A stretch of DNA of 64,000 nucleotides from contig JAPPES010000036.1 of NCBI GenBank assembly GCA_028824125.1, positions 15,476 to 79,475 on the forward strand. The letters are read 5' to 3'. Both the position numbers and the translations under genes were made by a program. Origin of the DNA: Candidatus Poribacteria bacterium. Lineage in GTDB: Bacteria > Poribacteria > WGA-4E > WGA-3G. Every line of letters begins with the position of its first letter. Within the stretch, counting starts at the first letter, position 1. Shown one piece after another: positions 1 through 64,000 of the stretch. A model generated the notes under the pieces. The model was not told the DNA's origin. It did no database searches and saw nothing but the letters and a program-made list of their open reading frames with translations.

Positions 1-391
1 TTGGGATTTGCACGTAAGCGATACCTCGCATGTAGACCGCAGCCGCAAAACCCGCTAAATCGCCGATAACACCGCCGCCCAGGGCAATTAACGTTGAACC
101 TCTATCCAGTTGATTTTCAACTAAGCTATCCTGTATCCGAGCAAACTGTTCTAACGATTTGCTTTCTTCTCCGACAGGAATATCAACTATAGCAACATCA
201 AACCCTGAACTCTTTAAACTTTCCATGACCAACGGAGCATAACGATGATTGACAAAGACATCCGTAACAAGCAGTGCTTTTGTTGATTTTGCACAAGATT
301 TAAGATATTCGCCAATCCGATTGAGAATCCCCGACCCAACGAATAGTGGATACCTGTTTTCATTGAGTTCAACGTGTAAGGTTTTTATCAT
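1..391 (-). CDS. aroB: 3-dehydroquinate synthase, N-terminal part (gene continues beyond the window start)
   Basis: The reverse-strand translation starts MIKTLHVELNENRYPLF. Further on it reads GSTLIALGGGVIGDLAGFAAAVYMRGIAYVQIP, the AroB Gly-rich NAD-binding motif. Its start codon overlaps the aroK stop as ATGA. Confidence 0.8.
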   Translation of the reverse strand, partial: MIKTLHVELNENRYPLFVGSGILNRIGEYLKSCAKSTKALLVTDVFVNHRYAPLVMESLKSSGFDVAIVDIPVGEESKSLEQFARIQDSLVENQLDRGSTLIALGGGVIGDLAGFAAAVYMRGIAYVQIP

Positions 392-936
392 TTTGCTTTT
401 GGTGTTCTCACTGTTCTAAAATAGATTCTTTTTATATCTGCAGTGATTTCTTCAAACGATCTGTCGGTTGTTTGCACGGTATGATCCGCTTGCGCATAAT
501 AGGGCGCGCGTTCTGCAAACATTGATCGAATTGTTTCCATTGCATCAGGGGTTTGCAGCAGGGGACGGTGCGTTTGATGACTAACGCGGCGATAGATTTC
601 TTCCGGTGTAGCCGTTAGGCAGAAAATAATTCCGTTTTCTTTTAGCTGAGCGACGTTTGTTTCTTTTAAAACAACGCCGCCTCCGGTAGAAATAACATGA
701 TTGTCCAATTTAGAGACTTTACTAACCGCTTCACTTTCAAGTTCGCGGAAAAAGGTTTCGCCATCTTGTTCAAAAATATCACTGATGTGTCGTTGGCTGT
801 CCTTTTCAATGACATTGTCAGTATCAACATATCGCATCCGAAGTTGCGAAGCAAGCCTTTTAGCGATTGAAGTTTTTCCAGTACCCATAAAACCGACAAG
901 GACGATATTCGGGTTTCTTTTGAGCGGTCGATCCAC
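388..936 (-). CDS. aroK: shikimate kinase
   Basis: The 182 aa ORF carries the Walker A motif IVLVGFMGTGKTS. Its size and aroK-aroB operon order are classic. Confidence 0.9.
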   Translation of the reverse strand: MDRPLKRNPNIVLVGFMGTGKTSIAKRLASQLRMRYVDTDNVIEKDSQRHISDIFEQDGETFFRELESEAVSKVSKLDNHVISTGGGVVLKETNVAQLKENGIIFCLTATPEEIYRRVSHQTHRPLLQTPDAMETIRSMFAERAPYYAQADHTVQTTDRSFEEITADIKRIYFRTVRTPKAK

Positions 937-1132
937 TTGTTTTCGCCTTCCTACAATTGCGAGCGAATTTATCTACTTTCTCACGTGCATTACATACTGT
1001 TGCTCCAATTATAGCATTTTTCAAAAATTATGTAAAGGTTTTGCAGGTTGTCAAAAACGAAAAACTTGCAATTTTCAAAAAAATTTGGTAGAATTAGAAT
1101 GAATCCCTTTCAATTAGGAGGATGTATACTAA

Positions 1133-1363
1133 ATGGACATTAGAATTGAGTACTGCACATCTTGAAACTATAAACCACGGGCAGCCAGTTTGGCAAAAGC
1201 CTTAGAAGAACAATATAGTGGTCAGGTTAAAGAAGTGAAGCTTGTTGAAAGTAGTGGTGGTGCTTTTGAAGTATATCTAAATGAAGAATTGCTCTACTCC
1301 AAATTAGAGTCACGACAATTTCCGACAACGGAACAGATCACCACAGCGATTGACAAAGTATAA
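1133..1363 (+). CDS. selW: SelW/Rdx-family selenoprotein, 76 aa, with an in-frame UGA (Sec) at 1163..1165
   Basis: An AGGAGG RBS lies 11 nt upstream of the ATG at 1133. The translation is MDIRIEYCTS-U-NYKPRAASLAKALEEQYSGQVKEVKLVESSGGAFEVYLNEELLYSKLESRQFPTTEQITTAIDKV. It shows the CxxU redox motif, the GGAFEV motif and the conserved SK...RFP motif of the Rdx/SelW family. The ORF track stops at the TGA, but the frame continues in family-typical sequence to the TAA at 1361. Confidence 0.75.
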
Positions 1364-1372
1364 CAAATAGTT

Positions 1373-1409
1373 ATGGGCATGGTAGTACTACCATGCCCAT
1401 TCTTTTTTT
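1373..1409 (+). terminator. Rho-independent terminator downstream of the SelW-like gene
   Basis: A perfect 12 bp stem (atgggcatggta / taccatgcccat) is followed by a ttcttttttt run, immediately after the TAA. Confidence 0.8.
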
Positions 1410-1442
1410 ATAATTAACGTTGGCTCGGTATAAGAAGCAGTT

Positions 1443-1615
1443 TTTTGTAGCGCAAACTTTTAGTTTGCGTTCCACGTATGCACAAACTAATGAAGATTAA
1501 GAAAATAAATCGGTAATTTGGCGAGGTTAGGAAACCTCGCCAGCAGCGGGGTACGCGCGTCTCGTACGGGCAGAAAAGTTACCGAATTAATAAATTAATC
1601 TTCATAAGTTTGTGC
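1443..1615. repeat. MITE/REP-like intergenic element (family B)
   Basis: A long inverted repeat (gcacaaactaatgaagattaag ... ttaatcttcataagtttgtgc) flanks nested hairpins (cggtaat...attaccg and ggcgaggttaggaaacctcgcc). The same core hairpin recurs at ~10788 and ~50830. A related gtagcgNaaact / tgcacaaactaat module recurs at 35198..35340. Confidence 0.6.
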
Positions 1616-1665
1616 TACAAGCAGAGGACGCCAAATCTTCGTATTTATAGATTTTACGAGATTCC

Positions 1666-2727
1666 CTATACAAAAAGCACCCACATTGGATTTTTACCGA
1701 CCTCATAAGTTTCAATATTCTTGAGTAAACCACTCTCCCGATTGATACGGTAAGTAGCAAGTTTGCCGGATCCTTGCCCACCCGCAAATAGGAAATTACC
1801 AGTTTCGTCAATGTTGAAAACACGTGGCGTTGGTTCTGTCCGTTGGTGTCCCAAGGCGGTTAATTCTCCACTCTCTTCATCAATTGAAAACATTGCAATA
1901 CTGTCATGCCCGCGATTTGAAACATAAAGAAATTTCGCGTGTGGATCAATATGAATTTGTGCGCAGCTATTATGTTCATCAAAATCCGCGGGAAGTGTGG
2001 AAAGCGTTTGGAATCCCCACAATAAACCTGGGGCATCGTGAACAGTGTAGTCAGGAACACCTGACTTTGGAATTGAGACCTCTGGAGCTCCTTTTTGGAG
2101 ATTGTAAGCAGATACGCTTGATCCCTGTTCATTTGAGAAGTAGAAGATCGGTTTGTTAGGATGTTCGCAGTAATGGCGAGGTCCAACCGGATCATCGGGA
2201 TTTAAATTTCCGAAGAAGTTTTCAGTTAGCATGCCTGTATTCGGATCAAAGTGGAATTGATATATTGCGTTCCGAGGCACGGTGTGCGGGACAAAAGCAA
2301 AACGGTTGGAGGCATCTGTCTCAATATAATGAGCATGCGGTGCCGTTTCAACGGTTTGAATTAATTTATCTTGGACAGTTTTATCTTCTCCTATAGCATG
2401 CACGGTAACTTTGCCAGCACCGTAGTACGCTGCAAGCAAATAACTACCTGTCTTGTCTGTTGCGATGTAGCATGTATCTGCATCAAGTTGAACTGTTCGC
2501 AAAAGTGTCAACTGCTTACTTTGTTCATCAATACGGAAAGTTGAGATTTCTCGACTGGAGCGGAGTCCAGCATAAAGATAGTTACCACATGGAGATAGGG
2601 TTAATGGGCCAGGAGAACCAGTTACATTAACATCTTCCTGAAATGCAATCGCGCCGTCTGAAACATCAAACGTATAAATAGCGATTCTGTTTTCTCCTGC
2701 AATGGAGAGATATAAATGAGATTGCAT
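1666..2727 (-). CDS. 6-phosphogluconolactonase / 3-carboxymuconate cyclase-like 7-bladed beta-propeller lactonase
   Basis: The 353 aa ORF has the typical Pgl-lactonase-family N-terminus (LYLSIAGENRIAIYTFD) and repeated propeller blades. Confidence 0.65.
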   Translation of the reverse strand: MQSHLYLSIAGENRIAIYTFDVSDGAIAFQEDVNVTGSPGPLTLSPCGNYLYAGLRSSREISTFRIDEQSKQLTLLRTVQLDADTCYIATDKTGSYLLAAYYGAGKVTVHAIGEDKTVQDKLIQTVETAPHAHYIETDASNRFAFVPHTVPRNAIYQFHFDPNTGMLTENFFGNLNPDDPVGPRHYCEHPNKPIFYFSNEQGSSVSAYNLQKGAPEVSIPKSGVPDYTVHDAPGLLWGFQTLSTLPADFDEHNSCAQIHIDPHAKFLYVSNRGHDSIAMFSIDEESGELTALGHQRTEPTPRVFNIDETGNFLFAGGQGSGKLATYRINRESGLLKNIETYEVGKNPMWVLFV

Positions 2728-2785
2728 ACTTTTCCCTCAATTATTAGTTTTAATCTAAATGTTCAACATTTACGCTAATTGGGTT

Positions 2786-3775
2786 TCATTTTTTGCCTTT
2801 TTTGAGAGTAGATTCAATCATCGCATGAGTCTTCGGTTCGCTACAGAGACTGAGGAATACCTCATGTTCAAGGTCAAGCAGGACCTGTTCGGCAACATAC
2901 TGTGGTGCTGAAAGCATGCCTCCACAGAACACATAAGCCAGTTTTTCAGCAAGAAATTGTTCATAATCGTTGACAGTACCAGCTTGCTTCAATTCTTGAA
3001 TGTGTTGTTTTAGGCGGTTATGCCCCTCTTCTCCTAACACAAATATCTCACGAGGTTGAGGTGATTGATAACCGCTTTCCCAAAGTGAAAGCGCCAATTG
3101 TTTGGCATCATAGAGATGGTTAATTCTTTGATGAGAAATAAGGTCGGTTTTGCGAAGATAACCCAGCTCTACTGCATCTGCAGCATTTTGCGAAACCTTC
3201 GCTTGACGAATAGTCTCAAATGCCATCAGGATAAGTGAAAACAGCTGCTGAATTGGCAGCGATGTCTGTTGACCTTCTAAACAGCGAAACGCCATCTCAG
3301 TAGTTCCACCACCGCCCGGGATGAGTCCCACGCGAAGTTCAACAAGTCCAAGTTTGCTGTTAGTGAAAGCCTGCACAGCATCAGCACCAAACGCGAGTTC
3401 GCATCCACCGCCAAGTGCCATGCCAACCGTTGCTGCCACGACAGGTTTTGTTGAAAGACGTAAGCGAGTGCAAACCTTTTGTAGATTTCTAAGCGTTTTT
3501 GAAATAGAGTCCCAATCTTTATTTTGGGCACGTTCAAGTAAAAGAATAAGGTTGAGCCCTACCGAAAAATTGTCCGCTTCCGTACCAATAACCATACCAG
3601 AATAATTCGTTGCAACCTCGTCCAGTGCAGAGTCGAGAATTGCTAATGTGCTATCCTCTATAATGTTCAATTTGCCGTGTAGTTCAAAATAGGTGATACC
3701 ATCGCCTATGTCAAAGAGACTTGCTTCTGCGTTAGAAATGATCTGTTTAGAATCTGATATTTTAGACGTTGACAT
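2786..3775 (-). CDS. enoyl-CoA hydratase/isomerase (crotonase) family protein with a C-terminal extension
   Basis: The crotonase-fold oxyanion motif GMALGGGCELAF and the VAATVG segment are present. Overall length is 329 aa. Confidence 0.65.
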   Translation of the reverse strand: MSTSKISDSKQIISNAEASLFDIGDGITYFELHGKLNIIEDSTLAILDSALDEVATNYSGMVIGTEADNFSVGLNLILLLERAQNKDWDSISKTLRNLQKVCTRLRLSTKPVVAATVGMALGGGCELAFGADAVQAFTNSKLGLVELRVGLIPGGGGTTEMAFRCLEGQQTSLPIQQLFSLILMAFETIRQAKVSQNAADAVELGYLRKTDLISHQRINHLYDAKQLALSLWESGYQSPQPREIFVLGEEGHNRLKQHIQELKQAGTVNDYEQFLAEKLAYVFCGGMLSAPQYVAEQVLLDLEHEVFLSLCSEPKTHAMIESTLKKGKK

Positions 3776-3825
3776 TTCAATTGTTACCTCAAAAATGAAA
3801 ACTCAAGATGCTTATGAACGAATGA

Positions 3826-4224
3826 TTATTCATCAAAATTGTAGATGATTTGGTCGAAAGAATCACGAGCAAAAGTGAATATGAAAACCAGCGGTTCGGT
3901 ACCAATGCAACGGACGGTGTGCTTGGCATTAGGCGGAATGTAGACTGCAGAACCCGGACCGAGTTCTGCCTCACAATCGTCAATCTGCATGTGTCCATTA
4001 CCGCTGATGATGTAATACGTTTCCTCAGGTTCGTGGTGATGGAGCAAAAGTGAAGCACCAGGCGGCACCTCTGCTATACCCATGACAAGTCCCTTGCTCG
4101 GACCGCGTTCAGCTGTGATAAGCAGTTTCCAACGAATTGGACTTTTGGCAGCGATGTCCGGGTCATCCCAACTTTCCCACTCAAGTTCTGCTTGATTGAT
4201 AAAAATCGGTTTTTGGATGTCCAT
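3826..4224 (-). CDS. cupin domain protein
   Basis: The His-rich cupin motifs LLLHHHEPEETYYIISG and PPNAKHTV are present. The start was chosen at MDIQK, which has an upstream AGAGGT RBS. Confidence 0.6.
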   Translation of the reverse strand: MDIQKPIFINQAELEWESWDDPDIAAKSPIRWKLLITAERGPSKGLVMGIAEVPPGASLLLHHHEPEETYYIISGNGHMQIDDCEAELGPGSAVYIPPNAKHTVRCIGTEPLVFIFTFARDSFDQIIYNFDE

Positions 4225-4370
4225 AAGTTTACCTCTGTGCGGACTTAGCATTCTCCTAATCGAAAATTCAGAGCAACCCTACAGTAATAATCATTAGCTG
4301 ATTTGGAGCTGCTATTTTTAGTAATTGATTATCTCGGATAACTATGCTATTATACAGAAAAAGGAGTATT

Positions 4371-4655
4371 ATGACAATCCAAAAATTTCAGAAGCAAATT
4401 GAGGCTATCTATTACACACGTGATGCTGATCGTGGGATTCCATTAACCTTCGTATGGTTCGTTGAAGAGGTAGGGGAGTTAGCAAAAGAAATCCGCAAAC
4501 AACCACAGAATAAGCAAAGACTACGCGAGGAATTTGCCGATGTATTCGCATGGCTATCCACTTTAGCGAGTTTGCTTGATATTTCTCTTGAAGATGCCGC
4601 GCAAATTTATGCAGAGGGGTGCCCGAAGTGTAATGCTATACCGTGCGATTGTTAA
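4371..4655 (+). CDS. MazG-like nucleotide pyrophosphohydrolase domain protein with a C-terminal Cys cluster
   Basis: An AAGGAG RBS precedes the start. The EEVGELAKEI...EEFADVFAWL pattern is typical of the MazG/NTP-PPase EExxE...ExxD helix pair. The C-terminus is CPKCNAIPCDC. Confidence 0.5.
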   Translation: MTIQKFQKQIEAIYYTRDADRGIPLTFVWFVEEVGELAKEIRKQPQNKQRLREEFADVFAWLSTLASLLDISLEDAAQIYAEGCPKCNAIPCDC

Positions 4656-6407
4656 TCAATTAGTTCCATTCAAAAAACGCTCAAAGTTACCACCGAATAG
4701 ATTGTTGACATCTCGTTCAATTTCTGATGTGGTAAGTGTCCATCCGACATCTAAAATGGATTGATATTTTTCTACTAAAACGTCAGCAATGATCTGACGC
4801 GAGTGTTTCCACTTGTAGATAAGTTGGTCTAAGATTCGCGCGTCGGAATGTTGTGGAATGACGCTCAAACCGAGCAGCTCAATCCGTTCACGGGTAATCT
4901 CCTCAATCACACTCGGATTGTTCATAAACCACCAACACCCGAATATCATCAAGTTTTTGAATTTGCGTCCAATAACACACAATTCATGCTGGTTTTCACG
5001 TGAGAGCAATGTCACAAGGAATTTATTATCAGGATTTTCACGGAGAAGCGTCTCCAGGCTTGTCAAATCTGCCTTTCCGGTGCCATCACCTGCCATTTTG
5101 AGTTGTGGGTTCACTGCCCGTTTAACACCAATCATTAACGCGAATGGAACGTTGAATTCACGTGAAATAGGTAAAATGCAATTATCAAATAACCTTCCGA
5201 GGACACCATCATTAGGATATTGAAAATCAGGCGGTAGGGAAACAGCCATATATTTTGGGTTCATCCGCTGTATCCATGTTTCCAAAAAACGTCGGACCTC
5301 TTTGTAGCCTTTCTCAGATGAGAGCGTTGGATCAACTTCATAACCGAGTCCGCGCAGGTGTTCATAAGCTGTGTCTTCGTAGCTGTTTATGAGAACATCC
5401 ATCCGAAGTGCTGCCTCAAAACGAGTGTCACCCGTATCACCTGATTCCCACACTGGCGCCTCAGCAGGATCAAACGGGTCGTTTGTCATAACAACTTTGG
5501 AGACGTTTGCGCTTTCAAAAACAGTATCAATAAAATCTTCTACAGTGGTATCTGCAAAATAGTCACGATAATCTTGTAGATTGCGAGAACTCACATCCAA
5601 TCCTAATTCGTCCAGTGTGGTAACGACGCCACGGCACGCTTCACTAATCGGAGAATTTTCAATGAAAAGTGTCTGCCAAATCAGTTCTGCTTGCTGCGCT
5701 TTTGTCATACTCCAAAATTGTTGATAGGAAACATCGGCTTTGCGGAATACTTCAGCGATGAGATAGTGATAGGTGAGCAGCTCATCAATTCCCCAGAGCA
5801 AAAGTTCACCAAAAGGTGGACTAAAAAGATGCGTGTGGATATCAGTGATTTTTTGGGAGTGAATAGCCTCAGAAATGGCGGTACTCAATTGATCAGTCGT
5901 TTTAATTTCTGTGTTTCTATTTGTATTAGGATGGTTCATATTGGGCTCCGGGTTGACTTTGTGACGGATATAGTTAACAACCTCCTCAGGCGGATGTTTT
6001 CCAAACCGGACATAAACGCCACGGAAGTTTTCAAGACGTGTAGGTTTCGCGAAAGGACTGAGCAGCACCCCGTTTTTGTCAACGTAATAACTGCGGAACA
6101 TTGTCCAAGGACGCTCAAGTTTGTAACAACATGCTGTGACGATGAGGCTTTCTATTCCGCAGCTGTAATGAAAAGGTAAAAAGTATTTGTAAAGTGGGCC
6201 AACCAGAAGAATAGTTGATAACAGCAGAACAACAATTGACTGAAATCCAAAATAGACGGTAAGAAGAATCAGAGAGAGGAACAGTAATAACAGCACTGAC
6301 CGTCTCCAATTCTCAACAAGTGGGTGCACAGACCAAGAGATTTCTCTTGTATGTGTCTGTTCGGATAGGGAATCAGCCTCTTCAACGGGCCGGTGTTCTT
6401 CCTGCAC
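4656..6407 (-). CDS. uxaC: glucuronate (uronate) isomerase UxaC-family domain preceded in-frame by a ~156 aa two-TM membrane/PH-like N-terminal region
   Basis: The C-terminal 428 aa aligns with UxaC landmarks: DIHTHL (compare DYHCHL), FGCWWFMN (compare GSGWWFND) and SD.R. The N-terminal 156 aa contains two hydrophobic helices and is in frame with no stop codon. An internal MNHPNT start at 5939 is an alternative. Confidence 0.6.
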   Translation of the reverse strand: MQEEHRPVEEADSLSEQTHTREISWSVHPLVENWRRSVLLLLFLSLILLTVYFGFQSIVVLLLSTILLVGPLYKYFLPFHYSCGIESLIVTACCYKLERPWTMFRSYYVDKNGVLLSPFAKPTRLENFRGVYVRFGKHPPEEVVNYIRHKVNPEPNMNHPNTNRNTEIKTTDQLSTAISEAIHSQKITDIHTHLFSPPFGELLLWGIDELLTYHYLIAEVFRKADVSYQQFWSMTKAQQAELIWQTLFIENSPISEACRGVVTTLDELGLDVSSRNLQDYRDYFADTTVEDFIDTVFESANVSKVVMTNDPFDPAEAPVWESGDTGDTRFEAALRMDVLINSYEDTAYEHLRGLGYEVDPTLSSEKGYKEVRRFLETWIQRMNPKYMAVSLPPDFQYPNDGVLGRLFDNCILPISREFNVPFALMIGVKRAVNPQLKMAGDGTGKADLTSLETLLRENPDNKFLVTLLSRENQHELCVIGRKFKNLMIFGCWWFMNNPSVIEEITRERIELLGLSVIPQHSDARILDQLIYKWKHSRQIIADVLVEKYQSILDVGWTLTTSEIERDVNNLFGGNFERFLNGTN

Positions 6408-6410
6408 GGG

Positions 6411-6866
6411 CTACTCTGTTTCTTCTTTAGGGGTGATAGTACCTTTTGGATCTTCCTCAGGTGTTTCTGCTGGTGTTTCATCACCGTTTTCTTTTTTAGT
6501 AGTGATAGCACCTTTCGGATCTTCTTCAGTAGCGTCCTCTTCTACTTTCGCTCCATCTTCAGCGCCAGTAGCTTCTTGTGATTGTTCTGTATCTTCATTT
6601 AATGGCGTAAGGGTATTCTCTCCTGTTTCACCATAAAATCGCATCAATAAGAGCGAAATGACCATAAATCCGATAGCAATCCAAGTGGTAAGCTTGCTAA
6701 GGAACGTTGCGGCACCGTGGCCTCCGAGTACTGATTGCATGCCAGAACCTCCAAAGGCACTCGATGAAAGTCCTTCACCCTTACTGTCCTGTAAAAGAAT
6801 GATCAGTGTTAAGACAACACAAACTGGAACAAAAATTATGATTGCTATTGTTACGAAAACTCCCAT
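6411..6866 (-). CDS. secG: preprotein translocase subunit SecG with an acidic repeat-containing C-terminal tail
   Basis: The sequence has two TM helices and the conserved LLQ.SKGEGL...FGGSG signature. The tail contains the EEDPKG(A/T)IT repeat twice. Confidence 0.8.
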   Translation of the reverse strand: MGVFVTIAIIIFVPVCVVLTLIILLQDSKGEGLSSSAFGGSGMQSVLGGHGAATFLSKLTTWIAIGFMVISLLLMRFYGETGENTLTPLNEDTEQSQEATGAEDGAKVEEDATEEDPKGAITTKKENGDETPAETPEEDPKGTITPKEETE

Positions 6867-6907
6867 AAGATAATCCTCTTTAAAATTGCCTGAAAGGCTA
6901 TTTAATA

Positions 6908-7663
6908 TTATAATGCACTTTTCACGATTTCAGCGAAGGATTCGGCTTGAAGGCTTGCGCCGCCGACCAAGGCACCATCTACATCGGGTTGTGCCATTAA
7001 TTCTGCTGCGTTTTCTGGTTTTACGCTGCCACCGTATTGAATACGTGTTTGAGATGCAACTTCATCCGAATATGCATCTGTCAATAATTTCCGAATAAGA
7101 CTGTGTACTTCTTGTGCTTGTGCTGGCGTTGCGGTTTTACCTGTTCCGATTGCCCAGACAGGTTCATAAGCTACAACGCTGGACAACAATTGCGCATCTG
7201 ATAAATCAGCAATGCCTCCTGTGATATGATCTTCAATAACCGTTTCGGTACGACCTGCTTCACGGTCTTCAAGTTGTTCACCCACACAGATAATAGGTTT
7301 CAAATCGTGAGATAATGCGGCTTTCACTTTTTGATTGACACTCTCGTTTGTCTCACCGAAGTATTGCCGCCGTTCTGAATGCCCGATAATAACGTAGTCA
7401 CACCCTACATCTTTCAACATCGGTGCTGATACTTCACCTGTAAATGCGCCGCTATCTTCCCAATAAACATCTTGTGCAGCGAGATGAATGTTGCTGCCTT
7501 TTAGGACACCACTTACAGCATGAAGCGCAGTAAAAGTTGGCGCTACAATTATTTCTACTCCAGTGCAGTCAGTAACTAAACCTTTTAGCTCTGTTGTCAG
7601 GGCAACTGCTTCTGAAATTGTGTTATTTAGTTTCCAATTTCCTGCTATGATAGGTGTTCGCAT
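6908..7663 (-). CDS. tpiA: triosephosphate isomerase
   Basis: The N-terminus is [14 protein letters not shown], and IGHSERR and [11 protein letters not shown] are present. The start was chosen at an internal Met with an AGGAAGG RBS. Confidence 0.9.
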
Positions 7664-7676
7664 AGTCCTTCCTATT

Positions 7677-8768
<1,092 letters not shown>

Positions 8769-9093
8769 TTACCAACTCACAATATAGATTCTCATACTAA
8801 GTCATTGAATAATTTGCAATTAAGTGATTTATCTATAAAAACTTTAATAATTATACCTCAAAATGTAATAAATTGCAAATGTGTTATTGGGTTATAGATT
8901 TGGCTTGACCTTTTTAGATAAGATATGCTATTATCTTCGTAAAGGTAGGCGTAAGAAGTGATCTTATGAACCCAAAGAGACCAGAACATTCGTTCTTCAA
9001 GAAAAAGCAGGTAAAAGGCGCAATTTATTGCGCGATCACAAACAGAAAATAAAATTTGTAACAAATATCAATTTTAGAGGAGAAATCACAGAC

Positions 9094-10473
9094 ATGTCCT
9101 ATTTAAATCCGTTACGGCAAACGTCAAAAACAACACATCTCGCAACATTAGGGATGGGCCTGCTCTGCTTAATGTTCTTGTGGAGTTGCCAGTCGCCGGA
9201 TAAGCAACAGGATCAACTCATTATAATATCACCACATCCGGAAAGTATTGAGACAGAATTCGGCAGTAATTTTGAAAAATGGTATGAAGCAGAGACAGGC
9301 AGACCTGTCAAAACGGATTGGCGAGATGTCGGTGGTACTTCAGACAATTATCGGTTCATTGAATCTGAGTTTAAACGTGTGCCTGATGGTATCGGGATTG
9401 ATATTTTCTTTGGCGGTGGTACCGACAATTATCTCCGTTTGGCTGAAATGGATTTGTTGACTTCATACAAACTGCCCGATGCCCAATTAGCACAGATTCC
9501 GCAGTCGTATCATGGGATTCCTGTCTACGATTCTAAACAACGGTGGTATGGTGCGGCGTTATCAAGTTTCGGTATTATGTATAATGATCAGCTGCGTGAG
9601 CTGAAAAACTTACCGAAAGCTACAAAATGGGAGGATTTGGGAGACATCGCGTTGATCAATCAAATTGGTGCTGCTGATCCGAGAAATAGCGGTAGTGCAC
9701 ACATGATGTATGAGATTATCCTTCAGACACACGGATGGGAAAAAGGGTTTGCGCTCCTCACGAAATTGGGCGGAAACGTGAAGAAGTTCTCTGCTGGTGC
9801 CAATGTTATTCCAAGAGATGTTGGAAATGGTCAAGTGATTTACGGGTTAGCGATTGATTTTTATGCTTATAGCCAGATTGCAGCACTTGGTCATGAAAAA
9901 ATCAAATATGTTCTACCAACCGATGGCATTGTTGTCAATCCTGACTCCATCGCAATTCTGAAAGGTGCACCGAACATGGCGGTAGCGAAAAAATTTGTTG
10001 AGTTCGTTTTGTCTGAACAGGCGCAAAAACTGTGGATGCTGCGCGACACCGATGCGGAGGGACCTAAATGGAAAGGGGGATTGAACCGTGCCAGTGTACT
10101 ACCCGTGTTGTATGACGAATTGGGAGATCGGTGTGTTGTAAATAACCCGTTTGCCTTGGAATTGTCGCCATTTCCTTATGATGCTGATAAAGGTAGCGCA
10201 CGGTGGGATATTGTCAACGATCTCTTCGGAATTCTCATTATTGATTCACATATAGACCTTGTTGATGCGTGGAAAGCGATCGCGGCATGTAAAGACGATG
10301 CGAAGCGCGAGGCGGCAATCACAGCCATGGTGGAAATGCCGATTACTGAGGACGAGGCGATGCAAGTTGCCGCTGATAAATGGAAAGACCCTATCTATCG
10401 CAACGAGCAGATTAAAGAGTGGGGTCAATTCGCTAAGCAGAAGTTCAAAAAAGCAAAAGATTTGGCGCAGTGA
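9094..10473 (+). CDS. extracellular solute-binding protein (ABC-transporter SBP family 1-like), lipoprotein
   Basis: A GAGGAG RBS precedes the start. A signal peptide with a lipobox-like LWSC is present. The fold is periplasmic-binding, with the DIFFGGGTDNY motif. Confidence 0.6.
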   Translation: MSYLNPLRQTSKTTHLATLGMGLLCLMFLWSCQSPDKQQDQLIIISPHPESIETEFGSNFEKWYEAETGRPVKTDWRDVGGTSDNYRFIESEFKRVPDGIGIDIFFGGGTDNYLRLAEMDLLTSYKLPDAQLAQIPQSYHGIPVYDSKQRWYGAALSSFGIMYNDQLRELKNLPKATKWEDLGDIALINQIGAADPRNSGSAHMMYEIILQTHGWEKGFALLTKLGGNVKKFSAGANVIPRDVGNGQVIYGLAIDFYAYSQIAALGHEKIKYVLPTDGIVVNPDSIAILKGAPNMAVAKKFVEFVLSEQAQKLWMLRDTDAEGPKWKGGLNRASVLPVLYDELGDRCVVNNPFALELSPFPYDADKGSARWDIVNDLFGILIIDSHIDLVDAWKAIAACKDDAKREAAITAMVEMPITEDEAMQVAADKWKDPIYRNEQIKEWGQFAKQKFKKAKDLAQ

Positions 10474-10481
10474 TTGCAAAG

Positions 10482-10507
10482 TAGTAGGCACACGCCGTGT
10501 GCCGTCC
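10482..10507. repeat. palindromic hairpin element gtaggcacacgccgtgtgccgtcca (likely bidirectional terminator / REP)
   Basis: A perfect 17 bp palindrome ggcacacgccgtgtgcc lies 8 nt after the SBP stop codon. The same element recurs inverted at 20430..20455. Confidence 0.6.
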
Positions 10508-10595
10508 ATCATATTTTCCCTAACGAATTATATAGCAGATTTGCGGTTAAGATACACTGTATAACCTAATGCTTTGTCAACATATTATTATTATA

Positions 10596-10676
10596 GGTCG
10601 CGATTCGGAGATCGCTCCTACCGATGGGCTTGAAAGTAGGCGGGAACTTCGATTCCCGCCTACTTTCAAGCCCATC
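10596..10676. repeat. intergenic repeat (family C) with a 23 bp-stem palindrome
   Basis: A gtcgcgattcggagatcgctcctac module is followed by the perfect palindrome gatgggcttgaaagtaggcgggaacttcgattcccgcctactttcaagcccatc. The module recurs at 43881..43905. Confidence 0.55.
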
Positions 10677-10728
10677 AATAGCATTTGACACAGCACTAAG
10701 TTGTCACACATAGTAACAAAATCTGTCC

Positions 10729-10810
10729 GAAGATTAATTTATTAATTCGGTAATTTTTGTCCGCACGAGGCGCGGATACCCTACTGCTGGCGAGGTTTCC
10801 GAACCTCGCC
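10729..10810. repeat. family B repeat copy (inverted orientation)
   Basis: The gaagattaatttattaattcggtaattt segment and the ggcgaggtttccgaacctcgcc hairpin are shared with 1443..1615. Confidence 0.5.
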
Positions 10811-10879
10811 ACATTTCTGATTCATTCTTCCAAACGAAAAATCGTTCTTTCCTCCAAAAATTCCAAATTTTTCTGAAAA

Positions 10880-10912
10880 TATGCAATTTTGCACCACAAA
10901 ATCGCGTCTATA
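10880..10912 (+). promoter_or_regulatory. candidate ECF-type promoter (TGCAA-N16-CGCGTCTA) upstream of the sigma-fusion gene
   Basis: A CGCGTC element lies 40 nt upstream of the ATG. The same element is conserved upstream of all four paralogous sigma-fusion genes. Confidence 0.4.
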
Positions 10913-10947
10913 CTAATCAAAAGACCAATTTGCTATTGAGGTATCAG

Positions 10948-13920
10948 ATGATATACGATGATGCGAACTTGATTCAACGAACCTTAGAAGGGGATCAACA
11001 AGCGTTTGCAGAACTTGTGGAAAAATACCAAAAACAGGTCCACGCATTAGCGTGGCAGAAGATCGGTGATTTTCACATTGCCCAAGAGATTACACAGGAT
11101 ACGTTCCTTACGGCATATCACAAGCTCACGACGCTCAAAGACCCTAATCGTTTTGCGGGATGGCTCTATGTGATTGCGAACCGCAAATGCATCGCGTGGC
11201 ACCGAAAGAAGTCCCCACAACCACAATCTTTAGAAGCGATGAACCCGATTGAATTAGAGGAGGTATATTATTCAGTGTATATGACTCAAAAACGCGAAGA
11301 AGCAGCAAATCAAAAACGACGTGAAGTGGTGCAGAAGTTGCTCAGTAAGCTGCAAGAGAGTGAACGCACAGTTGTCAATCTGTATTACATCGCAGAAATG
11401 ACATGTGAAGATATTGGCAAATTTTTAGGCGTATCTCCAAATACCGTCCGCAGCCGACTTCACCGCGCACGCAACCGTTTAAGGAAGGAAGAAACGATGA
11501 TTAAGGAAAACTTAAGTAGCTTCCAACTGCCGACACAATTGACGGAAAACATCATGAAAGAGATTTCACACATCAACCCTGCTGCACCGTCCGGTAGCAA
11601 ACCTTTACTACCATGGGCAATTGCTGCTTCCACGTTAGCAGTTGTGTTGCTTATGCTCGGTTTTGGAAACCACCAGTACCTAACGCGTTTTCAGAAACCT
11701 TATAGTTTTGACGCTGCCACTGAAATGACGGTTGACATCATTGACGCACCAATAGTCGTGAACCTTGAGTCCAAACCTGATGTGCAGACGCAAATCGGAA
11801 GTTTTATTGCATTAGACGAACTCAATAATTCTGAACAACAACCTAATAATGCTTCTGCAGCGATTGCAGAAGCACAAGGAGACGAAATAGTGGAAGATTA
11901 CACAAAATGGGAATTGCCGAAAGAAGCGAAAGCGCGTTTTGGCAAAGGTGGGATTAATGTGCTTCGATTTTCACCAGATGGTAGACAACTCGCGGTAGGT
12001 AGTAGTATAGGTACTTGGCTTTATGATGTGAAAACGGGGAAAGAACTGTCTATGTTCCCCGGTAAATGCAAATTCATCACATTCTCTCCAGATGGCCGCT
12101 TCCTTGCGAATATTGTTACCGGGAAGGTAACCCAGTTGTGGGAAGTAGCTACCGGGCAGAAAGTATTATTCAATGATAGTTTACCGAAAGCCTCAGTATT
12201 GCGATTCTCTGAAGACGGTAAAACACTTTATGCTTTGAGTGCCGAGGGAGATTCAATCAGTCAGTTAGATGTTAAAACAGGAAAAGGGAGTGTAAAGCAT
12301 ACTGAAGAGCAAACAAGCGGGGAGTCTTTAGTTCTTTTTGCGCTCACACATGATAAATTTGCAGTCGGAACAGAAACTAAGATTGAATTGTGGGACACAA
12401 CGACCGGCAAAATACTGTCTACACTCAAGGGAAATATGTCTCTTTTAACCTTGGAATTTTCACCTGATGGCACACGTGTCGCGAGTGCAGGTAAGAGTAG
12501 CGATAACACAGTCACATTACAATTATGGGATACCGAAAGTAAGGAGTCAACTCTCCTCCATAAACACAAAAGGTGGGTCAACGCGTTAGCATTCTCTCCT
12601 GACGGAAAAATGCTGGCAAGCGGCGGGACTGATAAGACAGTGCAGTTGTGGGATTCCGCCACCGGTGAGCCTCTTACCACTTTCACAGGTCATAGCAGCG
12701 GCATCAATGCTTTAACATTTTCACCAGATAATCGCACACTTGCCAGTGGGAGTGCAGATGGCACAGTCCGGTTTTGGAATATTAAGACGGGAGATCCATT
12801 ACCCACCCGCATCTACCAACACACAATGGAGGTGGAAGCAGTGACTTTCTTTAAAGATAACGCCACGCTTGCAAGTGTCGCGTATGATGGGGTCGTTAGC
12901 TTGTGGGATGTGAAAACATTACAAAAAATCGATACCAAAACATTACGAAAAACTGATTTCTACCATAAAGAAGATCAAGATAGAGAATACCAAGATTGGT
13001 TATCGGCTGCAGCGTTTTCACCTGATGGGACAAAGATCGTCAGTGCTGGTGTAAAAGGTAACAGACTCTTCTCAGATTACGCTATGGCTGAGTATACAGA
13101 GGATCAATTGGTTCGTCTGAGTGATGTTAGGACAGGCCATGAATTGCAGACTTTAGCTAAGGAAGGAGGTTCCTCATTCGTGACTTTTTCACCTGATGGA
13201 AAAACGGTGGCATTCGCCAATTTTGGTAAGATTCGCGTATGGAATACGGAGACAGATGAGACTTTTGATATATCTCTCGATATGTTATCTCTCGATATAT
13301 CTCACTTAGATCAAAATGATATTGACAAGTTATCTGACCAACGTAAGTCAGAAATCAGTGCACTTAAGCCTGGTATCAGTGCTTTGGTTTTTTCACCGGA
13401 CGGTGAAAAACTTATCAGTGGAACCCATGGCGGAAAGGCCCAGATGTGGGATGTGAAAACGGGAGTTCCGTTAGCACGCCTTTTTGAAGGGAAGGAACCG
13501 ATAGTAGAAGGCATTCCCCCTAATATTCATATCACCTATCAGGAACATATTCGAACATTGGCATTCTCACCAAATGGGAATTTGATTGCTATAGCAAATA
13601 ACAAACGAACCCATTTGCTACGTTTGTTGGCAGGCCATAAACATTCCCTTCTTAAGGAAATTCCGCATAGTGCCTATGCGTTAGTGTTTTCACCAAATAA
13701 TACTTTGCTTGTTATTGGACTTAGAAACGGTGCAATTGAGCTATGGGATGTTGAAACTTGGGACAAACTTACCACACTCGATGGGCATTCAGGAGCAGTA
13801 GGAACGTTGGTGTTCTCACCCGATGGCAAAACACTCGTGAGTACAGGGCAAGATGGCACAATTCTTTTGTGGGATTGGGATGAGGTTCTAAAGGGTTCCA
13901 ACCGAGAGAAAAATAAGTAA
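10948..13920 (+). CDS. ECF sigma factor domain - single TM helix - WD40 beta-propeller fusion protein
   Basis: The N-terminus has sigma-70 region 2 (HALAWQKIGDFHIAQEITQDTFL...FAGWLYVIANRKC) and region 4 (ERTVVNLYYIAEMTCEDIGKFLGVSPNTVRSRLHRARNRL). A hydrophobic helix (LLPWAIAASTLAVVLLMLGF) follows. After that come many WD repeats (LWDTTTGK, LWDSATGE, LWDVKT...). The ATG at 10948 was chosen by alignment to the paralog N-termini (MIYDDANLIQRTLEGD), with GAGGT as RBS. Confidence 0.8.
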   Translation: MIYDDANLIQRTLEGDQQAFAELVEKYQKQVHALAWQKIGDFHIAQEITQDTFLTAYHKLTTLKDPNRFAGWLYVIANRKCIAWHRKKSPQPQSLEAMNPIELEEVYYSVYMTQKREEAANQKRREVVQKLLSKLQESERTVVNLYYIAEMTCEDIGKFLGVSPNTVRSRLHRARNRLRKEETMIKENLSSFQLPTQLTENIMKEISHINPAAPSGSKPLLPWAIAASTLAVVLLMLGFGNHQYLTRFQKPYSFDAATEMTVDIIDAPIVVNLESKPDVQTQIGSFIALDELNNSEQQPNNASAAIAEAQGDEIVEDYTKWELPKEAKARFGKGGINVLRFSPDGRQLAVGSSIGTWLYDVKTGKELSMFPGKCKFITFSPDGRFLANIVTGKVTQLWEVATGQKVLFNDSLPKASVLRFSEDGKTLYALSAEGDSISQLDVKTGKGSVKHTEEQTSGESLVLFALTHDKFAVGTETKIELWDTTTGKILSTLKGNMSLLTLEFSPDGTRVASAGKSSDNTVTLQLWDTESKESTLLHKHKRWVNALAFSPDGKMLASGGTDKTVQLWDSATGEPLTTFTGHSSGINALTFSPDNRTLASGSADGTVRFWNIKTGDPLPTRIYQHTMEVEAVTFFKDNATLASVAYDGVVSLWDVKTLQKIDTKTLRKTDFYHKEDQDREYQDWLSAAAFSPDGTKIVSAGVKGNRLFSDYAMAEYTEDQLVRLSDVRTGHELQTLAKEGGSSFVTFSPDGKTVAFANFGKIRVWNTETDETFDISLDMLSLDISHLDQNDIDKLSDQRKSEISALKPGISALVFSPDGEKLISGTHGGKAQMWDVKTGVPLARLFEGKEPIVEGIPPNIHITYQEHIRTLAFSPNGNLIAIANNKRTHLLRLLAGHKHSLLKEIPHSAYALVFSPNNTLLVIGLRNGAIELWDVETWDKLTTLDGHSGAVGTLVFSPDGKTLVSTGQDGTILLWDWDEVLKGSNREKNK

Positions 13921-14280
13921 ATACGTGAGTTCGGAAAAAGATTTAGGGTTATAGAGAAAGTCATGCGTCCTTGATTGCTGGCGTTGTGTGAATGGTTTTA
14001 TTGACGGGATACAAGAAGCGTGTTATAATAGTCCTGCAAACAATTAGTGTTCAACACGTGTTTGTACTTGCATTATCCTGAAGGCAGGTTCGCCTCCTGT
14101 CATCGGCGGGTGGCCGGGGATAATACACGTCCTGCGTGGAGACGAAAACCTTGCACTTAAAATTATTGTAAACCCGCTCAAAATTAGCGGAGGCTTTGAA
14201 AATTCAATCTGTTTTTGGAATAATGGGTAAAGGTTAAGGCAGAAAAAGTAAAATATAACACCAATAGGAGATATATTTCA

Positions 14281-16473
14281 ATGCCACACTCAAAATTCTC
14301 TTTCTTTTTATTCATTTTCCTATTAATCACAGTGGTTACTTTCATTGCACAACTTGAGGCAGAAGAGGTGAGCAACGAACAGGAGCGCGCGATAACACAA
14401 GAATTCATCACAGCGGCACAAAAATTCGTAGAACTTGGTGAAATAGATAAAGCAATAGAAATCTACGAACGAATTGTGAAGGGTACCCCCGATGATTTAG
14501 AATCTCGCGCACAACTCGCAACGCTTTACACCCGCACAAAACAATATGAAAAAGCTGCGCAAACATGGGAAAAATTGCTTGAAACTGACCCAGAAAACAC
14601 AAAATATCAAGATGGTCTTGTTTATAGTTTACGAGCTGTTGGTGAAGTGGACGAGGCATTTGAAATTGCGCAGGCATACATCCAAACGGAGCCAGAAGTG
14701 GGTGCCCATTATGCACGCCTCGCAAGGTTGTATGAGGCAGAAGGTAAGGTAGGTGAGGCCATTACCAACTACGAAAAAGCAATTGAATTGGCACCCGGTG
14801 ATGTACAAGTACAAACTTATCTCAAACTCGCAAACCATTATTTTTTAAATGAGGACATAGCGGCTGCTGAAAAAATATTGAAGAATGCCATGCTATACAC
14901 ACGATCAGAATTCGATAGGCGAGATATCGAACTGCAATTGATCAAACTCTATCTTTATCAGGGGAATTTGGGAGAAGTATTACAAAAGGTTGAAGCTGAA
15001 GGCATCCCACTCTCTTATGAAATATCAAATGCGAAAGAACGTGCACAGCACTTTCTCAACACTGGTGAATTGGAAAAATCTGCGGCTTATTTTAAGATAG
15101 CACTTGTAACAGCCAAGAGTTCTTATGATCGAGGTAGTATTTCTAATGAATTGCTCAAGGTCTACTTAGAACAAGACAGGACAGACTTGGCATTAGAACT
15201 CTACGAAGCAGAAGCATCAGAGCAGTCCAGATCAACACTTGTCGCAACAACTTTCGGCCCATTTGATATTAACGTCAAATTCGGTAGTGATGACGCACGC
15301 GAAATCCTGGTTAATACCTATAAAAATCGAGGGGAACTTGATGTGTTAAGAACGCTTTTAGAAGATAAACTTGAGAAAAACGCTGATAATCCTGCTGTTA
15401 TTGAAATGCTTGCTGAAATTTATTGGAATGTCAACGATTATCAGAAAGCTGCTGAAGCGTATCACGTCCTTAGCAAAGCAGAGTCGAACAATATCCGCAG
15501 CTTTTACTATGCAGCTGCTGCCTTCCAGAAAAGTAACCAGCCTGATATGGCAAAAGAGTTACTGAACCGAGCCGAAACCGCGCTTACATCTGTCAACTAT
15601 AGACAGGACGGATCATTCCTCGGCGCACTTGCTACCATCTGTCTTAAGAATGAAATGTATGAGCCGGCTATAAAACTCGCTGGTAACGCTATCATTGAAG
15701 CACAGAATTTCGTTGATCCGGATATAGAATTCATTTTGAATATCCGTAAAGATATCATTGAAGCACAGAATTCCGTTGATCCGGATATAGAACGCGTTGG
15801 TAACGCTATCATTGAAACACAGAATTCCGGTAACACTTTGGTTGTGAATGCATGTTTGAGGACCATTTGTAAAAGCCGCCTCGGCCTAGCTAAATACTAC
15901 AGTCAAAACAACATACCCGATAAAGCAATGGAACAGATGCAACAAACCGGCATTATTCATGAAAATGCGTGGTTGGTTCTCGGACCATTTGACAATACCA
16001 CAGGAATCGGATATGATACGGAGTACATTTTTGAAAACATGACACAGATTGATCTCACCGCAAAGTATGGGGGTGTCAACAAACAGATAAGTTGGAAAAA
16101 GTTTACGGATGCTGCTTTTGACGGTTTTATCGATCTCGGTAGGAATATCAATTGGCGTGTTGCTTATGCATGGGCAACTGTAACCTCACCTGATAAACGA
16201 GAAGTGTTTTTTAGATTTGGTAGTGATGACCAATCAAAAATATGGCTAAATGGCACAGAGGTATTCGCGGATACCAACGCTCAAACTGCAATACTTGACA
16301 GACACGCTATTCCTGTAACCCTCAAGGCAGGTAAAAACACTATCCTCGTCAAGGTTTGCAATGAGGAAATAGATTGGGGATTCTATCTACGGGTTACGGA
16401 TGCTGATGGAAAACCTTTCAAAGACTTGAAAATTAACAATATGCATGATAAATTGAAGAGTATGCATGAATAA
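14281..16473 (+). CDS. secreted TPR-repeat protein with a C-terminal ~180 aa beta-sandwich-like domain
   Basis: A signal peptide (MPHSKFSFFLFIFLLITVVTFIAQLEA) is followed by TPR-like helices. The C-terminal module is LGPFDN...WRVAYAWATVTSPDKREVFFRFGSDDQSKIWLNGTEVF...LVKVCNEEIDWGFYLRVTDADGKPF. Confidence 0.65.
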   Translation: MPHSKFSFFLFIFLLITVVTFIAQLEAEEVSNEQERAITQEFITAAQKFVELGEIDKAIEIYERIVKGTPDDLESRAQLATLYTRTKQYEKAAQTWEKLLETDPENTKYQDGLVYSLRAVGEVDEAFEIAQAYIQTEPEVGAHYARLARLYEAEGKVGEAITNYEKAIELAPGDVQVQTYLKLANHYFLNEDIAAAEKILKNAMLYTRSEFDRRDIELQLIKLYLYQGNLGEVLQKVEAEGIPLSYEISNAKERAQHFLNTGELEKSAAYFKIALVTAKSSYDRGSISNELLKVYLEQDRTDLALELYEAEASEQSRSTLVATTFGPFDINVKFGSDDAREILVNTYKNRGELDVLRTLLEDKLEKNADNPAVIEMLAEIYWNVNDYQKAAEAYHVLSKAESNNIRSFYYAAAAFQKSNQPDMAKELLNRAETALTSVNYRQDGSFLGALATICLKNEMYEPAIKLAGNAIIEAQNFVDPDIEFILNIRKDIIEAQNSVDPDIERVGNAIIETQNSGNTLVVNACLRTICKSRLGLAKYYSQNNIPDKAMEQMQQTGIIHENAWLVLGPFDNTTGIGYDTEYIFENMTQIDLTAKYGGVNKQISWKKFTDAAFDGFIDLGRNINWRVAYAWATVTSPDKREVFFRFGSDDQSKIWLNGTEVFADTNAQTAILDRHAIPVTLKAGKNTILVKVCNEEIDWGFYLRVTDADGKPFKDLKINNMHDKLKSMHE
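15683..15835 (+). repeat. in-frame tandem repeat (about 3 copies of ~48 nt) inside the TPR gene
   Basis: The unit atcattgaagcacagaattccgttgatccggatatagaa is repeated. It encodes AIIEAQNxVDPDIE. Confidence 0.7.
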
Positions 16474-16519
16474 TTCTAAAGTCTATCATAGTTATAACCT
16501 TAGGAGGGGATATATTTCA

Positions 16520-19500
16520 ATGCCACACTCAAAATTCTCTTTCTTTTTAATCATTTTCCTATTAATCACAGTGGTTACTTTCGTTGCAGAACTTGAGGCA
16601 GAAGAGGTGAGCAACGAACAGGAACGCGCGATAACACAAGAATTTATCGCAGCGGCGCAAAAATTCGTAGAACTTGGTGAAATAGATAAAGCAATAGAAA
16701 TCTATGAACGAATTGTGAAAGGCACACCTGAAGACTTGGAATCTCGCGCACAACTCGCAACACTTTACACACGCACAAATCAGCACGAAAAAGCTGCGCA
16801 AACCTACAGCAAACTGCTTGAAGCTGACCCAGAAAACATAAAATATCAAGATGCGCTTGTGAATAGCTTACAAACTGCTGGCAAACACAACGAGGCCCTT
16901 GAAATCGCGCAGACTTATGTTCAAATGCAGCCGGAAGTAGGTGTCCATTACGCACGACTCGCAAGACTTTATGAGGCAGAAGGTAATGAAGCTGCAGCCC
17001 TCGCAAACTATAAAAAAGCTACTGTATTCGAATACGGTGACGAAAAAATCTATCTCAGACTCGCAGAACATTATTTTCTTAATGATGACATAGATGCTTC
17101 TGAAAAAGCATTGAAAAACGCCATGATATACACTACATCAAAATGGGATCAAGAAAGGATTGAACGGCAATTGGTCAACCTCTATCGTTATCAGGGAAAT
17201 TTAGAAGAGATGCTACAGAAGGCTGAAGCGGAAGGCACACTCACATTCGAGATGCAAAAACAACGGGCACGACACTTTTACAATATTGGTGAATTGGAAA
17301 AAGCTGCTGTTCACCTTAAGAAAGCTTTGGAAATGACTAATAGTTCTTATGAGCAAAATAAAATTTCTAATGAGTTGCTCAATGTCCATTTAAAACAAGA
17401 TAGTTTAGACTTGGCATTAGAACTCTACGAGACAGAAGCATCAAAGCAGACCGACTCAACATACATCTCAACATCTTTCAGTGTATCCGGTATTATAAGG
17501 ACATTAGGTGGTGATGATGCACGCAAAACTTTGATAAATGCCTATAAAAACCGAGGGAAACTTGATGTATTGAGAACCCTTTTTGAAGGTAAACTTGAAA
17601 AGGATGCTGCCAACCCTGCTATTATTGAAATGCTCGCTGAACTTTACTGGGATACCAATGATTATCAGAAAGCTGCTGAAGCATATCACATGCTTAGCAA
17701 AACTAAACCGATGAAGCGTAGGAATATTCGCAGCTTTTATCATGCAGCTGCTGCCTTTCACAAAAGCAACCAGCCTGATATGGTGAAAGCGATATTGAAC
17801 CAAGCCGATACTGAGCTTGCAGCCAGCAGCAACTTTAAGGAGGACACGTCATTCCTCGGGGCACTTGCCACTATCTGCATTAATAGTAAAATGTATGCCC
17901 CGGCTATAAAACTCGCCGATGCCGCTGTCACTGAAGCAGAGGCTTCCGGCGACAATTGGGAACTGGAGTATCTGTATGGGATTCTGGCGAAGAGTTACCT
18001 CGGCGCAAAACGTTATAAAGAGGCTTTTGAGGCATGTCAGCAGGTAGCAGATGTTGATGAGAATAGCTACGTGCGAGGAAGAGCAGAAATGGAAATGAAT
18101 AAAATTGCCAAAGAAGGAAAACTTTATGAAAAATGGATACCGGAACAACTGAAGAAGACTGCGGAGAATCCTAACGATCCGAAACCCATCTTGAAACTCG
18201 CCCAAAGTTACGAAGCCACTGATGAAATTGAAGAAGCGATTGCACAATATGAAAAACTCACTGAACTTGAACCAGAAAAATCACAGTGGCACAAAAAACT
18301 TGGAGAACTTTACCAAAATCTACCGCAAGAGAGCCGTGAAATAGGCACTGCGTCTGATGAGTTAAGCCCCGAACAATTGGCGAAATCAATAGCTGCTTAT
18401 GAAAAAGCAGTTGAACTTGAACCGACTTCATACCAACTTTACGACCTATTGGCGAAATCCCATATCAAATCTGATCGCACTTCTGATGCCGAAAAGATAT
18501 ATCGTCGGGCATTGGATGCCTCTCTAAAACAAAGTGAACATGATTCTGCAATTCGCGCTATTATCCAACTTTACGCTGATGAAGGGCAAGAAAACAAACA
18601 GATCGCTTTCCTTGAAGAGATACGTCAAAAATTGGCGAAAATGGATGATAGTGCTGTCCTGCACGAACTTTTAGGGGATCTCTACAAAAAAGTAGGTGAT
18701 TCCGAAAAAGCGGAACTCGCCTATGCCAAATGGTTGCAAATTCGGCAGAAAGCACTCAACAGCGCACAGAGTGCATGGAGTTATCATGTTTTTGCTAATA
18801 AACTTCTTGACAAAGGACTTTATCCAGAAATAGCACTAAATTTCGCGAAACGTGCGTTCCAAAAAAGTACAGATGCAAATTATATATATCCGACAACACT
18901 TGGACGTGCATGTGTTGCCAATGGACTTTATGATGAGGCACTAAAACATTTCAAACATGCGTTAAGTGTCATATCCGACGAGCATTATTCGGATATGTTT
19001 TGGGAGGAAATCGCTGAAGCAATCAAGAATGCCAATGACAAGGAACGTTACGTCCAAATGTTGGAAGCATTGACGAATGCCATTCCAGTGGAAAATTCAA
19101 GTTCTCGTGCAAATGTCTACCGGACTTTAGCGCAATTTTATAGTGAAAATAATATGCCTGAAAAAGCGGAAAACTACCTTTTAAAAACCGGTTTTGTTCC
19201 AGAAACTGCCTGGATTACCTTAGGCACATTCGACAATAAGGATAATATGGGTCCCTATATCGCTTACATCCCAGAGGAAGCCACACAGATTGACACAACT
19301 GCAAAGTATTATGGAAAAGATAAACTCATTCGTTGGCAAAAAGTGGATGACAACAAAATAGACGGAATGATCTGGCTCGGTAGTGACATTGATTGGACTG
19401 CAACTTATACATGGGCAATTGTCTCTTCACCTGATGAACGCGATATTACAATCCGATTTGATAGCGATGACCAAGGAATAGTCTGGTTAAACGGAAAAGA

Positions 19501-20317
19501 GGTTTTTAGGCATGATAGAATGAGTGGGGCACAAGTTGACCGCTACATCGTTCCTGTTACCCTGAAGCAAGGAGAAAACACTGTTCTCCTCAAGGTCTGC
19601 AATGCAGAAATATATACGTATTTTTTTATGCGGCTTACGGACGTGGACGGTAATCCGTTTAAAGATTTGAAGTTCAAAAACGCTGATGAGTTGCTGAACG
19701 CGCCGCCTCCTACCAAACCGATCTTCCACGTAAACGTAAACCTCGGCCTAGCTGAATACTATAGTAAAAACAACATGCCCGATAAGGCGATGGAACAGAT
19801 TCGACAAACCGGTGTCATTCATGAAAATGCATGGCTGGTTCTTGGACCATTTGATAACACGGTGGGAATCGGATACAATACGAAATACATTCCCGAAGGC
19901 ACAACGCAGATTGATCTCACCGCAAAGTATGAAGGTGTCAACGAGCAGATAAGTTGGAAAAAGTTTACGGATGCTGCTTTAAACGGCTTTATTGATTTCG
20001 GTGAGGATGTCAATTGGCGTGTTTCCTACGCAATGGCAACCTTAACCTCTCCTGATGAACGAGAAGTGCTATTCCGATTTAGTAGTGATGACCAATCAAA
20101 AATATGGCTAAATGGTACAGAGGTATTCGCGGATGCCAACGCTCAATCAGCAATACTTGACAAAAACACTATTCCCGTAACGCTCAAGACAGGTAAAAAT
20201 ACCATCCTCGTCAAGGTTTGCAATGAGGAGATGAGTTGGGGATTCTATCTGCGGGTTACGGATGTTGATGGAAAACCTTTCAAAGACTTGAAAATTAACA
20301 ATGTGCAAGATAATTGA
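16520..20317 (+). CDS. secreted TPR-repeat protein, tandem paralog with two copies of the C-terminal beta-sandwich-like domain
   Basis: The first ~450 nt, including the RBS region (TAGGAGG) and signal peptide, are ~95% identical to 14260..14700. The LGxFDN...WLNG...KVCN...DGxPFKDLK module occurs twice (~19.15-19.69 kb and 19.74-20.31 kb). Confidence 0.7.
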   Translation: MPHSKFSFFLIIFLLITVVTFVAELEAEEVSNEQERAITQEFIAAAQKFVELGEIDKAIEIYERIVKGTPEDLESRAQLATLYTRTNQHEKAAQTYSKLLEADPENIKYQDALVNSLQTAGKHNEALEIAQTYVQMQPEVGVHYARLARLYEAEGNEAAALANYKKATVFEYGDEKIYLRLAEHYFLNDDIDASEKALKNAMIYTTSKWDQERIERQLVNLYRYQGNLEEMLQKAEAEGTLTFEMQKQRARHFYNIGELEKAAVHLKKALEMTNSSYEQNKISNELLNVHLKQDSLDLALELYETEASKQTDSTYISTSFSVSGIIRTLGGDDARKTLINAYKNRGKLDVLRTLFEGKLEKDAANPAIIEMLAELYWDTNDYQKAAEAYHMLSKTKPMKRRNIRSFYHAAAAFHKSNQPDMVKAILNQADTELAASSNFKEDTSFLGALATICINSKMYAPAIKLADAAVTEAEASGDNWELEYLYGILAKSYLGAKRYKEAFEACQQVADVDENSYVRGRAEMEMNKIAKEGKLYEKWIPEQLKKTAENPNDPKPILKLAQSYEATDEIEEAIAQYEKLTELEPEKSQWHKKLGELYQNLPQESREIGTASDELSPEQLAKSIAAYEKAVELEPTSYQLYDLLAKSHIKSDRTSDAEKIYRRALDASLKQSEHDSAIRAIIQLYADEGQENKQIAFLEEIRQKLAKMDDSAVLHELLGDLYKKVGDSEKAELAYAKWLQIRQKALNSAQSAWSYHVFANKLLDKGLYPEIALNFAKRAFQKSTDANYIYPTTLGRACVANGLYDEALKHFKHALSVISDEHYSDMFWEEIAEAIKNANDKERYVQMLEALTNAIPVENSSSRANVYRTLAQFYSENNMPEKAENYLLKTGFVPETAWITLGTFDNKDNMGPYIAYIPEEATQIDTTAKYYGKDKLIRWQKVDDNKIDGMIWLGSDIDWTATYTWAIVSSPDERDITIRFDSDDQGIVWLNGKEVFRHDRMSGAQVDRYIVPVTLKQGENTVLLKVCNAEIYTYFFMRLTDVDGNPFKDLKFKNADELLNAPPPTKPIFHVNVNLGLAEYYSKNNMPDKAMEQIRQTGVIHENAWLVLGPFDNTVGIGYNTKYIPEGTTQIDLTAKYEGVNEQISWKKFTDAALNGFIDFGEDVNWRVSYAMATLTSPDEREVLFRFSSDDQSKIWLNGTEVFADANAQSAILDKNTIPVTLKTGKNTILVKVCNEEMSWGFYLRVTDVDGKPFKDLKINNVQDN

Positions 20318-20326
20318 GGGGTGTGC

Positions 20327-20499
20327 ATAATTATTTTGCACATCAACACAGACAGGGACAGGCGCCATGTGCCGCTTGATTCATAGAAATGCTGTTTAAT
20401 CGCAATTCATTGCGCCTCTTTGAACTTGTGGACGGCACACGGCGTGTGCCTACTACCTTTAAGCGCATATTTAAATCGGAATTATTTATGCACACCCCT
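20327..20499. repeat. MITE-like element between convergent genes
   Basis: 19 bp terminal inverted repeats (gggtgtgcataattatttt / aattatttatgcacacccc) flank a segment containing the ggcacacggcgtgtgcc palindrome, the same palindrome as at 10482. The right arm overlaps the stop codon of the minus-strand sigma-fusion gene. Confidence 0.55.
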
Positions 20500-23400
20500 C
20501 ACTTAAGTTGGGTTGCGTCAAGCGTAATTTCCCATAACAGCAACGTGTCATCTCTACTTCCGCTTACGAGCGTTTTTCCATCCGGACTAAACGCGACATT
20601 CGTAACCTTGTCTGTATGCCCCACAAGGACAAGGATTTGTTGGATTGGACTTGTCTGCGTATTATACAGATAGATGGTGTTATCCGCGTTTCCACTTGCC
20701 AGTATTTTTCCATCTGGACTGAACGCCACGCTTAAAACTTCATTCAGATGCTCTACGGTTTTGAGGAGTTCCGCTGTTTGCACATCCCACACACGGATAG
20801 TGCCATCATGGCTCCCGCTTGTGAGTGTTTTTCCATCCGGACTGAACGCCACACTAAAGACAACACCCGTATGTCCTGTAAAGGTTTTCAGAAGTTCACT
20901 TGTCTGCACATCCCATAAACGGACGGTCGTATCTTTACTCCCACTTGCGAGCGTTTTTCCATCCGGACTGAACGCCACGCTCATAATCCAGTCGGTATGC
21001 CCTGAGAAAGTTTCGCGGAGTTCACCTGTCTGCACATCATACAAATGGAGGGTTTTATCCCAACTTGCACTTGCCAGGGTGTTACCATCTGGACTGAACG
21101 CTAAACTTGTGACAGTGTCTTTATGTCCTGTGAGTGTTTTGCGGGGTTTGCCAGTCTGGGCATCCCATAGACGGATAGCGCGAGCATAACCGCTGCTTGC
21201 CAGTGTTTTATTGTCGAAACTGAACGCTAAGCACGTGATCCCCGATTCACGTTGATCTTTAAGTGTCCGGTGAAGTGCGCCTGTCTGTGCATCCCATACA
21301 CGGATGATGTCATCATCAATAGAATTTACCAACATTTTTCCATCCGGGCTGAACACCACGCTTAAAACTTCGTTCATATACCCTTTAAGCGTTTTTTGAC
21401 GTTTGCCAGTTTGCGTATCCCACACGCGAATAGTCGTATCATAACTCCCAGTAGCGAGTGTTTTTCCATCCGGACTGAATACCACGTTAAGGACATCGTG
21501 CGTATGTCCTATAAGGATTCGGCGGCGTTCACCTGTTTGTGCATCCCATAAACGGACAGTGCCTTCATTCATTGCACTTGCCAGCGTTTTTCCATCCGGA
21601 CTGAACGCCATTTCATAGACAACGTCCCTTTCTTGTCCTTTGAGCGTTTTTTGGAGTTTTCCTGTCTGTACGTTCCACAAACGGATGGGGGTATCCCAAC
21701 CCCAAGCCCAAGTAGCGAGTGTTTTTCCATCCGGACTGAACGCCATTTCCAAAATCTCCTCCGTATGCTCAAGGTCAAAGGTTTTTCGGACTTCGCCTGT
21801 CTGCGTATCCCACAATCGGATAGAATTATCTCTACTTGCACTTGCCAACGTAGTGCCATCCCCACTGAGCCAAATACTAAAAATCCTATCTGTATGCCCC
21901 TCAAGAGTTGTATGGCTTTTGCCTGTCTGCGTAGCCCACAGTCGTATTGTGTTATTTCTACTGGCACTTGCCAGCATTTTGCCATCCCCACTAAAGACCA
22001 CGTTCGTGATCAGGGACATATTGTCTGTCATCGTCCGAAGATGTGTGCTGGTGCGCGTATCCCACAAGCGTATGCTGCCATCATCACTCCCACTTGCCAA
22101 TATGTTTCCATTTGGATTGAATGCTATGCTCTGGACCCAGTCCGTATGTTCTGTTAGCAGGTCAAGTTCTTTTCCGCTGTCTGAATCATAGATCCACACG
22201 CCAATTGAACTTGCAACAGCGAGCTGCTTACCATTCGGGGAATACGCAATTTTATTTATCCCTCCTTTACCAAGACGGACTTTAGCACCTTCGGGTAAGT
22301 GCCATTGCTGTGAATCTGGAGCATCTTTATCCGAGACCTCCTGCACAGCCACATTGTTCTTATTCTGCACATGAGAACTTGCAGGCTGCGTCTGGAAATT
22401 CGGTTGAGTTTCGAGGTCACCCACTGTGCGCGAGTGACCGACACTGTAATCTAAAACTAATGTATCAGCAGATAAATCTAAACGAAGCAACTTACTCACA
22501 TCGGTATTTAGCTGACACTGTTTCGTGAGAAATACGTCTTTGAATAGGACATTCTCTCCATTCTGTTTTTCCGAAGATTCTTTTGGAACAATAGACTTCT
22601 CAATTCTCTTAGGAAACCAGACATCTGGCAAGTATTCGTGATACTCAATTTTTCGGGTATTGATATAGGTTACACCCGCTTTGAAGGGACTCCATCCCAG
22701 CGGATCATCTGGTTCAATGTACTCTCTTTCTGATTTAACCAAACGGAAACCTTTGTCATGTGAAATCCAAAGTTTATAGTGCTGAGGAGATATTTCGTGA
22801 TCTCCAATGGTCCGAGCAGGTTTTGTTAGACGAATAACGGTTGTCTTTTCGCCATCCAATACCTCGCTTCCGATAATTTCACTTTCATGTTTTTCAAGCA
22901 ATTGCCAAAGCGGTTGCGATAGATAGGTATTGTCTGATACATTATTTGGAAAGGTGAGCCATAACCTCGGATCTTGGTCAACAGGCATGATCGCCCAATG
23001 CGGTCGAACAGCATATCCAACATTGTGTTTATAAACTTCCACCATTGTCTCTCCTACAAAAAGGACAAAGTAGGTTTTATCTTTCTCAATGACTCTGTAG
23101 CTGTTCTGTAACTCGCCTTTGACAATGCGCGCATCGTCAGCAATTTCAATGCCTACCTGTTTGAACGCTTGTTGGATCTTCTTTAGGACTGTAATCTCCT
23201 TGTTCAGTTTAATCTCAGCTTTGAAAAGAAGATTATCTGGTGAAGATACCTCCCAGTGTTGTTTTCCATCCCAATACTGAATTAGACCGAAACCTCCTGC
23301 TCCTCCATCTACCCGAACTTTCTCACCTTCAAATGTCAATTTATATTCATTTTTTTTGATCTTCGGCTCTATATTACGTTCAATGCTCAAATTACCTGGT

Positions 23401-24428
23401 GGAATTGGATTTCCACTAATCTTATAATTTCTATGACGTTCAATGATGAAATCACCAGTTACGGAGGTAACAGCATTATCGTAGTGCTTTATCTTAGCGA
23501 TAATCGTGTCTAAGTCAAGCGAAGCGGCGTCATCGGTTTGTTTGCCAGCTCCATTGTTCTTACCCGATGCATCGGGACTTTCAAGCTGCGTTCGTACATC
23601 CGGTTTTACATTAAGATTCTCCACAATAGGTACATCAATGAGTTCAACTACCATCTCAGCTTGTGCATCCAAACTATACGGTTTCTGGAAACGTACCAAG
23701 TATTGACTACTGATACCAAGCATCAATACAATCAATATTAAACTTGATGCCCCAATGACCCATGGTACCAAGGGTTTACCACCAGAAGGCGCGGCAGGTT
23801 TAAGTCGTGCGACTTCTCGCATAATATTATCGGTTAGGTTCGGTGAGATTTGGTAATTCTCTAAAGCTTCTCTTATCATTGTTTCCTCCTTTTGTAAACG
23901 TTGTCTGGCACGGTAAAGCCGATTCTTAATCGCACTTACCGATACACCTAAAAACTTGCTTATCTCTTCATACGTCATTCCCCCGAGGTAGTAGAGCGTG
24001 ATGACCGTGCGGTCACTCTCTTGTAGTTTTGCAAGCAACTTTTTAACGACTTCACGCTGTGCTTCTACTGATGCTCGTTCGTTTTCCGCAATGACATAAT
24101 TGGAATAAGTTGCCTTTTCCAACTCTGCATCGCAGGTGTGTTCCAAGGACTGTGTTCGCATACGTTTCTGACGAAGCCATGCCTTGCAACGGTTCGACGC
24201 TATCACATAGAGCCAACTTGCAAAAGACTGTGATTCCTTCAGCGTTGATAGTTTCTGATGCGCTTTCAGGAATGTTTCCTGTGTGATGTCCTCAGCAATG
24301 TGGAAATCTCCAATTTTCCGCCACGCTAACGCGTGAACCGACTTCTGATATTTTCTTACAAGCGCGGAGAACGCAGTATCATCACCATCAAGGATACGTT
24401 GGATGAGTTCAACATCAGCATTTTTCAT
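20499..24428 (-). CDS. ECF sigma factor domain - TM helix - ~400 aa middle domain - double WD40 propeller fusion protein (1309 aa)
   Basis: The N-terminus is MKNADVELIQRILDGDDTAF, with sigma region 2 (HALAWRKIGDFHIAEDITQETFL) and region 4 (DRTVITLYYLGGMTYEEISKFLGVSVSAIKNRLYRARQRL). The TM helix is LVPWVIGASSLILIVLMLGI. The C-terminus carries about 14 WD repeats. Confidence 0.8.
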   Translation of the reverse strand: MKNADVELIQRILDGDDTAFSALVRKYQKSVHALAWRKIGDFHIAEDITQETFLKAHQKLSTLKESQSFASWLYVIASNRCKAWLRQKRMRTQSLEHTCDAELEKATYSNYVIAENERASVEAQREVVKKLLAKLQESDRTVITLYYLGGMTYEEISKFLGVSVSAIKNRLYRARQRLQKEETMIREALENYQISPNLTDNIMREVARLKPAAPSGGKPLVPWVIGASSLILIVLMLGISSQYLVRFQKPYSLDAQAEMVVELIDVPIVENLNVKPDVRTQLESPDASGKNNGAGKQTDDAASLDLDTIIAKIKHYDNAVTSVTGDFIIERHRNYKISGNPIPPGNLSIERNIEPKIKKNEYKLTFEGEKVRVDGGAGGFGLIQYWDGKQHWEVSSPDNLLFKAEIKLNKEITVLKKIQQAFKQVGIEIADDARIVKGELQNSYRVIEKDKTYFVLFVGETMVEVYKHNVGYAVRPHWAIMPVDQDPRLWLTFPNNVSDNTYLSQPLWQLLEKHESEIIGSEVLDGEKTTVIRLTKPARTIGDHEISPQHYKLWISHDKGFRLVKSEREYIEPDDPLGWSPFKAGVTYINTRKIEYHEYLPDVWFPKRIEKSIVPKESSEKQNGENVLFKDVFLTKQCQLNTDVSKLLRLDLSADTLVLDYSVGHSRTVGDLETQPNFQTQPASSHVQNKNNVAVQEVSDKDAPDSQQWHLPEGAKVRLGKGGINKIAYSPNGKQLAVASSIGVWIYDSDSGKELDLLTEHTDWVQSIAFNPNGNILASGSDDGSIRLWDTRTSTHLRTMTDNMSLITNVVFSGDGKMLASASRNNTIRLWATQTGKSHTTLEGHTDRIFSIWLSGDGTTLASASRDNSIRLWDTQTGEVRKTFDLEHTEEILEMAFSPDGKTLATWAWGWDTPIRLWNVQTGKLQKTLKGQERDVVYEMAFSPDGKTLASAMNEGTVRLWDAQTGERRRILIGHTHDVLNVVFSPDGKTLATGSYDTTIRVWDTQTGKRQKTLKGYMNEVLSVVFSPDGKMLVNSIDDDIIRVWDAQTGALHRTLKDQRESGITCLAFSFDNKTLASSGYARAIRLWDAQTGKPRKTLTGHKDTVTSLAFSPDGNTLASASWDKTLHLYDVQTGELRETFSGHTDWIMSVAFSPDGKTLASGSKDTTVRLWDVQTSELLKTFTGHTGVVFSVAFSPDGKTLTSGSHDGTIRVWDVQTAELLKTVEHLNEVLSVAFSPDGKILASGNADNTIYLYNTQTSPIQQILVLVGHTDKVTNVAFSPDGKTLVSGSRDDTLLLWEITLDATQLK

Positions 24429-24469
24429 TGGTCACCTCTGGAAATGAAAAGTTCATCATTTCACATCAA

Positions 24470-24520
24470 CATATAGTGACGCGACTTGAAGCGAAAAAGT
24501 CTCAAGTTTTTTCAAAAAAG
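24470..24520 (-). promoter_or_regulatory. candidate ECF-type promoter element (CGCGTCACTAT) upstream of 20499..24428
   Basis: The rc sequence aagtCGCGTCACtatatg lies about 45 nt upstream of the ATG. The motif is shared with the other three paralog upstream regions. Confidence 0.4.
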
Positions 24521-24624
24521 AGGAAAGAGGGGATAATGTTCAATTATTATACCATTATCCTCTCTTTTTTCATATTTGTATAAATACTACGTTGTTAGTG
24601 TCTTCAACATTTAGGATAGAGTGT

Positions 24625-24762
24625 TATAGTGAAATCTGTAATTATTTACACACGACGGTAGGTTCGGTTTCCTAACCGAACCTGTGTTTATCCAGCCTCA
24701 TAGATGCGGTTAGAAACCGCATCTACCAGGGAGTGTGCATATATTTTTAGATACCACTATAA
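24625..24762. repeat. MITE family A copy (terminal inverted repeat TATAGTGAAATC ... GATACCACTATA)
   Basis: Terminal inverted repeats flank internal hairpins (ggtaggttcggtttcctaaccgaacc and gcggttagaaaccgc). Paralogous copies are at 47121..47248, 50795..50908 and 52745..52889. Confidence 0.65.
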
Positions 24763-24812
24763 AGGAGATAGGAAGGGATTGGTTGCATTGGATACCTATT
24801 AGATAAGGTAGA

Positions 24813-27800
24813 TTATTGTTCAAGATTATAATGAAGCATACCGTTGTTTTGTGTACCTACGTATAACGTGCTCCCATCAACCACAAGAGAAGTTACACCA
24901 TCCGGAATCTCTGAAATAATCTTTTCCCATACACCGCTTTCCAAACGATAGATACCTGTCCCTTTGGTAACACCATAAACCGTTGTGCCATCAGCAGCCA
25001 AGCGTTCCATAATGAGATTCGTTCCCTCTGCATCGGTGATTGCACGCCATTTTATTCCATTATCTGACACAGTTACACCAGCGTCTGTTGCTACATACAC
25101 CGTGGAACCCGCAAACATAATCTCTTTGAAAGTTTCAACAGGAAATGGCAGCGCTGAGGTAAGATCGATCCAACTCCGATTATTTCCTCTATCATAAGAT
25201 ACAACGAGATGACCGTCCCGTTTGCCGACGTAGACGGTGTCCCCTGAAACAGCAAGTTTGAGCTCTTTTTCTATTATTTTCCGAGACAATCTAACGGTTT
25301 CTTCTTGTCCGGTGTCGTACCATTCAGTATCACCAGGTTCCCATCGGAGGAGTTTAAAGTTGTATTCTAAATAAAACGTATCGCCACTGACTGCAAACGG
25401 TCCCTTTAACCCAGATTCGTAAAGAGGGTCTTGGTATAATCGGCGAAAGTTTTTGTGTATGGAACCCATTTGAGCCAACTGTTTAAAGAACTGGTTTGCA
25501 CCTACAGAACTTTCTTGCAACTGTTCAAAGTAGGGCTTATCTGATCCTTTAGCAGGTTGTCGATAATGCAGTAAGTTGTATAGTGACGATGATCTAAAGA
25601 CTGGCATGCCTTTAATTGGTACTAACGTATTGCGATCCTCAGAAATCCGATACAGACTCATGAGGGCATCACTGGTAGGTCCTCGACTTTTCGCATATAG
25701 CACGCCATCAGACTCTGCTATCCGAGTAAAAGAAGGTATATGTTCTTGAATTTGTATTTCTGGGTTCACCACACGCCAAGATTGTCCCTTATCACTGGAT
25801 TTAAATACCCATTTACTTCCCATACTTCCAGAGAACATTGCATAGATGTAGTTAGATATGTTTTGTTCTTTATTCGTCTTGACACAGATTAGGTCGATAA
25901 TACTGCTTTCCAACCCTGTATAAAACCTTGTCCACGATAAACCTCCATCAATTGAGCGATATATTCCGGATTCCCCTTGTAAATATAATGTGTTTTCGTT
26001 TAACACTACTGCATTGTGAACACTATAAGGCATCAGTGAAATATCGCTGGTTTTTTCAAGTGTCCATGTGTTACCGTTGTCAATAGAGCGAATCACCGCA
26101 GCACCACGCCACCCTATTAATAATAATGTGTTTTTCACTGCGACCAGAGTTGCATGAGGTTCTTTGTCAAACGGTTCAGGCCCCATAATGGGCAATGCGT
26201 TTGTTGGTGTAATATTCGTCCATGACTGTCCTTTATCAGTTGATCGAAAAAGCCACCAGGTCCGCTCCTGCGGCCCAACATTTTTCCAATCCCATTCTCC
26301 CAATACATAAAGATGGTTTTCAGTTCCCACAAACGAAACGATTTTTTTAGCTTCATTTACCGGAAATTGCAAACGTTGCCAACTACCACCGTCAAGGTGA
26401 TATAGACCTGTGCTTGTTGCAGCAAATAGCGTGTTTTGAATTACCTTCAATGTGCTCACTTCCCCTGTCAATCCCTCGCCAACAACATTCCAGGTTTTTC
26501 CAATATTCTCAGATACGAAAATCTCATGTTCAAGGGCAAGATAAAACCTATCGTCCAACACCTCAAATCCGTTAACCCATCCTGCTGGACATTTACCAAA
26601 TGAAACCCAGGTTTCTCCATCATCCAATGAACCATATAGTTCATTGGAGTATTGACGACCATCAAGAGTGAGAACAATATAGATCATATCGTTTGACTTC
26701 ACCATAGAGACTGCATCATACAGAGTATCTGGTAGTAGTGAACTAATATCACATACAGGTTGCCATTCAGTTCCATCAACTGGTAGTTTATACAGTATAT
26801 CTTCCCAGCCTTCATCATATACAATATAGATTTCTCCCTCGGGTGTAGGGAGTAACGTCATCAATTCTCCTGAACCTACTGGACTGTTTTCCTGAATCCA
26901 CTGCTGTTTCGGGGCAGAAACGCCTTTTTCATCCGACTGCACCGCAGCCAGTAATACCTCATCCGGTTTCTGACCATCATTATTGTTTTTGCCAAGTGTA
27001 TTTGCACTCCCAAGTTGATTTTGGATATCTGGTTCTACCTCAAGATTTTGTACAATAGGAGCATTAATAAGCTCAACTTTCATCTCAGTTTGCGCATCCA
27101 AACTATAGGGTTGTTGAAAACGGACTAAGTATTGACTCCCTATACCAAGCATTAACACAATCAAAACTACACTGGATGCAGCGGCTATCCACGGCACAAG
27201 CGGTTTGCTGACGGAAGGCGTAGGTTTAAGTCGTGCGACTTCTCGCATAATGTTATCAGTTAGGTTCGGTGAAATTTGGAAATGGTCGAGTGCTTCTCTA
27301 ATCATCGTTTCCTCCTTTTGTAAACGTTGTCTGGCACGTCTCAGACGACTTTTTATTGTGCTTCCCGATACGCCTAAAAATCGGCTAATCTCCTCAACCG
27401 TCATCTCACCGAGATAATGGAGCGTCATTACCGTACGTTCGCTTTCTTTTAATTTCGCGAGCAGCGTTTTGACCACTTCACGTTGTGTCTCCGCAGCAGT
27501 TGTTGCGCGATCTGCTGTGACATGTTGTGAATAAGCATCTTTCGGTGTCATCGTTGTTTCTGCGTCCTCCAACGGTTGTGTCCGTATCCGTTTTTTGCGG
27601 ATCCATGTGTTGCATAGGTTTGTCGTAATCACGTAGAGCCACCCAGAAAACTGATTCGGATCTTTCAGCGTATGGAGTCTCTGATACACTTTCAGGAAAG
27701 TGTCTTGGGTAATGTCCTCGGCGATGTGGAAATCCCCAACTTTTCGCCATGCCAGCGCGTGAACCGGCTTCTGATACTTTTTTACCAACTCAGTGAAAGC

Positions 27801-27854
27801 GGTTTCATCGTCTGCAAGAATTCGGTGAATAAGTGCAACATCGTCTTTTTTCAT
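24813..27854 (-). CDS. ECF sigma factor domain - TM helix - BNR/Asp-box repeat beta-propeller fusion protein (1013 aa)
   Basis: Sigma regions 2 and 4 are present (HALAWRKVGDFHIAEDITQDTFL; ERTVMTLHYLGEMTVEEISRFLGVSGSTIKSRLRRARQRL). The TM helix is LVPWIAAASSVVLIVLMLGI. The C-terminus carries multiple SxDxGxTW motifs (SLDDGETW, STDKGQSW, SIDNGNTW, SIDGGLSW, SSDKGQSW). Confidence 0.8.
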   Translation of the reverse strand: MKKDDVALIHRILADDETAFTELVKKYQKPVHALAWRKVGDFHIAEDITQDTFLKVYQRLHTLKDPNQFSGWLYVITTNLCNTWIRKKRIRTQPLEDAETTMTPKDAYSQHVTADRATTAAETQREVVKTLLAKLKESERTVMTLHYLGEMTVEEISRFLGVSGSTIKSRLRRARQRLQKEETMIREALDHFQISPNLTDNIMREVARLKPTPSVSKPLVPWIAAASSVVLIVLMLGIGSQYLVRFQQPYSLDAQTEMKVELINAPIVQNLEVEPDIQNQLGSANTLGKNNNDGQKPDEVLLAAVQSDEKGVSAPKQQWIQENSPVGSGELMTLLPTPEGEIYIVYDEGWEDILYKLPVDGTEWQPVCDISSLLPDTLYDAVSMVKSNDMIYIVLTLDGRQYSNELYGSLDDGETWVSFGKCPAGWVNGFEVLDDRFYLALEHEIFVSENIGKTWNVVGEGLTGEVSTLKVIQNTLFAATSTGLYHLDGGSWQRLQFPVNEAKKIVSFVGTENHLYVLGEWDWKNVGPQERTWWLFRSTDKGQSWTNITPTNALPIMGPEPFDKEPHATLVAVKNTLLLIGWRGAAVIRSIDNGNTWTLEKTSDISLMPYSVHNAVVLNENTLYLQGESGIYRSIDGGLSWTRFYTGLESSIIDLICVKTNKEQNISNYIYAMFSGSMGSKWVFKSSDKGQSWRVVNPEIQIQEHIPSFTRIAESDGVLYAKSRGPTSDALMSLYRISEDRNTLVPIKGMPVFRSSSLYNLLHYRQPAKGSDKPYFEQLQESSVGANQFFKQLAQMGSIHKNFRRLYQDPLYESGLKGPFAVSGDTFYLEYNFKLLRWEPGDTEWYDTGQEETVRLSRKIIEKELKLAVSGDTVYVGKRDGHLVVSYDRGNNRSWIDLTSALPFPVETFKEIMFAGSTVYVATDAGVTVSDNGIKWRAITDAEGTNLIMERLAADGTTVYGVTKGTGIYRLESGVWEKIISEIPDGVTSLVVDGSTLYVGTQNNGMLHYNLEQ

Positions 27855-27894
27855 CAGGCGTCTCCAAAAAGTGATTACTTGATTAATAACATAT

Positions 27895-27945
27895 CAACCT
27901 ATAGTGACGCAAGTTAGGGACAAAACGGTTGCTTAATTCTGCAAA
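27895..27945 (-). promoter_or_regulatory. candidate ECF-type promoter element upstream of 24813..27854
   Basis: The rc sequence tgcagaattaaGCAACCgttttgtccctaacttGCGTCACtatagg is nearly identical to the element at 31050..31100. Confidence 0.45.
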
Positions 27946-27974
27946 AAAGAGAATTTGGAAGGGAAGAGAAAAAA

Positions 27975-28012
27975 AGAAAAAGGGCGGTATTTAGCACCGC
28001 CCAGGCAAAATA
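27975..28012 (-). terminator. Rho-independent terminator after the 28025..31012 gene
   Basis: On the minus strand, the hairpin gggcggtgctaaataccgccc is followed by ttttttcttttttt. Confidence 0.7.
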
Positions 28013-28024
28013 TAAAAACGAAAT

Positions 28025-31012
28025 TTATTCTTTTTCAAGATTATAATGAAGCATACCGTTGTTTTCTGTGCCTACGTACAAAGTGCTCCCATCAACAGCA
28101 AGAGAAGTTACGCTATCAGGTATCTCTGAGACAATCTGCTCCCAAGTGCCGCTTTCCAAGCGATGGATACCTGTCTTCTCGGTAACGCCATAAACCGTTG
28201 TGCCGTCAATAGCCAAATGTTCCATGATGAGGTGTGATCCTACTGTGTCTGTTATAGCATGCCAATGTTTTCCATTATCTGATGTAGCAACACCTACGTC
28301 TGTTGCTACATACACCGTGGAACCAGCAAACAAGATCTCTTTGAAATTTTTAAGGGGTGTGGGAAACATAAAGTCCACGGGAATATCTTTCCAATTATTT
28401 CCGGCATCAAGTGATTGAACAAACCGCCCATCCCGTTTGCCAACGTAGACAGTGTTGCCTGATACCGCAAGTTTGAGGTCTTTCCGCGCTATGTCCGAAG
28501 CCAACTCAACAGTTTCTTCCACACCGGTGTCGGACCACTCAGTGTCACCGTGTTTCCATTTAAAGAGTTTAAAGTTGTACTCCATATAGAACGTGTCGCC
28601 ACTAACAGAAAAGGGCCCGCGGAGTCCAGCTTGGATAAGTTGAGGTAGCCATCTTAGATTGCCTACCTCAAACTGTTTGAAAAATTGGATTGCCCCTGAC
28701 GAATTTACTTGCAACTGTGCAAGAGTTAGTTTATCTTGTAATTCGAATGGCAATACTCTTTTTTGAGATAATAGTTGATACAACTCACTGGAGTTAAAAA
28801 TAGGTATACTTTCAATCGGCTTTAGTGTATTATCACTTTCAGATACACTATAGATAAGTGTTTTTTCATCAGAATCATCTATACCTTTGGCATGAAGAAC
28901 ACTACCAGATTTAACTATATGGGTGATGTGCGGTGGCTCGTTACCATGGGGTGTTGTTATTGGTTTTCCCATTTGAACGAAATCCCAAGACTTGCCTCTG
29001 TCAATAGTTTTTACAATTTTGCCATCAACTATTCCGTAGAGGGCTGCTGAAGTGTTTAGTCTTTTATCGAATTCTTGATAGAGAATTAGGCTATCCGCTT
29101 GATTTCCTCGGCTGAAATTCACTATGTGCCATGACTTGCCACTATCAGTGGAACGATGGAGACCATCGTCACTACCGACATAAATAGTATTTGTGTTAAT
29201 TACCACAGCAGGATTTTTACTATCCATTTGCGGTGAGGTTCCTGCTAATTGTGGCGGCATCCATGTATTTCCGCCATTGGTGGAGCGTACCATACCTTTT
29301 TCCATTACTAAGAGAGTATCACCGGCAGCAATCAGTTTAGCCCCAGCGATGAAATCTTTTACTGCCCAAGCGTTTGTTGGAGTTATATCTTCCCACGAAT
29401 TCCCAAGGTCACTTGATCGAAATATTCCCCAACTACGCTGCAGTCCACGGGACACTTTTCGAGGGTCAAGAACATCCCAGCTGAATCCAGCTAAAACATA
29501 AAACTTATCTTCAGTTGCTGCAACTGATTGAATTCCTTCAACAGACATTGGAAATTCCAAGCGTTTCCAACCGTCATCGCTGTAACGGTAAAGACCATTA
29601 CTTGTTCCAGCAAAAAGGGTGTTTTGGATATTGACTAAAGCATTAATTCCTGTCAATCCATCATTAATACTCTTCCAAGTTTTGCCTATATCTTCCGAAC
29701 GAAAAATATCGTTTTCAAAAGCCATGTAAAACGCTTGTTCTGTTAGAATTAATTCTATGGAATTCCAATATTTTTCGCTATCCCATGAGTAAAGTAAGTT
29801 CCATGATTTGCCATCATCTTTTGAAGCGAAAAGTTCACTTGATTGTGTATAATACAGTGTATCTTCCCACTTCACGATAAGGAGTTGGACTCCTATGCTG
29901 GAATGTGGCAATGTCCAAATGTCAAAGATGTGTTGCCACGTTTCCGTTTTTGCAGGCAATTTGTATATCTCTCCCTTAGTATAAGTATAGAGATCGCCTT
30001 CGGGTGTTGCAAGGAAACTATTCACAGTGCTCCCTGTAAGAGGAGTAGACTGAATCCACTCCTGTTTGGGAACAGAAACATCTTCTCCTTCCGCCTGTGC
30101 GGTGGCTAATAATATTTCATCGGGTTTCTGTCCATTGTTATCGCTTTCACCAAGTACGTTTGAATTCCCAAGTTCACGACGTACATCCGGTTTCACTTCA
30201 AGATTTTGCACAATAGGGGCGTCAACGAGTTCAACGGTCATTTCAGTCTGTGCATCTAAACTATAAGGTTGCTGAAAACGCGCGAAGTATTTGCTGCCTA
30301 ACCCAAGCATTAACACAATCAAAACAACACTGGATGCAGCGGCTATCCATGGCACAAGCGGTTTGCTGACGGAAGGCGTAGGTTTAAGTCGTGCGATTTC
30401 CCGCATGATGTTATCAGTCAAGTTAGGTGAAATTTGGAAATGGTCGAGTGCCTCTCTAATCATTGTTTCCTCCTTTTGTAAGCGGTGCCGCGCACGTTGT
30501 AGTCGGCTCTTAATTGTTCCTGCAGAAACCCCTAAAAACTTGCTAATCTCTTCGACTGTCATCTCACCGAGGTAGTGGAGTGTCATCACCGTGCGTTCGC
30601 TCTCCTTCAACTTTGCGAGGAGTCTCTTAACCACTTCGCGTTGTGCTTCAACAGCGGTTTGAGCACGTTGTTCTACGACATGTCGGGAATAAGCATCTCT
30701 TTGTCCCATAGTTGTCTCTGCGTCCTCCAACGGTTGTGTCCGTATCCGTTTTTTGCGGAGCCAAGCGTAGCATCGGCGCGTCGCAATCACATAGAGCCAC
30801 CCAGAAAACTGGTTTGGATCTTTCAGGGTGTGAAGTCTCTGATATACTTTCAGGAAGGTATCCTGTGTAATCTCTTCGGCGATGTGGAAATCCCCAACTT
30901 TTCGCCAAGCCAGCGCGTGAACCGGCTTTTGATATTTTGTCACAAGTTCAACGAAAGCGTTTTCATCACCAGCAAGAATCTGTTGGATCAGTTCAACATC
31001 GTTGTTTTTCAT
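28025..31012 (-). CDS. ECF sigma factor domain - TM helix - BNR/Asp-box repeat beta-propeller fusion protein (995 aa)
   Basis: This is a paralog of 24813..27854 with the same N-terminal sigma and TM architecture. Its BNR motifs include SKDDGKSW, SEDIGKTW, SSDLGNSW, STNGGNTW, STDSGKSW and TIDRGKSW. Confidence 0.8.
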   Translation of the reverse strand: MKNNDVELIQQILAGDENAFVELVTKYQKPVHALAWRKVGDFHIAEEITQDTFLKVYQRLHTLKDPNQFSGWLYVIATRRCYAWLRKKRIRTQPLEDAETTMGQRDAYSRHVVEQRAQTAVEAQREVVKRLLAKLKESERTVMTLHYLGEMTVEEISKFLGVSAGTIKSRLQRARHRLQKEETMIREALDHFQISPNLTDNIMREIARLKPTPSVSKPLVPWIAAASSVVLIVLMLGLGSKYFARFQQPYSLDAQTEMTVELVDAPIVQNLEVKPDVRRELGNSNVLGESDNNGQKPDEILLATAQAEGEDVSVPKQEWIQSTPLTGSTVNSFLATPEGDLYTYTKGEIYKLPAKTETWQHIFDIWTLPHSSIGVQLLIVKWEDTLYYTQSSELFASKDDGKSWNLLYSWDSEKYWNSIELILTEQAFYMAFENDIFRSEDIGKTWKSINDGLTGINALVNIQNTLFAGTSNGLYRYSDDGWKRLEFPMSVEGIQSVAATEDKFYVLAGFSWDVLDPRKVSRGLQRSWGIFRSSDLGNSWEDITPTNAWAVKDFIAGAKLIAAGDTLLVMEKGMVRSTNGGNTWMPPQLAGTSPQMDSKNPAVVINTNTIYVGSDDGLHRSTDSGKSWHIVNFSRGNQADSLILYQEFDKRLNTSAALYGIVDGKIVKTIDRGKSWDFVQMGKPITTPHGNEPPHITHIVKSGSVLHAKGIDDSDEKTLIYSVSESDNTLKPIESIPIFNSSELYQLLSQKRVLPFELQDKLTLAQLQVNSSGAIQFFKQFEVGNLRWLPQLIQAGLRGPFSVSGDTFYMEYNFKLFKWKHGDTEWSDTGVEETVELASDIARKDLKLAVSGNTVYVGKRDGRFVQSLDAGNNWKDIPVDFMFPTPLKNFKEILFAGSTVYVATDVGVATSDNGKHWHAITDTVGSHLIMEHLAIDGTTVYGVTEKTGIHRLESGTWEQIVSEIPDSVTSLAVDGSTLYVGTENNGMLHYNLEKE

Positions 31013-31049
31013 CAGGTGCCTCCCGAAAGGATAGGTTCAATTTGTCATA

Positions 31050-31100
31050 CTGAACCCTTGTGACGCGACTTAGGAGGAAAACGGTTGCATAATTCTGCAT
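31050..31100 (-). promoter_or_regulatory. candidate ECF-type promoter element upstream of 28025..31012
   Basis: The rc sequence tgcagaattatGCAACCgttttcctcctaagtCGCGTCACaagg is conserved with the other sigma-fusion upstream regions. Confidence 0.45.
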
Positions 31101-31675
31101 GTTTATGAATTGGATGGTTGGAAACAGTGAATACTATTTTACCAAATCAGGTGGGTTTGTCAAGATGTGAGGGTTGAAAGGCAGGGTTATTTAGTTTTAA
31201 AAACCCTCAGTTATCAAGTTAACTGCAAGTAAGGGTTTTGAAGCATAATATTTTATCTTATCCGCTATGATGGCGTGGCAGAAAGTTTTCTGTGTCAAAA
31301 GTGCGTCCGGGGAATGCCATACGCGCATTCATACCGTTGATTTGGTTGTGATGACTTTCCCACTCACATCAAAGTTCTTGAGGATCTCAGTTGAGATCGG
31401 TATTTCGTTGGTTTTGCCACTGACACCTTGTTGTGTCCGTGTAACCTCTAACTCATGAGAAACAACGGAGAGTAAATGGCTTATTGTCGCATCACATTTT
31501 CGGGACAAGGTGATGTCTTGTGTGTACAACCGAGTGCTTGGACCAGGTCGGGTTGAGATCGTGCCCACTTTGCAGTGGAGGTATATCTTTATGTCCGGAC
31601 ATAAAACCAATGATGACAAGTCCGAGGATTGAGTGCAACGGGTGTCGTTTTCCTTATGTCCTGATTATACAATCT

Positions 31676-33130
31676 TTATCCCTTCACAACCCCAATCGGG
31701 CGGAGGCGCGCCACGCGGCGTGAAAGCCCTGCTTCGTCAACGACACGGACGACTTCATCAACATCTTTGTAAGCCTCTGAAACCTCTTCCTGTAGCGTTC
31801 GCTTACCTTCCGCACGGACGAAAATACCTCTTTCTTCAAGGTCTTTCTGGATAGAACGCCCCTCGGTTAAAGCGATCGCTTTTCGCCGTGAAAGCATCCT
31901 ACCCGCACCGTGGCAGGTTGTGCCCCATGTCTCTGCCATAGCACCCGGATCTCCGACAAGTACATAAGAGGCAGTCCCCATATCGCCTGGAATAAGAACC
32001 GGTTGCCCTACCTTCTGATATTTTTCGGGGATTTCCGGATGCCCAGCAGGAAAAGCGCGTGTTGCGCCTTTGCGATGGATAAAAAGTTCGCGTTCCTCTC
32101 CATCAACTTCGTGTTTTTCAAACTTTCCGATGTTATGTGAAACATCATATACCAGTTCCAATCCGAGTTCATCCTCAGTTGTATCAAAATACTTCATAAA
32201 GGTCTGCCGAACAAGGTGCATTATACATTGCCGATTATTCCATGCATAATTTGCACTGCACGCCATAGCAGTGATGTAATCTTGTCCTTCGGGTGAGCTA
32301 ATTGGCGCGGAAGCAAGTTGCCTATCAGGCAGGTTAATTCCATATCTTTCTGCGACTTGAACCCAGCTTTTGACATGCTCATCACAAATCTGATAACCGA
32401 AACCACGTGAACCTGTATGAATCATGACACAGACATTACCTTCACTTAAACCCATCGCATCAGCTGCTTCCCTGTAAAAGATACGATCAACGATTTGTAC
32501 CTCAAGAAAATGATTGCCAGAACCGAGTGTGCCGAGTTGATTTTTTCCGCGTTCTAAAGCACGTTGGCTTGCAGCGTCAGCGTTGGCATTTTGAAGATAC
32601 CCGGTGGCTTCAGTGAATTGTAGGTCATGTGGATGTCCGTATTCACGTTCGATTGCCCAACGCGCGCCCTGTTCCAACATGTAGCGCTCTTCATTGAGTG
32701 AGAGGCGTATCTTGCCTTTGGACCCAACACCGCAAGGAACATTATCAAAGAGTTCGCCAATGAGTCCTTTGGTCTTGCCTTCCAATTGTTTGACATCAAG
32801 GTTAGTACGGATCAACCGCACACCGCAATTAATATCGTATCCGATGCCACCAGGAGAAACGACTCCATCTGCTTTCGGATCCGTAGCAGCGACACCACCG
32901 ATGACGAAACCGTAACCCCAATGCAAATCGGGCATTGCAAGCGAGTGTTTAACAATGCCAGGAAGATGTGCAACGTTTGCTACTTGCTGTAACGCCTCAT
33001 CGCTTTTCGCTTGGTTTAAGAGTTTTTCGTTAGCGTAGACAATTCCGTCAACACGCATCCCTTTCATGTAACTCTTCGGGATCCGCCAACGGTATTCATC
33101 AATTTTTTGGAGTGTTATGTTTTGTGCCAT
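31676..33130 (-). CDS. rtcB: RNA-splicing ligase RtcB (3'-phosphate/5'-hydroxyl RNA ligase)
   Basis: The 484 aa ORF contains MPDLHWGYGFVIGGV, IGYDINCGVRL and the NHAG...GSRG metal/GTP-site motifs typical of RtcB. Confidence 0.85.
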   Translation of the reverse strand: MAQNITLQKIDEYRWRIPKSYMKGMRVDGIVYANEKLLNQAKSDEALQQVANVAHLPGIVKHSLAMPDLHWGYGFVIGGVAATDPKADGVVSPGGIGYDINCGVRLIRTNLDVKQLEGKTKGLIGELFDNVPCGVGSKGKIRLSLNEERYMLEQGARWAIEREYGHPHDLQFTEATGYLQNANADAASQRALERGKNQLGTLGSGNHFLEVQIVDRIFYREAADAMGLSEGNVCVMIHTGSRGFGYQICDEHVKSWVQVAERYGINLPDRQLASAPISSPEGQDYITAMACSANYAWNNRQCIMHLVRQTFMKYFDTTEDELGLELVYDVSHNIGKFEKHEVDGEERELFIHRKGATRAFPAGHPEIPEKYQKVGQPVLIPGDMGTASYVLVGDPGAMAETWGTTCHGAGRMLSRRKAIALTEGRSIQKDLEERGIFVRAEGKRTLQEEVSEAYKDVDEVVRVVDEAGLSRRVARLRPIGVVKG

Positions 33131-33170
33131 GATAATCCTTTCCGATGTGTTTCTTTATTTTTCATTCTTT

Positions 33171-33776
33171 TTACGCTTTTTGTGCCACCATACTTGTGAG
33201 AATCCCCAGGATCGTATCGCACTGTGAGATTTGATAAGCATTCATGTCAATGTAGAGTTTCTTTTCCACCAATTTGAGGAAAAGCCAATCTATCCCGGAT
33301 GTGATGGTTCCATAAATGCAAGCGATGTCATTCCCTTCTTCTGCGTTAAAACGTTGTGCAGCTACCATTTCCGCAACGCACTGCCCTAGCCCAACCAGCA
33401 AGTCATCCTTTTTTGCCTCAACAAGGAGGATGATAGGTGCCTTTAAAGTAAATTGACGTGGCGAGAGGCTTATCACAAAATCACACACACCAGCTAGGCT
33501 GGCATCGGCATCAACGTTGAACTCAATTCCTGAAAAAAAACTAATACGGTGCTCTAATTGTTCACGGAGTTCAACGAGGACATTAGCGATAATTAACTCT
33601 GATTTGACTTTTTCTGTGCCGACAGCAAGAGCTAGGGGGATGTTCCGCGCTAACACTGCGGTGAGCAGTTCACTCGGCTGCACCGGTTCACTGGCAGCGA
33701 AGATACCGGCGGCATCAACTTCTTCTAAATCAAACGTTTCCAGCACTGTGTCTAAAGTAAAATTGCTATACGCCAT
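33171..33776 (-). CDS. hypothetical protein with a PD-(D/E)xK nuclease-like motif, located immediately upstream of rtcB
   Basis: The sequence GIEFNVD...CDFVISL...PIILLVEAKKDD matches the D...D-x(n)-ExK restriction-endonuclease-fold signature. The start was chosen at MAYSNF. Confidence 0.4.
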   Translation of the reverse strand: MAYSNFTLDTVLETFDLEEVDAAGIFAASEPVQPSELLTAVLARNIPLALAVGTEKVKSELIIANVLVELREQLEHRISFFSGIEFNVDADASLAGVCDFVISLSPRQFTLKAPIILLVEAKKDDLLVGLGQCVAEMVAAQRFNAEEGNDIACIYGTITSGIDWLFLKLVEKKLYIDMNAYQISQCDTILGILTSMVAQKA

Positions 33777-33987
33777 CTGGGAGAATCTCCTTGTAACAAT
33801 TTTGCCGGTACGGGCGGTGTTGCAACCCCGATGCACATCCCGTCTATGACAGAATGTTAGATTAGATTTCTATTATACAGCATTTTTCTGGAGAACGCAA
33901 TATTGTCTGAATCGCGGAGGGCACAGAGGACGCGGATTTTTGTAAATGGAAGCGTGAAAGATGGACGAAAATCTTCACAACCTTCAT

Positions 33988-35157
33988 TTAGAGTGCTGAG
34001 AGTTTTGGTAATTCCACCCATTTTCGAGCCTGCCAAGATTCCATTCCCTTTTCTGCTAATTGCACGCCCTTCGCTCCTTCAAGCAGTGTCCACGGAAACG
34101 GTTCATCAGTTACGACATGTCGGAGGAACGACTCCCATTGCGCTCTAAAAGCGTTCTCGTAGGTCTCCTGTTCAGGTATTTTAAGCCATCCATCAAAAAA
34201 TTTGATCGGTTGTTCAATATCAGGATTCCAAACAGGGCGCGGCGTACCAGAGAGCGGTTGAATCCAACAATCTCTCAATCCAGCAACAGCGGATCCGTTC
34301 AAACCGTCTACATGTATTGTCAACAGATCGTCACGGCGGACACGAACTGCCCAAGATGAGTTAAAGTGAGCGATAATCCCATCTTCTAATTCAAAGGTCG
34401 CATACGCAGCATCTTCAGCTGTACATTGATACGGTTTGTTCTCCTCATCCCATCGTTGCGGAAGATGCGTGGTGGCAATACAGGATACACCCTTGACAGC
34501 GCCGAAAAGGTTGTCTAAAACATATCGCCAGTGACTAAACATATCGAGGATAATGCCGCCACCATCTTCAGATCGGTAGTTCCATGACGGACGTTGCGTT
34601 GGGATAGCATCACCTTGAAAAACCCAATAACCAAATTCACCGCGCACAGCGATAATTTTTCCGAAAAAGTCCGCGTCAATCAGGCGTTTCAGTTTTCGGA
34701 TCCCGGGCAACCAGAGTTTATCCTGAACAACTCCGTTTTTGAGTCCTGCTTTTGCTGCCTGTTCATAGAGACTATACGCATCTGCAGTTGTAGTTGCAGT
34801 AGGTTTTTCACAGTAAATATGTTTTCCTGCTGAGATTGCCGCTTGAACCGCGTCAACTCTACGTGATGTAACTTGCGCGTCAAAATAGACTGTGTATGCG
34901 TCATCGGTGAGGGCAGCGTCAAGGTCTGTACTCCATTTTTCAACGCCGGTAGATTCAGATAACCTCTCTAATTTCGTAGGATTTCTACCGATGAGAAATG
35001 GGTCAGGCATAATCACTTCGCCTTCACCGATTGGAATACCGCCATCTTCAGCGATTGCTAAGAGCGAACGAATGAGGTGCTGATTTGTCCCCATCCTGCC
35101 GGTAACACCGTTCATGATGATTCCGACACGATGTGTTTTTTGGGTGCGATTGGTCAT
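33988..35157 (-). CDS. Gfo/Idh/MocA family oxidoreductase
   Basis: The N-terminal Rossmann motif is RVGIIMNGVTGRMG, and the characteristic EKP motif (HIYCEKP) is present. Length is 389 aa. Confidence 0.75.
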   Translation of the reverse strand: MTNRTQKTHRVGIIMNGVTGRMGTNQHLIRSLLAIAEDGGIPIGEGEVIMPDPFLIGRNPTKLERLSESTGVEKWSTDLDAALTDDAYTVYFDAQVTSRRVDAVQAAISAGKHIYCEKPTATTTADAYSLYEQAAKAGLKNGVVQDKLWLPGIRKLKRLIDADFFGKIIAVRGEFGYWVFQGDAIPTQRPSWNYRSEDGGGIILDMFSHWRYVLDNLFGAVKGVSCIATTHLPQRWDEENKPYQCTAEDAAYATFELEDGIIAHFNSSWAVRVRRDDLLTIHVDGLNGSAVAGLRDCWIQPLSGTPRPVWNPDIEQPIKFFDGWLKIPEQETYENAFRAQWESFLRHVVTDEPFPWTLLEGAKGVQLAEKGMESWQARKWVELPKLSAL

Positions 35158-35197
35158 TTACAATCCTTATTTATAACGTGAGTTCGTAAAAGTCTTT

Positions 35198-35340
35198 GTA
35201 GCGTAAACTGTTAGTAAATCAAAGGTATGAATCATGGCGAATACGCGAAATCAAAGGTATGAATGCCATTTAGGCATTCCCCGGGTATTCGCCATGATTC
35301 CCCGTGTACTACAGATGCACAAACTAATAGTTTACGCTAC
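35198..35340. repeat. intergenic repeat related to family B
   Basis: Inverted termini gtagcgtaaactgttagt / actaatagtttacgctac flank internal direct repeats (atcaaaggtatgaat, twice) and the palindrome atcatggcgaatac / gtattcgccatgat. Confidence 0.5.
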
Positions 35341-35440
35341 AGGAGTGAGGTTGCTTCCGTATCAACTTCTTGCGCGGGACTGAGAAATCGCCTGCGGTGA
35401 GTGCATAGAAATACACGTCACTTGGCATGGTTTCTCCATC

Positions 35441-36379
35441 TCAATTTTCAAGGTTCAAGAGGGCCTGTGTAAACGCATCTACATCTGATACTTGGGCAGC
35501 GACTCGGTGTAAATGATCCAGGCGTTGCAGATCGTCAATTGCCCTGAGAAAAGGTTTTAGTTTCTCTGCGACATCGGTCTGAAACCTGACCTCTAATACT
35601 GTGAGGATTGCTTCAACGGCGTGTTCTTTTTTACCTTGTTCAATCCCTTGTTCAATCCCTTGTTCAATCCCTTGTTCAATCCCTTGCTGTATACCGCGTT
35701 GTATCACGCTTTCGTAAACGGGTGATTCTCTCATAAGTGCCTCCAATATACCATCCTGAAAAAGTTCAGGTGGATGAATTAAACCCCCAAATACAGAGAG
35801 GGCATATAATAACGTACCCCGGGTGCGGCTGTCTACTGGTGCCGTCTTCGTCGTTTCTATACACCTCTCAACCCATGCTTCTGGTGCGATCCCTGTAGGG
35901 GGTCTCATCAAAGGTGTAAATGGTAACAAACCAACAGTACCCGGATCCAAATATGACTCGCCTTCTAACTCGTAGACTCTAATCACATTATACGTAAACC
36001 GCAATCCTCCGATGACTTCATCTCCATACGTATAATGTCCGGGGTCGTTTTGTCCCGCAGGTGGTCGGAGATAGAAGACCGTGGAATAGACGTTCATCTC
36101 ATGCTGGTGGACAAGAAAACTCACATACGCCAGCATCCGTAACGGCATCGGTTTATCCTGACTCTCCTCGGTTTGTGCCTCTATATGCAGGATTGCCTCT
36201 TCACCTCTATCAGGCAGCGAGACCCGAAACGTCAAATCACTGTGATGTAACTTCACCGTGGGTTGCTCGGTGTTCAGAGAGTCTCTCACTCTCACCTGCT
36301 CTGTATTTAGAGCCAACGCTGCGAGTTGGTCGGGGGAGTATTCTCCTAAATGTTTGAATAGTTCATCATAATGTGCCAT
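35441..36379 (-). CDS. Rpn/YhgA-like family recombination-promoting nuclease / putative transposase (PD-(D/E)xK)
   Basis: The N-terminus HYDELFK and the C-terminal GIQQGIEQGIEQGIEQGIEQG repeat are hallmarks of YhgA-like proteins. The repeat is encoded by a 15 nt tandem repeat with five copies at 35632..35700. Confidence 0.7.
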   Translation of the reverse strand: MAHYDELFKHLGEYSPDQLAALALNTEQVRVRDSLNTEQPTVKLHHSDLTFRVSLPDRGEEAILHIEAQTEESQDKPMPLRMLAYVSFLVHQHEMNVYSTVFYLRPPAGQNDPGHYTYGDEVIGGLRFTYNVIRVYELEGESYLDPGTVGLLPFTPLMRPPTGIAPEAWVERCIETTKTAPVDSRTRGTLLYALSVFGGLIHPPELFQDGILEALMRESPVYESVIQRGIQQGIEQGIEQGIEQGIEQGKKEHAVEAILTVLEVRFQTDVAEKLKPFLRAIDDLQRLDHLHRVAAQVSDVDAFTQALLNLEN

Positions 36380-36517
36380 GATGCGTATTATACACACCGC
36401 TAAGGAAAATATCAAGGAGATGCTTTGCGAATGCGCGGTTGGCGTTGTCTGAGTCGCCAGAAAACAGAAACCCGTGTCCTCCGCGATCATAACAACACCC
36501 CTTATCAAGGGGACGAA

Positions 36518-36967
36518 CTACGTCTTAGGTTTGTCAGTGCATTGCGGGGCTGCACCTTCAGGGAGTGGAGGCACATCTATACCGGCTTTTGGCAATGTGC
36601 CAGCAAGTTCCTGTTTCCAATGGTCAACATCGCCTGCTGGACCGTAGCAGTATACCATCTTCATCGGTGTGTCACTGGTATTTGTCAACTGATGGAAAAC
36701 CCATGATGGAATAAAAACAGTCTGTCCTGTGGAGATCGTTTGCCGTTCTTCACCGAGACACATTTCGCCTTCGCCCTCAACGATAAAGTATATCTCTTCC
36801 TGTTCGTGATTGTGCCACGGCACCTGTCCACCGTTTGGCTCTAAAACGACGAACCCCATGCAAAACTCATTTATCTGTATCGGGGATGCACCGCCAACAA
36901 GATTTCTGGTTAGTCTACGTGCAGGATATGTTCTACCTTCCATTTCATTTACATCTGCGATTAACAT
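36518..36967 (-). CDS. cupin domain protein
   Basis: The motif WHNHEQEEIYFIVEGEG is present, in a 149 aa ORF. Confidence 0.6.
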   Translation of the reverse strand: MLIADVNEMEGRTYPARRLTRNLVGGASPIQINEFCMGFVVLEPNGGQVPWHNHEQEEIYFIVEGEGEMCLGEERQTISTGQTVFIPSWVFHQLTNTSDTPMKMVYCYGPAGDVDHWKQELAGTLPKAGIDVPPLPEGAAPQCTDKPKT

Positions 36968-36999
36968 TGCGTTATCCTTTCCAAGAATTTAATGAGTCT

Positions 37000-37566
37000 T
37001 TATTCAAAAAGTTCTGCCACCTGACAAGAAAATCCTTTGACAACCTCTTCTCCGCTGAGCGTGTCATTTCGTGTAAGGGTTGTGATTTCCGTTTCCGAAC
37101 GATAGACGGTTACCGTTTTGGCTCGTGGTGCAAGCACCCATACCAACTGTGTGCCTGCATCAAGGTAAGCAAACACCTTTTCTTGAATTCGGTGTAAAGT
37201 GTCTGAAGGAGAAGCAACTTCAACAGCAAGGCCTGGTGGAACTGGAGATGCTTTACTCGGATCAATTGGGATACGATCTGTTGAAATAAAGGCAATATCT
37301 GGTATCAACACGCGTTCACCAACCCGGAAACCTGTTTCTGAAAGAACACGTCCCAGTTGATTTTCACGAACGTACAAGTGTAGCAACGAGCTTAGGTTCA
37401 CACTAATGTAGCCGTGTTCTACTGACGTAGGCGGCATCGGAATTAATTCTCCTTTAATATATTCATACCCTTCTAAATCGCTTTCAAGGAATTCCTCCAA
37501 CGTCATCTTTGTCACTTCAGGTGGTAGGTTTTCTTGTGGGAATGCATGAACTTCTTGTGCATCCAT
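37000..37566 (-). CDS. Uma2-family (DUF820) putative restriction endonuclease-like protein
   Basis: The pattern YEYIKGELIPMPPTS...VEVASPSD...KVFAYLDAGTQLVWVL is typical of Uma2. Confidence 0.6.
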   Translation of the reverse strand: MDAQEVHAFPQENLPPEVTKMTLEEFLESDLEGYEYIKGELIPMPPTSVEHGYISVNLSSLLHLYVRENQLGRVLSETGFRVGERVLIPDIAFISTDRIPIDPSKASPVPPGLAVEVASPSDTLHRIQEKVFAYLDAGTQLVWVLAPRAKTVTVYRSETEITTLTRNDTLSGEEVVKGFSCQVAELFE

Positions 37567-37743
37567 TGTTTCTCCTCCTACTATCGTTTGTCTTGTGATT
37601 TTCTACATGCTATAGACAATTTACCACAATTCGCTTACGGAATTCAACTGCTTTTTGTATTTTGGAAGTTACACAAATAGTATAGGCGTGCGCGCTTTAC
37701 AATGCACACACGCCTATACTATCTAAAGATATTTTACTTTACA

Positions 37744-40377
37744 CTAAGCCTTATCCTCAATGACGGCTTGCGCTGCCGCAAGACGAGCGATTGGCACACG
37801 GAACGGAGAACACGATACATAATCGAACCCTAATCCGTAGCAGAACTTCACAGAATTCGGTTCGCCGCCGTGCTCACCGCAGATACCGACTTTCAAGTCA
37901 GGACGTGCAGAACGCCCTTTTTCACACCCGATTTGCAGTAGGCTACCAACACCTTCTTGGTCAAGCACCTGGAACGGATCGTATTCGAGGACACCGTTTC
38001 TAACATAGTCGTCAAGGAATTTTACGGCATCATCCCGACTCATGCCAAACGTTGTTTGGGTGAGGTCGTTTGTCCCATAAGAGAAAAATTCTGCTTCTGC
38101 GGCGATTTTATCAGCAGTAAGCGCTGCACGGGGCAGCTCAATCATCGTGCCAACAAGATATTCAACGCGAGTCCCTGTTTCTTTAAAAACCTCTTCTGCT
38201 GTATCTACAACAACCTTGCGTTGTAATGAAAGTTCATTGATATGTCCAACGAGTGGGATCATAATCTCAGGTAAAACCTTAATACCACGTTTTACCACAT
38301 CAACAGCGGCTTCAAAAATAGCACGTGCTTGCATCTCAGTAATCTCTGGATAAACAATACCAAGTCTACACCCACGATGCCCCAGCATCGGATTGAATTC
38401 ATGCAATTCTTCAACACGTTCACGGAGTTTTTGCGGGTCAACGTTAATCCTATCAGCAAGATCAGTGATTTCAGACTCGTTTTTCGGCAGGAATTCGTGC
38501 AGAGGCGGATCAAGCGTGCGAATAGTTACGGGATAGCCAGCCATCGCCTCAAAAATTCCGATGAAATCTGAACGTTGGTGCGAAAGCAGTTTCGCCAATG
38601 CCTGCTTACGTTCTAACGTTTCATCTGCAAGGATCATCTCCCGAACAGCATCAATCCCTGTCCCGAAGAACATGTGCTCAGTCCTACAAAGTCCGATACC
38701 TTCAGCGCCAAACCCTCTTGCATTTTTGGCATCTTCTGGCGTATCCGCGTTGGTGCGAACGTCAAGTGTGCGAACCTCATCCGCCCATTCCATAAGCGTT
38801 CCGAATTGTCCGCTTAGTTCAGGTTGGATAAGGGAAACTTGCCCGTTTAGCACATCACCTGTGGAGCCGTTGAGTGTGATGTAATCGCCTTCAGCGTAAC
38901 GTTTGCCACCAGCATAGAATTCCAATGCTTCTTCATTGATAAACAGATCCGAACACCCAGCAACACAGCTTTTTCCCATACCGCGTGCAACAACAGCGGC
39001 GTGGCTTGTCATGCCACCACGCGCAGTAAGAATACCTTCAGCAGCATCCATCCCACCAATATCTTCTGGCGATGTTTCTGTCCGGACAAGAATAACTTTC
39101 TCACCTTCGGCTGCGAGTTCCTCTGCGCGTAGTGCCGTGAAGACTACCTTACCGACAGCGGCACCTGGAGAAGCTGGCAAACCTTGTGTGATGACTTCAA
39201 CAGAAGCATCTGGGTCTACACTCGGATGCAACAATTGGTCAAGATCATTGGCAGGAACACGCGTCAAAGCGGTTTCTTTATCAATCAAACCTTCCTCAAC
39301 CATCTCTACGGCAATTCGCACAGCAGCTTGCCCCGTGCGTTTTCCATTACGGGTTTGGAGCATATAGAGCTTACTATCCTGAATTGTGAACTCTACGTCC
39401 TGCATGTCACTGTAATGCTTTTCAAGTCTCAATCCAATGTCAACCAATTCCTTATACGCATCGGGCAAAATGTTTCTCAATTCGGCGACAGGAAGAGGCG
39501 TGCGGATACCAGCGACCACGTCTTCACCCTGCGCGTTAATAAGGAATTCCCCGTAAAATTGGTTCGCGCCGGTCGAAGGGTTACGAGTGAAGGCGACTCC
39601 TGATCCGGAGGTTCCACCCATATTTCCGAATACCATGGCTTGCACGTTAACAGCTGTGCGCCCGAGTTCTTCAGAAATATCGTTGAGACGACGGTAGGTA
39701 ATCGCACGTTGATTGCCAGAAGATTCAAACACAGCATCGCGCGCCATGTCTAACTGGCGGCGAGGTTCATCAGGAAAATCGTTTCCTGTGTGCTGTTTTA
39801 CGGCGTTCTTGAATTCATGGACAAGAGCAACTAAATCGTCTGCTTCTAACTCGGTGTCTAATGTAACACCTTTCGCCTTTTTCTTTTCTTCAAGTAAATG
39901 TTCAAATTCATCGTGATCGACATTGAGCACAACGCTTCCGAACATTTGGACGAAACGCCTATATGAATCGTAAGCAAAACGTTCATTTTCAGATCTGGCG
40001 ATAAGTCCTTTAACGGCATCATCATTTAAACCGAGGTTGAGAATGGTATCCATCATCCCTGGCATTGAAACCGCTGCACCTGAGCGAACCGCAAGAAGAA
40101 GCGGGTTTTCAGTATCTCCAAATTTGGCGCCAAGTGCGTCTTCTAATTTCTGCAGGTTTTCGGTAATCTGTTGGTCAAGACCGCTGGGGTACTTCTCATC
40201 GTTATCGTAGTAGAATTTGCATACTTCCGTGGAGATTGTGAAGCCTGGGGGTACTGGCACGCCGAGATTGGTCATCTCAGCAAGATTTGCGCCTTTCCCA
40301 CCGAGTAGCGTCCGCATTGTTGCGTCGCCTTCGCCTTCACCGGCTCCAAAGAAGTAAACATACTTCGGTTGTGTCAT
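37744..40377 (-). CDS. ppdK: pyruvate, phosphate dikinase
   Basis: The 877 aa ORF starts with FGAGEGEGDATMRTLLGGKGANLAEM. It contains the phospho-His domain GGMTSHAAVVARGMGK and a C-terminal PEP-utilizing TIM barrel. Confidence 0.9.
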   Translation of the reverse strand: MTQPKYVYFFGAGEGEGDATMRTLLGGKGANLAEMTNLGVPVPPGFTISTEVCKFYYDNDEKYPSGLDQQITENLQKLEDALGAKFGDTENPLLLAVRSGAAVSMPGMMDTILNLGLNDDAVKGLIARSENERFAYDSYRRFVQMFGSVVLNVDHDEFEHLLEEKKKAKGVTLDTELEADDLVALVHEFKNAVKQHTGNDFPDEPRRQLDMARDAVFESSGNQRAITYRRLNDISEELGRTAVNVQAMVFGNMGGTSGSGVAFTRNPSTGANQFYGEFLINAQGEDVVAGIRTPLPVAELRNILPDAYKELVDIGLRLEKHYSDMQDVEFTIQDSKLYMLQTRNGKRTGQAAVRIAVEMVEEGLIDKETALTRVPANDLDQLLHPSVDPDASVEVITQGLPASPGAAVGKVVFTALRAEELAAEGEKVILVRTETSPEDIGGMDAAEGILTARGGMTSHAAVVARGMGKSCVAGCSDLFINEEALEFYAGGKRYAEGDYITLNGSTGDVLNGQVSLIQPELSGQFGTLMEWADEVRTLDVRTNADTPEDAKNARGFGAEGIGLCRTEHMFFGTGIDAVREMILADETLERKQALAKLLSHQRSDFIGIFEAMAGYPVTIRTLDPPLHEFLPKNESEITDLADRINVDPQKLRERVEELHEFNPMLGHRGCRLGIVYPEITEMQARAIFEAAVDVVKRGIKVLPEIMIPLVGHINELSLQRKVVVDTAEEVFKETGTRVEYLVGTMIELPRAALTADKIAAEAEFFSYGTNDLTQTTFGMSRDDAVKFLDDYVRNGVLEYDPFQVLDQEGVGSLLQIGCEKGRSARPDLKVGICGEHGGEPNSVKFCYGLGFDYVSCSPFRVPIARLAAAQAVIEDKA

Positions 40378-40485
40378 TAAAATTCTCCTGTTATTGTCCT
40401 TATCATATTGTTGTCTTCTATAGAAAATGTATAGGTATTTTCGATTTTACTATAAATGGAATTATATAGCACTCTCCCAAAAAAG

Positions 40486-41011
40486 TCAAAGAAAATCGGT
40501 TGTGGTTAGAGAGAGGAATTCAATTGTCATATCGGTGTGGAGCTGCTGAATAGTTGTAAAACAGATATTGATGTCGTTTTCACTGACACCGTCAAAATTG
40601 TCTACCTCTGTGCCCACGACTTTTCCCGTCAATATGGATATTCCCACTAAAGAGATATTTTGTGGCACGTGGGTTGAGGAAATTGTCCCTTGTCTTTTCA
40701 ATTATGTTGGTAGAATTGGCAAAAAATAGGAAGTTGCGGTAGCCATTTTCATAGAGGTAGAGGATTAAGCCTGCCATGATAAGCGTTTTGCCGCTGCCGA
40801 TTGCCATGTTGAAAAGTAGATGTAGGGGGTTTTCTTTACCGGGAAAATTGTTGTTAAAGCAGTGGATGAATCTTGCAAATGCGTCTGTTTGGTATTCGCG
40901 GAGTTCAAAAACGGGACTCAGGTTTTGCGTAATGCTATTGGGCATTTCCTTTTTCAGCATTCCAAAATTGGAGAGCGTATCAAGTTGTTCATATAGAAAT
41001 TGTTCAGGCAT
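40486..41011 (-). pseudogene. remnant of a type III (or type I) restriction enzyme Res / DEAD-like helicase subunit, truncated and frameshifted
   Basis: The 40592..41011 ORF has a Walker A motif (NMAIGSGKTLIMAGL) and a YQ...A motif. The downstream frame 40486..40701 continues with FTTIQQLHTDM. Together they cover only about 200 aa of a ~900 aa protein. Confidence 0.5.
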
Positions 41012-41278
41012 TGTTATTCCTTAATACCTCGTGCGTTATTTCGGAGAGGTCTACGTAGAATTGACTTTTACGCAATTTTTGTAGTATAATATAATTAATA
41101 GCCAGGGACGAAAATGGCTCCATGCCTGGTGATTGTCGGGCTGCGGTTCGCACAATTCTATATCCCCGGCTTTTTTATTTTCTCCACTGTAAAACCTTTG
41201 CTGTCACCGCCTTCGTCTACAAAATAGTGCCGAATTGAAGTAGGTGTTCCAGGGATTTGTCTATTCTCCATATTTGCG

Positions 41279-42667
41279 CTACGAAGACTCTTCACCGAGT
41301 ATCAAACTGTCCCAATAGTCATTTTTAGGGAATTTCCTTTCTGTAGAACATTGCTTCATAATTTTTTCTATTGAATCCCGACATAAGTCTTGCGCTCTTG
41401 TAATAAACTTATTTATAGGAACAGGCTCTCCTTCAATTATAACATTTTCCTTTAACTCTCCGCCATGCACTACCTTTGAACGACACTTATATAGTTCCTT
41501 AAACACTTCAAACAACTTTGTTCGATCTTCTTGATCTTTTCCCAAGTGCCAAGAGGCGCGAACAGCGAATTTAAAAGTTGATTCATGCGCGTCTGGTAAA
41601 TAGAGTGCTTCAAAGGCTATTACCAAGTCAATTATTTTATCTTGAAAATTCTGATATGTCTTTGACTTTATCCATCTATTAATCACTATATCCAATTTTT
41701 TCCTGACGTCTGAATTTAATTTTTCCAAAAGTTCGTACAGACGTTTGGCTTCATCTATTTGAGCTTTTCCAGCCGTAGTGAAACTTCCAAATGGATCAGC
41801 ATCATAACTTCGGGTAATTCCTCCTTGCCCGGGGGCATTCAGATTGAAGAGTTCATCCTCTGCCAAAAATAGCCACTTGAGAGAAATTTGAACTGCAGAA
41901 TTACAAGCCAAAGACATGGCTTGGCAAAATTTCTCATAGAAATCATCTGCCTTGAATTTCGGAAATTTTCCACCAATTGCTTCGATTTGAAATGGAATAT
42001 CGTCCCTTTGCAACTGTTTTAGAGAAGGTTTGTGAAATATAGGAGACATGAAAGCGTCAATGATAAGCAGTGTTTTTCCGAGGAAGGAATGTGCTGCCAT
42101 CTGAGTAATTGCCATAACAGGCAAATAGTTTGAAAGTTCTGATGTTGAAAGAGGAAGAGGGACCAGCCTTACTCCTTCAAAACCTTGTATTTCCGCCTCT
42201 ACTCTTATTCCTTCAAGTAATGCAAAGTATTGAAAAGGTGCGTATGTATTTTTTGTGCATTTATCAAAATCCGCTACTGCTCTCCCTATTCCGTGTACAA
42301 TAGCAATTTTCAAGAGTTGATCCAGTAGACTATCCAGGGTATATCCACCTGGAGAACCAATTCCTACTATAAAAAAACTTGCGGATTGGATCTTGTCCTC
42401 ATGGATAAATGAAGTAAACTCCTCCCTGATGAAATCAAGAAGTTTTGATTTCGTAGTCGTATTTACGATGTGCGATTCATAACGTGTTGCGGGCGATAAG
42501 AAATTTATTGAATGAAATATCCAGTATTGCTGTAGGATCGATCTATATTCATTGACATCAATAATAGGCGGCAATTGATGTCTATTTGCTGAATCTATTC
42601 GTATTTCCAAATTCTCTATCGCTTCATTTAGCAACTGTCTTAATTCCTGTTTTCTTACATCATTCAT
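41279..42667 (-). CDS. hypothetical protein with a C-terminal HEPN (Apea-like) Rx4H motif
   Basis: The 462 aa ORF has a C-terminal ...FEALYLPDAH...KELYKCRSKVVHGGEL segment (Rx4H). It overlaps the upstream ORF by 8 nt, which suggests an operon. Confidence 0.4.
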   Translation of the reverse strand: MNDVRKQELRQLLNEAIENLEIRIDSANRHQLPPIIDVNEYRSILQQYWIFHSINFLSPATRYESHIVNTTTKSKLLDFIREEFTSFIHEDKIQSASFFIVGIGSPGGYTLDSLLDQLLKIAIVHGIGRAVADFDKCTKNTYAPFQYFALLEGIRVEAEIQGFEGVRLVPLPLSTSELSNYLPVMAITQMAAHSFLGKTLLIIDAFMSPIFHKPSLKQLQRDDIPFQIEAIGGKFPKFKADDFYEKFCQAMSLACNSAVQISLKWLFLAEDELFNLNAPGQGGITRSYDADPFGSFTTAGKAQIDEAKRLYELLEKLNSDVRKKLDIVINRWIKSKTYQNFQDKIIDLVIAFEALYLPDAHESTFKFAVRASWHLGKDQEDRTKLFEVFKELYKCRSKVVHGGELKENVIIEGEPVPINKFITRAQDLCRDSIEKIMKQCSTERKFPKNDYWDSLILGEESS

Positions 42668-43307
42668 CGCTTTTCACCTTTTTATAAGAATTTCCATAAA
42701 ACATCTTATTCAACGCCTTATCTTCCACACTCACCCCAAAATCCGCATCCTCTATTTCGGAAAGGTTGACATAGAGTTGATTTTTATCCAGCAGTTTTGC
42801 TAATAGGTGTTTTTGTGCGTCAAGGCTGTCTATAGACATGAAATAAGCTTCTGCTTCTTCCGCACTGCCTTTTGCTTCTTCCGATTTTTCTGGGTTCTCG
42901 GCGTTAACATACCAATTGCGTTTTTCCTCTTCTTTTATCTGTCCGCCTTCAAGCACACAATCTTTGTAGGGCCAAACGAGCGAGACTTCGCCGCGTTCAC
43001 GCAGATATTTTCCATCAATGTTCAAGCCGATTTTGTTGCGAAACTGGGTGTAAGAATTGGCAAGGAAGTTTTTAGCGGTGATGTAGTCAATGAAGGTATT
43101 GTGATTGAAAACCCAATGCCCATCAATTTCGTCAAAAAAGGTTGTTTTTATTTCTGGGTCGGACAGCAACAATTTAATGAGGTTGTGGTCAAGTTGCCAT
43201 GCGTGGTCTTTAACTGCGGCGGGGAGGAGTTCGTCTGATTCGTCTACAAAGTCAGGATCGGTTTTGAGGAGAGCAATAAGTTTTTCGTTGAAGTTTTGTT
43301 TTGACAT
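42660..43307 (-). CDS. hypothetical protein resembling the N-terminal domain of type III R-M Mod methyltransferases (no catalytic domain present)
   Basis: The pattern LIKLLLSDPEIKTTFFDEIDGHWVFNHNTFIDYI...FLANSYTQFRNKIGL resembles Mod N-termini as I recall them. No DPPY or FxGxG motifs occur downstream. Confidence 0.3.
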   Translation of the reverse strand: MSKQNFNEKLIALLKTDPDFVDESDELLPAAVKDHAWQLDHNLIKLLLSDPEIKTTFFDEIDGHWVFNHNTFIDYITAKNFLANSYTQFRNKIGLNIDGKYLRERGEVSLVWPYKDCVLEGGQIKEEEKRNWYVNAENPEKSEEAKGSAEEAEAYFMSIDSLDAQKHLLAKLLDKNQLYVNLSEIEDADFGVSVEDKALNKMFYGNSYKKVKSDE

Positions 43308-43315
43308 AGAGATTA

Positions 43316-43615
43316 TTAACCATTACCGATCAATTTTAACGCGATACTCACTGAGAATATAATACCGCCTGTTAGGATTGCACCTAAAAACAATTGAATC
43401 ACTGTCATTTTGCCATTAAGTCCTGATATGCTTGTTTCAAGATCGGATATATTTTTTGATAGTTCTTTATGTTCTTTCCTGTTTTCTTCATCCATTTTTT
43501 TTACATCAGACTTTAATTCATTTACATCAGACTTTAATTCATTTACATCAGACTTTAATTCGTTTATATTATCTTCAAGTCTTTTCAGAATTTCAGTATT
43601 AAGTTCATTTGCCAT
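43316..43615 (-). CDS. small coiled-coil, tail-anchored membrane protein with a 3x NELKSDV repeat
   Basis: A 21 nt tandem repeat occurs three times at ~43505..43567. The C-terminal TM helix is VIQLFLGAILTGGIIFSVSIALKLI. Confidence 0.45.
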   Translation of the reverse strand: MANELNTEILKRLEDNINELKSDVNELKSDVNELKSDVKKMDEENRKEHKELSKNISDLETSISGLNGKMTVIQLFLGAILTGGIIFSVSIALKLIGNG

Positions 43616-43846
43616 TGTTTCTCACCTCCTATAAAATCGTTTGTGTTACCTGCCATCTGAAATCAGCTGTTGCTAAAGCAGCTATACATGTTAACGCAAT
43701 AGAAAATAGAAAGATTGCAAAATTAAATTGCAGTGTTCCTACTGTTCCCTTTTCCAATAACTCTAATTCGTACTTTTTGGCTTCATACTATATCTGAATT
43801 GCGATTATATAGTGGATTCTACAATTAACTGGACATCTGATCTATA

Positions 43847-43905
43847 GGAGGGAACTCCGATTCCCGACTATTAATGGTTTCGTCGCGATTCGGAGATCGC
43901 TCCTA
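43847..43905. repeat. family C repeat copy
   Basis: The segment ggagggaactccgattcccgac ... gtcgcgattcggagatcgctcctac matches 10596..10640. Confidence 0.5.
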
Positions 43906-43975
43906 CAGAATATATGTAAACTTATTTATATAATTTATTATAACTCAAAGTTATTTTATATTTGGATGTTTAGGA

Positions 43976-45337
43976 TTAAATCGAATAAATCATTCGACTC
44001 GCCTCTTCAAATTCAGGTTCGAGTGGGTCAGTAGACAAGTACAGTTTTTGGTAAGGTTCATACAGTTGGATATAACTCCAATTCACACCACACAGAACTT
44101 TTCCATTATTGACAAGTTTGATAAATCTTCCTCGAAACTTTGCGCGGGTACGCTGAGGGGGTGCATGCATCGCGTGTCGAATCTGGGCATCATCTAAAAT
44201 CCGTTCTGTCAAACCTCGTTTTTCGGCTTTGTAGAAAATGCCTTCATCCTGTCGAATGTTGTGATATTCTAAATCTAAGCGTTTCACTTCCGCGGAATCC
44301 CAGCTTAGGGAGCGGTGATTGACATAAGTCTCAATCCATTTTCGTTTAATGACCCAGTCCAGCTCACGTTCCAATTGCATTGGATCATCTTCCAGACAAG
44401 TCATAACGTATTCCCAACGCGCCATTACCTCGTCAGTCGTTGGATCAGATTCTGCTTGTTCAAGATACCGTTTTGCACATTCAAAGTATTGCCATTGAAG
44501 TTCGACAGCAGAAAGTCGTTTTCCGTTTTCAAGTTCAATAAGTCGCTTGCAGGCGATGTCCTCAGAGATTTCGTGTATCGCTTGCACAGAATTGCGCAGG
44601 GCAAAACGTTCATTGATAAAATGATCTTCAATCATGCGTAGAATGATTCCAGTTGTGCCGACTTTCAAAAACGTTGAAAATTCGGACATATTGGAATCAC
44701 CGACGATAACATGTAACCGTCTATATTTTTCTCGGTCAGCGTGAGGTTCGTCGCGGGTGTTGATAATGCCGCGTGCTGTTGTTGTAGCGATAGAAATTTC
44801 TTCTCGGATGTGTTGGGCACGTTGTGAAATCTCATAGAAGCCTTGGTCGCTTCGTTTAACTTTACCCGCGCCTGAGTATATTTGTCGGGTGACAAAAAAA
44901 GGTATGAGTTGTGATGCTAACTGCCGAAAACTAACTTTTTCGCGCTCCATAAGATAGTTTTCATGACAGCCGTAAGTATTTCCGACTGTATCCAAGTTAT
45001 TCTTAAAAATGGTGATCTTGCCACGAAAACCGTCCGCGCGCATTCTTCGCTCAGCAGTTGTGGCAAGCCGAGTTACGATTCGTTCACCTGCCTTATCATG
45101 CGCGACTAATTCGATGACATCATCGCATTCTGGCGTTGCGTATTCAGGATGACATCCAATATCTTGGTAAAACCGCGCGCCGTTTTCTAAAAACACATCG
45201 GGATACATCCGCCCAGAAATAATTTCGCGAAACAGATACATAACGACATTCTGGACCGTTAGTTTTTTGCTTCTGTTTTTCTCTGGGGTACAGATTATCC
45301 CGTACTCGGTTTCCAATCCGTATATTCTACGATGCAT
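43976..45337 (-). CDS. pafA: Pup--protein ligase PafA
   Basis: The 453 aa ORF starts MHRRIYGLETEYGI. It belongs to the Dop/PafA carboxylate-amine ligase family and lacks the Dop-specific insertion. It sits downstream of prcA, as in Mycobacterium. Confidence 0.8.
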   Translation of the reverse strand: MHRRIYGLETEYGIICTPEKNRSKKLTVQNVVMYLFREIISGRMYPDVFLENGARFYQDIGCHPEYATPECDDVIELVAHDKAGERIVTRLATTAERRMRADGFRGKITIFKNNLDTVGNTYGCHENYLMEREKVSFRQLASQLIPFFVTRQIYSGAGKVKRSDQGFYEISQRAQHIREEISIATTTARGIINTRDEPHADREKYRRLHVIVGDSNMSEFSTFLKVGTTGIILRMIEDHFINERFALRNSVQAIHEISEDIACKRLIELENGKRLSAVELQWQYFECAKRYLEQAESDPTTDEVMARWEYVMTCLEDDPMQLERELDWVIKRKWIETYVNHRSLSWDSAEVKRLDLEYHNIRQDEGIFYKAEKRGLTERILDDAQIRHAMHAPPQRTRAKFRGRFIKLVNNGKVLCGVNWSYIQLYEPYQKLYLSTDPLEPEFEEASRMIYSI

Positions 45338-46037
45338 GGTTAAAAATCTCGGTTATCTCTTCAACGGAAAACCGGCGAAATTTACGACGTCCAGCAGTTG
45401 CATCAAGACACGCAACTTCTATGGTATGTGGCGTTATCTGATATGGTTCCGACTCTTCCGCTTCAATGTTTTCAAAAGTTCGTGATGCAAGTTGCAACGC
45501 TTCGGCTAATTCCAAACCCTCTGTAAAAGTATCATTTAATATTTGCGTGATAGCATTTGCTCTGCCGCCTATAACCGCAAATCTTTCTTCTTCCTGATAG
45601 GTCCCGTCAAAGTCAATGTAATAAATCTGGTTACCGACAGCAGGATTTCCATCCACCTCACATACAAGCAGTTCAATCTCTAACGGTTTTGCGTCCCATG
45701 CTTGAGCGATCGCCCCCATGTGTTGTGAATATAGATTTGTCAACCATTTTGCGGTAACATCTTCCCTGTAGTAGGTATAACCTTTCACTTCAGATTCACG
45801 GATACCAGCTACCCGAAGTGCCTCATATTCAGCAACTCGGCCAGTTGAAACAAGTGCTATTTTGTCATAAATTTCTGAAATTTTAAAGGTAGTTCTGCGC
45901 GGGTTTTCGGCAACCATTAAGAGTCCATCCTTATATGCTAAGGCAATTACCTCTTTCGCTTGCTCAATCCCGCGACGGACAAAATCCTTTTTATCTTCCC
46001 AAATCTGTTCAGGCGACACGTAATAAGGCGTCGACAT
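45327..46037 (-). CDS. prcA: proteasome alpha subunit
   Basis: The 236 aa ORF has an N-terminus (MSTPYYVSPEQIWEDKKDFVRRGIEQAKE) typical of bacterial PrcA. Confidence 0.8.
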   Translation of the reverse strand: MSTPYYVSPEQIWEDKKDFVRRGIEQAKEVIALAYKDGLLMVAENPRRTTFKISEIYDKIALVSTGRVAEYEALRVAGIRESEVKGYTYYREDVTAKWLTNLYSQHMGAIAQAWDAKPLEIELLVCEVDGNPAVGNQIYYIDFDGTYQEEERFAVIGGRANAITQILNDTFTEGLELAEALQLASRTFENIEAEESEPYQITPHTIEVACLDATAGRRKFRRFSVEEITEIFNHAS

Positions 46038-46067
46038 TCATAACTCCTCTACTGGACGAAAAAGAAA

Positions 46068-46859
46068 CTACGGTTGTTCCAAGCGAGCGACTAACTCCCG
46101 GTACAACTCAGCAACAGTCTCATCTGGAACTTCGGACACACCTGCTTCTGTAATTAATGTCAAGGTCGGAAAGATTCTCCGAATCAAATCAGGACCGCCA
46201 GTCGCAATATCCTCATCTGCCGCATCCCAGAGTGCTTCTACCACAGCTTTTAGTGCCGATTCTGTGGACATATCCGATTGATACAACTTTTTTAGAGTTG
46301 AACGCGCATCTTTCCCACCGGAACCGATAGCATAATAAGAATCTTCCTCGTAACGTCCGCCAAGCGCATCGTATTTAAAAATCCGCCCACTCCCACGTTT
46401 TAAATCAAAACCAGCAAAAAGCGGCAAAACAATGAGTCCTTGCATAGCTAAACTTAAATTCGCTCTCACAAGACTGGACAAATAATTTGCTTGCCCATCT
46501 AAACTTAAGGGTGAACCTTCTATCTTTTCATAAAATTCGACTTGAACTTGAAAAAGTTTAGCTGTTTCAATACAGGGGCCCGCAACTCCGGCAACTGCTA
46601 TTGCAGAGTGTCTATCAATTTTATAGACTTTCTGAATCCGCCGTTCACCGACTTGGTACCCCTCTGTTGCTTGACGATCACCTGCGATAATCACACCTTC
46701 ATTATATACAAGCGCGAGCACTGTAGTCCCTTCCAAAAAATTTTGCGGGAGGGCACCTTGCAATCCGTTAGGTTGGTTCCAGTTACCAACTTGATCGGGG
46801 TATTTGTTCTTTAGAATTTGTAAAAAATCGGAAGTTCCATAATCATGGCGTTTGAGCAA
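46068..46859 (-). CDS. prcB: proteasome beta subunit (with propeptide)
   Basis: A GTTVLAL active-site Thr follows the propeptide, giving an Ntn-hydrolase. It is located after pup. Confidence 0.8.
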   Translation of the reverse strand: MLKRHDYGTSDFLQILKNKYPDQVGNWNQPNGLQGALPQNFLEGTTVLALVYNEGVIIAGDRQATEGYQVGERRIQKVYKIDRHSAIAVAGVAGPCIETAKLFQVQVEFYEKIEGSPLSLDGQANYLSSLVRANLSLAMQGLIVLPLFAGFDLKRGSGRIFKYDALGGRYEEDSYYAIGSGGKDARSTLKKLYQSDMSTESALKAVVEALWDAADEDIATGGPDLIRRIFPTLTLITEAGVSEVPDETVAELYRELVARLEQP

Positions 46860-46861
46860 CC

Positions 46862-47077
46862 CTACTGCCCTCCCCGCTGGATGTAGTTTTCGACGAATTC
46901 CTCGGAGTCTTCTTCCAGAATTTCGTCGATTTCATCAAGGAGCGCATCTAAATCTTCAGTCAACTCGTTTACGTCTTCATTGAATTCAGAATTGGGTTGT
47001 ATCTCCGCAGTTTCATTCGCGGGATGCTCTCTGTATTCTTGCTGTTTTTCGCTTGGCATGTTGTACTCCTTTTTCAA
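46862..47077 (-). CDS. pup: prokaryotic ubiquitin-like protein Pup (C-terminal GGQ)
   Basis: The 71 aa ORF is acidic and disordered. Its C-terminal helix region is DLDALLDEIDEILEEDSEEFVENYIQRGGQ. The terminal Gln implies a requirement for Dop deamidation. Confidence 0.85.
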   Translation of the reverse strand: MKKEYNMPSEKQQEYREHPANETAEIQPNSEFNEDVNELTEDLDALLDEIDEILEEDSEEFVENYIQRGGQ

Positions 47078-47120
47078 AATTACGGGTAACGGAAACTCCG
47101 TATACCTATGTTATTAGACA

Positions 47121-47248
47121 TTATAGTAAAATCCATAATTACTTGGACACGACGGTAGGTTCGGTTTCCTAACCGAACTTGTGTCCAATCGTGCGGTTAG
47201 AAACCGCACCTACCAGGGAGTGTGAACATATTTTTGGATTTCACTATA
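47121..47248. repeat. MITE family A copy
   Basis: The terminal inverted repeats are ttatagtaaaatcc ... ggatttcactata. The internal hairpins are the same as in 24625..24762. Confidence 0.65.
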
Positions 47249-47278
47249 TTCTATCAGGGGAAACCCTAATCAACAAGA

Positions 47279-48784
47279 TTATTTGCAGTCAACTCGGATT
47301 TGGTTCACAAGTTCAGCGACTGTACAAGTGTTCAGCAGTTCACCAACAATTTCTTGTGTGCCAAAATGTGGACGTTCCATCATAATTTTATCAAAACCGG
47401 TTGGACCGTTGAAAATAATTGAATTCCAACTCACACTATGAATGTCATTAGGAAATTTTCGTAAACATGTTCCTCGAAAATATGCACGGGTATCTAAAGG
47501 TGGATGCTGAATTGCATGAACAATTTCTTCATGAGTCAATATCCGTTCAACATGTCCATTTTTCAGTAAACGTGCATAAAGCCCTTTATCAGGTCGCAGG
47601 TCATGATACTGAAGATCCATCATCCGAACACGCGGATCAGTCCATTTGAAATCGTGACGTGCGACATAAGCACCAATTAGCCGTTTTTTGATGATCCAAT
47701 CTAAATGCTGTCCCAAAGACATCGGATCAGTTTGTAAACCCCTTAAGACAAAATCCCACTTTTCCAAAACATCTTCAACGATAGGCGTTCGATCTTCATC
47801 CGAAAGATGTTGATGTGCAAGTTCGAGATACGCCCGTTGAACCTCTATTGCTGTCCATTTGCGACCATCTTTCAGCTCAATCTTGTTTTTGCAGGATAGA
47901 TCACGCGAGATTGATTTTACCACCGCAACAGGTTCTTGTAAAGCAAATTGTTTACCGATAACACCTTTTTCAATTAATTGCAAGACGATAGCCGTAATGC
48001 CGACTTTGAGATAGATAGCGAATTCGGACATGTTTGAATCGCCCACAATCACATGCAATCGCCGATAAAGTTTAGAATCAGCGTGCGGTTCATCACGGGT
48101 GTTTATCAGCGGCCGTTCAACCATTGTGCTGAGCCCGACCTCTTTTTCAAAGAAATCTGCCCGTTGTGAGATTTGGAAATCGGTATCGTCCGCGCCGTTT
48201 TCAGCGCCTACCTTACCACTTCCTGTAATAATTTGGCGTGTTACGAGAAAAGGCGTTAATCCGTCAACAATATCCGAAAATGGCACTTTACGCGACATCA
48301 AGTAATTTTCATGTGCTCCGTAACTATGTCCTTTATAATCAGTGTTGTTTTTATAGATAATAATTTCTTGATTATCCAGTAGCAACTGCTCTGCAGCGAG
48401 TCGGCTTAAATCTAAAATGAGTTCGCCAGCTTTTTCGTATTTAACCAGATCACGAGCGTTTGAACATTCCGGTGTGCAGTATTCCGGGTGTGCGTGGTCA
48501 ACATAATACCTGCCACCGTTTATCAAAATATCGTTAATAACATTGTGGTTCTCATCCTCAACAGATAGATTTTGACTCTCCTCCATAAATCCACGGGCAT
48601 CCATCAACGGGTTTTCTTGCGCATAATCCCACGAAATCGTTGGAATGTTACGACTTTTATAGGCGTTTACGACTAACGTTGAAGCCGCTATCGGGTCTTG
48701 CTCTCGCGCATTTTTGACAGAGATACCGAACTCTGTTTCGGTTCCGATAATTGTTGGTATTGACATATTCTTTTTTGTTATCAA
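47279..48784 (-). CDS. dop: Pup deamidase/depupylase Dop
   Basis: The 501 aa ORF starts PTIIGTETEFGI and is a PafA/Dop-family member. It is about 48 aa longer than the PafA paralog and lies immediately upstream of pup. The start may be the MSIPTI Met at 48766. Confidence 0.75.
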   Translation of the reverse strand: MITKKNMSIPTIIGTETEFGISVKNAREQDPIAASTLVVNAYKSRNIPTISWDYAQENPLMDARGFMEESQNLSVEDENHNVINDILINGGRYYVDHAHPEYCTPECSNARDLVKYEKAGELILDLSRLAAEQLLLDNQEIIIYKNNTDYKGHSYGAHENYLMSRKVPFSDIVDGLTPFLVTRQIITGSGKVGAENGADDTDFQISQRADFFEKEVGLSTMVERPLINTRDEPHADSKLYRRLHVIVGDSNMSEFAIYLKVGITAIVLQLIEKGVIGKQFALQEPVAVVKSISRDLSCKNKIELKDGRKWTAIEVQRAYLELAHQHLSDEDRTPIVEDVLEKWDFVLRGLQTDPMSLGQHLDWIIKKRLIGAYVARHDFKWTDPRVRMMDLQYHDLRPDKGLYARLLKNGHVERILTHEEIVHAIQHPPLDTRAYFRGTCLRKFPNDIHSVSWNSIIFNGPTGFDKIMMERPHFGTQEIVGELLNTCTVAELVNQIRVDCK

Positions 48785-48871
48785 ATAGACACTGCAGATA
48801 TAAAAGCAATATTAGACTACATACGTGGAAAACCTAAATGTTGAGTTTCGCTACGTTCCCGACATTTGCTG

Positions 48872-50671
48872 CTACAGGTACGTTCCACCTTTACTGACTC
48901 GGACTTCTGGTTTCCTACGCGGCTCCGGTTGATTAATCAATGCCCGAATGTTGACGATTTTTTCACCTTTTCTACCGGAAATCTTTGCCCAATCATCTGG
49001 ATTCGTGGTATTTGGTAGGTCTTCGTTTTCGCGATATTCCTCTCGGATAGCGGTTTTCAAGTCGTCAAGCGAAATTCCCTTTTCCTTCCCTTCCGAATCA
49101 ATCAAGCGTTTAATTGCCGTCTTCTTAGCGCGTGAGACAATGTTTCTAATCATCGCTCCGCTCACAAAATCCTTAAAGAAAAGAGTTTCGCGTTCGCCAC
49201 GGGTGTATGTTACCTCAATAAACCTATTTTCATCTGTGGTAGCGTACATTTCGTCTACAGCCGCGGAGATAAGATGTTCCGAAATGCTATCAGTATTACC
49301 ATCAAATTTATCTATTTCTCCTTTTGCGAACGGAAGGTCCGGTGTTAAATAGATAGCAAAAATATCCCTGGCACCGTCAATATTGGGACGATCAATCTTT
49401 ATTTTAATGTCAAGTCTACCCGGTCTCAAAACAGCAGGGTCAAGGAGGTCTTGTCGATTACTTGCCCCGATAACAATTACATCGCGCAAATTTTCTACGC
49501 CATCTATTTCTGCCAGGAACTGTGGCACCAGTGTAGATTCCATGTCTGATGAAATTCCCATGCCACGCGAGCGGAACAAAGAATCCATTTCGTCAAAGAA
49601 GATAACAACAGGATATCCCTCTTTCGACTTGTCACGTGCTTTTTGGAAGACTTCTCGTATCTTTCTTTCGGTTTCACCAACATATTTATTGAGCAGCTCA
49701 GGGCCTTTAATATTTATAAAATAGCCTCTGACGTCATCTCTGCCGGTTTTTTGTCGGATACTTTCAGCGAGGTTATTCGCTACCGCACGGGCTATCAATG
49801 TTTTTCCACATCCTGGAGGTCCATAGAGTAACACGCCTTTCGGGGGAGTCAGATCAAATTCGCGGTACTCATTCGGGTAAAGGTAGGGCATTTCAATGGC
49901 ATCCCGAATCGCCTCTATCTGTGTATCCAACCCACCGATGTCAGCATAACTTATGTCTGGCACTTCCTCAAGAAGTAGGTCATCAAGTTCACGTTTGGGA
50001 AGTTTTTCAAGGAGCATGCCGCTGGTATGATTCAGCAAGACACTATCCCCTGTCTTCAAAGTTTCGTCTTTTAAAGCTGAGGAAACACGGACAACCTGTT
50101 CCTCATCAGTGCGAAGACTGACAACAGCGCGGTCAGATTCAAGCACCTCTTTTATCTTAACAACATCCCCGTGCTTCTCAGGTGGTTTGATAGCGACGAC
50201 ATTTAAGCCACTATTAACAATGACCTCTTGCCCCACCTGTATTTGATCTGCTTTGAGGGCAGGATCAAGATTCACACGCCATTTTTTCCCGCTGATGTCA
50301 ACATCAATCGTGTTATCATCATTTGTGCCGAGAAAAATACCGTAGTTATTTGGAGGCGCGCTGAGCTGCTTGACTTTCTCTTTTAGGAGTTCAAGTTTTT
50401 CCTTTGCCTCTTGGAGCGTAGTCGTCAGTTTGCGGTTGCGTCTGTGTGCCTGCATCAGCTCTCGCGTCATTTCATACAAGCGCGCGTCCACATCTTCATC
50501 CGGGGCAGTGCTGAGTTGTCTTCGCAGATCACTGACTTCGTTTTCAAGCATTTCTATCTGCCAGTTTAACTCACGAATCCGCTGTGGATAGTCAACCGTG
50601 TTATCTGATTCGATCCCTTCAATATCAGAACCTTTGAATAATTCAGATGAAGTCTCTCTTTTACCAGCCAT
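48872..50671 (-). CDS. arc: proteasome-associated AAA ATPase ARC/Mpa
   Basis: An N-terminal coiled coil (LENEVSDLRRQL...KLELLKEKVKQL) is followed by an OB region and an AAA module (LLYGPPGCGKTLIARAVAN). The ORF could extend to 50734. Confidence 0.75.
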   Translation of the reverse strand: MAGKRETSSELFKGSDIEGIESDNTVDYPQRIRELNWQIEMLENEVSDLRRQLSTAPDEDVDARLYEMTRELMQAHRRNRKLTTTLQEAKEKLELLKEKVKQLSAPPNNYGIFLGTNDDNTIDVDISGKKWRVNLDPALKADQIQVGQEVIVNSGLNVVAIKPPEKHGDVVKIKEVLESDRAVVSLRTDEEQVVRVSSALKDETLKTGDSVLLNHTSGMLLEKLPKRELDDLLLEEVPDISYADIGGLDTQIEAIRDAIEMPYLYPNEYREFDLTPPKGVLLYGPPGCGKTLIARAVANNLAESIRQKTGRDDVRGYFINIKGPELLNKYVGETERKIREVFQKARDKSKEGYPVVIFFDEMDSLFRSRGMGISSDMESTLVPQFLAEIDGVENLRDVIVIGASNRQDLLDPAVLRPGRLDIKIKIDRPNIDGARDIFAIYLTPDLPFAKGEIDKFDGNTDSISEHLISAAVDEMYATTDENRFIEVTYTRGERETLFFKDFVSGAMIRNIVSRAKKTAIKRLIDSEGKEKGISLDDLKTAIREEYRENEDLPNTTNPDDWAKISGRKGEKIVNIRALINQPEPRRKPEVRVSKGGTYL

Positions 50672-50794
50672 ACAAGAAGTTCTCACTTTCCATTGAAAAG
50701 ATTGTGGTATAGTAGACAAAAGTCGGTTTATCATAACCGACTCTTACGCATAGAAGTATAACATGTTGTAATTTTTACATCAAGAAAAAACAAT

Positions 50795-50908
50795 TTATAG
50801 TAAAACTCACAATTACCTGGACATTGGCGAGGTTCGGAAACCTCGCCAGCGCGAACGTGTGGGGATTTTTATTTATTGAAATGTGAACATATTTTTCGAT
50901 TTACTATA
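50795..50908. repeat. MITE family A copy with a family B core hairpin
   Basis: The terminal inverted repeats are tttatagtaaaactc ... cgatttactataaa. The core is ggcgaggttcggaaacctcgcc. Confidence 0.6.
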
Positions 50909-50977
50909 AAAGTTGAACATCGCTTATGATCTCTGTCCCATTTGGAAACAAACGATTTATTGCGATTATCCAAAATC

Positions 50978-52120
50978 TTAAATTTCATCATCGTCATCAG
51001 ACGTGTCCTCAAATTCAGTATCAACTTCATCATCAACAAAATCAACACTTGGAATTTCACCTATTGCTTCTTGAGACAGGGAGCCGAGGTTTTCCCGAAT
51101 CTTTTTATCAAGTTCATCTGCGACTTCCGGATTTTGTTCTAAATAGGTTTTCACATTATTACGTCCTTGACCTATCCGTTCGTTGTTATATGAGAACCAT
51201 GAACCTCTTTTATCAATTAACCCCGCATCCACAGCAATGTCTAACAGGTTGCCCTCTTTTGATATGCCTTTCCCGAAAGTTACATCAAATTCCGCTTCTT
51301 TGAATGGGGGTGCCACTTTGTTTTTTACCACCTTGACCGTGACGCGATTTCCAAGTACCTCTGTGCCCTCTTTGATCTGTTGAGGACGGCGGATTTCCAA
51401 TCGGACAGAGGCATGAAATTTCAGTGCAAGTCCGCCAGGGGTAGTATCTGGATTACCAAACATTAAACCGATCTTTTGGCGAATCTGGTTAGTGAAGATG
51501 ACGCACGTTTTGGATTTGTTTGTCACCCCCGATAGTTTTCTCAATGCCTTAGACATCAAGCGCGGAAGCAATCCGACATGTGCATCTCCCATTTCACCTT
51601 CAACTTCTGCTTGCGGTGTTAAGGCAGCCACCGAATCTATAATCACAACATCAATGGCGCCGCTTCTAATAAGCGTTTCCACAATTTCTAACGCTTGTTC
51701 TCCAGCATCCGGCTGCGAAATCAACAAATTTTCGAGGTTGACACCAATGCTGCGAGCGTAAGTGGTATCCAATGCATGTTCAACGTCAATAAACGCTGCG
51801 ATTCCGCCCATTTTCTGCGCTTCAGCAACAACATGGAGTGCCAACGTGGTTTTCCCTGTGCCCTCATGCCCAAAAATTTCTATAATTCTGCCTCGCGGGA
51901 CACCGCCAACACCTAATGCTATATCAAGCGAAAGGGCTCCAGTCGGAATTACTTCTACCGGGACAACTTCGTTATCAGTAAAACGCATAATTGCCCCTTT
52001 TCCATAGGCACGTTCTACTTGAGAAATAGCTTGGTCCACTGCCTTCTTTTTCTCATCAGAGGCTTTTTTATCTTCTGGATTTTCTCCATTTTCCTTTTTT
52101 TTCTGATCGTCATTTGCCAT
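50978..52120 (-). CDS. recA: recombinase RecA with an acidic C-terminal tail
   Basis: Walker A ([13 protein letters not shown]), the L2 loop and an overall RecA match are present. Length is 380 aa. Confidence 0.9.
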
Positions 52121-52703
52121 TATCGGCTTTCTCCTTATTGAATTCGCAGATTTTTAACGGGGTATAGACTGCACCACTGGGATGCAACTCACTTTTGACA
52201 AGCGTAACTTTTTCGACTATCAGCGATGACATGTCAAGAACTTCAAATTTCGTAAATAGATTGATAAGAGGTTTCAAATTCACTCGGTTTTTGAACCTTG
52301 CGAGTGTAAAATGCGGGTGAAAACGGGTGTCTTTCGGATAACCCAACTCGGCCAGTTCAAGGTTTATTGCATTCGCTAATTTTTTTGTTGGCACAGTCCC
52401 CTGTTTTAAACCCACCCATAAAACACGCGGACGCTCCAAATTTGGAAACGCTCCTATTCCACCAATCTCGATTGAAAACGGGTTTTGACTTATCGCTATC
52501 CTTTGTAAGGCTACACTAATCTCATCTACATTTCGGTTCTCTACCTCACCCAAAAACTTCAAGGTCAGATGGAAATTCCCGTGCTTTGTCCACGATGCCC
52601 TCTCAATCTTTGGGCGAAACGCTTTTTGAACATCTACCAATAAAGCCTGAATTTTTTCTGGTATTTCAATAGCAGCAAAACACCGGATTGCATCAGATTT
52701 CAT
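52110..52703 (-). CDS. thpR: RNA 2',3'-cyclic phosphodiesterase (2'-5' RNA ligase family) ThpR/LigT
   Basis: Two H-x-T/S-x motifs (HLTLKFLGE and HFTLARF) are present. It overlaps the recA start by 11 nt. Confidence 0.75.
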
Positions 52704-52744
52704 TATGACCACCCAAATAACAAACTACTCCGTATTTTCGTAAG

Positions 52745-52889
52745 TTATAGTGAAACCCATAATTATTTTTACATTCTGTTCTTATGTGGATTTCAAACAC
52801 ACCATAAATGTAAGAGGCGCAATGAATTGCGCGACTACAAACGCTGCTAATCTTAAGAAAATGTAAAGTATTTTTTGACTTTACTATAA
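52745..52889. repeat. MITE family A copy
   Basis: The terminal inverted repeats are ttatagtgaaaccc ... gactttactataag. Confidence 0.55.
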
Positions 52890-53468
52890 GAACACTTTTC
52901 GGTTGCCATATAAAATTTCCAAGCCAGAGGCAACTGTCAACAACATGGGCAGGTACATCATAAAATAAATCGGTCCGTGCCGTTGAATGACATTTTGAGA
53001 ATCCTCAAAAAAGATAAGTAAAACCAAACTTATCAATATCACAACGACTTGGGTGAGGGTTTTGTATTTTCCCCATCGATTAGCCGATATCACCTCACCC
53101 TGTTTTACGACACACAGGCTTCGGAACACAGTGATAATAACTTCACGGCCTATTATAACCAACACCATCCAAATCGGAATTAGAGCGATCTTATTGTCAA
53201 GATGTTCAGGTTGAAAAAGATAAAAACTAATTAAAGCAGCGCCAACTAAAATTTTATCTACGATAGAATCCATGAAACTGCCTAATTGAGTCACTCCTTG
53301 TTTCCTTGCGATCTTCCCGTCCAAGTAGTCAGTCAAAGCTGCCAATGCGAAAAAGACTGTTGCAAGCTCTATGTCGTTCGCGCGAAAAAAGAGGATAAAG
53401 GGCAGTGTCAGCAATAACCGTGAAAGCGTAAGGATATTTGCCAACCGAAAAAAAGGGCGAAAATTCAT
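52884..53468 (-). CDS. pgsA: CDP-diacylglycerol--glycerol-3-phosphate 3-phosphatidyltransferase (CDP-alcohol phosphatidyltransferase family)
   Basis: The motif DYLDGKIARKQGVTQLGSFMDSIVDK (D-x2-DG-x2-AR...G-x3-D-x3-D) is present. It is a multi-TM protein of 194 aa. Confidence 0.8.
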   Translation of the reverse strand: MNFRPFFRLANILTLSRLLLTLPFILFFRANDIELATVFFALAALTDYLDGKIARKQGVTQLGSFMDSIVDKILVGAALISFYLFQPEHLDNKIALIPIWMVLVIIGREVIITVFRSLCVVKQGEVISANRWGKYKTLTQVVVILISLVLLIFFEDSQNVIQRHGPIYFMMYLPMLLTVASGLEILYGNRKVFL

Positions 53469-53478
53469 AAGTCCTTAT

Positions 53479-54180
53479 TTAATCAGAAAGATCAATCACC
53501 TCTGCGCCTTTGGGAATAACGAATTTGAACACGTTTTTGGGTAACTTTTTATCTCGTTGTATTTTAGATAATTTTACAATTACGTTTCGGCGACTTCCAT
53601 CTTCATACTGAATCACATGGCCAAATTGGACGGGAAGCCATTCACCTTCTTTAACCCAAATTTCGAGTATTTCCTTTACATTACCATCAGTTCTATTCAT
53701 CAAACGGTCTTTTGGGGTTAAGTGAATTTGATACACACCTTTGGAGTTTGCAGCTTCATCAGGAACTAATTTCATATCCCAATTCTCTGATAATCCCTCG
53801 AGAGATTTTCCAATTCCAGGTAAGAGCTCACGCCGCTGTGTTTCATCTAACTTCTGTTTATTGACCTGATTAATTACTTGTGCATAAGACCATGCGTAAG
53901 CACCATCTAAAACAATGGATTTTACAATTTTTTGGGAGTCTTTGGAGTCTAAATATTCTTTACGGAGGAGGTTGGGTTTGCCAAAAGTAAATCGTCCGTG
54001 AGCAACACTTTTTCTCGTTTTGTATAACGTTATCTCCTCAAATTCTGCGCTAAAGTTTTTCGACTTTTCATAAGCCGTTTTAAAATTCGCGTAAATTTTA
54101 TCAACTGTATAGGTATACCCGCTGGCAACAAAACATAACGAAAAGCAGAGTAGAGTAAAACTCCAACACAAGCGTTTCAT
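53479..54180 (-). CDS. LolA-like outer-membrane lipoprotein carrier/sorting family protein
   Basis: A signal peptide (MKRLCWSFTLLCFSLCFVA) is present. Size and pattern fit LolA-like proteins. A GGAGA RBS precedes the start. Confidence 0.5.
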   Translation of the reverse strand: MKRLCWSFTLLCFSLCFVASGYTYTVDKIYANFKTAYEKSKNFSAEFEEITLYKTRKSVAHGRFTFGKPNLLRKEYLDSKDSQKIVKSIVLDGAYAWSYAQVINQVNKQKLDETQRRELLPGIGKSLEGLSENWDMKLVPDEAANSKGVYQIHLTPKDRLMNRTDGNVKEILEIWVKEGEWLPVQFGHVIQYEDGSRRNVIVKLSKIQRDKKLPKNVFKFVIPKGAEVIDLSD

Positions 54181-54769
54181 GGCGATTCTCCTATTTTCCA
54201 AAATGAATTGTATCTATTTTGAATAAATAGTATAGCATAGCCTATTTTACCTGTCAATGTATTTTTCCCTTTTTCGGCTACAACATTTCAAATTAGAATA
54301 TGATGTTATGCACAGAAAAGCAGTTACAAACCCATTCTACAAGGAAATTTCGGAAAACTGAATTATTCTGTAAAAAGGTATATTTTGTTGCCGAAGTCTC
54401 AGATAAAAGAGAACCTACTAACATCTTGTAATCTATCAGTTGCTGTAGGTAGGCTCGCGACATCCAAATCAACGCTAAATGCACGGACGGTATTTTGCCC
54501 TATTTTGCCACTTTTTGCCATGTTTTTCGGTTTTTGGAATTACCATAATCATTTTACTGTCTATGTTTAGAGGCTTTTTTCGGCCACATGTGACTTGGAT
54601 TCGGGCAATTGCAATCTTACACTTTATCTTTGAGGTGTTTTATCAATATATCCATCAAATTTATGAGTTTTTGCGTTAACCAATCGTCTTTGTTGAGCGT
54701 GTGACTTCTCTCTGATATGAACTTAATTAGACTAATTAGTGCGTCTATTGTTGACGACTGCTCTGAATA

Positions 54770-55285
54770 TCAATCATCTGCTTTTGTTATATCTGGGATG
54801 GAGACTTCTATTTGTTGGGATATATCGGCGATGTTTTTTAGGATATCGCTTTGTGTATTCTGTAGACGTATGCACTCTCGTAGCACTTGCAAAAAATCGG
54901 CTGTTGTGGATATTTCTAACGTCTCACAATTCTCAAGGGTTGTGAGTAACTTATCGTCAAGAAGGTTGAGTCTCTCAAATCGTTCTGTTGTCTTTTTTAA
55001 CGTTGTTTTCAGTGTATCGCGAATTTTCTGTCTGTAAACTGCAATATATTCTTCACGCGCCAAGTCATATATAAGACCATATCTGCTTTTTGAGAAGCGT
55101 TTACTGCTTGGGTTGAGGGATCGCAGGTGCTGACGGATTGCCTCGCGGTTTTCTTTGGTGTTATCCAGTTTTTTTGATTCTAATAGAAAATTAACGATTT
55201 GTTTTGTTTCTGTTCCGCATGCGTATCGTTGTAACACCCCGATCACTTCTTCATCTGATAGGGTAATCGCTTTTTCTTTTCCCAT
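54770..55285 (-). CDS. hypothetical protein
   Basis: The 171 aa ORF, with a GGAGACA RBS-like sequence upstream, has no recognisable motif. Confidence 0.35.
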   Translation of the reverse strand: MGKEKAITLSDEEVIGVLQRYACGTETKQIVNFLLESKKLDNTKENREAIRQHLRSLNPSSKRFSKSRYGLIYDLAREEYIAVYRQKIRDTLKTTLKKTTERFERLNLLDDKLLTTLENCETLEISTTADFLQVLRECIRLQNTQSDILKNIADISQQIEVSIPDITKADD

Positions 55286-55439
55286 GGAATTATGTCTCCT
55301 TATATTTTCGTTCAGTTTGTTTGATGTCTCTTTTTCTGATATAAAAAAATGGCTCGCCTGTTTCCAAGCGCGCCACCGCGTAATTTTAGTAGTGTGAATT
55401 TCATATATATACGACTTGTGCTAATTGACTGTGTGTAAT

Positions 55440-56530
55440 ATATTTCATCCTATATTGTATACTTATGCATAGACAACATCTTTTAATGCCATTAACGGAC
55501 GACCTAAACATTTATTCATGAAAACACCGAGTGCGAAACCACCAAACTTATTGTTCATCCGTGTCAGTAATCCCCAATGAGTTCGGGCACGTATCCGTGA
55601 TATACTGAATTGGTCGCACAGTTGACTTATCGTTGTCTCAACCCGTCGTCTTATTTTTTGATGCAGTTTACGAAACTTTGGTGGATATTGTGCTTTTTGG
55701 TTCTCACGCCGCGTCGGTAATAGACAGACATTATAGGTTTTTAGCATTTGTGCTTCAAGTGCCTCACAAATATATCCTTTGTCTCCAATGATAATAGGGT
55801 AAGTGCCACGCTCACAAAGTAACGGAAGCACTTCTCTGTCATCCATGTCTGCGGGTGTGATGGCAAAATCAACAGGTAATCCATAAGAAGTCGTTATTAT
55901 ACTACACCGAAATCCTAAGAAAGTGCCCAGTGCCTTTGTCACACACTTTCCATAAGCAGCCAAAGTGCCTGTTCCATTCGCACATTTGAGGGGAGTATGA
56001 GAGGCATAGGCTCGCTTGAAATCACATACCGGCACCGGTAAACTATCTACAATATACACCGCATCGTCCGGTAAAAACTATGTCAAGAGTTGCCTGAGTT
56101 TATCACTCATATAGCACAGGTTTCTCCGTCTCCTATTAAAGCGAGACCGTTCGGGTAAATGTGGGAATAGATCGCTGAGTTCTGCTTTGATCATTTTGTA
56201 TCCGGCGAGTTCACTGTCCTTGCCGATAAGCTCTAATAACCAAGCGATGCAAATAATATCACTATCTGGACAACGGCTTTTCGGTCCCGGACGAAGTGCT
56301 TCGGCACCCGGGAAGTAGGTATCGTAAAGCGTTGCGGTGATATTTTGGACGACTGAGGCTGCGTTTCGTAGCGTGCGAGGTTTATTTTTTAGTTGCATTA
56401 CATGCTTTTCTAATGTATCCTGTAAATCCATCCTTATGTTTCCTTTTATAGAGGGTTTACTATAAGGTAGCATAAGGATGCACTTAAAAAACAGAAAATC
56501 CTAAATGTGTAAAACATAATATTACATAAA
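55440..56530 (-). mobile_element. IS982-family insertion sequence with its transposase split into two frames (56078..56473 and 55463..56059)
   Basis: The C-terminal ORF has DDE-region motifs including IIGDKGY and a downstream ...R...E. The N-terminal ORF (131 aa) is in a different frame, and together they reach ~330 aa. The ends of the element were not resolved. Confidence 0.55.
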
Positions 56531-56843
56531 AAGAACTAACTAACACAAGTCGTTATATATGTTAAATTATACCATAGATACGTCCGTTTAGCAATATTAA
56601 TTTTACAGATACATTTGAAGGGGTGGAGTGTTATTTGTGTTTGTCTGAATCTCGGATTATTTCTAAATCAAGGTTGAATGCGCGTCCAGTATTTTGCGTC
56701 GATTTGCCCAATTTTATTTGCGTCCAGCGTAGGTATTCGAGATTTTAGCAAAGACTCAGTTCAGTCTTTCCAGTTTACCTTTGATATTATAACCTGTTGT
56801 CTTGCATGGGTATTTTGATTATAGCACGGTTTGTATTGTAATT

Positions 56844-56910
56844 TAGTGCAATTTTACTGCAATAAAGTGCAATAAAATTGCAATTAGTGCAATGAAAATA
56901 TGTTTGCACT
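56844..56910. promoter_or_regulatory. array of 5 TGCAAT direct repeats at ~10-11 bp phasing
   Basis: The sequence is tagTGCAATtttacTGCAATaaagTGCAATaaaaTTGCAATtagTGCAATgaaaa. The phasing is helical. Confidence 0.35.
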
Positions 56911-56941
56911 TTTTGCGATAGTGTTATAAGTGGTGTTCTGT

Positions 56942-57376
56942 TTACCAGTCATCAGTTGGTAGCAATCCAACCTTTATCAGACTTTGATGAGCATCTACTA
57001 CCAACTTATTATCATCAGTAGAACCCCACATTACAGAGGATCGATTAATCTTCCAAAAACCACGCATCGCTTTTATGAGTGTTTCTGCTTGCTCTTGGGT
57101 TAACTTATTGATTTTGTCCAAGAAATCTGGTGAATTAATTCCCCATCGGTGTTCAGCGTTTGAATGGTGAATCATACCTGCAACCGCTTCAATGAGATAC
57201 CAGATTCTACAAACACGTCTTGGAATATTGATGCCGATATGTAAAAGTGCTTCCGCAATCAGACAATACTCTGGCACTGTGAAACCAATATTTCGGATTG
57301 CTTCTAAATTAGTAGCTACAGCCGCAGCTTTTTCTTGGATTTTTGCTTGTTCTCGGTTTTTTATTTCTGTATTCAT
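56942..57376 (-). CDS. hypothetical protein
   Basis: The 144 aa ORF is mostly helical and has no recognisable motif. Confidence 0.35.
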   Translation of the reverse strand: MNTEIKNREQAKIQEKAAAVATNLEAIRNIGFTVPEYCLIAEALLHIGINIPRRVCRIWYLIEAVAGMIHHSNAEHRWGINSPDFLDKINKLTQEQAETLIKAMRGFWKINRSSVMWGSTDDNKLVVDAHQSLIKVGLLPTDDW

Positions 57377-57406
57377 AACCGTGAGCCTTAACGGTTTTTT
57401 ATCGTT

Positions 57407-59023
57407 TCAGGGTCTTGGTATATCTTTCATCTGTGTATCCAACCATCTTATAATTTCTGCATTCATTCTATGTGGATATACACAGAAAAAAAGAAGCAGT
57501 AAAATAGGATGATCTTTTATAGATGGCGGAATGCATGCACCTTCAGATTCAGAAGAAATAATTTTTAATTCTTCCCAATTTTGCGTATGTTTTGGATGTG
57601 TATATTTGTTTTTTCCTTCTTCACTCCTCCATCTAAAAAAATCGCAAAAATTTTCGGGTTTAAAGGATACAGACGCTAATCTTGTAATGCCGGGCCAAAG
57701 GCCTTTCATAGTTTGCTTCCAGTTTCTACGTGTATACAAATGAACAAGGCCCTCTAATGCATAAGATTCGCCCTTGAAGGAATCCGTAAGGGGTTCTTCA
57801 TTGATCCGAAGAATATAAGGAAGAATATCCTCTACTTCATAATAGGGACTAGCAAGCAAACCGCCTCCCTGCGGTCCGTTGTACCTACATATTAATGAAA
57901 TCAAATCGCGAAGAAAATCGTCGGGTTTCCTCGTTGCATCAATCTTCCGGAAATACCAAAAAAAGGCGAGAATTTGAGGTATTGCCGCTTCTCCCCATAA
58001 CTTCAATTGGATTCTTTTCTCTTTGCAAAATTCACAAAGAAAATCGTCAATTTCATCTTTAGGTACTTCGTCTTTGCATCTCCAAAGAGCATAGATACTC
58101 ATTAAACCCAATAACCATGTTAAGCGCACCCTATAAACATAAGAATCTGCCAAGGGGTTACCCTCTATAAGATCCGTTCGATCTTTAATCTCATCGCAAA
58201 GATTTGCTAAAGAATCATAGAGGAATTGCGTTGCAATTTCAAATTCGCTTTTATAGACATTTTCGGGAAGGTTCCATCTTTCTGCCAGTGCCAGCATATA
58301 AGCGATGTACATAATCCATGCCTCAATTTCGGCTACATGGTTATTCTGGTTGGAAAAACTTGATATCGCAATGGCACACAAAAGTCCTGCACTTGCTATA
58401 GAACGGGTGCAGCGTTTTTGGGAAGGAGCTTTTCCATTCTTAAAAGGCTTAAGTGGTATTGTAGATTCAAACAGTGAAGCAAGTTTTTGCTTTGGAAGAA
58501 TTTCCTTTCCACATTCAAGAAACATTTCAAGTAACGTTTTTATGTCCGTTAATTCCGAAGGCCACAGTTTTGTTCCTAATTTCTTGGCTTTCTCAAACAG
58601 TTCTCCGCGATCTATGGTTCTCAACCGAAGGTATGATTGATTTTGATTCGTCCATGTTTCGTTTCTGCCTTTTATGTCAAAACTGACTTCCTCTGCAATA
58701 TTTCCATTCGTGACAAGATAAGACTTGTGATGTTGTGAAGTTTCAATTGAAGAATGAACTATTTTCCCTACGACTAAACTATCTATCTGTCTACTTACCT
58801 CGTTTTGCCATTTTTTTAAAGTGATGTTGCCTGTTTTCAACTGAAAAGCACAAGGTATCCCATCGCGATCGATAGTTATAATGTCTTTCCCTAGTTCACT
58901 TGCAGAATGCCTCGTAGAATGAATTATCGTATGTCCTTCTGCGGATAACATATAACAGAAAGGCTGCTGGAATGCGCGTTCAGTTGTTTTATCCAACCAA
59001 TTTTCGATCACTCTCTCTAACAC
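57407..59023 (-). CDS. Mrr-catalytic-domain-like (PD-(D/E)xK, D...QxK variant) nuclease fused to a ~430 aa helical domain
   Basis: The N-terminal GKDIITIDRDGIPCAFQLKTG matches the Mrr_cat pattern (D-x-hh-h-D...h-Q-h-K). The rest is unknown. Length is 538 aa. Confidence 0.4.
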   Translation of the reverse strand: MLERVIENWLDKTTERAFQQPFCYMLSAEGHTIIHSTRHSASELGKDIITIDRDGIPCAFQLKTGNITLKKWQNEVSRQIDSLVVGKIVHSSIETSQHHKSYLVTNGNIAEEVSFDIKGRNETWTNQNQSYLRLRTIDRGELFEKAKKLGTKLWPSELTDIKTLLEMFLECGKEILPKQKLASLFESTIPLKPFKNGKAPSQKRCTRSIASAGLLCAIAISSFSNQNNHVAEIEAWIMYIAYMLALAERWNLPENVYKSEFEIATQFLYDSLANLCDEIKDRTDLIEGNPLADSYVYRVRLTWLLGLMSIYALWRCKDEVPKDEIDDFLCEFCKEKRIQLKLWGEAAIPQILAFFWYFRKIDATRKPDDFLRDLISLICRYNGPQGGGLLASPYYEVEDILPYILRINEEPLTDSFKGESYALEGLVHLYTRRNWKQTMKGLWPGITRLASVSFKPENFCDFFRWRSEEGKNKYTHPKHTQNWEELKIISSESEGACIPPSIKDHPILLLLFFCVYPHRMNAEIIRWLDTQMKDIPRP

Positions 59024-59585
59024 GCCATTCCTCCTTTTTTCGTTCCATTAACTCTTTAAAACGTTTATCTATTTCAGGATCAGACTTTGCATCCTCAATA
59101 ACTCTTTTTACTGAAGGAAAAAGCTTAGGGTTTACAGGACACATTAACTCGCTTGGGTTGCCTTCTTCATCAAAATCTATATCAATTTTTTCTAATCCTT
59201 CAAAAAACAAGTCCATTGAGAATGGTTGTCCATCAGCAGAAACCACATTGCCAACTTCTTCAGTTGCTTTGTCAATTACTTCATAGAATGATTTTGCTTG
59301 TTGTCCCGCCATTTCTTCAGCAGCACTATCAATTTTATTAAAAACTGCGGCTTCATTCATTTTCTCAAATTCTTTCGTATTGACCTGAAGTTCAGCTGTA
59401 GCTTGTTTAGGATTCATTTCTTCAACCGAACCATCTGCTCTGATGAGAATGGTTTTGTTTCCCTCAAAATAAAGTGAAACAGGAACATAAGCAATGGGGC
59501 CTAAATGTGATAAATGAGATTGTCTAAATGCTAAATCCAGCATTATTTCCAATTTTTCTTTTGTTTTGAGAAAATCTGGTAACAT
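58989..59585 (-). CDS. hypothetical acidic protein
   Basis: The 198 aa ORF overlaps the downstream gene by 35 nt. Confidence 0.35.
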   Translation of the reverse strand: MLPDFLKTKEKLEIMLDLAFRQSHLSHLGPIAYVPVSLYFEGNKTILIRADGSVEEMNPKQATAELQVNTKEFEKMNEAAVFNKIDSAAEEMAGQQAKSFYEVIDKATEEVGNVVSADGQPFSMDLFFEGLEKIDIDFDEEGNPSELMCPVNPKLFPSVKRVIEDAKSDPEIDKRFKELMERKKEEWRVRESDRKLVG

Positions 59586-59634
59586 AATTCCATCCTTCCT
59601 ATTCTTATGTTTTGTATCAAGTTTTACTAATCAA

Positions 59635-59973
59635 TTACTCCGTAGTAATCTCAGCAGGGAGGTTATCAATAATCCGAGCAGATTCCACACTCACATAAAC
59701 AATACGCTTGATAGCCGCAACCAAATCACGCGGAATAGTCTCGATCTCTACATAGGTTGGATTGTGTTGCAGTTTTGCAAAATGGGACTGAATTGTCTGC
59801 ATCTCGTTCAGGTTTAGAGACAAAGTGCCTTCTTGGCAGATACGCATTAATTCGGCATCATCTGCATTTAGAATCTCTATTTCGTTAACCGTACTGGACA
59901 TCACTTCCTCCGTCGTTACTGTCTTAACTATGATAGGACTTACGCAAATTGGGGACTTTAAGAGGGGGTGCAT
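59635..59973 (-). CDS. hypothetical small protein (112 aa) with a paralogous fragment at 60758..60905
   Basis: The C-terminus ...VYVSVESARIIDNLPAEITTE is duplicated as ...WLMSVVESTCIIDNLPAEITGE on the same strand further along, in a Met-less fragment. Confidence 0.35.
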   Translation of the reverse strand: MHPLLKSPICVSPIIVKTVTTEEVMSSTVNEIEILNADDAELMRICQEGTLSLNLNEMQTIQSHFAKLQHNPTYVEIETIPRDLVAAIKRIVYVSVESARIIDNLPAEITTE

Positions 59974-60031
59974 ATGTCCTATTTTAAAAACTTCTCAAGT
60001 CCAAAACGCCTAATTCCGTTTTTACATGTAA

Positions 60032-60616
60032 TCACGAAGGTAGTTTACTCCCAAATGAAAGTCTACGTGAATGAAGATGGCTACCTAGAGAAAAAATATT
60101 TGACCCGGTTGGATAGATATCGGTTGATCTATATACGCTTAATGTTGCATTATAGAGCAGAGCTGGACATATACCAACTATACGATCAGGATCACGTGGG
60201 CCTTCATGTGTCGCAAAATCATATCTCCATTCATTAAAAGCATTTTGATGATCTATGAAAATAGATTTTACATCAGTCAATCCAGGACGTAAGATGTCTT
60301 GAGGGGTTTCATTCTTAAATATTTTCTCTATTTCTGATATGGATTTTGCTTCTAATATATCGAAATATCTGTATAAATTATGCCCCTTTTTTACAACTTT
60401 ACCCTCCGATTGAATTTTGTATTTCAATAATAATTCGGCTGAGTGGCATACAATCATTGCTATAGATATCGCAGATCCAGCATGATACGTATGCTGGTTT
60501 GCTTTAGAATTATTGTCATCTAAAATGATAAGACTCTTAGCAGAAATAAGCATGCCAGGTATTGTACCTGATAATAATATTTCGTCAATAACGATAGGAT
60601 CGTTATGTTTTTTCAT
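60032..60616 (-). CDS. hypothetical protein
   Basis: The 194 aa ORF has no confident motif. Confidence 0.35.
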   Translation of the reverse strand: MKKHNDPIVIDEILLSGTIPGMLISAKSLIILDDNNSKANQHTYHAGSAISIAMIVCHSAELLLKYKIQSEGKVVKKGHNLYRYFDILEAKSISEIEKIFKNETPQDILRPGLTDVKSIFIDHQNAFNEWRYDFATHEGPRDPDRIVGICPALLYNATLSVYRSTDIYPTGSNIFSLGSHLHSRRLSFGSKLPS

Positions 60617-60757
60617 CTTGGTTCCTCCTTATAGAATTACGAATTTTGGCGTGTTCCCAAGTGGAAAAACTCGGTAGCCTTAGAGAATACCTCCTAAGAG
60701 GTTTTGGTTATAGTGACGATTAGAATTAAAGAGACAATCTAACAAGTTTTACCAATC

Positions 60758-60905
60758 AACTACTCCCCAGTTATCTCAGCAGGCAGATTGTCAATGATGC
60801 AAGTGGATTCTACCACTGACATTAACCAAGCGTTTACGTCGTTGAGGATACCGTTGTTCTTTTCCGGATGTACAATGGTAACTTTACGTTTCAGGCTGAG
60901 ATATT
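60758..60905 (-). pseudogene. truncated paralog fragment of the 59635..59973 gene
   Basis: The translation EYLSLKRKVTIVHPEKNNGILNDVNAWLMSVVESTCIIDNLPAEITGE is preceded by an in-frame stop and has no start codon. The flanking nucleotide similarity (60690..60780 vs 59590..59650) points to a cassette duplication. Confidence 0.45.
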
Positions 60906-61323
60906 CCTAAATACCCGATCTCTTCTTGGGACTCAGCAGCATAAGAACCTCATTTTGCTTTTGCAGGTTATTTGCTAAATTGAGCAGTTGCGCTTTCTCT
61001 ATGTCTGCCTTTGCGCGTTTCTCTTTCAAATCCTGCACTTGTCCCTCCAGTAATTCGATGACTTTCTGGCTGTTATTATGGTGACATTTAGAATTAAAGG
61101 GACATTTTGTAGCATAATCTGTTAGGTGTGCAGAAACGGAACACAACCTAACAGGTTATGCTACAGCGTCTGCGTTAGTTTCGGTTTTCTGACCGAACTG
61201 CTCATAATGTTCAATTAATTCTAAAGTTCACTATATCTGTCATTGATAGGTGTCATTATGGATAGGTGTCATTATGCATTATTTGTTTTGGAAATCGAAT
61301 TCAGAAAGAGTGGACAACCGAAA

Positions 61324-61737
61324 TTACTGATCGTCTGTTAGTTCATCATGTAATTCATAAACATACCTTTTTATACGCATGCAAACTTCTTCTCTGCCCG
61401 GCATAGCGTTTGGATTTGCCCCGCTCCCAGGATGACCATATATACGCTTATCTTTGAGAGTGCTTTCTATTCTCAAAAGCACCTCACTTAAGAAACCTGT
61501 TGCAGGTCTGAGCGTCTGAAAGTCACTGCTGGATTCTTCCACTATGCGCATAGTTTTATATCGGTTCACATCTATATTTTCAACCCCACTTTTTAGAAAT
61601 TTAAGTGCCTCTATAGCACCTAAATTAGCATGATGTTTCGCTTCATCGTATGGAGCAGCTTGAATGCCATCTTTTTTCTCTTGGTATTCAGACAACAAGG
61701 TGCTAATTTCTGTAATAACTTGCGATTTTACGTCCAT
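61324..61737 (-). CDS. hypothetical protein
   Basis: The 137 aa ORF has no confident motif. Confidence 0.35.
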   Translation of the reverse strand: MDVKSQVITEISTLLSEYQEKKDGIQAAPYDEAKHHANLGAIEALKFLKSGVENIDVNRYKTMRIVEESSSDFQTLRPATGFLSEVLLRIESTLKDKRIYGHPGSGANPNAMPGREEVCMRIKRYVYELHDELTDDQ

Positions 61738-61776
61738 TAATTTTTCCTCCGTAAGTATCCTTAATGTAAATAGGAT

Positions 61777-62550
61777 TTATGAGAGTGAGTTAATAACCGG
61801 AAGCACGTCTTCTTCTGGCATTGATCTTAGATTCATGTGTTCATACATCATTGTTCCAGTAGGTAGAGATTCCATTGTATTGGGAATAAGGTATCTCAAG
61901 ACCTCTAATTCTATTCCGGGTGTACTTGAAAAACTAAACATAATATATCCTTTATCGCGGAGTGCGACACACTCAGCTAATGTAGCAAATTGTTCTGTTG
62001 TAGTATTACGACGGATTTCTCTAATCGTAATAAAATTCTTAAAGGATTCGCTCCTTAATGGATATTTCCTTTCCCGCATTTCATTCACTATTTTTATAAT
62101 ACAAAGTTGCCGAAATGTTAGGTTTTCAGATTCCTTACATAGGAAATGTAATGTACCACTATCAACGGTTGAATCAAAACATCCGTTCTCAAATAGTCTG
62201 CCGATGTAAGGTATTTTCTTTTCTTGAGGCTCATCGCGTGCTTTCAATAAAACTTCTTCTAAGACTTCTTCTGCATCCGATCTGTCGGTTATATTATTAA
62301 AGAAACCATCACTTCGAAGCCTTTCACCATTTTCTAATCTACATTGTATTTCATTGAGCGCAAATTGTGTAACATCCAAGATTCGTTTAGCTTGCCTTTC
62401 GCTTGAAAATAGATTTACTATATTATGAAGACGATCCTTTACAAAATTAGCGACAGCATAACCCGCTGACGGGTCCCCAGCCTGATAAGCGGCACTTGTC
62501 CCTACAATCGTGCTAGTTGCTTCAATCGCAATATCTGGTATTTTTGGCAT
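61777..62550 (-). CDS. hypothetical protein
   Basis: The 257 aa ORF has no confident motif. Confidence 0.35.
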   Translation of the reverse strand: MPKIPDIAIEATSTIVGTSAAYQAGDPSAGYAVANFVKDRLHNIVNLFSSERQAKRILDVTQFALNEIQCRLENGERLRSDGFFNNITDRSDAEEVLEEVLLKARDEPQEKKIPYIGRLFENGCFDSTVDSGTLHFLCKESENLTFRQLCIIKIVNEMRERKYPLRSESFKNFITIREIRRNTTTEQFATLAECVALRDKGYIMFSFSSTPGIELEVLRYLIPNTMESLPTGTMMYEHMNLRSMPEEDVLPVINSLS

Positions 62551-62822
62551 TCTAATGAACTCTATCCTTTTTATGGATTCTTACACCATTACGAAGACTT
62601 TAGGTCAGGTATCCATTGGAACAGATTATGTAGATGGTAGTTAAACAACGGAACCTACTTTCTTAGCATCCGAAACAGAACGTTTAATAGTATACAGCAG
62701 AAAAGATGGAAACACAAATCTATTCTGAATCGTTGCGGTACAACGCTTATAACGGGTGTCATTCCTAATTCACTATGGTCGTTAACCACTACACCTATGA
62801 TTAAAATGATCCTTTAAAAAAA

Positions 62823-63971
62823 TCAGTTCACTACCTCTAAATCGAGTATGTGAATATGGTGGCTGTTCGTAAGCCGTTTAACGTTGGGCTTAACAGCACT
62901 ATAGTTTGAGTGTCCCATGTTAGATAGTAACATATCAACTAAACCGATTAAAACTGACTCAGTAGCATTATCATTAATATCATTCTCATCATAATCAATT
63001 GCTCCAAGATTTTGAAGTAATTGAATGTTGGAATTGTCCACAAGTTGAAGGTCAACAGTATCATAACGGCTAAGACGAATCACGATCTTAGTCGACTTTG
63101 AAGGTATCACCCAAGGATAAACTGCACGGTCAGTTATTATTGTATTACCTTCTTTGTCTTTGAATGATACCGAGTAAACAACATTTTTTACATCTTTACT
63201 GGAACGGTTTTGCAAAGGAAATGTAAATGAGGCTGATCCAACCCATTTCAGATTGTCTATGTATGTTATCCGTTCCAATTTTGCCTTCGACAATGGAGTT
63301 GTTATGTTCAATTTTTTACGTTGCTTAATAAGTAGTGCTAGGCAATTGGAAGGAATGGCGAAATTAAGATTCTGAGCAACATTAATATATTGTTCATCTT
63401 CGGGATTTTGCGAAGCAACAGACCTGAGTGAAGGTAATAAGGACACCGAGACACCGATAACCTCACCTTTGGTATTTAGGACAGCCCCTCCACTGTTCCC
63501 TGGGGAAATTGGAGCGGTAAACTGAATACTTGTATAGAAGATGTTTTGCGATGGATCATGATTTCTAATTCCACTTACGATACCGTCTGAGATTGTGCCT
63601 TCCAAACCTGCAGGATTACCAAGTGCGTAAATAACTTCTCCGATATCAACTATATCACTATCGCCAAGAGAAAGTGCAGTTGTGCTAACAATTTTCTGAT
63701 CCGGATCTTTGATCTTCAATATAATTAAATCGTTGTCCACATCAAGGGCTGTGTATTCTTCAATGGTATACCGTTCACTTTGTCCAAACAGCTTTACTGA
63801 GCATTTGTGTGCACCTTCAACAACATGAAAGTTGGTTGCAACTTCATTCTCTTGGACGAAGAATCCGCTACCAAACCCAAGTGGTTGTCCATTAGAATCT
63901 TCAGTTTCTAAAAGCACTGTAGATGGTAAAGCCTTATTGGCAATTTCCTGAGTGCTTTTTATATTTTCCAT
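62823..63971 (-). CDS. trypsin-like (S1/chymotrypsin-fold) serine protease domain fused to a C-terminal ~180 aa domain of unknown function, with no PDZ domain
   Basis: The catalytic triad context is TNFHVV (His), DNDLIIL (Asp) and GNSGGAV (Ser). No signal peptide is evident. Confidence 0.55.
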   Translation of the reverse strand: MENIKSTQEIANKALPSTVLLETEDSNGQPLGFGSGFFVQENEVATNFHVVEGAHKCSVKLFGQSERYTIEEYTALDVDNDLIILKIKDPDQKIVSTTALSLGDSDIVDIGEVIYALGNPAGLEGTISDGIVSGIRNHDPSQNIFYTSIQFTAPISPGNSGGAVLNTKGEVIGVSVSLLPSLRSVASQNPEDEQYINVAQNLNFAIPSNCLALLIKQRKKLNITTPLSKAKLERITYIDNLKWVGSASFTFPLQNRSSKDVKNVVYSVSFKDKEGNTIITDRAVYPWVIPSKSTKIVIRLSRYDTVDLQLVDNSNIQLLQNLGAIDYDENDINDNATESVLIGLVDMLLSNMGHSNYSAVKPNVKRLTNSHHIHILDLEVVN

Positions 63972-64000
63972 AGAAATAATCCCCTGTCTATTATATAATC

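Follow-up and report, generated by a model that had tools for sequence, protein, structure and literature searches.

A SelW-like gene of Candidatus Poribacteria with an in-frame TGA probably read as selenocysteine and a compact candidate SECIS hairpin

Near the start of a 64,000-nt stretch of Candidatus Poribacteria DNA (the whole stretch analysed here, hereafter the window), an open reading frame with the hallmarks of selenoprotein W is broken at its eleventh codon by an in-frame TGA (1163-1165), and the question raised by this locus is whether that codon ends translation, is read as an ordinary amino acid, or directs the insertion of selenocysteine (Sec). Considering gene architecture, protein family, orthologues and RNA structure together, we find it very likely, from sequence comparison, that a monocistronic gene at 1133-1363 (forward strand) encodes a 76-aa thiol/selenol oxidoreductase of SelW-like type (Rdx family), with its UGA read as selenocysteine via a hairpin.

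Gene architecture and protein family

The predicted SelW-like coding sequence (1133-1363, +) comprises 76 codons and a TAA, with an ATG at 1133, the TGA as codon 11, 65 further in-frame codons and the stop at 1361-1363, and its translation yields a product of 76 aa (MDIRIEYCTS-U-NYKPRAASLAKALEEQYSGQVKEVKLVESSGGAFEVYLNEELLYSKLESRQFPTTEQITTAIDKV) with a redox motif of Cys8-Thr-Ser-Sec11 (TGC ACA TCT TGA, 1154-1165, +). Direct reading placed a Shine-Dalgarno (SD) sequence, AGGAGG, at 1116-1121 (+), 11 nt ahead of the ATG, while a consensus scan revealed a sigma-70-like site at 1066-1094 (+; TTGCAA, a 17-nt spacer with TG extension, TAGAAT; 9/12 matches) that may well be the promoter of the gene and whose TAnnAT-like element is retained among the closest relatives. 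Downstream, a terminator scan identified an intrinsic terminator at 1373-1409 (+) with a 12-bp stem (1373-1400), a 4-nt loop and a T-run to 1409, and a terminator hairpin of differing stem sequence lies at the equivalent place in most orthologous loci. Because the gene has its own sigma-70-like site before it and this stem and T-run after it, the unit looks monocistronic. These readings bear out most of what the initial annotation had claimed of the gene, namely the AGGAGG ribosome-binding site, an ORF that stops at TGA 1163..1165 with a frame continuing for 65 codons to give 76 aa, a CTSU redox motif and a clean terminator; of the two family motifs that it cited, GGAFEV is present (aa 42-47), while 'SK..RFP' was slightly inaccurate, the actual sequence being SKLESRQFP.

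The gene is flanked upstream by a shikimate kinase gene and downstream by lactonase, enoyl-CoA hydratase (ECH) and cupin genes, all on the opposite strand, and in distant relatives the SelW-like gene remains syntenic with the last three. Mobile elements were also seen, including a fragment of a DDE transposase in the window (55463-56059, -) and, in the related locus L002, full insertion sequence (IS) copies (1046-1924 and 8929-9807 of that locus) that flank the region immediately upstream of the SelW gene, which shows local IS activity around an otherwise syntenic SelW locus.

Family assignment was evaluated with profile models, after replacing Sec by Cys for scoring, and with structure prediction. 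The 76-aa product matched Pfam Rdx (PF10262) with an E-value of 2.5e-25 (88.9 bits vs a cutoff of 22.6; 72 of 74 profile positions covered) and NCBIfam TIGR02174 (CXXU_selWTH) with 80.4 bits vs a cutoff of 34.2, and it fell short of the cutoff of the Campylobacter equivalog NF041051 (SelTWH_Campy; 85.9 bits vs 88), so that by these scores it is related to that equivalog and not a member of it. Sequence search of the PDB returned MIEN1 (2LJK), SAV_2001 (3DEX), Atu0228 (2FA8) and other 'selenoprotein W-related' proteins, the CxxC of every one of these homologues aligning onto the CxxU of the SelW-like product. Modelling with AlphaFold2 on 13 close homologues (pLDDT 91.7) gave the order beta1(3-8)-loop-alpha1(14-27)-beta2-beta3-beta4-alpha2, with C8-T-S-U11 falling in the beta1-alpha1 loop. 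Foldseek matched this model to bacterial SelW-related crystal structures at TM 0.89-0.93 (TM 0.93 to 2FA8, 2OBK and 2P0G), ranking 21 SelW-related structures at TM of about 0.9 first, then mouse SelW and then thioredoxins. Together, the HMM scores, PDB matches and modelled fold establish membership of the Rdx/SelW-like family, as first proposed from the sequence alone, and the alignment and fold put the TGA where the motif has its second redox residue. The alignment to Cys-containing SelW homologues that had been put forward as a check gave the same picture, with the CxxC of the PDB homologues on the CxxU and Cys forms among the family representatives described below.

Conservation and decoding of the in-frame UGA

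Scanning one genome per species, we recovered at least 80 loci, all from Poribacteria or metagenome-assembled genomes (MAGs), which with three loci fetched earlier made 83; the gene was extracted from 80 of these, and adding the window and one truncated duplicate gave an alignment of 82 rows. TGA stands at codon 11 in all 80 loci that yielded the gene, with no Cys form among the loci listed, and the motif is CTSU in 58 rows, CTAU in 20 and CSAU in 4. At the nucleotide level the window is 93-96% identical to OZ244889.1 and MAG PCPOR2a across the aligning regions only. A description of this Poribacteria SelW-like orthologue group was not found in the searchable literature.

Beyond the phylum, a profile search of 1.84 billion representatives returned 912 matching proteins, of which the best 150 were examined and 149 classified, one repetitive 828-aa match being set aside. 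Among these best 149, the motif was CxxW in 83, CxxC in 41 and CxxG in 7, and 11 were N-terminally truncated; as the query comprised W-containing homologues, the top matches are biased toward CxxW forms. The CxxW representatives are presumably cases of TGA translated as Trp, and a mixture of CxxW and CxxC at this codon would then be the classical signature of a Sec/Cys pair. At the gene level, TGC or TGT stands in the place of the Sec codon in 28 unique Cys-form genes from metagenomes.

Whether the phylum can decode UGA as Sec bears directly on this reading. The 64-kb window itself holds none of selA, selB, selD or a tRNA-Sec gene (ARAGORN, Rfam, and Pfam on 40 large ORFs), and ARAGORN found no tRNA, hence no tRNA-Sec, in the window or in 60 related loci. 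COG counts for SelA/SelB/SelD are available for other members of the phylum (PMC5649159 Table S4), being 2/1/1 in Ca. Poribacteria bin70, 4/1/2 in bin44 and 2/1/1 in the single-cell genome WGA-3G, and the locus from this last genome (L081) has the same TGA gene. Sec-containing group 4 hydrogenases are also reported from Poribacteria MAGs in PMC13582414. We infer that the Sec machinery is maintained across Poribacteria, since otherwise a TGA in every examined locus, with no reversion to Cys, would be hard to explain.

A reading that keeps SelB and the hairpin and changes only the amino acid is that cysteine is delivered by an allo-tRNA of the tRNA(ReC)/selC* type, giving a CxxC protein. Such tRNAs are cited in PMC13582414 as mediating SECIS-dependent UGA recoding, a minority of the Sec-type genomes there having tRNA(ReC)-like genes, and the features of the window fit Sec and Cys equally. 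We nevertheless regard Cys delivery as very unlikely, given that there is no evidence for a tRNA(ReC)-type tRNA in Poribacteria, that COGs for Sec synthesis (SelA and SelD) are reported for genomes of the phylum, and that a plain TGC would suffice, yet none of the Poribacteria loci listed has reverted to Cys, which argues that Sec itself is under selection.

Turning from Sec insertion to termination, the TGA could be a true stop, the product being either a 10-aa leader peptide or a 57-aa protein initiated at TTG 1190, or the gene could be a pseudogene. Gene callers and NCBI do annotate 57-aa proteins for 13 homologues, and the TTG is present at 1190. Several lines of evidence make a true stop highly improbable, however. 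First, a product initiated after the TGA would, by the AlphaFold2 model, be without strand beta1 and the entire redox motif, the parts that define the fold. Second, all 82 sequences have an SD-like core (GGAG, GAGG or AGGA, mostly as GGAGG) within 20 nt before the ATG corresponding to 1133 (GTG in one locus) and not before the TTG, and the non-coding flanks around this core diverge among orthologues. Third, codons 2-10 evolve as coding sequence in frame with the remainder, the peptide M-D/E-I/V-R/K-I-E-Y-C-T/S-S/A being kept while third positions vary freely (e.g., ACN at codon 9, GAR at codon 6). Finally, exactly one TGA, at the catalytic position, is present in every locus across 65-96% protein identity, which is not expected of a pseudogene.

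Returning to a translated UGA, selenium-independent decoding by a tRNA that is near-cognate or reassigned (Trp or Gly, as in codes 4 or 25) could be read from public catalogues, where W stands at the codon for 14 of 27 close homologues and 83 of the best 149 family representatives. It is exceedingly unlikely, as the W calls are translation-table artefacts (the database protein P0006 differs from the L081 translation solely in having W at the TGA), Trp at a resolving or attacking residue of CxxC would abolish redox activity, and a frozen hairpin would be left unexplained. Genome-wide reassignment is excluded, and the standard code indicated, because in the window TGA terminates 11 of the 35 long ORFs and because the Pfam domains of neighbouring genes are full length under code 11. 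When the window was scanned blindly for further TGA-interrupted ORFs, about 150 candidates appeared, and those inspected were without a redox motif or plausible continuity.

The candidate SECIS hairpin

The sequence following the UGA contains a candidate bacterial SECIS (bSECIS) hairpin at 1179-1202 (+), delineated by RNAalifold, synonymous-site conservation and the bSECIS model. It consists of a lower stem GGGC/GCCU, a bulged A1183, an upper stem GCCA/UGGC, an apical loop GUU (1188-1190) and a 3' internal loop AAAA (1195-1198); the core GGC-A-GCCA-GUU-UGGC-AAAA-GCC spans 1180-1201, with an extra flanking G.U pair at 1179/1202. The hairpin starts 13 nt past the UGA with the G.U pair counted and 14 nt without it. 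The initial annotation had described just such an element 13-14 nt downstream, with a G(U) loop and a bulged lower stem, and it was recovered here with one closing pair more, within the bounds of the bSECIS model and with a nucleotide constraint that is missing in Cys-form homologues.

Alignment of 61 distinct sequences from the UGA to +53 with RNAalifold returned eight pairs (numbering from the U of UGA as 0), G16.U39, G17-C38, G18-C37, C19-G36, G21-C31, C22-G30, C23-G29 and A24-U28, leaving unpaired the bulged A20, the apical loop G25-U26-U27 and a 4-nt 3' internal loop (32-35). All eight pairs are intact throughout (0 broken of 61 x 8 cells), with the closing pair being GU in 53 sequences, AU in 5 and GC in 3, and with one sequence changing G-C to G.U elsewhere. 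The remaining variation is confined to unpaired sites (the bulge, the third loop base and the internal loop); the Poribacteria consensus is GGGC-A-GCCA-GUU-UGGC-ARAW-GCCU. No double compensatory changes were seen in the eight pairs across the 61 sequences, so the structural support is one of conservation and not of covariation.

This conservation extends to synonymous sites. Within the hairpin, R16 is CGG in 76/76 sequences, A17 GCA in 76/81, A18 GCC in 81/81, S19 AGT in 81/81, L20 TTG in 79/80, A21 GCA in 73/81 and A23 GCC in 80/80, while residues elsewhere in the gene that are equally conserved and have four- or six-fold codons are each spelled in three to six ways, and mean codon entropy is 0.15 bits within the hairpin vs 1.23 outside (Mann-Whitney p 1.8e-4). 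Some of this nucleotide conservation stems from the protein level, the AASLA peptide being conserved across the family. As an external control we used Cys-form homologues with the P-x-A-A-S-L peptide at the equivalent place, amounting to 28 distinct TGC/TGT genes. These use all synonymous alternatives, with Ser as AGT in 14 and AGC in 13, and Leu as CTT in 10, CTG in 10, TTA in 4, CTC in 3 and TTG in 1, and no common hairpin emerged among their predicted folds. Because the Cys-form genes vary the AASLA codons freely, the nucleotide constraint tracks the TGA and not the peptide.

Folding of the 66-nt region was no better than that of shuffled sequences (z = -0.62, not significant), so that the case for the hairpin rests on comparative data and not on thermodynamics. 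The 22-mer of the hairpin is found at a single place in the window, against 0 expected from shuffled sequence. Rfam gave no SECIS-like family, either for the whole window at the gathering threshold or for 1100-1420 at E up to 10, the weak matches being driven by the terminator.

Comparison to a published bSECIS model (PMC13188914) places the element within its bounds, several parameters lying only at the lower limit. The model has an apical loop of 3-9 nt, an upper stem of 4-16 bp, a G within the first two loop positions, a UGA-to-loop spacing of 16-37 nt and a minimum free energy (MFE) of -7.5 kcal/mol or lower; the Poribacteria element has a loop of 3 nt (GUU), an upper stem of 4 bp, the G at the first loop position, a spacing of 22 nt and a borderline MFE of -8.0 kcal/mol in context and -7.4 kcal/mol as an isolated 24-mer. 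There is a slim chance that what we describe is an unusually minimal SECIS (24 nt, 8 bp, GUU loop), which would be a near-minimal natural SelB-binding determinant if sufficient for Sec insertion, or else that the phylum's SelB recognises the element differently or that Cys is inserted via a tRNA(ReC)-type tRNA. That the frozen nucleotides of 1179-1202 instead serve some non-SECIS role (internal promoter, sRNA target, mRNA stability), an idea to which an overlapping sigma-70-like match (TTGGCA-18-TATAGT, 1190-1219) lends something, is extremely improbable, as the -10-like hexamer varies (half of the orthologues have TATGGT), the block of conservation falls exactly on the paired bases, with the bulge, third loop position and internal loop left variable, the constraint is missing from Cys-form genes, and the hairpin position and loop sequence agree with the bSECIS model.

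Proposed mechanism, relation to known systems and significance

Taking the selenocysteine reading forward, the gene would be transcribed from its own promoter and translated from the ATG at 1133 with the strong SD ahead of it, the UGA at codon 11 being read as selenocysteine and not as a stop. The 24-nt hairpin 13 nt 3' of the UGA (loop GUU, 22 nt from the UGA) would recruit SelB-GTP-Sec-tRNA(Sec) to the ribosome through contact between its G-U loop and the C-terminal domain of the loaded SelB, whereupon Sec would be inserted and translation would proceed. This step of SelB binding and Sec insertion is modelled on the established SelB-SECIS mechanism of E. coli and Moorella and is thus proposed here by analogy. 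The product is predicted to adopt a thioredoxin-like beta-alpha-beta-beta-beta-alpha fold with Cys8 and Sec11 in the beta1-alpha1 loop, where the two residues could cycle between a reduced state and a reversible selenenylsulfide.

Prokaryotic SelW-like selenoproteins (PF10262, TIGR02174) resemble the Poribacteria gene in domain, size, a CxxU at the beta1-alpha1 loop and an in-ORF SECIS right after the UGA, and no other family of prokaryotic selenoproteins is as abundant in marine metagenomes (GOS has 427 forms with Sec and 56 with Cys; PMC2398784). The Poribacteria group is public only as 57-aa truncations or W-containing mistranslations. Among proteins of known structure, the closest are the Cys-form SelW-related structures (2FA8 Atu0228, 2OBK, 2P0G, 2OJL, 2OKA, 3DEX), which superpose with the model at TM 0.89-0.93 and an rmsd of 1.0-1.4 A and differ in having Cys for Sec, about 25-33% identity and longer chains (103-108 residues deposited). 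Mammalian selenoprotein W (2NPB) and MIEN1 (2LJK) share the Rdx fold and the position of CxxU/CxxC, with lower structural similarity (TM 0.69-0.71). Eukaryotic SelW relies on a 3'-UTR SECIS with SBP2 and eEFSec; unlike it, the Poribacteria element is located within the ORF beside the UGA, as in bacteria.

The reference bacterial element is the E. coli fdhF SECIS. Like it, the Poribacteria hairpin is positioned immediately 3' of the UGA, with a G-U in the apical loop, a bulged base under the upper stem and a loop G about 20 nt from the UGA. It is, however, much shorter and weaker (8 bp, -7.4 to -8.0 vs about -14 kcal/mol), has a 3-nt GUU loop whose G is one codon farther from the UGA, and shows no sequence similarity to the fdhF element.

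The wider window holds several other features, which we record as observations in their own right. Four giant eukaryote-like repeat proteins lie in a row at 10930-24428, with WD40 (996 and 1309 aa) and TPR (730 and 1283 aa) repeats; such giant proteins are typical of Poribacteria and fit, or are consistent with, the taxonomic assignment. They are followed by two adjacent paralogues of about 1000 aa (24813-27854 and 28025-31012, -) in which an N-terminal ECF sigma-70 part (regions 2 and 4) is joined to a BNR/Sortilin-like beta-propeller, an unusual sigma-factor fusion. A complete Pup-proteasome cluster at 43976-50734 (-) comprises two genes of the Pup-ligase family (PafA/Dop-like), those for the alpha and beta subunits of the proteasome, and one for an AAA ATPase of Mpa/ARC type that carries OB domains; Actinobacteria are where pupylation is best known, and the presence of this cluster in Poribacteria is worth recording.

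Smaller features lie beside these. Type III restriction-modification (R-M) pieces at 40592-43307 (-), namely the N-terminal part of a ResIII (139 aa) and a TypeIII_RM_meth (215 aa) with an unassigned 462-aa ORF between them, occupy a stretch of lower GC (0.386) that looks like a degraded or rearranged R-M locus. Next to it are a 21-bp tandem repeat (43500-43566, 3.2 copies) and an adjoining intergenic element of roughly 100 nt (43836-43947) with two matches in a further Poribacteria genome, L009 (97% over 97 nt and 84% over 113 nt), which may be a small dispersed repeat or MITE. The ORFs for TIM and GAPDH (6908-7768 and 7677-8708, -) overlap by 92 nt, an effect of the upstream TTG from which the mechanical TIM ORF was drawn; with the TIM domain beginning only at residue 39, the real TIM start lies further downstream.

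The SelW-like gene matters mainly as an annotation error, a 57-aa truncation or a Trp at the Sec position in public catalogues. The standard ORF list for the window contains a 57-aa TTG-started ORF (1190-1363) and nothing upstream, and close homologues in the protein database are of two kinds, 57-aa proteins starting just past the TGA, some of them named 'Candidatus Poribacteria', and 76-aa proteins with Trp at the TGA. Large metagenomic protein sets likewise carry systematic mistranslation across the SelW-like family (83 Trp, 7 Gly and 11 truncated after the Sec position among the best 149 of 912 matches).

Biologically the gene adds little, as SelW-like proteins are already the most abundant marine prokaryotic selenoproteins and in-ORF SECIS hairpins are textbook. 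What is mildly unusual is the very small size of the SECIS and the near invariance of its paired positions throughout the phylum, and this compact, phylum-wide element could serve as the seed of a covariance model with which to look for further Poribacteria selenoproteins. With all 80 extractable loci in the Sec form and none in the Cys form, Sec decoding is probably maintained across Candidatus Poribacteria.

Follow-up and report, generated by a model that had tools for sequence, protein, structure and literature searches.

The window analysed here, a stretch of 64,000 nucleotides from a sponge-derived Candidatus Poribacteria MAG (metagenome scaffold), carries 4 genes (A to D) that each encode one self-contained protein composed of an N-terminal ECF sigma domain, a linker, a transmembrane (TM) helix, a juxtamembrane segment, a spacer and a large beta-propeller. 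Each gene is preceded by an ECF-type promoter, and the features of the locus are as follows:

10881..10913, + strand: ECF-type promoter of A, ATGCAATT-N15-GCGTC, with the -10 element GCGTC 43 nt upstream of ATG 10948
10948..13920, + strand: gene A, 990 aa; ECF sigma domain (10948-11490), linker (11491-11604), TM helix (11605-11670), juxtamembrane segment (11671-11805) and some 13-14 WD40 blades
20499..24428, - strand: gene B, 1309 aa; ECF sigma domain (23886-24428), linker (23772-23885), TM helix (23706-23771), juxtamembrane segment (23571-23705), unknown domain of about 415 aa (22284-23531) and 14 WD40 blades (20502-22283)
24473..24505, - strand: ECF-type promoter of B, TTGAGACT-N16-GCGTC
24813..27854, - strand: gene C, 1013 aa; ECF sigma domain (27312-27854), linker (27198-27311), TM helix (27132-27197), juxtamembrane segment (26997-27131) and an Asp-box tandem propeller
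27901..27934, - strand: ECF-type promoter of C, AAGCAACC-N16-GCGTC
27982..28002, - strand: intrinsic terminator between D and C, an 8-bp stem with 6 GC pairs followed by a T run
28025..31012, - strand: gene D, 995 aa; ECF sigma domain (30470-31012), linker (30356-30469), TM helix (30290-30355), juxtamembrane segment (30155-30289) and a GH74-like Asp-box tandem propeller
31057..31090, - strand: ECF-type promoter of D, ATGCAACC-N16-GCGTC

The 4 open reading frames are those already described by a previous sequence-only reading of this DNA, with gene A encoding 990 aa from ATG 10948, a start that we prefer over TTG 10930 of the mechanical ORF for its GAGG ribosome-binding site and its match to the family N-terminus. 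All of them read through without internal stops or frameshifts, confirming that the sigma and propeller parts are not split into separate genes, and an identity of 56-82% over the first 300 aa bears out that they are paralogs. The protein encoded by gene D is 100% identical to a deposited NCBI protein (P0269, [quoted passage not shown]). Given the intrinsic terminator between them, D and C are separate transcription units.

Anatomy of the four proteins

The sigma domain comprises aa 1-181 of each protein with both sigma2 and sigma4 complete, as the sequence-only reading had claimed. The profile searches that it had proposed matched A-D to TIGR02937, the model of the ECF superfamily, with 95-111 bits (cutoff 42.9). 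Motifs of regions 2 and 4 are preserved in all 4 proteins, which have no sigma3 or sigma1 matches and thus belong to the ECF sigma factors (group 4) of the sigma-70 family. For C and D, the Pfam families Sigma70_r2 (around aa 23-89), Sigma70_r4_2 (around aa 127-178) and Sigma70_r4 also score above cutoff, while the assignment of A and B is based on NCBIfam because the sigma Pfam families are outside the best 25 Pfam matches listed for them. Scores for narrower models stay below cutoff, both for the SigW equivalogs (NCBIfam PRK09641 / TIGR02948; 104-110 bits versus 209 and 93-100 versus 243) and for the Rhodopirellula/Verrucomicrobium ECF family TIGR02989 (73-89 bits versus 124.55). The closest PDB sequence match is nevertheless SigW (5wuq_A, 1e-24, around 30% identity). 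Across family copies, C81 in sigma2 is invariant or nearly so. In sigma4, the sole cysteine that recurs, at position 153, is seen in about one copy out of four and, in the window, in A alone.

Sigma4 is followed by a linker of 38 aa and then by one hydrophobic peak per protein at aa ~220-240 (Kyte-Doolittle 19-residue mean 2.1-2.35), with no second peak above 1.5 on the same scale in any of A-D, in agreement with the single TM helix postulated between sigma domain and propeller. The juxtamembrane segment beyond it (~45 aa) is conserved and common to all sensor types, is predicted to be disordered in both the N-terminal and the full-length AlphaFold models, and is separated from the propeller by a variable low-complexity spacer. 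With a conservation of 0.80, the linker equals sigma2 (0.80) and approaches sigma4 (0.84); values are lower for the TM helix plus juxtamembrane segment (0.73), for the loop that joins sigma2 to sigma4 (0.59) and for the spacer (0.50). The conservation of the linker at the level of the sigma domains indicates that it is not a passive spacer. A search with the linker-TM-juxtamembrane module gave 279 matches among 1.84 billion representatives; most of the 150 listed lie at residues ~182-290, i.e., fused after a sigma domain, and the others, in which the module begins closer to the N-terminus, resemble truncated gene calls.

Pfam searches with aa 182-290 returned nothing even at E<=10 (no zf-HC2, no FecR, no canonical anti-sigma domain), FecR and other anti-sigma families are absent from the listed full-length matches of A-D, and the linker sequences have no Cys/His motif of the HxxxCxxC zinc finger type. 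The earlier statement that the linker is too short for a canonical anti-sigma domain is thus correct for class I domains, which have ~80-90 aa in three to four helices compared to 38 aa without profile match here, but it may not extend to short elements of class II type. In the AlphaFold model of aa 1-300, the linker forms 2 helices (181-190 and 198-209, pLDDT 84-90), and the best global superposition is with CnrH of the CnrH:CnrY complex (4cxf_A, TM 0.74, rmsd 4.7 Å), compared to an rmsd of ~27 Å for RNA-polymerase-bound ECF sigma factors. AlphaFold is prone to compact ECF models whatever the regulation. The modelling of the linker that had been suggested earlier hence gave 2 confident helices in the N-terminal model, but the linker pLDDT drops to ~30-39 in the full-length model of D, so that its docking depends on the model. 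Linker conservation, the 2 predicted helices and the CnrH:CnrY-like arrangement together suggest that the linker may be a minimal, built-in class-II-like anti-sigma element. The previous conclusion that these genes are not a sigma/anti-sigma pair holds insofar as no separate anti-sigma gene is found near A-D (neighbors encode TPR proteins, RtcB and a solute-binding protein), but each gene may comprise a sigma factor plus a minimal anti-sigma in one chain.

Each protein ends in a tandem beta-propeller region of ~650-700 aa. Because the sigma domain is in the cytoplasm and only one helix crosses the membrane, this region must be located on the outer side of the cytoplasmic membrane. The assignment of 2 WD40 and 2 BNR/Asp-box propellers, with about 14 blades in the 1309-aa copy, is supported by Pfam and motif counts: A and B are WD40 beta-propellers (PF00400 with 230 and 443 bits, respectively, cutoff 27) with about 13 blades in A and 14 FSPDG-type blades at a 42-aa period (spacing 41-45 aa) in B, while C and D carry 7 and 8 Asp-box motifs (S-x-D-x-G-x-x-W), respectively, and qualify as Asp-box tandem propellers by matches to Sortilin-Vps10 (40-52 bits, cutoff 33) and PSII_BNR (34.7, cutoff 27). 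Two details of the sensor anatomy nevertheless required revision. B has an additional domain of ~415 aa between membrane and WD40 repeats (aa ~300-715) for which we found no Pfam or PDB match, and the "BNR" part of C and D is, as modelled, a tandem GH74-like double propeller. The AlphaFold model of the D sensor (aa 320-995, blockwise pLDDT mostly 70-96) matches GH74 tandem propellers best among PDB structures in Foldseek (E ~1e-19 to 1e-20 over ~830-880 columns including gaps), with just 12-14% identity, and it also resembles the periplasmic glycan-sensor domains of the Bacteroides hybrid two-component systems BT4663 and BT4673. The NCBIfam glycosylhydrolase model F510_1955 scores 79-92 versus a cutoff of 175.

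Promoters and distribution of the family

All named matches of these proteins come from Candidatus Poribacteria, where the family has at least 570 genomic copies that often form tandem arrays. We read 98 complete copies of 785-1099 aa in other Poribacteria genomes, comprising 59 with Asp-box, 37 with WD40 and 2 with Ig-like domain sensors, and the tree of the N-terminal module implies ~15 changes of sensor type. Judged by sequence, the genes of the window thus belong to a large, so far undescribed, phylum-wide poribacterial family, and we propose that it expanded through duplication and sensor-module exchange. This is well in line with the lineage-specific family with swapped sensors that the sequence-only reading had suggested. 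Many short "relatives" of 300-500 aa in the protein database include fragments and one decayed copy.

The family promoter consists of an xCAACC-like -35 element, a spacing of N15-16 and the -10 element GCGTC, and it is found ~53 nt upstream of nearly every copy, with the -35/-10 pair at fixed distance in 106 of 144 upstream regions. Conversely, for 96 of the 110 matches of the corresponding regular expression in 700 kb, a family gene follows 20-200 nt downstream, and another 2 matches precede truncated copies. No promoter target besides the family genes was found in the window, and elsewhere there is one candidate (L031) outside the family. The -35 class GAGACT/GAAACT of the B promoter also precedes B-like genes in other genomes. 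More generally, the -35 class covaries with positions 165, 169 and 172 in the recognition helix of sigma4, with phylogeny as a confounder, since the members of a class largely fall into a single clade. The near-universal presence of an ECF-type promoter with a class-specific -35 element argues for working, self-regulating sigma factors. Since -35 hexamers and recognition-helix residues both differ by class, the paralogs are probably parallel, partly insulated channels.

Proposed regulation and its alternatives

We favor as the probable explanation that each protein is a one-chain transmembrane sigma factor that is held by its linker, released proteolytically upon ligand binding, feeds back on its own promoter and works in parallel to its paralogs. 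At rest, the sigma domain would be kept at the membrane by its own linker in a closed, RNA-polymerase-incompetent form, with the linker serving as the minimal class-II-like anti-sigma element. The trigger would be ligand binding, with propellers of the GH74-like type recognizing a glycan and WD40 propellers a protein or other ligand. Similar to RseA, RsiW and IutY, cleavage would then affect the conserved juxtamembrane segment and subsequently the membrane helix, and the freed sigma would join core polymerase and initiate transcription from ECF-type promoters, among them its own ~53 nt upstream of the gene, creating positive feedback. We infer proteolytic release by analogy, with the activation of IutY by Prc and RseP as precedent (PMC8999054); release by a site-2 protease appears plausible, and no gene for such a protease (M50) is present in the window.

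An activity of the tethered sigma without cleavage, as implied by the ToxR/CadC analogy of the sequence-only reading, would have the ligand shift conformation or oligomeric state and recruit RNA polymerase to membrane-proximal DNA. The short, conserved linker of 38 aa could pass such a conformational signal and the cluster has no linked protease gene, but a sigma factor must enter the holoenzyme and travel through promoter escape, which is sterically demanding on this tether. Moreover, IutY as the sole experimentally studied fused transmembrane sigma requires proteolysis (PMC8999054), and the sigma state is modelled as closed rather than polymerase-competent, which makes this mode of action quite unlikely. 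Control by a partner encoded elsewhere seems unlikely as well. Such a partner could be a Ser/Thr kinase, a separate anti-sigma factor or a periplasmic protein shared by the paralogs, and the propeller would be its docking platform and not the primary sensor. WD40 propellers are typical protein-binding scaffolds, a juxtamembrane segment conserved over all sensor types would fit a common partner, and some ECF57 members with WD40 repeats have been suggested to be controlled by protein interaction (PMC8999054), yet the self-contained module has been duplicated as a whole, and no conserved neighbor gene is found within ±4 kb in 76 loci except for further family copies.

The propellers could also have no signalling role and be membrane-anchored enzymes or adhesins (a GH74-like glycosidase or a "eukaryote-like" WD40 protein), with the sigma domain as a leftover of duplication and insertion, a scenario put forward for the extensions in Planctomycetes. 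Pinto & da Fonseca described how duplicated sigma2-sigma4 units pick up unrelated sequence downstream (PMC7671368), the sensor of C and D resembles GH74 enzymes, and poribacterial WD40 proteins are usually counted as host-interaction repeats (PMC8163846). We nevertheless regard this scenario as very unlikely, given that everything from the sigma domain through linker and TM helix to the juxtamembrane segment shows strong conservation throughout the phylum, that a matching ECF promoter lies ahead of nearly every copy, that only two main sensor types recur and are both conserved, unlike in random capture, and that decayed copies are recognizable as such. Even less credit is due to the idea that the N-terminal domain is a sigma-like decoy binding an anti-sigma factor rather than DNA or polymerase: such receiver modules exist, and PhyR (2lfw) is among the weak structural matches, but the high scores on true ECF models, the SigW match at 1e-24, the intact region 2 and region 4 motifs and the conserved, cognate-looking promoters make it highly improbable. 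Finally, an artefact of assembly or gene calling that joined separate sigma and propeller genes might be suspected for a metagenome scaffold with many short database relatives, though the latter include fragments and a decayed copy. It is effectively refuted by the 98 complete copies from dozens of independent assemblies, closed chromosomes included, and by the deposited protein identical to D, in addition to the 4 uninterrupted frames of the window.

The one-chain model with proteolytic release is testable, with a promoter motif and domain boundaries for truncations defined. In its most far-reaching version, each poribacterial genome would encode a set of a dozen or so single-protein sigma switches, each with its own -35 specificity, whose propellers read glycans of the sponge matrix or host proteins, in the extreme form with the sigma acting while still membrane-tethered, without cleavage. 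We consider this version unlikely. If true, a substantial share of the symbionts' "eukaryote-like" WD40 repertoire would be sensor hardware and not host-manipulating effectors. As a general caution, not all poribacterial WD40 proteins should be counted as eukaryote-like host-interaction factors. The family is among the most expanded regulators in Poribacteria, and through its paralog-specific -35 elements it provides a natural set of related, possibly orthogonal sigma/promoter pairs.

Comparison with known systems

The concept of ECF sigma regulation is unchanged by this family, because WD40 extensions in ECF57 and fused transmembrane types in IutY and ECF48/52/53 have already been published (PMC8999054, PMC7826278, PMC7671368, PMC8567305). 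Instead, it adds an uncultivated phylum of sponge symbionts to Planctomycetes, Proteobacteria and Actinobacteria as groups that possess ECF sigma factors with a built-in transmembrane sensor. The ECF57 proteins of Planctomycetes are ECF sigma factors with WD40 extensions (PMC8999054, PMC7826278) and occur with 5.3 paralogs per planctomycetal genome (PMC7826278); planctomycete ECF-WD40 proteins fractionate with membranes (PMC8567305), and their sigma core has been duplicated with differing extensions (PMC7671368). The proteins described here resemble them by the ECF core, the many paralogs, the lack of a linked anti-sigma gene and, in A and B, the long C-terminal WD40-repeat extension, which is replaced by Asp-box propellers in C and D. 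ECF57 probably corresponds to "ECF01-Gob" as defined by Jogler et al. 2012 and is likely to carry a TM helix as well. Differences to ECF57 are the phylum, the duplication of a conserved linker-TM-juxtamembrane module along with the sigma core, and the GH74-like Asp-box sensor, which is equally common here and not mentioned in the cited ECF57 literature. In addition, ECF57 has 2 conserved cysteines for which a link between sigma2 and sigma4 was proposed (PMC8999054). They do not recur as a conserved pair here, with C81 nearly invariant but Cys153 in only around a quarter of copies.

IutY of Pseudomonas putida (ECF243), a fused sigma/anti-sigma whose truncated form is constitutively active (PMC8999054), shares the N-terminal ECF sigma, the single TM helix and the outer sensing part in one polypeptide and is the mechanistic model that we adopted. 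However, it combines a FecI-like sigma with a FecR-like anti-sigma and receives its signal from a TonB-dependent receptor, while neither FecR nor another known anti-sigma domain was found in the poribacterial proteins, which have a tandem propeller as sensor. Similarly, ECF48, ECF52 and ECF53 of Actinobacteria (e.g., SCO4117) fuse an ECF sigma to an extension that crosses the membrane once or twice and ends in an extracytoplasmic part, a carbohydrate-binding domain in the case of SCO4117, and proteolytic activation was proposed for them (PMC8999054). Their extensions use a zinc-finger (ZAS-type) anti-sigma domain, whereas the 38-aa linker has neither this motif nor a Pfam match. As modelled for aa 1-300, the linker may resemble class II elements of the CnrH-CnrY / NepR type as a short peptide of about two helices that would hold sigma2 and sigma4 closed. 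CnrY differs as a separate protein that is N-terminally cytoplasmic, compared to a candidate element fused in cis after sigma4, and there is no sequence similarity and no docking in the full-length model.

SigW of Bacillus subtilis, the closest solved sigma by sequence and best NCBIfam match, is controlled by stepwise proteolysis of the single-pass anti-sigma RsiW. There, the anti-sigma is encoded separately and has a zinc-binding domain of class I, and the scores of A-D remain far below the equivalog cutoff. Among systems with several paralogs, the SigI/RsgI sets of Clostridium thermocellum carry differing carbohydrate-binding sensors with SigI and the anti-sigma RsgI as separate proteins, and the Bacteroides hybrid two-component systems BT4663 and BT4673 have similarly large extracytoplasmic propeller sensors on single-pass regulators, but with a histidine kinase with AraC as output.

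Four genes and their sensors

Four paralogous genes had been named from the sequence (here A to D), each said to encode an ECF sigma factor fused through one membrane helix to a beta-propeller, and all four are indeed present as single uninterrupted frames:

10948..13920 (+): gene A, 990 aa
20499..24428 (-): gene B, 1309 aa
24813..27854 (-): gene C, 1013 aa
28025..31012 (-): gene D, 995 aa

The ECF sigma domain is found at all four N-termini with 95 to 111 bits against TIGR02937 (cutoff 42.9), and among the matches listed for C and D, Pfam places Sigma70_r2 at about aa 23-89 and Sigma70_r4_2 at about aa 127-178. B. subtilis SigW is the nearest solved protein by sequence to the sigma domain of the family, i.e., of A to D and their relatives across the Poribacteria (E 4e-24), while A to D reach none of the NCBIfam equivalog cutoffs including that of the SigW equivalog and do not qualify as members of TIGR02989. 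In each protein, a single segment is strongly hydrophobic (aa ~220-240; Kyte-Doolittle 19-mer mean 2.1-2.35), which agrees with the single TM helix proposed earlier. A frameshift or artefact joining separate sigma and propeller genes is ruled out by complete copies in other genomes and by a deposited protein from a sponge metagenome bin (94-kb scaffold) that is 100% identical to D and whose annotation goes no further than [quoted passage not shown]. The feature described in the sequence-only reading is therefore real and was described correctly, with refinements regarding an extra domain in B, the sensor fold, and the linker.

The propellers are of the types that had been assigned. The C-termini of A and B match WD40 (PF00400) with 230 and 443 bits and comprise 13 blades in A (motif count) and 14 in B at a 42-aa period. 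C and D carry Asp-box (BNR-type) propellers with 7-8 motifs each and match Sortilin-Vps10, PSII_BNR, and DUF6242 in Pfam. A full-length AlphaFold model of D is confident over aa 320-995, and in the PDB this modeled sensor best matches GH74 tandem seven-bladed propellers (E ~1e-19 to 1e-20), with further matches to the double-propeller sensors that Bacteroides hybrid two-component systems (HTCS) carry in the periplasm. Given this GH74-like fold and the similarity to glycan-sensing HTCS domains, carbohydrates may be the ligands of C/D-type sensors. Gene B additionally encodes a domain of ~415 aa (aa ~300-715; window 22284..23531, minus strand) between the membrane and the WD40 propellers that has neither a Pfam match nor a PDB sequence match and recurs 3' of B-like N-termini in seven other Poribacteria loci at 41-71% identity, plus a short 95% fragment. 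A third sensor type is seen at two other Poribacteria loci (L029 563..3481 and L030 946..3831), where the N-terminal module is followed by a region with a bacterial Ig-like (Big_5) domain and by neither WD40 nor Asp-box repeats.

Promoters, linker, and a possible mode of control

Family genes are preceded by a two-block motif composed of cAGAATTAtG-CAACC and, after 15-16 nt, GCGTCAcTAT, with about 53 nt from GCGTC to the ATG. ECF promoters usually combine an AAC-type -35 with a CGTC-type -10 element, as this motif does. The motif could be placed in 106 of 144 upstream regions, and a loose regular expression gave 110 matches in 700 kb (both strands), 96 of which precede a family gene by 20-200 nt and another two of which precede truncated copies. 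Within the window the motif precedes genes A to D only (for D at 31057..31090), so that no candidate regulon gene beyond these four carries a copy there. These matching promoters are suggestive of A to D being functional, self-regulating sigma factors. The sole candidate non-family target seen lies at another locus (L031 ~2840..3660, plus strand), where a full family-type promoter (TTGGCAACC-N16-GCGTCAC) precedes the gene of a 237-aa protein whose N-terminus carries a membrane helix.

The -10 block of the motif is invariable, and the hexamer classes of the -35 element track the paralog:

GCAACC: C and D types
GAGACT or GAAACT: B type
GTAACC, GCACCC, GCACCA: further classes

Residues 165, 169, and 172 of the sigma4 recognition helix vary with the -35 class, as would be predicted for self-recognition with diverging specificity, and this covariation is suggestive rather than proof because each class is largely one clade. 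Similarly, recognition-helix positions are prominent in the mutual information between -35 class and sigma residues, which we do not take as proof because many clade-specific positions also stand out.

A strong terminator lies between D and C (28002..27982), and each gene is therefore its own transcription unit. Near-consensus sigma-70-type promoters are found just upstream of two of the ECF-type promoters:

31163..31136 (-): upstream of D, TTGACA-16-TAAAAT, extended TG
24573..24546 (-): upstream of B, ATGAAA-16-TATAAT, TG

Judging from these consensus matches, D and B could have dual promoters, one basal and one autoregulated.

The interpretation first given to these genes was right in outline, but its argument that the linker between sigma4 and the TM helix is too short for an anti-sigma domain holds for class I only. 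On the one hand, no canonical anti-sigma domain is detected by Pfam in the linker-TM-juxtamembrane region, even at E<=10. On the other hand, the linker, 38 aa long, is as conserved as the sigma domains, with a mean commonest-residue frequency of 0.80 compared to 0.80 and 0.84 for sigma2 and sigma4; the sigma2-sigma4 loop reaches 0.59 and the spacer ahead of the sensor 0.50. An AlphaFold model of aa 1-300 folds the linker into two helices (181-190 and 198-209; pLDDT 84-90) and superposes best on CnrH as bound to CnrY, a short class II anti-sigma (TM 0.74, rmsd 4.7 A), and next best on SigW:RsiW, compared to an rmsd of ~27 A for polymerase-bound ECF sigmas. This model fits a linker that would act as a built-in minimal inhibitory element, with the serious caveats that AlphaFold is inclined to compact ECF models anyway and that the linker is low-confidence in the full-length model. 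The linker-TM-juxtamembrane module has a very narrow distribution (279 matches among 1.84 billion representatives) and lies at residues ~182-290 in most of the 150 matches listed of these 279. A free-standing version, which would point to a split sigma/anti-sigma ancestor, was considered and rejected: apparent stand-alone matches have an internal Met codon as their start, and sigma2 is missing from the one looked at more closely (P0158), a decayed copy.

Each gene thus combines an intact sigma domain, one TM helix, and a large tandem propeller with a matching promoter in front of it. With a sigma domain that has to reach RNA polymerase and a single TM helix, the proteins would adopt an N-in, C-out topology, and tethering together with the linker would keep the sigma domain inhibited. 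Activation may proceed through successive proteolytic cuts, as it does for RseA, RsiW, and IutY, a fused sigma/anti-sigma protein (PMC8999054, PMC8103513). The juxtamembrane segment, which is conserved whatever the sensor type, is a good candidate for the place of the initial cut or of docking. On balance, we lean toward this overall picture of release by proteolysis, with far greater certainty for the architecture and sigma function than for the proteolysis itself.

Distribution, sensor exchange, and gene neighborhood

With the first 300 aa as query, more than 2,100 proteins were found at E<=1e-20, and a genome scan confirmed at least 570 family copies in species-representative genomes, with all titled records among the matches listed being Poribacteria or uncultured bacterium. 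From 76 fetched loci we read 146 copies, 98 of them complete (59 with Asp-box, 37 with WD40, and 2 with bacterial Ig-like sensors). The copies on one closed Poribacteria chromosome (OZ244889.1) show 90-93% identity over the N-terminal 300 aa. Tandem arrays of two to five copies on the same strand are common, and the best 80 matches alone include at least 9 copies in one MAG. The ~285 N-terminal aa (sigma, linker, TM, and juxtamembrane segment) form one conserved module that is followed by a low-complexity spacer and then the sensor. On a neighbor-joining tree of this module (not bootstrapped), the sensor type changes ~15 times, in line with the swapped sensors proposed from the sequence; sensors and N-terminal modules have therefore repeatedly been recombined, or N-terminal modules have been homogenized between neighbors. 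One tandem-array copy on a 4.83-Mb Poribacteria contig (L077 2840..5406) lacks the sigma2 region, with sigma4, linker, TM, and WD40 still in frame and stop codons upstream of them. Many of the short "relatives" in databases are probably decayed or truncated copies.

Further family copies aside, no conserved gene neighborhood was found within ±4 kb at the 76 loci. Two very large TPR proteins with an 8-nt gene overlap are encoded between A and B, a neighborhood that is not conserved in other loci, and neither gene has a family promoter:

14281..16473 (+): TPR protein, 730 aa
16466..20317 (+): TPR protein, 1283 aa, weak PA14 match

The window also holds a complete-looking Pup-proteasome gene set (43976..50734, minus strand), and a small pup gene could lie in the gap 46860..47278:

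48872..50734 (-): Mpa/ARC-type AAA ATPase
47279..48784 (-): Pup_ligase family
46068..46859 (-): proteasome subunit
45327..46037 (-): proteasome subunit
43976..45337 (-): Pup_ligase family

A small cupin protein (149 aa; window ~36518..36967, minus strand; L078 4046..4495), whose gene adjoins a Uma2 nuclease gene, has a precomputed DMSP_lyase (PF16867) match and could be relevant to sulfur cycling in a marine sponge symbiont. The G+C content is 0.37-0.40 at 40000..44000 and 52000..64000 compared to ~0.43-0.47 elsewhere, and the former stretch contains a Type III restriction-modification methylase gene fragment (42660..43307) and a 462-aa ORF with no Pfam match.

Comparison with known systems

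Regulatory C-terminal extensions are well established in ECF sigma factors and have been reported for 18-19 groups (PMC7826278, PMC8103513). Among them, ECF57 of Planctomycetes has WD40-like repeats and 5.3 copies per genome (PMC8999054, PMC7826278), ECF-WD40 proteins of planctomycetes fractionate with membranes (PMC8567305), and sigma-core duplications in which the extensions differ have been analyzed in the same phylum (PMC7671368). Poribacterial WD40 proteins are normally treated as eukaryote-like repeats (PMC8163846), and the literature searched yielded no paper linking Poribacteria to ECF sigma factors. Fused transmembrane sigma/anti-sigma proteins are already known as IutY (ECF243) and ECF48/52/53, but the family lacks the FecR domain of the IutY type and the zinc finger of the ECF52/53 type; compared with ECF57 by description, it has not retained both of the cysteines reported there. 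The kind of regulator is thus already known and not a new principle, though the GH74-like sensor and the conserved fused module arguably set the family somewhat apart. What it adds is a phylum-wide expansion, modular sensor exchange, and clear promoters with paralog-specific -35 elements, which together make this system easy to test.

Follow-up and report, generated by a model that had tools for sequence, protein, structure and literature searches.

Tandem TPR proteins with lectin-like C-terminal modules next to sigma-factor fusion genes in Candidatus Poribacteria: possible trans-encoded glycan sensors

Main finding

Two tandem genes, g1 and g2, in a 64,000-nucleotide stretch of DNA (the window) from Candidatus Poribacteria, an uncultured sponge-symbiont bacterium, encode TPR proteins that end in one or two PA14-like beta-sandwich modules and lie among genes in which an ECF sigma factor is fused, via a transmembrane (TM) segment, to a propeller. 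We tentatively propose, at somewhat less than even confidence, that both proteins are extracytoplasmic glycan-binding partners of these sigma fusions, i.e., the detached, trans-encoded counterpart of a sensor tail.

Gene organisation and protein anatomy

The region 14260-20317 is filled by two same-strand open reading frames, the paralogues g1 (14281..16473, forward strand, 730 aa) and g2 (16520..20317, forward strand, 1265 aa). The public gene call for g1 is identical (ENA contig ROBB21-1_SAMN13943213 scaffold_541), and the length of 1265 aa for g2 is also that of the public call. Although the list of open reading frames begins g2 at 16466, the ATG at 16520 is common to all family members and is preceded by a conserved AGGAGrTATATTTCA box; judged from these sequence features, the true start is 16520. 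Because g2 begins 46 nt past the g1 stop codon, the two genes are probably co-transcribed. Upstream of g1 lies a candidate sigma-70-like promoter, TTGACG-17-TATAAT with a TG extension (14001..14029, forward strand), which agrees with 11 of the 12 consensus positions in a scan for consensus match alone and would give a leader of approximately 250 nt.

As the original prediction held, both products are TPR proteins, with Pfam TPR_14 scores far above the cutoff of 23.5 bits (82 for g1 and 104 for g2), and both have a strongly hydrophobic N-terminus, either a signal peptide or a signal anchor, which makes export probable. Hydropathy places this segment at 14281..14361 in g1 (forward strand; MPHSKFSFFLFIFLLITVVTFIAQLEA), and its g2 counterpart occupies the homologous position 16520-16600 (forward strand); in both proteins, the best 19-aa Kyte-Doolittle window begins at residue 7 (mean 2.5), and no second comparable window was found along either chain. 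The TPR/all-helical array of g1 (14386..15840, forward strand, approx. residues 36-520) was delimited with Pfam TPR families and BLASTP against g2, and a low-confidence single-sequence AF2 model is all-helical to approx. residue 555. The homologous block of g2 shares 66% amino acid identity over residues 1-489 (BLASTP) and is accompanied by an additional second TPR block. An imperfect tandem triplication in g1 (15683..15846, forward strand; 54-63 nt units coding for NAIIEAQN.VDPDIE), which was found by repeat search and is not in the TRF output, marks the junction where a g2 segment (approx. residues 490-1075) is missing from g1.

The C-terminal module

Local HMM and BLASTP searches agree with the earlier count of one module in the first protein and two in the second. 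The g1 unit (15868..16446, forward strand) consists of a helical hairpin and a PA14/galactose-binding-like beta-sandwich that starts at 15964, whereas g2 carries units 2a (19058..19687, forward strand) and 2b (19685..20308, forward strand), which are 50% and 80% identical to the g1 module at the amino acid level. The module had been sized at ~180 aa; its presence stands, but the sandwich measures ~165 aa and the repeated unit, with the preceding hairpin, ~205 aa. It had also been described as unusual, a description at odds with any match to a common characterised domain. Foldseek and profile searches give such a match at the level of the fold only, since the fold is PA14-like and there is no match at the family level. 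The g1 and g2 modules stay below the cutoff of every Pfam and NCBIfam model (Pfam PA14, 12.9-21.8 bits vs. a cutoff of 24), so that the module is unusual as a family, but not as a fold: on the evidence of modelling, it is the common PA14/GH2-N/galactose-binding-like beta-sandwich. The AF2 model of the module (pLDDT 86) finds sugar-bound PA14 structures as its top Foldseek matches, in a search that does not tell PA14 and GH2-N-type domains apart.

A broadened profile, A2, reaches the PA14 sensor of the anti-sigma factor RsgI3 (E = 2e-5), setting the family motif 'GSDDg.kvWlNG' on 'TDDGVRLWVDG' of RsgI3. It also matches Glyco_hydro_2_N, RhaB_D2/PF21557, and CBM_35 weakly (E = 1e-4 to 5e-4), and these matches to galactose-binding-like domains cover vWlNG...L..G.N.l.vkv; a single family member, from locus L047, scores above the RhaB_D2 cutoff, with 37.6 bits. 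Over 188 domain instances, conservation is 83-89% at S87, D88, and D89 and 82% at N/Q133, the position of the Tyr that stabilises the cis-Asp of PA14 is Val/Ile, and W3, GPF, W44, and Y68 form the family's own signature. In the PA14 domains of RsgI, a DcisD pair together with Q/N (D86, D87, and Q130) holds a sugar-contacting calcium (PMC6852018). By analogy, the modules most likely bind carbohydrate via the conserved SDD...N/Q as a putative calcium-type site.

Poribacteria show a massive expansion of TPR-(LamG)-module proteins (700-3800 aa), which include giant relatives of 3200-3800 aa. Among the 70 full-length members from related loci, all carry the module within 15 aa of the C-terminus and 61 carry a hydrophobic stretch at the N-terminus. 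In loci L002 and L003, the family is flanked by transposases, and gene order varies among close relatives (short-long here and long-short in L006). The strictly C-terminal placement in all 70 full-length poribacterial members, together with the 111 of 188 full-length instances among database-wide cluster representatives that finish within 30 aa of the C-terminus, could mean that the module is no ligand sensor at all and serves as a sorting or anchoring signal, comparable to cell-wall anchors or T9SS C-terminal domains; Kamke et al. mention poribacterial repeat proteins with putative sorting domains of the Por type. We consider this highly improbable. The module is twice as large as T9SS C-terminal domains, neither TIGR04183 nor another sorting domain was matched among NCBIfam models at E <= 0.1, other lineages place it in tandem copies and also internally or N-terminally, and its conserved residues agree with a PA14-type sugar/calcium site.

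Gene conversion at the 5' end

The original prediction proposed gene conversion from an identity of ~95% over the first ~450 nt, including the RBS and signal peptide, with a much more diverged remainder. The conversion itself is borne out, over a tract of approximately half that length: identity falls from 96% across the first 200 nt to 90.7% across 300 nt and 86.2% across 450 nt. In g1, the tract (14266..14480, forward strand, ~215 nt; partner copy in g2 at 16505-16719) spans the RBS box, the signal/anchor segment, and the first TPR helix. Between 14270 and 14480 (211 nt), g1 and g2 differ at 8 positions (96% identity), with a sharp breakpoint at 14481; the following 780 alignment columns diverge by 24.7%, and at that rate the binomial probability of no more than 8 differences in 211 nt is 1.3e-16. 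The likeness of the signal segment belongs to the converted tract, but that of the RBS reflects a box conserved family-wide and lies outside the conversion signal. Likewise, strong divergence describes the middle of the genes, but not their last ~580 nt (the module region), where identity (86%) is above that of the middle.

Synonymous divergence between the genes is 0.04 in codons 1-40, compared with 0.5-0.75 elsewhere (~0.58 in codons 73-490). In its first 200 alignment columns, g1 shares 94.5-96% identity with g2 and the g2 orthologues of other genomes (L006 and L011), but only 73.7-88% with g1 orthologues, whereas in columns 241-1020 it is 97% identical to its closest orthologue (L021) and 75% to g2. 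Because of this low synonymous divergence and these orthologue comparisons, conversion of a g1 acceptor by a g2-type donor is supported at the sequence level. Since the window is a metagenome scaffold and the sample probably contains several Poribacteria strains, an assembly chimera could in principle mimic such a tract; however, it would require crossovers at two points within 215 nt, the copies differ at those 8 positions and share no exact run longer than 47 nt, and the unique flanks run on unbroken at both sides. Moreover, tandem paralogues in an independent genome (L023) show similar 5' and promoter homogenisation, and mosaic identity patterns are general across the family, which leaves a chimera with very little probability.

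Relationship to the sigma fusions

The pair was correctly placed among sigma-fusion genes, as all four flanking genes, which fall within a 20-kb part of the window, encode ECF-sigma/propeller fusions according to Pfam. Upstream, 360 nt before g1, is an ECF sigma-TM-WD40 propeller fusion of 996 aa (10930..13920, forward strand). Downstream, on the reverse strand, are a 1309-aa ECF sigma-TM-WD40 fusion with an unassigned region between the TM and WD40 parts (20499..24428, converging on g2) and two ECF sigma-TM-BNR/sortilin-like propeller fusions of 1013 aa (24813..27854) and 995 aa (28025..31012). An ECF-type promoter-like motif, TGCAAT-N16-CGCGTCT, precedes the 10930 gene (10882..10909, forward strand), and a motif search located such motifs before the three reverse-strand genes at 24477-24504, 27905-27933, and 31061-31089 (all reverse strand). 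In related loci, 28 of 43 sigma-fusion genes have the same motif in front of them.

Fused versions are one line of evidence for a partnership. Sigma, TM, WD40, TPR, and module parts occur in a single polypeptide in L064, L065, L070 (two genes), and L072 and in representatives P0048 and P0051. The 10930 protein aligns end to end, at 45-49% identity, with residues 1-984 of the L064 protein (1385 aa) and residues 5-1006 of P0051 (1257 aa), and it ends exactly where both run on into a TPR segment and the C-terminal module. In g2, the TPR stretch ahead of the module is homologous to the linker of these fusions (E = 1e-9 to 2e-9). In L007, L008, and L018, an orthologue of the 10930 gene is followed after 92-94 nt by a TPR-module gene on the same strand, and orthologues of the 20499..24428 gene (91-94% identity) adjoin g2 orthologues in L006 and L011.

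Nonetheless, both families are abundant and might often fall side by side, with the fusions being incidental products of domain shuffling. No sigma fusion is present in the covered flanks (about 10 kb) of 21 of 44 TPR-class relatives, sigma fusions also occur in the flanks of 4 of 36 giant-gene loci, four lie within 20 kb in this window alone, and the variable gene order and neighbouring transposases noted above point the same way. However, a sigma fusion lies within 1 kb in 14 of 44 TPR-class relatives but in none of the 36 giant-class ones (Fisher P = 1.5e-4), a comparison of loci from related MAGs, which do not count as independent samples. The same-strand sigma-TPR pair with a gap of ~92-118 nt recurs with different TPR subtypes, the fusions recur as well, and the promoter motif is shared, which makes the lack of any functional relation unlikely. 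The relation on which the original prediction speculated is thereby strengthened by adjacency, fusions, and motif, but an obligate link is not: because 21 of 44 TPR-class relatives and nearly all giants have no sigma fusion nearby, the partnership is facultative at best.

A different question is whether the proteins perceive signals or are merely outputs, i.e., secreted eukaryote-like repeat adhesins or host-interaction factors in which a TPR scaffold with a lectin tail would bind glycans of the sponge matrix or cell surface and whose genes the sigma fusions, in some genomes, would merely transcribe. Repeat proteins (TPR and WD40) are hugely expanded in Poribacteria, and a role in host interaction has been proposed (PMC3909097 and PMC8163846). 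RTX adhesins and yeast flocculins use PA14 domains as lectins for adhesion, and the giant relatives lie away from sigma genes. The ECF-type motif recurs before two TPR-module genes in L023 and before genes for secreted LRR proteins (L007, L018, and L033), the pattern expected of regulon members; its presence before the LRR genes fits a regulon output as well as a co-sensor. It was not found in the region upstream of g1, which speaks against an output role and, together with the sigma-70-like consensus promoter there and the 360-nt gap to the sigma gene, also counts against our own proposal. An output role further leaves the covalent fusion of the TPR-module tail to the extracytoplasmic sigma-TM-WD40 end in several genomes unexplained, and we regard it as possible but somewhat doubtful. 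The sequence data on the whole suggest that TPR-module proteins work with adjacent membrane-bound sigma-factor sensors.

Comparison with known systems

The closest known system is the tandem PA14 sensor carried by the anti-sigma-I factor RsgI3 of Clostridium thermocellum (PDB 6QE7); the PA14 lectin of a Marinomonas RTX adhesin (6X95 and 5J6Y) is another close comparison. With RsgI3, the module has in common the core sDDg..vW.nG (HMM alignment), a conserved DD...N/Q reminiscent of the DcisD-N/Q calcium site (PMC6852018), occurrence as a dyad, and, in the fused Poribacteria versions, a place at the extracytoplasmic end of proteins that signal through a sigma factor. However, identity to the PA14 systems is only 11-13%, the module stays below the Pfam PA14 cutoff, and it has its own signature and lacks the stabilising Tyr. 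Unlike in RsgI3, it resides on a separate TPR protein rather than on an anti-sigma factor, and the partner is an ECF sigma with its own membrane anchor rather than a SigI/RsgI pair. Sugar-binding domains of glycosidases and sialate 9-O-acetylesterase (7KMM) are likewise galactose-binding-like, with weak profile matches to the module, but g1 and g2 have no catalytic domain and their modules stay under all cutoffs.

ECF sigmas with fused C-terminal extensions, both transmembrane and extracytoplasmic, include ECF57 (WD40-like repeats) and ECF52 SCO4117 (a carbohydrate-binding domain), and IutY is a sigma/anti-sigma fusion (PMC8999054). The neighbours of g1 and g2 resemble these in having sigma2/sigma4, one TM segment, a large extracytoplasmic propeller, an autoregulation-type motif, and relatives that end in a lectin-like module; the difference is that here separate TPR proteins supply the carbohydrate-type module in trans. 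By analogy, activation of the Poribacteria sigma fusions is assumed to involve proteolysis. The eukaryote-like repeat proteins described from single-cell genomes and MAGs of the same phylum comprise the same repeat classes (TPR, WD40, and LRR), frequently with signal peptides or TM helices, as here; the searched passages of these papers (PMC3909097 and PMC8163846) tally repeats by Pfam family and do not mention the C-terminal module, the sigma fusion, or the promoter motif. In the literature searched, no paper brings together Poribacteria and ECF or sigma factors.

Conclusions

Together with the sigma fusions, g1 and g2 do not constitute a new kind of system. In the arrangement that we propose, the N-terminal signal peptide or anchor would bring both proteins out of the cytoplasm, to the periplasm or the surface, where the long TPR solenoid could offer a docking surface for other proteins and the one or two C-terminal beta-sandwiches of PA14/galactose-binding type would bind carbohydrate. 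The proteins would thus stand in trans for the tail that is fused to ECF sigma-TM-WD40 proteins elsewhere in Poribacteria. The module may report a glycan of the host matrix, of a food polysaccharide, or of the bacterium's own envelope, and the TPR part may be coupled to the propeller of the adjacent sigma fusion. Release or activation of the latter's sigma domain would follow, and this domain would act at TGCAAT-N16-CGCGTC promoters.

Organization of the tandem genes and their products

The region 14260-20317 is occupied by two plus-strand genes, g1 and g2, which encode paralogous TPR proteins (ORF list). g1 (14281-16473, +) encodes 730 aa. The g2 ORF (+) is listed from 16466; the start common to all relatives is the ATG at 16520, which is preceded by the family-wide AGGAGrTATATTTCA box and gives a protein of 1265 aa, as does a public gene call on the 94-kb source contig (ENA ERZ23495471, ROBB21-1_SAMN13943213 scaffold_541). 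Because only 46 nt lie between the g1 stop and the g2 start, the two genes probably form one transcript. Each protein has one strongly hydrophobic segment, located at the N-terminus (MPHSKFSFFL[FI]IFLLITVVTF...), and neither has a second, which fits a predicted signal peptide or N-in signal anchor. The only above-threshold Pfam families are TPRs, and several TPR models exceed their gathering scores in both proteins (g1: TPR_14 82.4 bits, cutoff 23.5, and TPR_19 74 bits, cutoff 25; g2: TPR_19 119.9 bits and TPR_14 104.2 bits). The proteins share 66% identity over the N-terminal ~490 residues and 80% over the last ~190; an extra block of ~590 residues in g2 comprises more TPRs and a second copy of the C-terminal module, so that the original prediction of two modules in the second protein holds. 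A single-sequence AF2 model of full-length g1 was poor (pLDDT 53) and is good only as a rough helix/strand map.

At the exact junction where the ~590-residue block is missing from g1, there is an imperfect tandem triplication (15683-15846) of a 54-63-nt unit that encodes NAIIEAQN.VDPDIE. TRF detected no tandem arrays in the g1/g2 region; there were no Rfam families across the whole window, and no tRNAs were found.

Gene conversion at the 5' end of g1

It had been proposed that the first ~450 nt of the two genes are ~95% identical owing to gene conversion. The high identity is real, but its length was overstated: identity is 96% at 200 nt, 90.7% at 300 nt and 86.2% at 450 nt. Just 8 differences fall within 14270-14480, and the run of third-position changes that begins at 14481 marks the best breakpoint; at the 24.7% divergence seen over the next 780 columns of the alignment, the probability of finding no more than 8 differences in 211 nt is 1.3e-16. 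Synonymous divergence (dS) is 0.04 in codons 1-40 and 0.5-0.75 in every block beyond them (0.58 over codons 73-490); therefore, protein-level selection does not explain the 5' identity. The tract and the rest of g1 are also phylogenetically incongruent. In columns 1-200, g1 is 94.5-96% identical to g2 and to its long orthologs in two related loci (L006L and L011L) and 73.7-88% identical to the g1 orthologs, whereas in columns 241-1020 it is 97% identical to its nearest ortholog (L021s), 85-86% to the remaining short-type orthologs and 75% to g2. The g1 signal-peptide sequence MPHSKF... is of the long-gene type, the short-gene type being M[VAT][RHC]SKL....

Judged by the dS values, the breakpoint at 14481 and the ortholog comparison, the proposed gene conversion is borne out: the discrete tract of low divergence, synonymous sites included, is a conversion of ~215 nt with a g2-type donor and g1 as the acceptor, spanning the RBS box, the export signal and the first helix of g1. 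Selection on the signal peptide or mRNA was ruled out as the cause of the identity because synonymous sites are identical too and g1 orthologs have the other 5' type. That the tract is a metagenome-assembly chimera is highly improbable, as this would need two crossovers and the longest exact run shared by g1 and g2 is merely 47 nt. Such exchanges are common in the family: mosaic identity patterns occur elsewhere in its alignment and the two tandem paralogues of another locus (L023) have ~260 nt of upstream sequence and the 5' coding end in common. Gene conversion by itself is ordinary biology; here it shows that the export-signal end of the paralogues is homogenised while the binding parts diverge.

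Fold and predicted sugar site of the C-terminal module

The module had been described as unusual. In one sense it is, as no Pfam or NCBIfam family reaches its cutoff for the module in scans of whole g1 and g2 or of isolated modules. All of the weak matches are to sugar-binding beta-sandwiches, namely CBM_35 (18.8-19.3 bits, cutoff 28), Glyco_hydro_2_N (15.3-16.7 bits, cutoff 28), RhaB_D2 (12-15 bits per isolated module, 19.1 bits over the entire g2, cutoff 27), BetaGal_gal-bd and PA14 (PF07691; 12.9-16 bits for single modules and 21.8 bits for whole g2, against a gathering score of 24 bits). PA14 is matched at E <= 0.01 by 2 of 29 diverse family members, and some distant members score 24.6-25.1 bits.

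The fold, however, is a common one, a PA14-type beta-sandwich or beta-barrel, according to both Foldseek and a broadened profile. The best Foldseek matches are sugar-bound Marinomonas PA14 structures, and module comparisons gave 10.8 for the PA14 sensor of the anti-sigma-I factor RsgI3 (6QE7), 10.6-10.7 for carbohydrate-binding PA14 domains of RTX adhesins, about 10 for GH2 N-terminal sugar-binding domains and 9.7 for the RetS periplasmic sensor domain. Against PDB sequences, a narrow profile (A1) found nothing significant (best E = 0.088), whereas a profile broadened with distant members (A2) matched RsgI3 at E = 2e-5, with its 'GSDDg.kvWlNG' core aligned on 'TDDGVRLWVDG', as well as sialate 9-O-acetylesterase (E = 1e-4) and GH2 beta-glucuronidases (about 5e-4). 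The family signature, derived from 188 domain instances, comprises W3, G7-P8-F9, W44, Y68, S87-D88-D89, W94, N96, D112, G123, N125, K130, N/Q133 and W138.

In RsgI PA14, an Asp-cis-Asp pair (D86, D87) and Q130/N131 bind a sugar-contacting calcium, with 43 residues between D87 and Q130 (PMC6852018). The DD of the module aligns with that of the RsgI3 PA14, and its DD...N/Q spacing is 44 residues; from alignment and spacing, we infer a putative site parallel to the RsgI calcium site. One difference is that characterised PA14 lectins have a Tyr that stabilises the cis-peptide, whereas the module has Val/Ile there. The module is therefore placed as a divergent, Pfam-unclassified family of the PA14/galactose-binding-like fold class and not as a novel fold, and it is predicted that it most probably binds carbohydrate.

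Distribution of the module family

Searched with the profile, 1.84 billion cluster representatives yielded 15,016 proteins at E <= 1e-3, a number that falls to 9,162 at E <= 1e-10 and to 615 when E <= 1e-30 is required; more than 9000 sequence clusters (E <= 1e-10) belong to a lectin-like domain that Pfam and NCBIfam models do not capture in the proteins scanned here. In other lineages, the module is joined with HEAT repeats, ThuA, FN3/purple-acid-phosphatase-N or WD40. Species-representative genomes gave 353 confirmed matches, and the 80 retained, which represent 76 distinct loci, all belong to Candidatus Poribacteria or to unnamed MAGs, with several frequently present in one genome. The poribacterial carriers are one TPR protein family of ~700 to ~3800 aa, often also with Laminin_G_3; among 70 full-length members, 61 have an N-terminal hydrophobic segment and all have the module within 15 residues of the C-terminus. 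A C-terminal sorting signal is nonetheless a most unlikely role for the module, as TIGR04183 (T9SS/Por sorting domain) has no NCBIfam match at E <= 0.1 in g1 or g2, and a T9SS-type sorting domain was rejected on this ground.

The nearest g2 orthologs (L006, 3797-8266; L011, 5801-10273) encode 1490 aa and have a LamG domain that g2 of the window lacks (Laminin_G_3 at residues 616-783 when the L006 ortholog was scanned against Pfam); L006 has the long gene ahead of the short one, the opposite of the window. Giant TPR-LamG-module proteins of 3200-3800 aa, with ORFs of about 10 kb, occur in L016, L020, L024, L027, L031, L032, L036, L047 and other loci, and their genes practically never adjoin sigma-fusion genes. 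The L047 protein has four module copies, one of which exceeds the Pfam RhaB_D2 cutoff at 37.6 bits. In a closed 5.9-Mb Poribacteria genome (L002, 4663-10543; L003, 331-5660), the homologous TPR-LamG gene is annotated separately from a 180-aa module ORF that lies 40 nt away, and several transposase genes interrupt or flank the TPR genes, which suggests family members decayed or rearranged by IS elements.

Association with sigma-fusion genes

The neighbours 10930, 20499, 24813 and 28025 (named by start coordinate) each combine, in one polypeptide, ECF-type sigma70 regions 2 and 4 (Sigma70_r2, Sigma70_r4_2 and Sigma70_ECF above the Pfam cutoff), one TM segment (hydrophobic stretch read from the sequence as LLPWAIAASTLAVVLLMLGF) and a large extracytoplasmic propeller of the WD40 or BNR/sortilin-like type. 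By analogy only, such proteins might be activated via regulated proteolysis or partner binding (PMC8999054). In the 1309-aa protein of 20499-24428, ~440 residues between the TM segment and WD40 (about 280-720; 22269-23588, -) have no Pfam match at E <= 1e-3.

The original prediction took the co-location of the tandem genes with these sigma fusions to suggest a functional relationship. In the fetched loci, a sigma-fusion gene is present with 23 of 44 TPR-class relatives vs. 4 of 36 giant-class relatives (Fisher P = 1.1e-4), and one lies within 1 kb for 14/44 vs. 0/36 (Fisher P = 1.5e-4; the loci are phylogenetically non-independent). In L007, L008 and L018, TPR-module genes that belong to different subtypes are preceded on their own strand, at a distance of 92-94 nt, by an ortholog of the 10930 type (64-79% identity), and in L010 a remoter relative of this type (45%) is found 118 nt upstream; more such orthologs lie upstream in L021 and L030 (71-80%), and genes of the 20499 and 24813 types are syntenic with the g2 orthologs of L006 and L011.

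The two parts also occur as one polypeptide, in the order sigma-TM-WD40-short TPR-module, in L064, L065, L070 (two genes) and L072 and in the cluster representatives P0048 and P0051. Along its entire length, the 10930 protein can be aligned to L064 residues 1-984 (45%) and P0051 residues 5-1006 (49%), and it ends precisely where these two proteins run on into the TPR-module tail, and the TPR stretch preceding the g2 module is homologous to the linker of the fused proteins (E = 1e-9 to 2e-9). No pseudogenised TPR-module tail was detected in the 13921-14280 spacer, where tblastn gave the end of the WD40 gene alone. A further protein, P0053 (340 aa), has an ECF sigma domain joined straight to a hairpin and the module, with neither TM nor WD40 propeller; it probably arose from a P0051-type fusion by internal deletion or is a pseudogene of one.

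Candidate promoters and intergenic elements

The four sigma genes of the window are preceded, about 44-56 nt upstream of the start, by TGCA[AC][CT] (or TGAGAC)-N16-17-(C/T)GCGTC(A/T) at 10882-10909 (+), 24477-24504 (-), 27905-27933 (-) and 31061-31089 (-). In related Poribacteria loci, 28 of the 43 sigma-fusion genes are preceded by this ECF-type motif; its ECF promoter architecture suggests that the sigma-fusion genes may be autoregulated. The 10930-type version (ATGCAATTTTGCA.CACAA..TCGCGTCTATAC) recurs ahead of a tandem pair of TPR-module genes in L023 (822-849 and 5890-5917, with near-identical ~260-nt upstream regions), ahead of two giant TPR genes and ahead of genes for secreted LRR proteins in L007 (about 640-667), L018 (about 4636-4663) and L033 (about 18031-18058), which hints at a putative regulon of exported repeat proteins.

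Adjacency, fusion and the promoter motif are three independent observations that tie TPR-module genes to sigma fusions, and they lend the suggested functional relationship comparative support. That the two families, both abundant, are co-located by chance is accordingly quite unlikely. An obligate pairing is nevertheless contradicted: conservation of the neighbourhood, clear for the 10930-type genes upstream in L007, L008 and L018, is partial, since for about half of the TPR-class relatives there is no sigma fusion in the vicinity. The upstream region of g1 likewise counts against an obligate partnership, as it has a sigma-70-like consensus promoter match (14001-14029); comparison of this region with those of the sigma genes revealed neither the ECF-type motif nor a common 9-12-mer.

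Several repeats lie in the surrounding spacers. A 28-nt palindromic element, GTAGTAGGCACACGCCGTGTGCCGTCCA, has exactly two copies in the 64 kb, at 10481-10508 (+) and inverted at 20429-20456, which bracket the block of sigma 10930, g1 and g2; a REP- or terminator-like element is one possible identity, a marker of a rearranged block another. The g2 and 20499 genes converge, and their stop codons are spanned by a 31-nt inverted repeat (20306-20336/20480-20510) whose arms are 84% complementary and separated by 143 nt. As RNA, the 216-nt region has an unusually stable predicted fold (-70 kcal/mol, z = -3.6), and it may represent a bidirectional terminator or a small insertion. In the spacer that precedes the sigma-WD40 gene there is a perfect 24-nt hairpin (10623-10646/10653-10676; GATGGGCTTGAAAGTAGGCGGGAA and its reverse complement), and further GC-rich hairpins occur in neighbouring spacers.

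Proposed role and significance

The original finding is real but more ordinary than first proposed on two counts, the conversion tract being short and the fold common; the third, co-location with sigma fusions, is more interesting because it has genuine comparative support. The kinds of protein involved are known ones: PA14-like lectin domains, TPR scaffold proteins and ECF sigma factors with fused sensors. The best-supported reading, which we hold tentatively, is that g1 and g2 would be exported TPR adaptors that bind glycans and work together with the sigma-TM-propeller proteins, as a trans-encoded form of the sensor tail that other Poribacteria have in covalent linkage. Such a system would resemble RsgI/SigI, which senses polysaccharides (PMC6852018), and ECF sigmas with fused sensor extensions (PMC8999054). 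The main rival, possible if somewhat doubtful, is that g1 and g2 are outputs of the regulon, i.e., secreted lectin-tailed repeat proteins for interaction with the host or matrix. This accords with the 'eukaryote-like protein' literature (PMC3909097, PMC8163846). The promoter data fit outputs and co-sensors alike, whereas the fused sigma-TM-WD40-TPR-module proteins favour co-sensors.

Sponge symbionts such as Poribacteria are uncultured, and their huge TPR, WD40 and LRR sets are usually just counted as 'eukaryote-like repeats', without a mechanism. Literature searches found nothing that combines Poribacteria with sigma factor/WD40 or extracytoplasmic function, or PA14 with sponge symbiont. The handles gained here are a lectin-like domain family, its ties to ECF sigmas by fusion and neighbourhood, and a candidate promoter motif; in combination, they make a testable hypothesis on how symbionts sense glycans and control host-interaction proteins. 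A more far-reaching reading, in which Poribacteria would sense glycans through ECF sigma-TM-propeller proteins with exported PA14-like-tailed TPR partners, fused or in trans, under dedicated TGCAAT-N16-CGCGTC promoters and controlling a secreted TPR/LRR repertoire, is speculative and rather unlikely. If true, it would be a previously undescribed glycan-sensing arrangement and would link the perception of host or food glycans to host-interaction factors.

Follow-up and report, generated by a model that had tools for sequence, protein, structure and literature searches.

The window analysed here, a 64 kb stretch of Candidatus Poribacteria DNA, holds four genes (A-D) for sigma-factor fusion proteins, and no other sigma gene was found within it. 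Gene D (10948..13920, + strand; 990 aa) encodes an ECF sigma (sigma-2, sigma-4), one transmembrane helix (aa 218-242) and a WD40 beta-propeller, and gene A (20499..24428, - strand; 1309 aa) an ECF sigma, one transmembrane helix and WD40 beta-propellers. Genes B (24813..27854, - strand; 1013 aa) and C (28025..31012, - strand; 995 aa) are tandem paralogues with sigma domains 85% identical, in which the ECF sigma and single transmembrane helix are joined to a BNR/sortilin-type beta-propeller. Sigma70_r2 and Sigma70_r4_2 domains were detected directly in B and C, all four proteins align over aa 1-182, and all score 97.7-114.6 bits against TIGR02937 (cut-off 42.9 bits); judged by their sequences, these are bona fide ECF (group 4) sigma factors with sigma-2 and sigma-4 only. 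SigW provides both the best specific NCBIfam model and the nearest solved structure for the sigma domains, yet we rejected the four as SigW equivalogs, given that their scores (108-113 and 97-103 bits) lie below the curated cut-offs (NF007223, 209 bits; TIGR02948, 243 bits). Each protein has a single hydrophobic segment at aa 215-248 with the propeller after it, leaving a cytoplasmic linker of only ~35 aa between sigma-4 and the membrane. A Pfam comparison of aa 180-340 at E <= 1 returned no family other than noise, and no FecR-like, zf-HC2 or RskA anti-sigma domain; likewise, no anti-sigma or cleavage motif was recognised in the sigma-fusion proteins.

Upstream of each gene, and on that gene's own strand, lies the conserved element that the first-pass annotation had described for all four. 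It is bipartite, consisting of TG(C/A)(A/G)A(C/T) (AGCAAC in B), 17-18 nt and CGTC, and it ends 39-55 nt before the ATG, the 40-65 nt proposed earlier being correct. The gene D promoter (10872..10914, + strand; 15.3 bits) comprises an A/T-rich upstream part, a -35 element TGCAAT (10882-10887), N17 and a -10 element CGTC (10905-10908) within CGCGTCTATA, the C of GTC standing 39 nt before the ATG at 10948. That of gene A (24472..24514, - strand; 21.3 bits) has TGAGAC (24504..24499), a T-tract, N17 and CGTC within CGCGTCAC (24483..24476); the site had previously been placed one base off, at 24477-24484, and no -35 had been given for it. The promoters of B (27900..27943, - strand; 47.4 bits) and C (31056..31099, - strand; 48.4 bits) both begin with TGCAGAATTA and continue with a -35 element (AGCAAC, 27933..27928, and TGCAAC, 31089..31084, respectively), a CGTTTT T-tract, N18 and CGTC, the last lying within TGCGTCAC (27912..27905) in B and within CGCGTCAC (31067..31060) in C. 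An exact 8-mer had been reported at all four sites, and this needs amending: A and C carry it (CGCGTCAC), B has TGCGTCAC and D has CGCGTCTA, with GCGTC as the common core. The expected ECF-type AAC at -35 is present in B and C (GCAAC), but A has GAC (GAGAC), D has AAT (GCAAT) and most relatives have ACC, whereas the expected CGT(C) at -10 is found as CGTC in all four. The T-tract lies directly 3' of the -35 element (GCAACCGTTTT in B and C, GAGACTTTTT in A), AAC and CGTC are separated by 17 nt in A and D but by 18 nt in B, C and most relatives, and the conserved block reaches 10 nt upstream of the -35 element, further than first described.

The near-identical upstream block noted earlier for B and C spans ~40 nt, of which 34/40 are identical (85%), as against 31/60 in the 60 nt upstream of it and 65% at the third codon positions of the sigma domain; that the motif exceeds the third codon positions points to selection on it between these tandem paralogues. 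The 8-mer alone has 3 matches in the window against 1.1 expected, which is not significant, and the third lies inside recA. The pattern of positions is significant: AA.T.GCGTC has 6 matches on both strands, 4 of them the A-D sites, and a two-block weight matrix built from relatives and applied at a threshold of 10 bits finds exactly the four A-D sites in the 64 kb, while 20 shuffled windows gave 3 matches (~0.15 each). Over 533 kb of loci, 87/87 matches fall on the strand of the sigma gene.

Further signals lie close to these promoters. An intrinsic terminator (GGGCGGTG-loop-CACCGCCC and a T-run; 27982..28002, - strand) follows gene C and precedes the gene B promoter by 39 nt, and consequently B needs a promoter of its own. 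About 45 nt upstream of the ECF-type promoter of gene C is a TG-extended sigma-70-like site, TTGACA-N16-TAAAAT (31136..31163, - strand; 11/12 match), kept in the orthologues L084 (TTGACA..TACAAT) and L085 (TTGACA..TAGAAT) and a candidate basal promoter by its sequence. A weaker, TG-extended site, ATGAAA-N16-TATAAT (24546..24573, - strand; 10/12 match), lies upstream of the ECF-type promoter of gene A.

We compared the window with 83 related genes in other Poribacteria genomes, calling the motif at >=14 bits within 200 nt. The element, in the form TGCAGAATTATGCA(C/A)CCG, N9-10, AAGTAGCGTCAC, lies upstream of 72 of these 83 genes, and in several of the remainder it is further upstream, beyond an inserted repeat. 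Spacing between the blocks is near-invariant (offset 27/28 in 62/66 strong -35 blocks), and the information content, 0.1-0.3 bits in the flanks, reaches 1.0-2.15 bits across a 17-nt stretch and 1.4-2.15 bits across GCGTCAC, with GCGTC at 1.4-2.15 bits per position across the 72 relatives and T at positions +5 to +7 after the -35 core at 0.8-1.4 bits. The distance from GTC to ATG falls in fixed classes of 25-31 or 45-57 nt. The middle -35 position is A in 29/72 promoters and C in 43/72 (GCACC), and clade-specific variants are fixed across species both at -35 (GCACC, GCAAC, GTAAC, GARAC, GCAAT) and at -10 (GCGTCAC, GTGTCAC, GCATCAY, GYGTCTA). The window promoters belong to such subtypes: that of D, ATGCAATT..AAT[C/T]G[C/T]GTCTATA, recurs in the orthologues L001, L014, L076, L036 and L002-4; that of A, TG(A/T)(G/A)ACTTTTT..GC(A/G)TCA, is common to a clade with L034, L021, L042, L047 and L060; and that of C is near-identical in L084 and L085 despite differing flanks. 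The strict pattern also precedes, in metagenomes, an ABC exporter (L083, L086) and a MoxR/DUF58-VWA operon (L081), although such non-sigma targets are few and come from a small, biased sample. The sigma-fusion family amounts to at least 574 genomic matches among species representatives and 1506 protein clusters. The earlier reading of the element as an ECF-type promoter is thus strongly supported by its presence in most homologues, its fixed geometry and its unconserved flanks, by its restriction to the strand of the sigma gene and its occurrence before unrelated genes, by an architecture like that of sigma-W/V/M/X promoters (PMC5758882), and by the ECF identity of the proteins, with SigW as nearest relative.

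The best explanation, and in our view a likely one, is an ECF promoter read by the sigma domains of the same fusion proteins, which would give positive autoregulation. Support for autoregulation by a gene's own sigma is indirect, and comes from domain-specific covariation together with promoter subtypes that track sigma clades. At -35, the bases that vary do so almost exclusively together with residues of sigma-4: the top 8 covariation partners of -35 position 15 are 8/8 sigma-4 columns, sigma-4 making up 22 of the 100 variable columns, and positions 19, 20, 23 and 25 in the -10 flank pair with columns of sigma-2 and the linker. On a neighbour-joining tree built from sigma-2 and the linker, with sigma-4 left out, 4/5 inferred A/C changes at -35 share a branch with a Ser/Gly change at residue 157, while for residue 175 (R/Q) only 1 branch is shared. 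Shared ancestry confounds such covariation, the tree itself is uncertain, and there may be 2 independent events and not 4. Further points that count against the autoregulatory reading are the occurrence of the canonical AAC in just 2 of the 4 window promoters (with ACC in 43 of 72 relatives), the 17-18 nt spacer, the tethering of the sigma domains to the membrane, and the small number of non-sigma targets. As the 10 conserved bases upstream of -35, not a usual feature of ECF promoters, are the same in clades with different -35 cores, they may be read by a common factor other than the clade-specific surface of sigma-4. Most likely, then, judging from these sequences, the element is an ECF autoregulatory promoter of ordinary design in a large, uncharacterised gene family, set apart from known ECF promoters by conservation over a long upstream half and by how large the family is.

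An alternative, which we consider improbable though deserving of attention, is that one shared sigma, either a stand-alone or master ECF or some single family member, reads an ECF-type promoter in trans, in which case the fusion genes would be co-regulated and not autoregulated. A single reader would be expected to impose the near-likeness of the upstream half CAGAATTA and of the GCGTCA core in clades whose sigma sequences differ, and the short family members of 213-260 aa present in the protein database could be free sigmas. However, the short proteins may be truncated gene calls, the 64 kb window offers no further sigma gene, and one reader fits poorly with -35 and -10 variants that are fixed by clade and covary with the sigma-4 and sigma-2 residues of the adjacent gene itself.

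Slightly less probable again is the idea that the upstream half, TGCAgAATTaTGCA, is the operator of a dimeric factor that activates (from a class II position) or represses the family, beside or in place of sigma-4 recognition. This sequence is 12/14 palindromic, with its centre near -41 if the cytosine of GTC is taken as -10; 6/7 dyad pairs are complementary in 43-68 of the 72 sequences (five of them in 60-68), the left half is conserved like the -35 core (1.2-1.5 bits per position), and conservation so far upstream is unusual for ECF promoters. Yet position 13 changes from C to A or T without compensation at position 2, the fifth pair (G5/A10) is non-complementary in 67/72 sequences, and the block is nearly always accompanied by the -10 block at its fixed distance (62/66). 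Moreover, in clade D, and also in part of clade B, the promoter core is kept but the left half has decayed to mere A/T-rich sequence (TTCAAAAATA, TTTTTTATTA), as would sooner be expected of an UP-like element than of a specific operator.

It is very improbable that the block lies within a transcript started at a sigma-70 promoter and works there as a leader element, whether RNA structure or riboswitch. The near-consensus site upstream of C's block and its retention in orthologues would suit such an arrangement, as would the occurrence of an upstream sigma-70-like site in 10/72 family members against 2.1 expected, but most members have none. In addition, RNAalifold, run on 30 diverse sequences spanning promoter and leader, found no consensus pair, an Rfam search with the element gave no match, the only possible stem shows no compensatory change, and bipartite conservation with fixed spacing is the pattern to be expected of protein-DNA recognition. 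A functionless relic of duplication, with upstream DNA copied along with the paralogues, has a negligible chance of being correct and is already contradicted by the comparative data, for although B and C are tandem paralogues and A-D are one family, the block persists in many species and between clades whose proteins share just 50-65% identity, with its neighbouring bases at background level, it varies less than synonymous sites do, it decays before a frameshifted pseudogene (L011 6403), and it precedes unrelated genes, which marks a portable promoter; the first-pass preference for function over mere duplication is upheld.

Under the autoregulatory reading, the promoter would consist of a -35 core TG-x-(A/G)-(A/C)-(C/T), a T-tract just downstream, a 17-18 nt spacer and a -10 element (G)CGTC(A) in which the cytosine of GTC would be the flipped base, preceded by ~10 conserved A/T-rich bases (CAGAATTA) that may form an extended -35 or UP-like module. 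RNA polymerase carrying the fusion's sigma domain would contact the -35 core through sigma-4 and GCGTC through sigma-2, with transcription predicted to start ~6-9 nt downstream of GTC, yielding leaders of ~20 nt or 40-50 nt with a GGAGG ribosome-binding site at the end. Each protein is a one-component transmembrane signalling device (cytoplasmic sigma, 35-aa linker, transmembrane helix and extracytoplasmic WD40/BNR beta-propeller), in which the sigma domain would be set free or made active when the propeller receives a signal, regulated proteolysis being the most plausible route. The sigma domain would then amplify its own gene and drive a small regulon (in relatives, the ABC exporter and the MoxR-VWA operon), and paralogues whose promoters are near-identical, such as B and C, probably cross-activate. 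The sequences themselves show the motif with its geometry, conservation and family specificity, its occurrence before unrelated genes, the ECF character and topology of the proteins, and the domain-specific covariation of promoter and sigma; we infer the identity of the reading sigma, where transcription starts, proteolytic activation and the cross-talk between paralogues.

Spacers in sigma-W and sigma-X promoters are 16-17 nt long. The promoters of B. subtilis sigma-V and sigma-W (GCAAAC/TGAAAC, nTTTt, CGTC/CGTA) are autoregulatory (PMC5758882), and the elements described here resemble those of sigma-W, -V, -M and -X (ECF01/ECF30-type; PMC5758882) in a -35 ending in AAC (here in B and C), a T-tract, a -10 of CGTC/CGTA and a position directly upstream of the sigma gene; a T-tract just 3' of -35 is a feature of sigma-V/W/Y-type promoters (PMC5758882). 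As in B. subtilis, related sigmas appear with overlapping, slightly different specificities, and it is because ECFs usually autoregulate that their promoters can be predicted (PMC7826278). Unlike the B. subtilis ECFs, the spacer of 17-18 nt is at or one base beyond the 14-17 nt of characterised ECFs (PMC5758882), most family members have ACC and not AAC, ~10 extra conserved bases (CAGAATTA) precede the -35 element, and a transmembrane helix and beta-propeller form part of the sigma protein itself, in place of a partner anti-sigma gene. ECF57 (formerly ECF01-Gob) comprises planctomycetal ECFs with long WD40-containing C-terminal extensions (PMC8999054, PMC7826278), at 5.3 copies per planctomycete genome (PMC7826278). 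Compared by described features, A and D share with it an ECF core with a large WD40 beta-propeller extension, and the present family, like ECF57, has many copies per genome and no separate anti-sigma gene. Of the ECF57 Cys pair in sigma-2 and sigma-4, Cys81 (sigma-2) is present in 4/4 window proteins and 82/83 relatives, and Cys153 (sigma-4) in 55/83 relatives and, within the window, in D and not in A, B or C. The present family differs in phylum, and B and C carry BNR/sortilin/PQQ-like propellers and not WD40; we found no published ECF57 promoter motif in the literature for comparison. In IutY of Pseudomonas putida (a sigma/anti-sigma hybrid, ECF243) and the actinobacterial ECF52 SCO4117, sigma is activated by regulated proteolysis (PMC5411451, PMC8999054). 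In these too, one polypeptide combines an ECF sigma in the cytoplasm with a transmembrane segment and an extracytoplasmic sensor, and it is from them that the proteolysis step in our model is borrowed. Unlike them, the Poribacteria proteins have no detectable anti-sigma domain of the FecR-like or zinc-finger kind in the stretch from sigma-4 to the membrane, and a beta-propeller sensor without a TonB-dependent receptor partner; we infer proteolytic release here.

In kind, our finding matches what ECF biology predicts, and it supplies a testable promoter code for an uncharacterised and very large ECF family which, by named database entries, occurs in Candidatus Poribacteria. Since Poribacteria are uncultured symbionts of sponges and corals, their regulatory logic can at present be read only from sequence, and the motif offers a means of delimiting regulons across complete Poribacteria genomes, of finding start sites in metatranscriptomes of the holobiont, and of testing the WD40/BNR 'eukaryote-like' propellers as signal inputs. 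The clade promoter variants and covarying sigma-4 residues (157 Ser/Gly with -35 A/C) additionally constitute natural data on the divergence of ECF specificity after duplication, useful for designing orthogonal sigma/promoter pairs. A more speculative proposal, to which we give a low probability, is that Poribacteria possess a large natural set of one-component membrane-tethered ECFs in which every clade matches a diverged sigma-4/sigma-2 surface to a promoter variant of its own, yielding semi-orthogonal sigma/promoter pairs, and that the upstream module TGCAGAATTA (part of the 14-bp dyad near -41), common to all variants, is read by a shared factor. If true, a single control would govern the whole family, and with it dozens of eukaryote-like beta-propeller sensors in these symbionts of sponges and corals.

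We find that each of the four sigma-fusion genes (A-D) is preceded, on its own strand, by one copy of a shared bipartite element, recognised by reading and then aligning the four upstream regions, in agreement with the first-pass annotation. The element reads TGCAAT-N17-CGTC at D (10882-10908, + strand), TGAGAC-N17-CGTC at A (24504..24478, - strand), AGCAAC-N18-CGTC at B (27933..27906, - strand) and TGCAAC-N18-CGTC at C (31089..31062, - strand). The 8-mer CGCGTCAC, previously attributed to all four genes, is exact at A (where its coordinates had been placed one base off) and at C, whereas the corresponding sequence is TGCGTCAC at B and CGCGTCTA at D. Taken alone, CGCGTCAC is not significant window-wide (3 matches versus 1.1 expected, the third copy lying within recA), while the pattern AA.T.GCGTC has 6 matches on both strands, 4 of which are the gene sites. 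With a two-block weight matrix trained on the upstream regions of relatives, only these four sites reach 10 bits or more in the whole window (C 48.4, B 47.4, A 21.3, D 15.3), leaving no additional match at that threshold to mark another target; 20 shuffled windows gave three matches in all. Matches to a relaxed core pattern elsewhere in the window were rejected as targets, all being intragenic or antisense. Furthermore, the element of B follows an intrinsic terminator at a distance of 39 nt, and consequently this gene needs a promoter at exactly that spot.

The genes themselves are long ORFs that encode an N-terminal ECF sigma domain and a beta-propeller, of WD40 type in D (10948..13920, +) and A (20499..24428, -), and of BNR/sortilin/PQQ-like type in B (24813..27854, -) and C (28025..31012, -). 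Pfam detects Sigma70_r2 and Sigma70_r4_2 directly in B and C, and all four proteins score 98-115 bits against the NCBIfam model TIGR02937 (cut-off 42.9). Bacillus subtilis SigW is both the best specific model and the nearest solved structure for their sigma domains, with scores that fall under the SigW equivalog cut-offs. In each protein sigma-4 is followed by a conserved linker of about 35 aa, a single hydrophobic helix (aa 215-248) and the large propeller. Both the ECF nature and the single-pass topology of the proteins are established; a search of the linker for known anti-sigma domains detected none. Over the first 280 aa, D is 51-53% identical to A, B and C; within the sigma domain, identity between B and C reaches 85%. 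Across A-D and 79 relatives, Cys81 in sigma-2.4 is near-invariant (82/83) and Cys153 in sigma-4 is present in 55/83 (W_C residue numbering). The window holds no further sigma genes, the 170-200 aa ORFs at 52-61 kb being CDP-alcohol phosphatidyltransferase, LigT, transposase or unknowns.

These genes belong to a very large family, all of whose named database entries come from Poribacteria. A scan with the N-terminal alignment, using one genome per species, returned at least 574 matches, from which 80 loci were retained; where their records name a taxon, it is always a Candidatus Poribacteria MAG, and one locus encodes a protein 92% identical to D (L001). Similarly, a protein search at E <= 1e-10 gave 1506 clusters, all named ones from Poribacteria. 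A two-block EM run on the 200 nt upstream of 85 family genes yielded the consensus TGCAGAATTATGCA(C/A)CCG, N9-10, AAGTAGCGTCAC(T/C)A(T/G)A (21.8 + 15.4 bits), with an offset between blocks of 27 or 28 almost always. Among the 83 genes with a sigma domain of alignable length, 72 have a motif match of at least 14 bits in their 200 upstream nt, and in several of the others the motif lies farther upstream, beyond an inserted repeat. When the upstream regions are anchored on the -35, information stays at background (0.1-0.3 bits) until position -17, from which a 17-nt block at 1.0-2.15 bits is followed by a T-rich spacer start and by GCGTCAC at 1.4-2.15 bits. The genes form two classes, with 25-31 nt or 45-57 nt separating the GTC cytosine from the ATG, and a GGAG-type ribosome-binding site is present in 69/72. 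In 533 kb of Poribacteria loci, all 87 matches of at least 14 bits lie on the sigma-gene strand and about 80 of them directly precede family genes or pseudogenes, while a motif scan of viral contigs gave 0 matches. Moreover, 62 of 66 strong -35 blocks have a -10 block at the fixed offset, and the two blocks consequently form one unit. Motif, geometry, specificity and conservation are thus all directly observed.

Several further features were noticed in and around the promoter regions. MITE-like short insertions with inverted ends GGACTTACGCA...TGCGTAAGTCC recur between promoter and start codon (L025 ~2820-2960, L050 ~2830-2970, L065 ~2770-2830, L078 ~1430-1500 and L081 ~6430-6500). Another repeat, palindromic and G/C-rich (CCCCCTTATCAGGGGG), is inserted in L028 and L049, and in the latter splits and duplicates the -35 block. 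Additionally, members with long leaders have a weakly conserved (G/A)ATG(A/C)AAC or AATCAA about 25-35 nt before the ATG, in the predicted 5' leader (e.g. window 31035-31025 and 24455-24447), which resembles a second -35 hexamer and lacks a CGTC at the right distance.

The core of the element, a TGxAAC-type -35 hexamer with a T-tract immediately 3' and a CGTC -10, matches the architecture of the B. subtilis sigma-W, sigma-V, sigma-M and sigma-X promoters (PMC5758882), and together with its conservation across the family this bears out the earlier reading as an ECF-type promoter. These are the closest known promoters, and the architecture described for them includes both the autoregulatory sigV promoter (GCAAAC/CGTC) and the tGAAACnTTTt extension (PMC5758882). 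However, most family members have ACC rather than AAC, their AAC-to-CGTC spacer is 17-18 nt against a quoted 14-17 (PMC5758882), and the -35 has about 10 extra conserved bases (CAGAATTA) in front of it. Autoregulation is usual among ECF sigma genes, whose promoters are by standard practice predicted from conserved motifs upstream of them (PMC7826278).

Within the family, promoter subtypes track the clades of the sigma-domain tree. The -35 core and -10 region are paired as GCACC(C/A) with GCGTCAC(A/C), GCACCC with GTGTCACTATA, GCAACC with GCGTCAC, GTAACC with GCGTCAT, G(A/T)(G/A)AC with GC(A/G)TCA, and GCAATT with G(C/T)GTCTATA. Every genome holds several clades (three in the window), and the clades are consequently old orthologous groups whose promoters have stayed distinct across species. 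Scoring promoter-protein links by normalised mutual information, we found that all 8 of the best protein partners of -35 position 15 (A/C) are columns of the sigma-4 helix-turn-helix, although sigma-4 supplies 22 of the 100 variable columns; position 13 shows a similar trend and position 17 a weaker one (4/8 partners in sigma-4 each), whereas the variable positions flanking the -10 (19, 20, 23 and 25) have partners in the C-terminal part of sigma-2 and the linker. When a tree of 143 clades was built by neighbour joining from sigma-2 and linker only, 4 of the 5 A/C changes inferred on it shared their branch with a Ser/Gly substitution at residue 157, although this tree is uncertain and the independent events may be two, not four. 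Residue 175 (Arg/Gln) is concordant in 65/72 overall, yet shares one branch only. Such domain-specific covariation is expected if each sigma has co-evolved with its own promoter. The competing idea, that a single master sigma reads all family promoters, is argued against by the same covariation of promoters with the adjacent gene's sigma, which is correlative.

The upstream module before the -35, TGCAGAATTA, could alternatively be the operator of a dimeric regulator, a possibility raised by TGCAgAATTaTGCA, which is dyad-symmetric at 12 of 14 positions and, counting the GTC cytosine as -10, has its centre near -41. We consider this unlikely: in a search for dyad covariation, positions 2 and 13 showed no compensating changes, one dyad pair is consistently non-complementary, and the block fades into simple A/T-rich DNA in clade D and some of clade B, where the core is nevertheless retained. 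Given these three observations, the better reading of the upstream half, from sequence, is a module shared by all clades that extends the -35 or resembles an UP element.

Other readings fare worse. A duplication relic is rejected, given that the 40-nt block of B and C is 85% identical versus 65% at third codon positions of their sigma domains, and that the same promoter also precedes unrelated genes; identity in the 60 nt upstream of the block is at alignment noise, and before a frameshifted family pseudogene (L011 6403) the motif is visibly decaying. An RNA element is rejected by RNAalifold, which found 0 pairs in 30 diverse promoter-plus-leader sequences, and Rfam at E <= 1 returned nothing relevant, just sub-threshold 'miRNA' matches on an unrelated perfect hairpin. 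Two more readings were rejected from the sequences: a sigma-70 reading of the block would separate TTGCAG and TATAG by 38 nt, with TATAG not kept in all clades, and a sigma-54 reading (TGCAC..TTGCA) has the wrong spacing, lacks GG and applies to one clade only.

We infer that each fusion protein guides RNA polymerase, through its sigma domain, to the promoter of its own gene, with transcription predicted to start about 6-9 nt past the GTC and close paralogues such as B and C probably cross-recognising each other's sites. By analogy with IutY and ECF52, in which regulated proteolysis releases the sigma (PMC8999054, PMC5411451) and from which the mechanism is borrowed, the extracytoplasmic propeller would gate activity by setting the tethered sigma free. 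Sigma-70-like promoters may supply basal expression. Upstream of C's ECF-type promoter by about 45 nt lies a near-consensus, TG-extended TTGACA-N16-TAAAAT (31163..31136, -), conserved in the orthologues L084 and L085, which suggests tandem basal and inducible promoters for this gene; family-wide, such sites occur in 10/72 members versus 2.1 +/- 1.4 expected from shuffles.

Genes other than sigma fusions also lie behind the promoter. Searched with a strict pattern, metagenome contigs yielded a small sample of six sites, 3 before family genes and 3 before unrelated genes. First regulon candidates are an ABC exporter (ABC_membrane + ABC_tran) that follows a MacB/FtsX gene, on two different contigs (L083 5530-7420; L086 8615-10138), a MoxR AAA+/DUF58-VWA operon beside a PQQ-propeller/EF-hand protein (L081 6378-8496), and a stand-alone 324-aa WD40 protein preceded by the motif (L057 1792-2830). 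In the window, the interval between D and A (14281-20317, +) encodes two TPR-repeat proteins of very large size, one of 730 aa and a second of 1283 aa that has a PA14-like end, and their genes have no copy of the motif.

Elsewhere in the window, REP-like hairpin clusters (stems ending ..GGTTTC[C/T][G/A]AACC..) occupy intergenic sequence upstream of D (10560-10830) and downstream of B (24680-24760), and 10616-10683 is a perfect 30-bp inverted repeat with a sub-threshold plant 'miRNA' match in Rfam. Between rtcB (RtcB RNA ligase, 31676-33130, -) and C lies a decayed ISAs1-type transposase remnant (31200-31660, -), whose frames include RHPLHSILGLVIIGF... and ...GKTNEIPISTEILKNFDVSGKVITT (Pfam DDE_Tnp_1_assoc E = 0.003, under cut-off). 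Other products encoded in the window are a proteasomal-type AAA ATPase (Mpa/ARC-like, with Prot_ATP_ID_OB domains; 48872-50734, -) and a LigT 2'-5' RNA ligase-like protein (52110-52712, -).

No relevant publication on ECF sigma factors of Poribacteria turned up in a literature search. In protein architecture, the nearest known counterparts are ECF57 of planctomycetes and two sigma/anti-sigma hybrids, IutY and SCO4117. Compared by features rather than by group assignment, the family partly resembles ECF57: it has many copies per genome, a WD40 extension in A and D though not in B and C, and, in many relatives but in D alone among the window proteins, a Cys in both sigma-2 and sigma-4, a two-cysteine feature reported for ECF57 and proposed there to connect sigma-2 and sigma-4; unlike IutY-type hybrids, it lacks a detectable anti-sigma domain. 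The finding is thus correct and well supported, a textbook arrangement met here in a family that had not been described, and its interest, which is moderate, rests mainly on the size of that family, its clade-specific promoter code and its unusual conserved upstream module.
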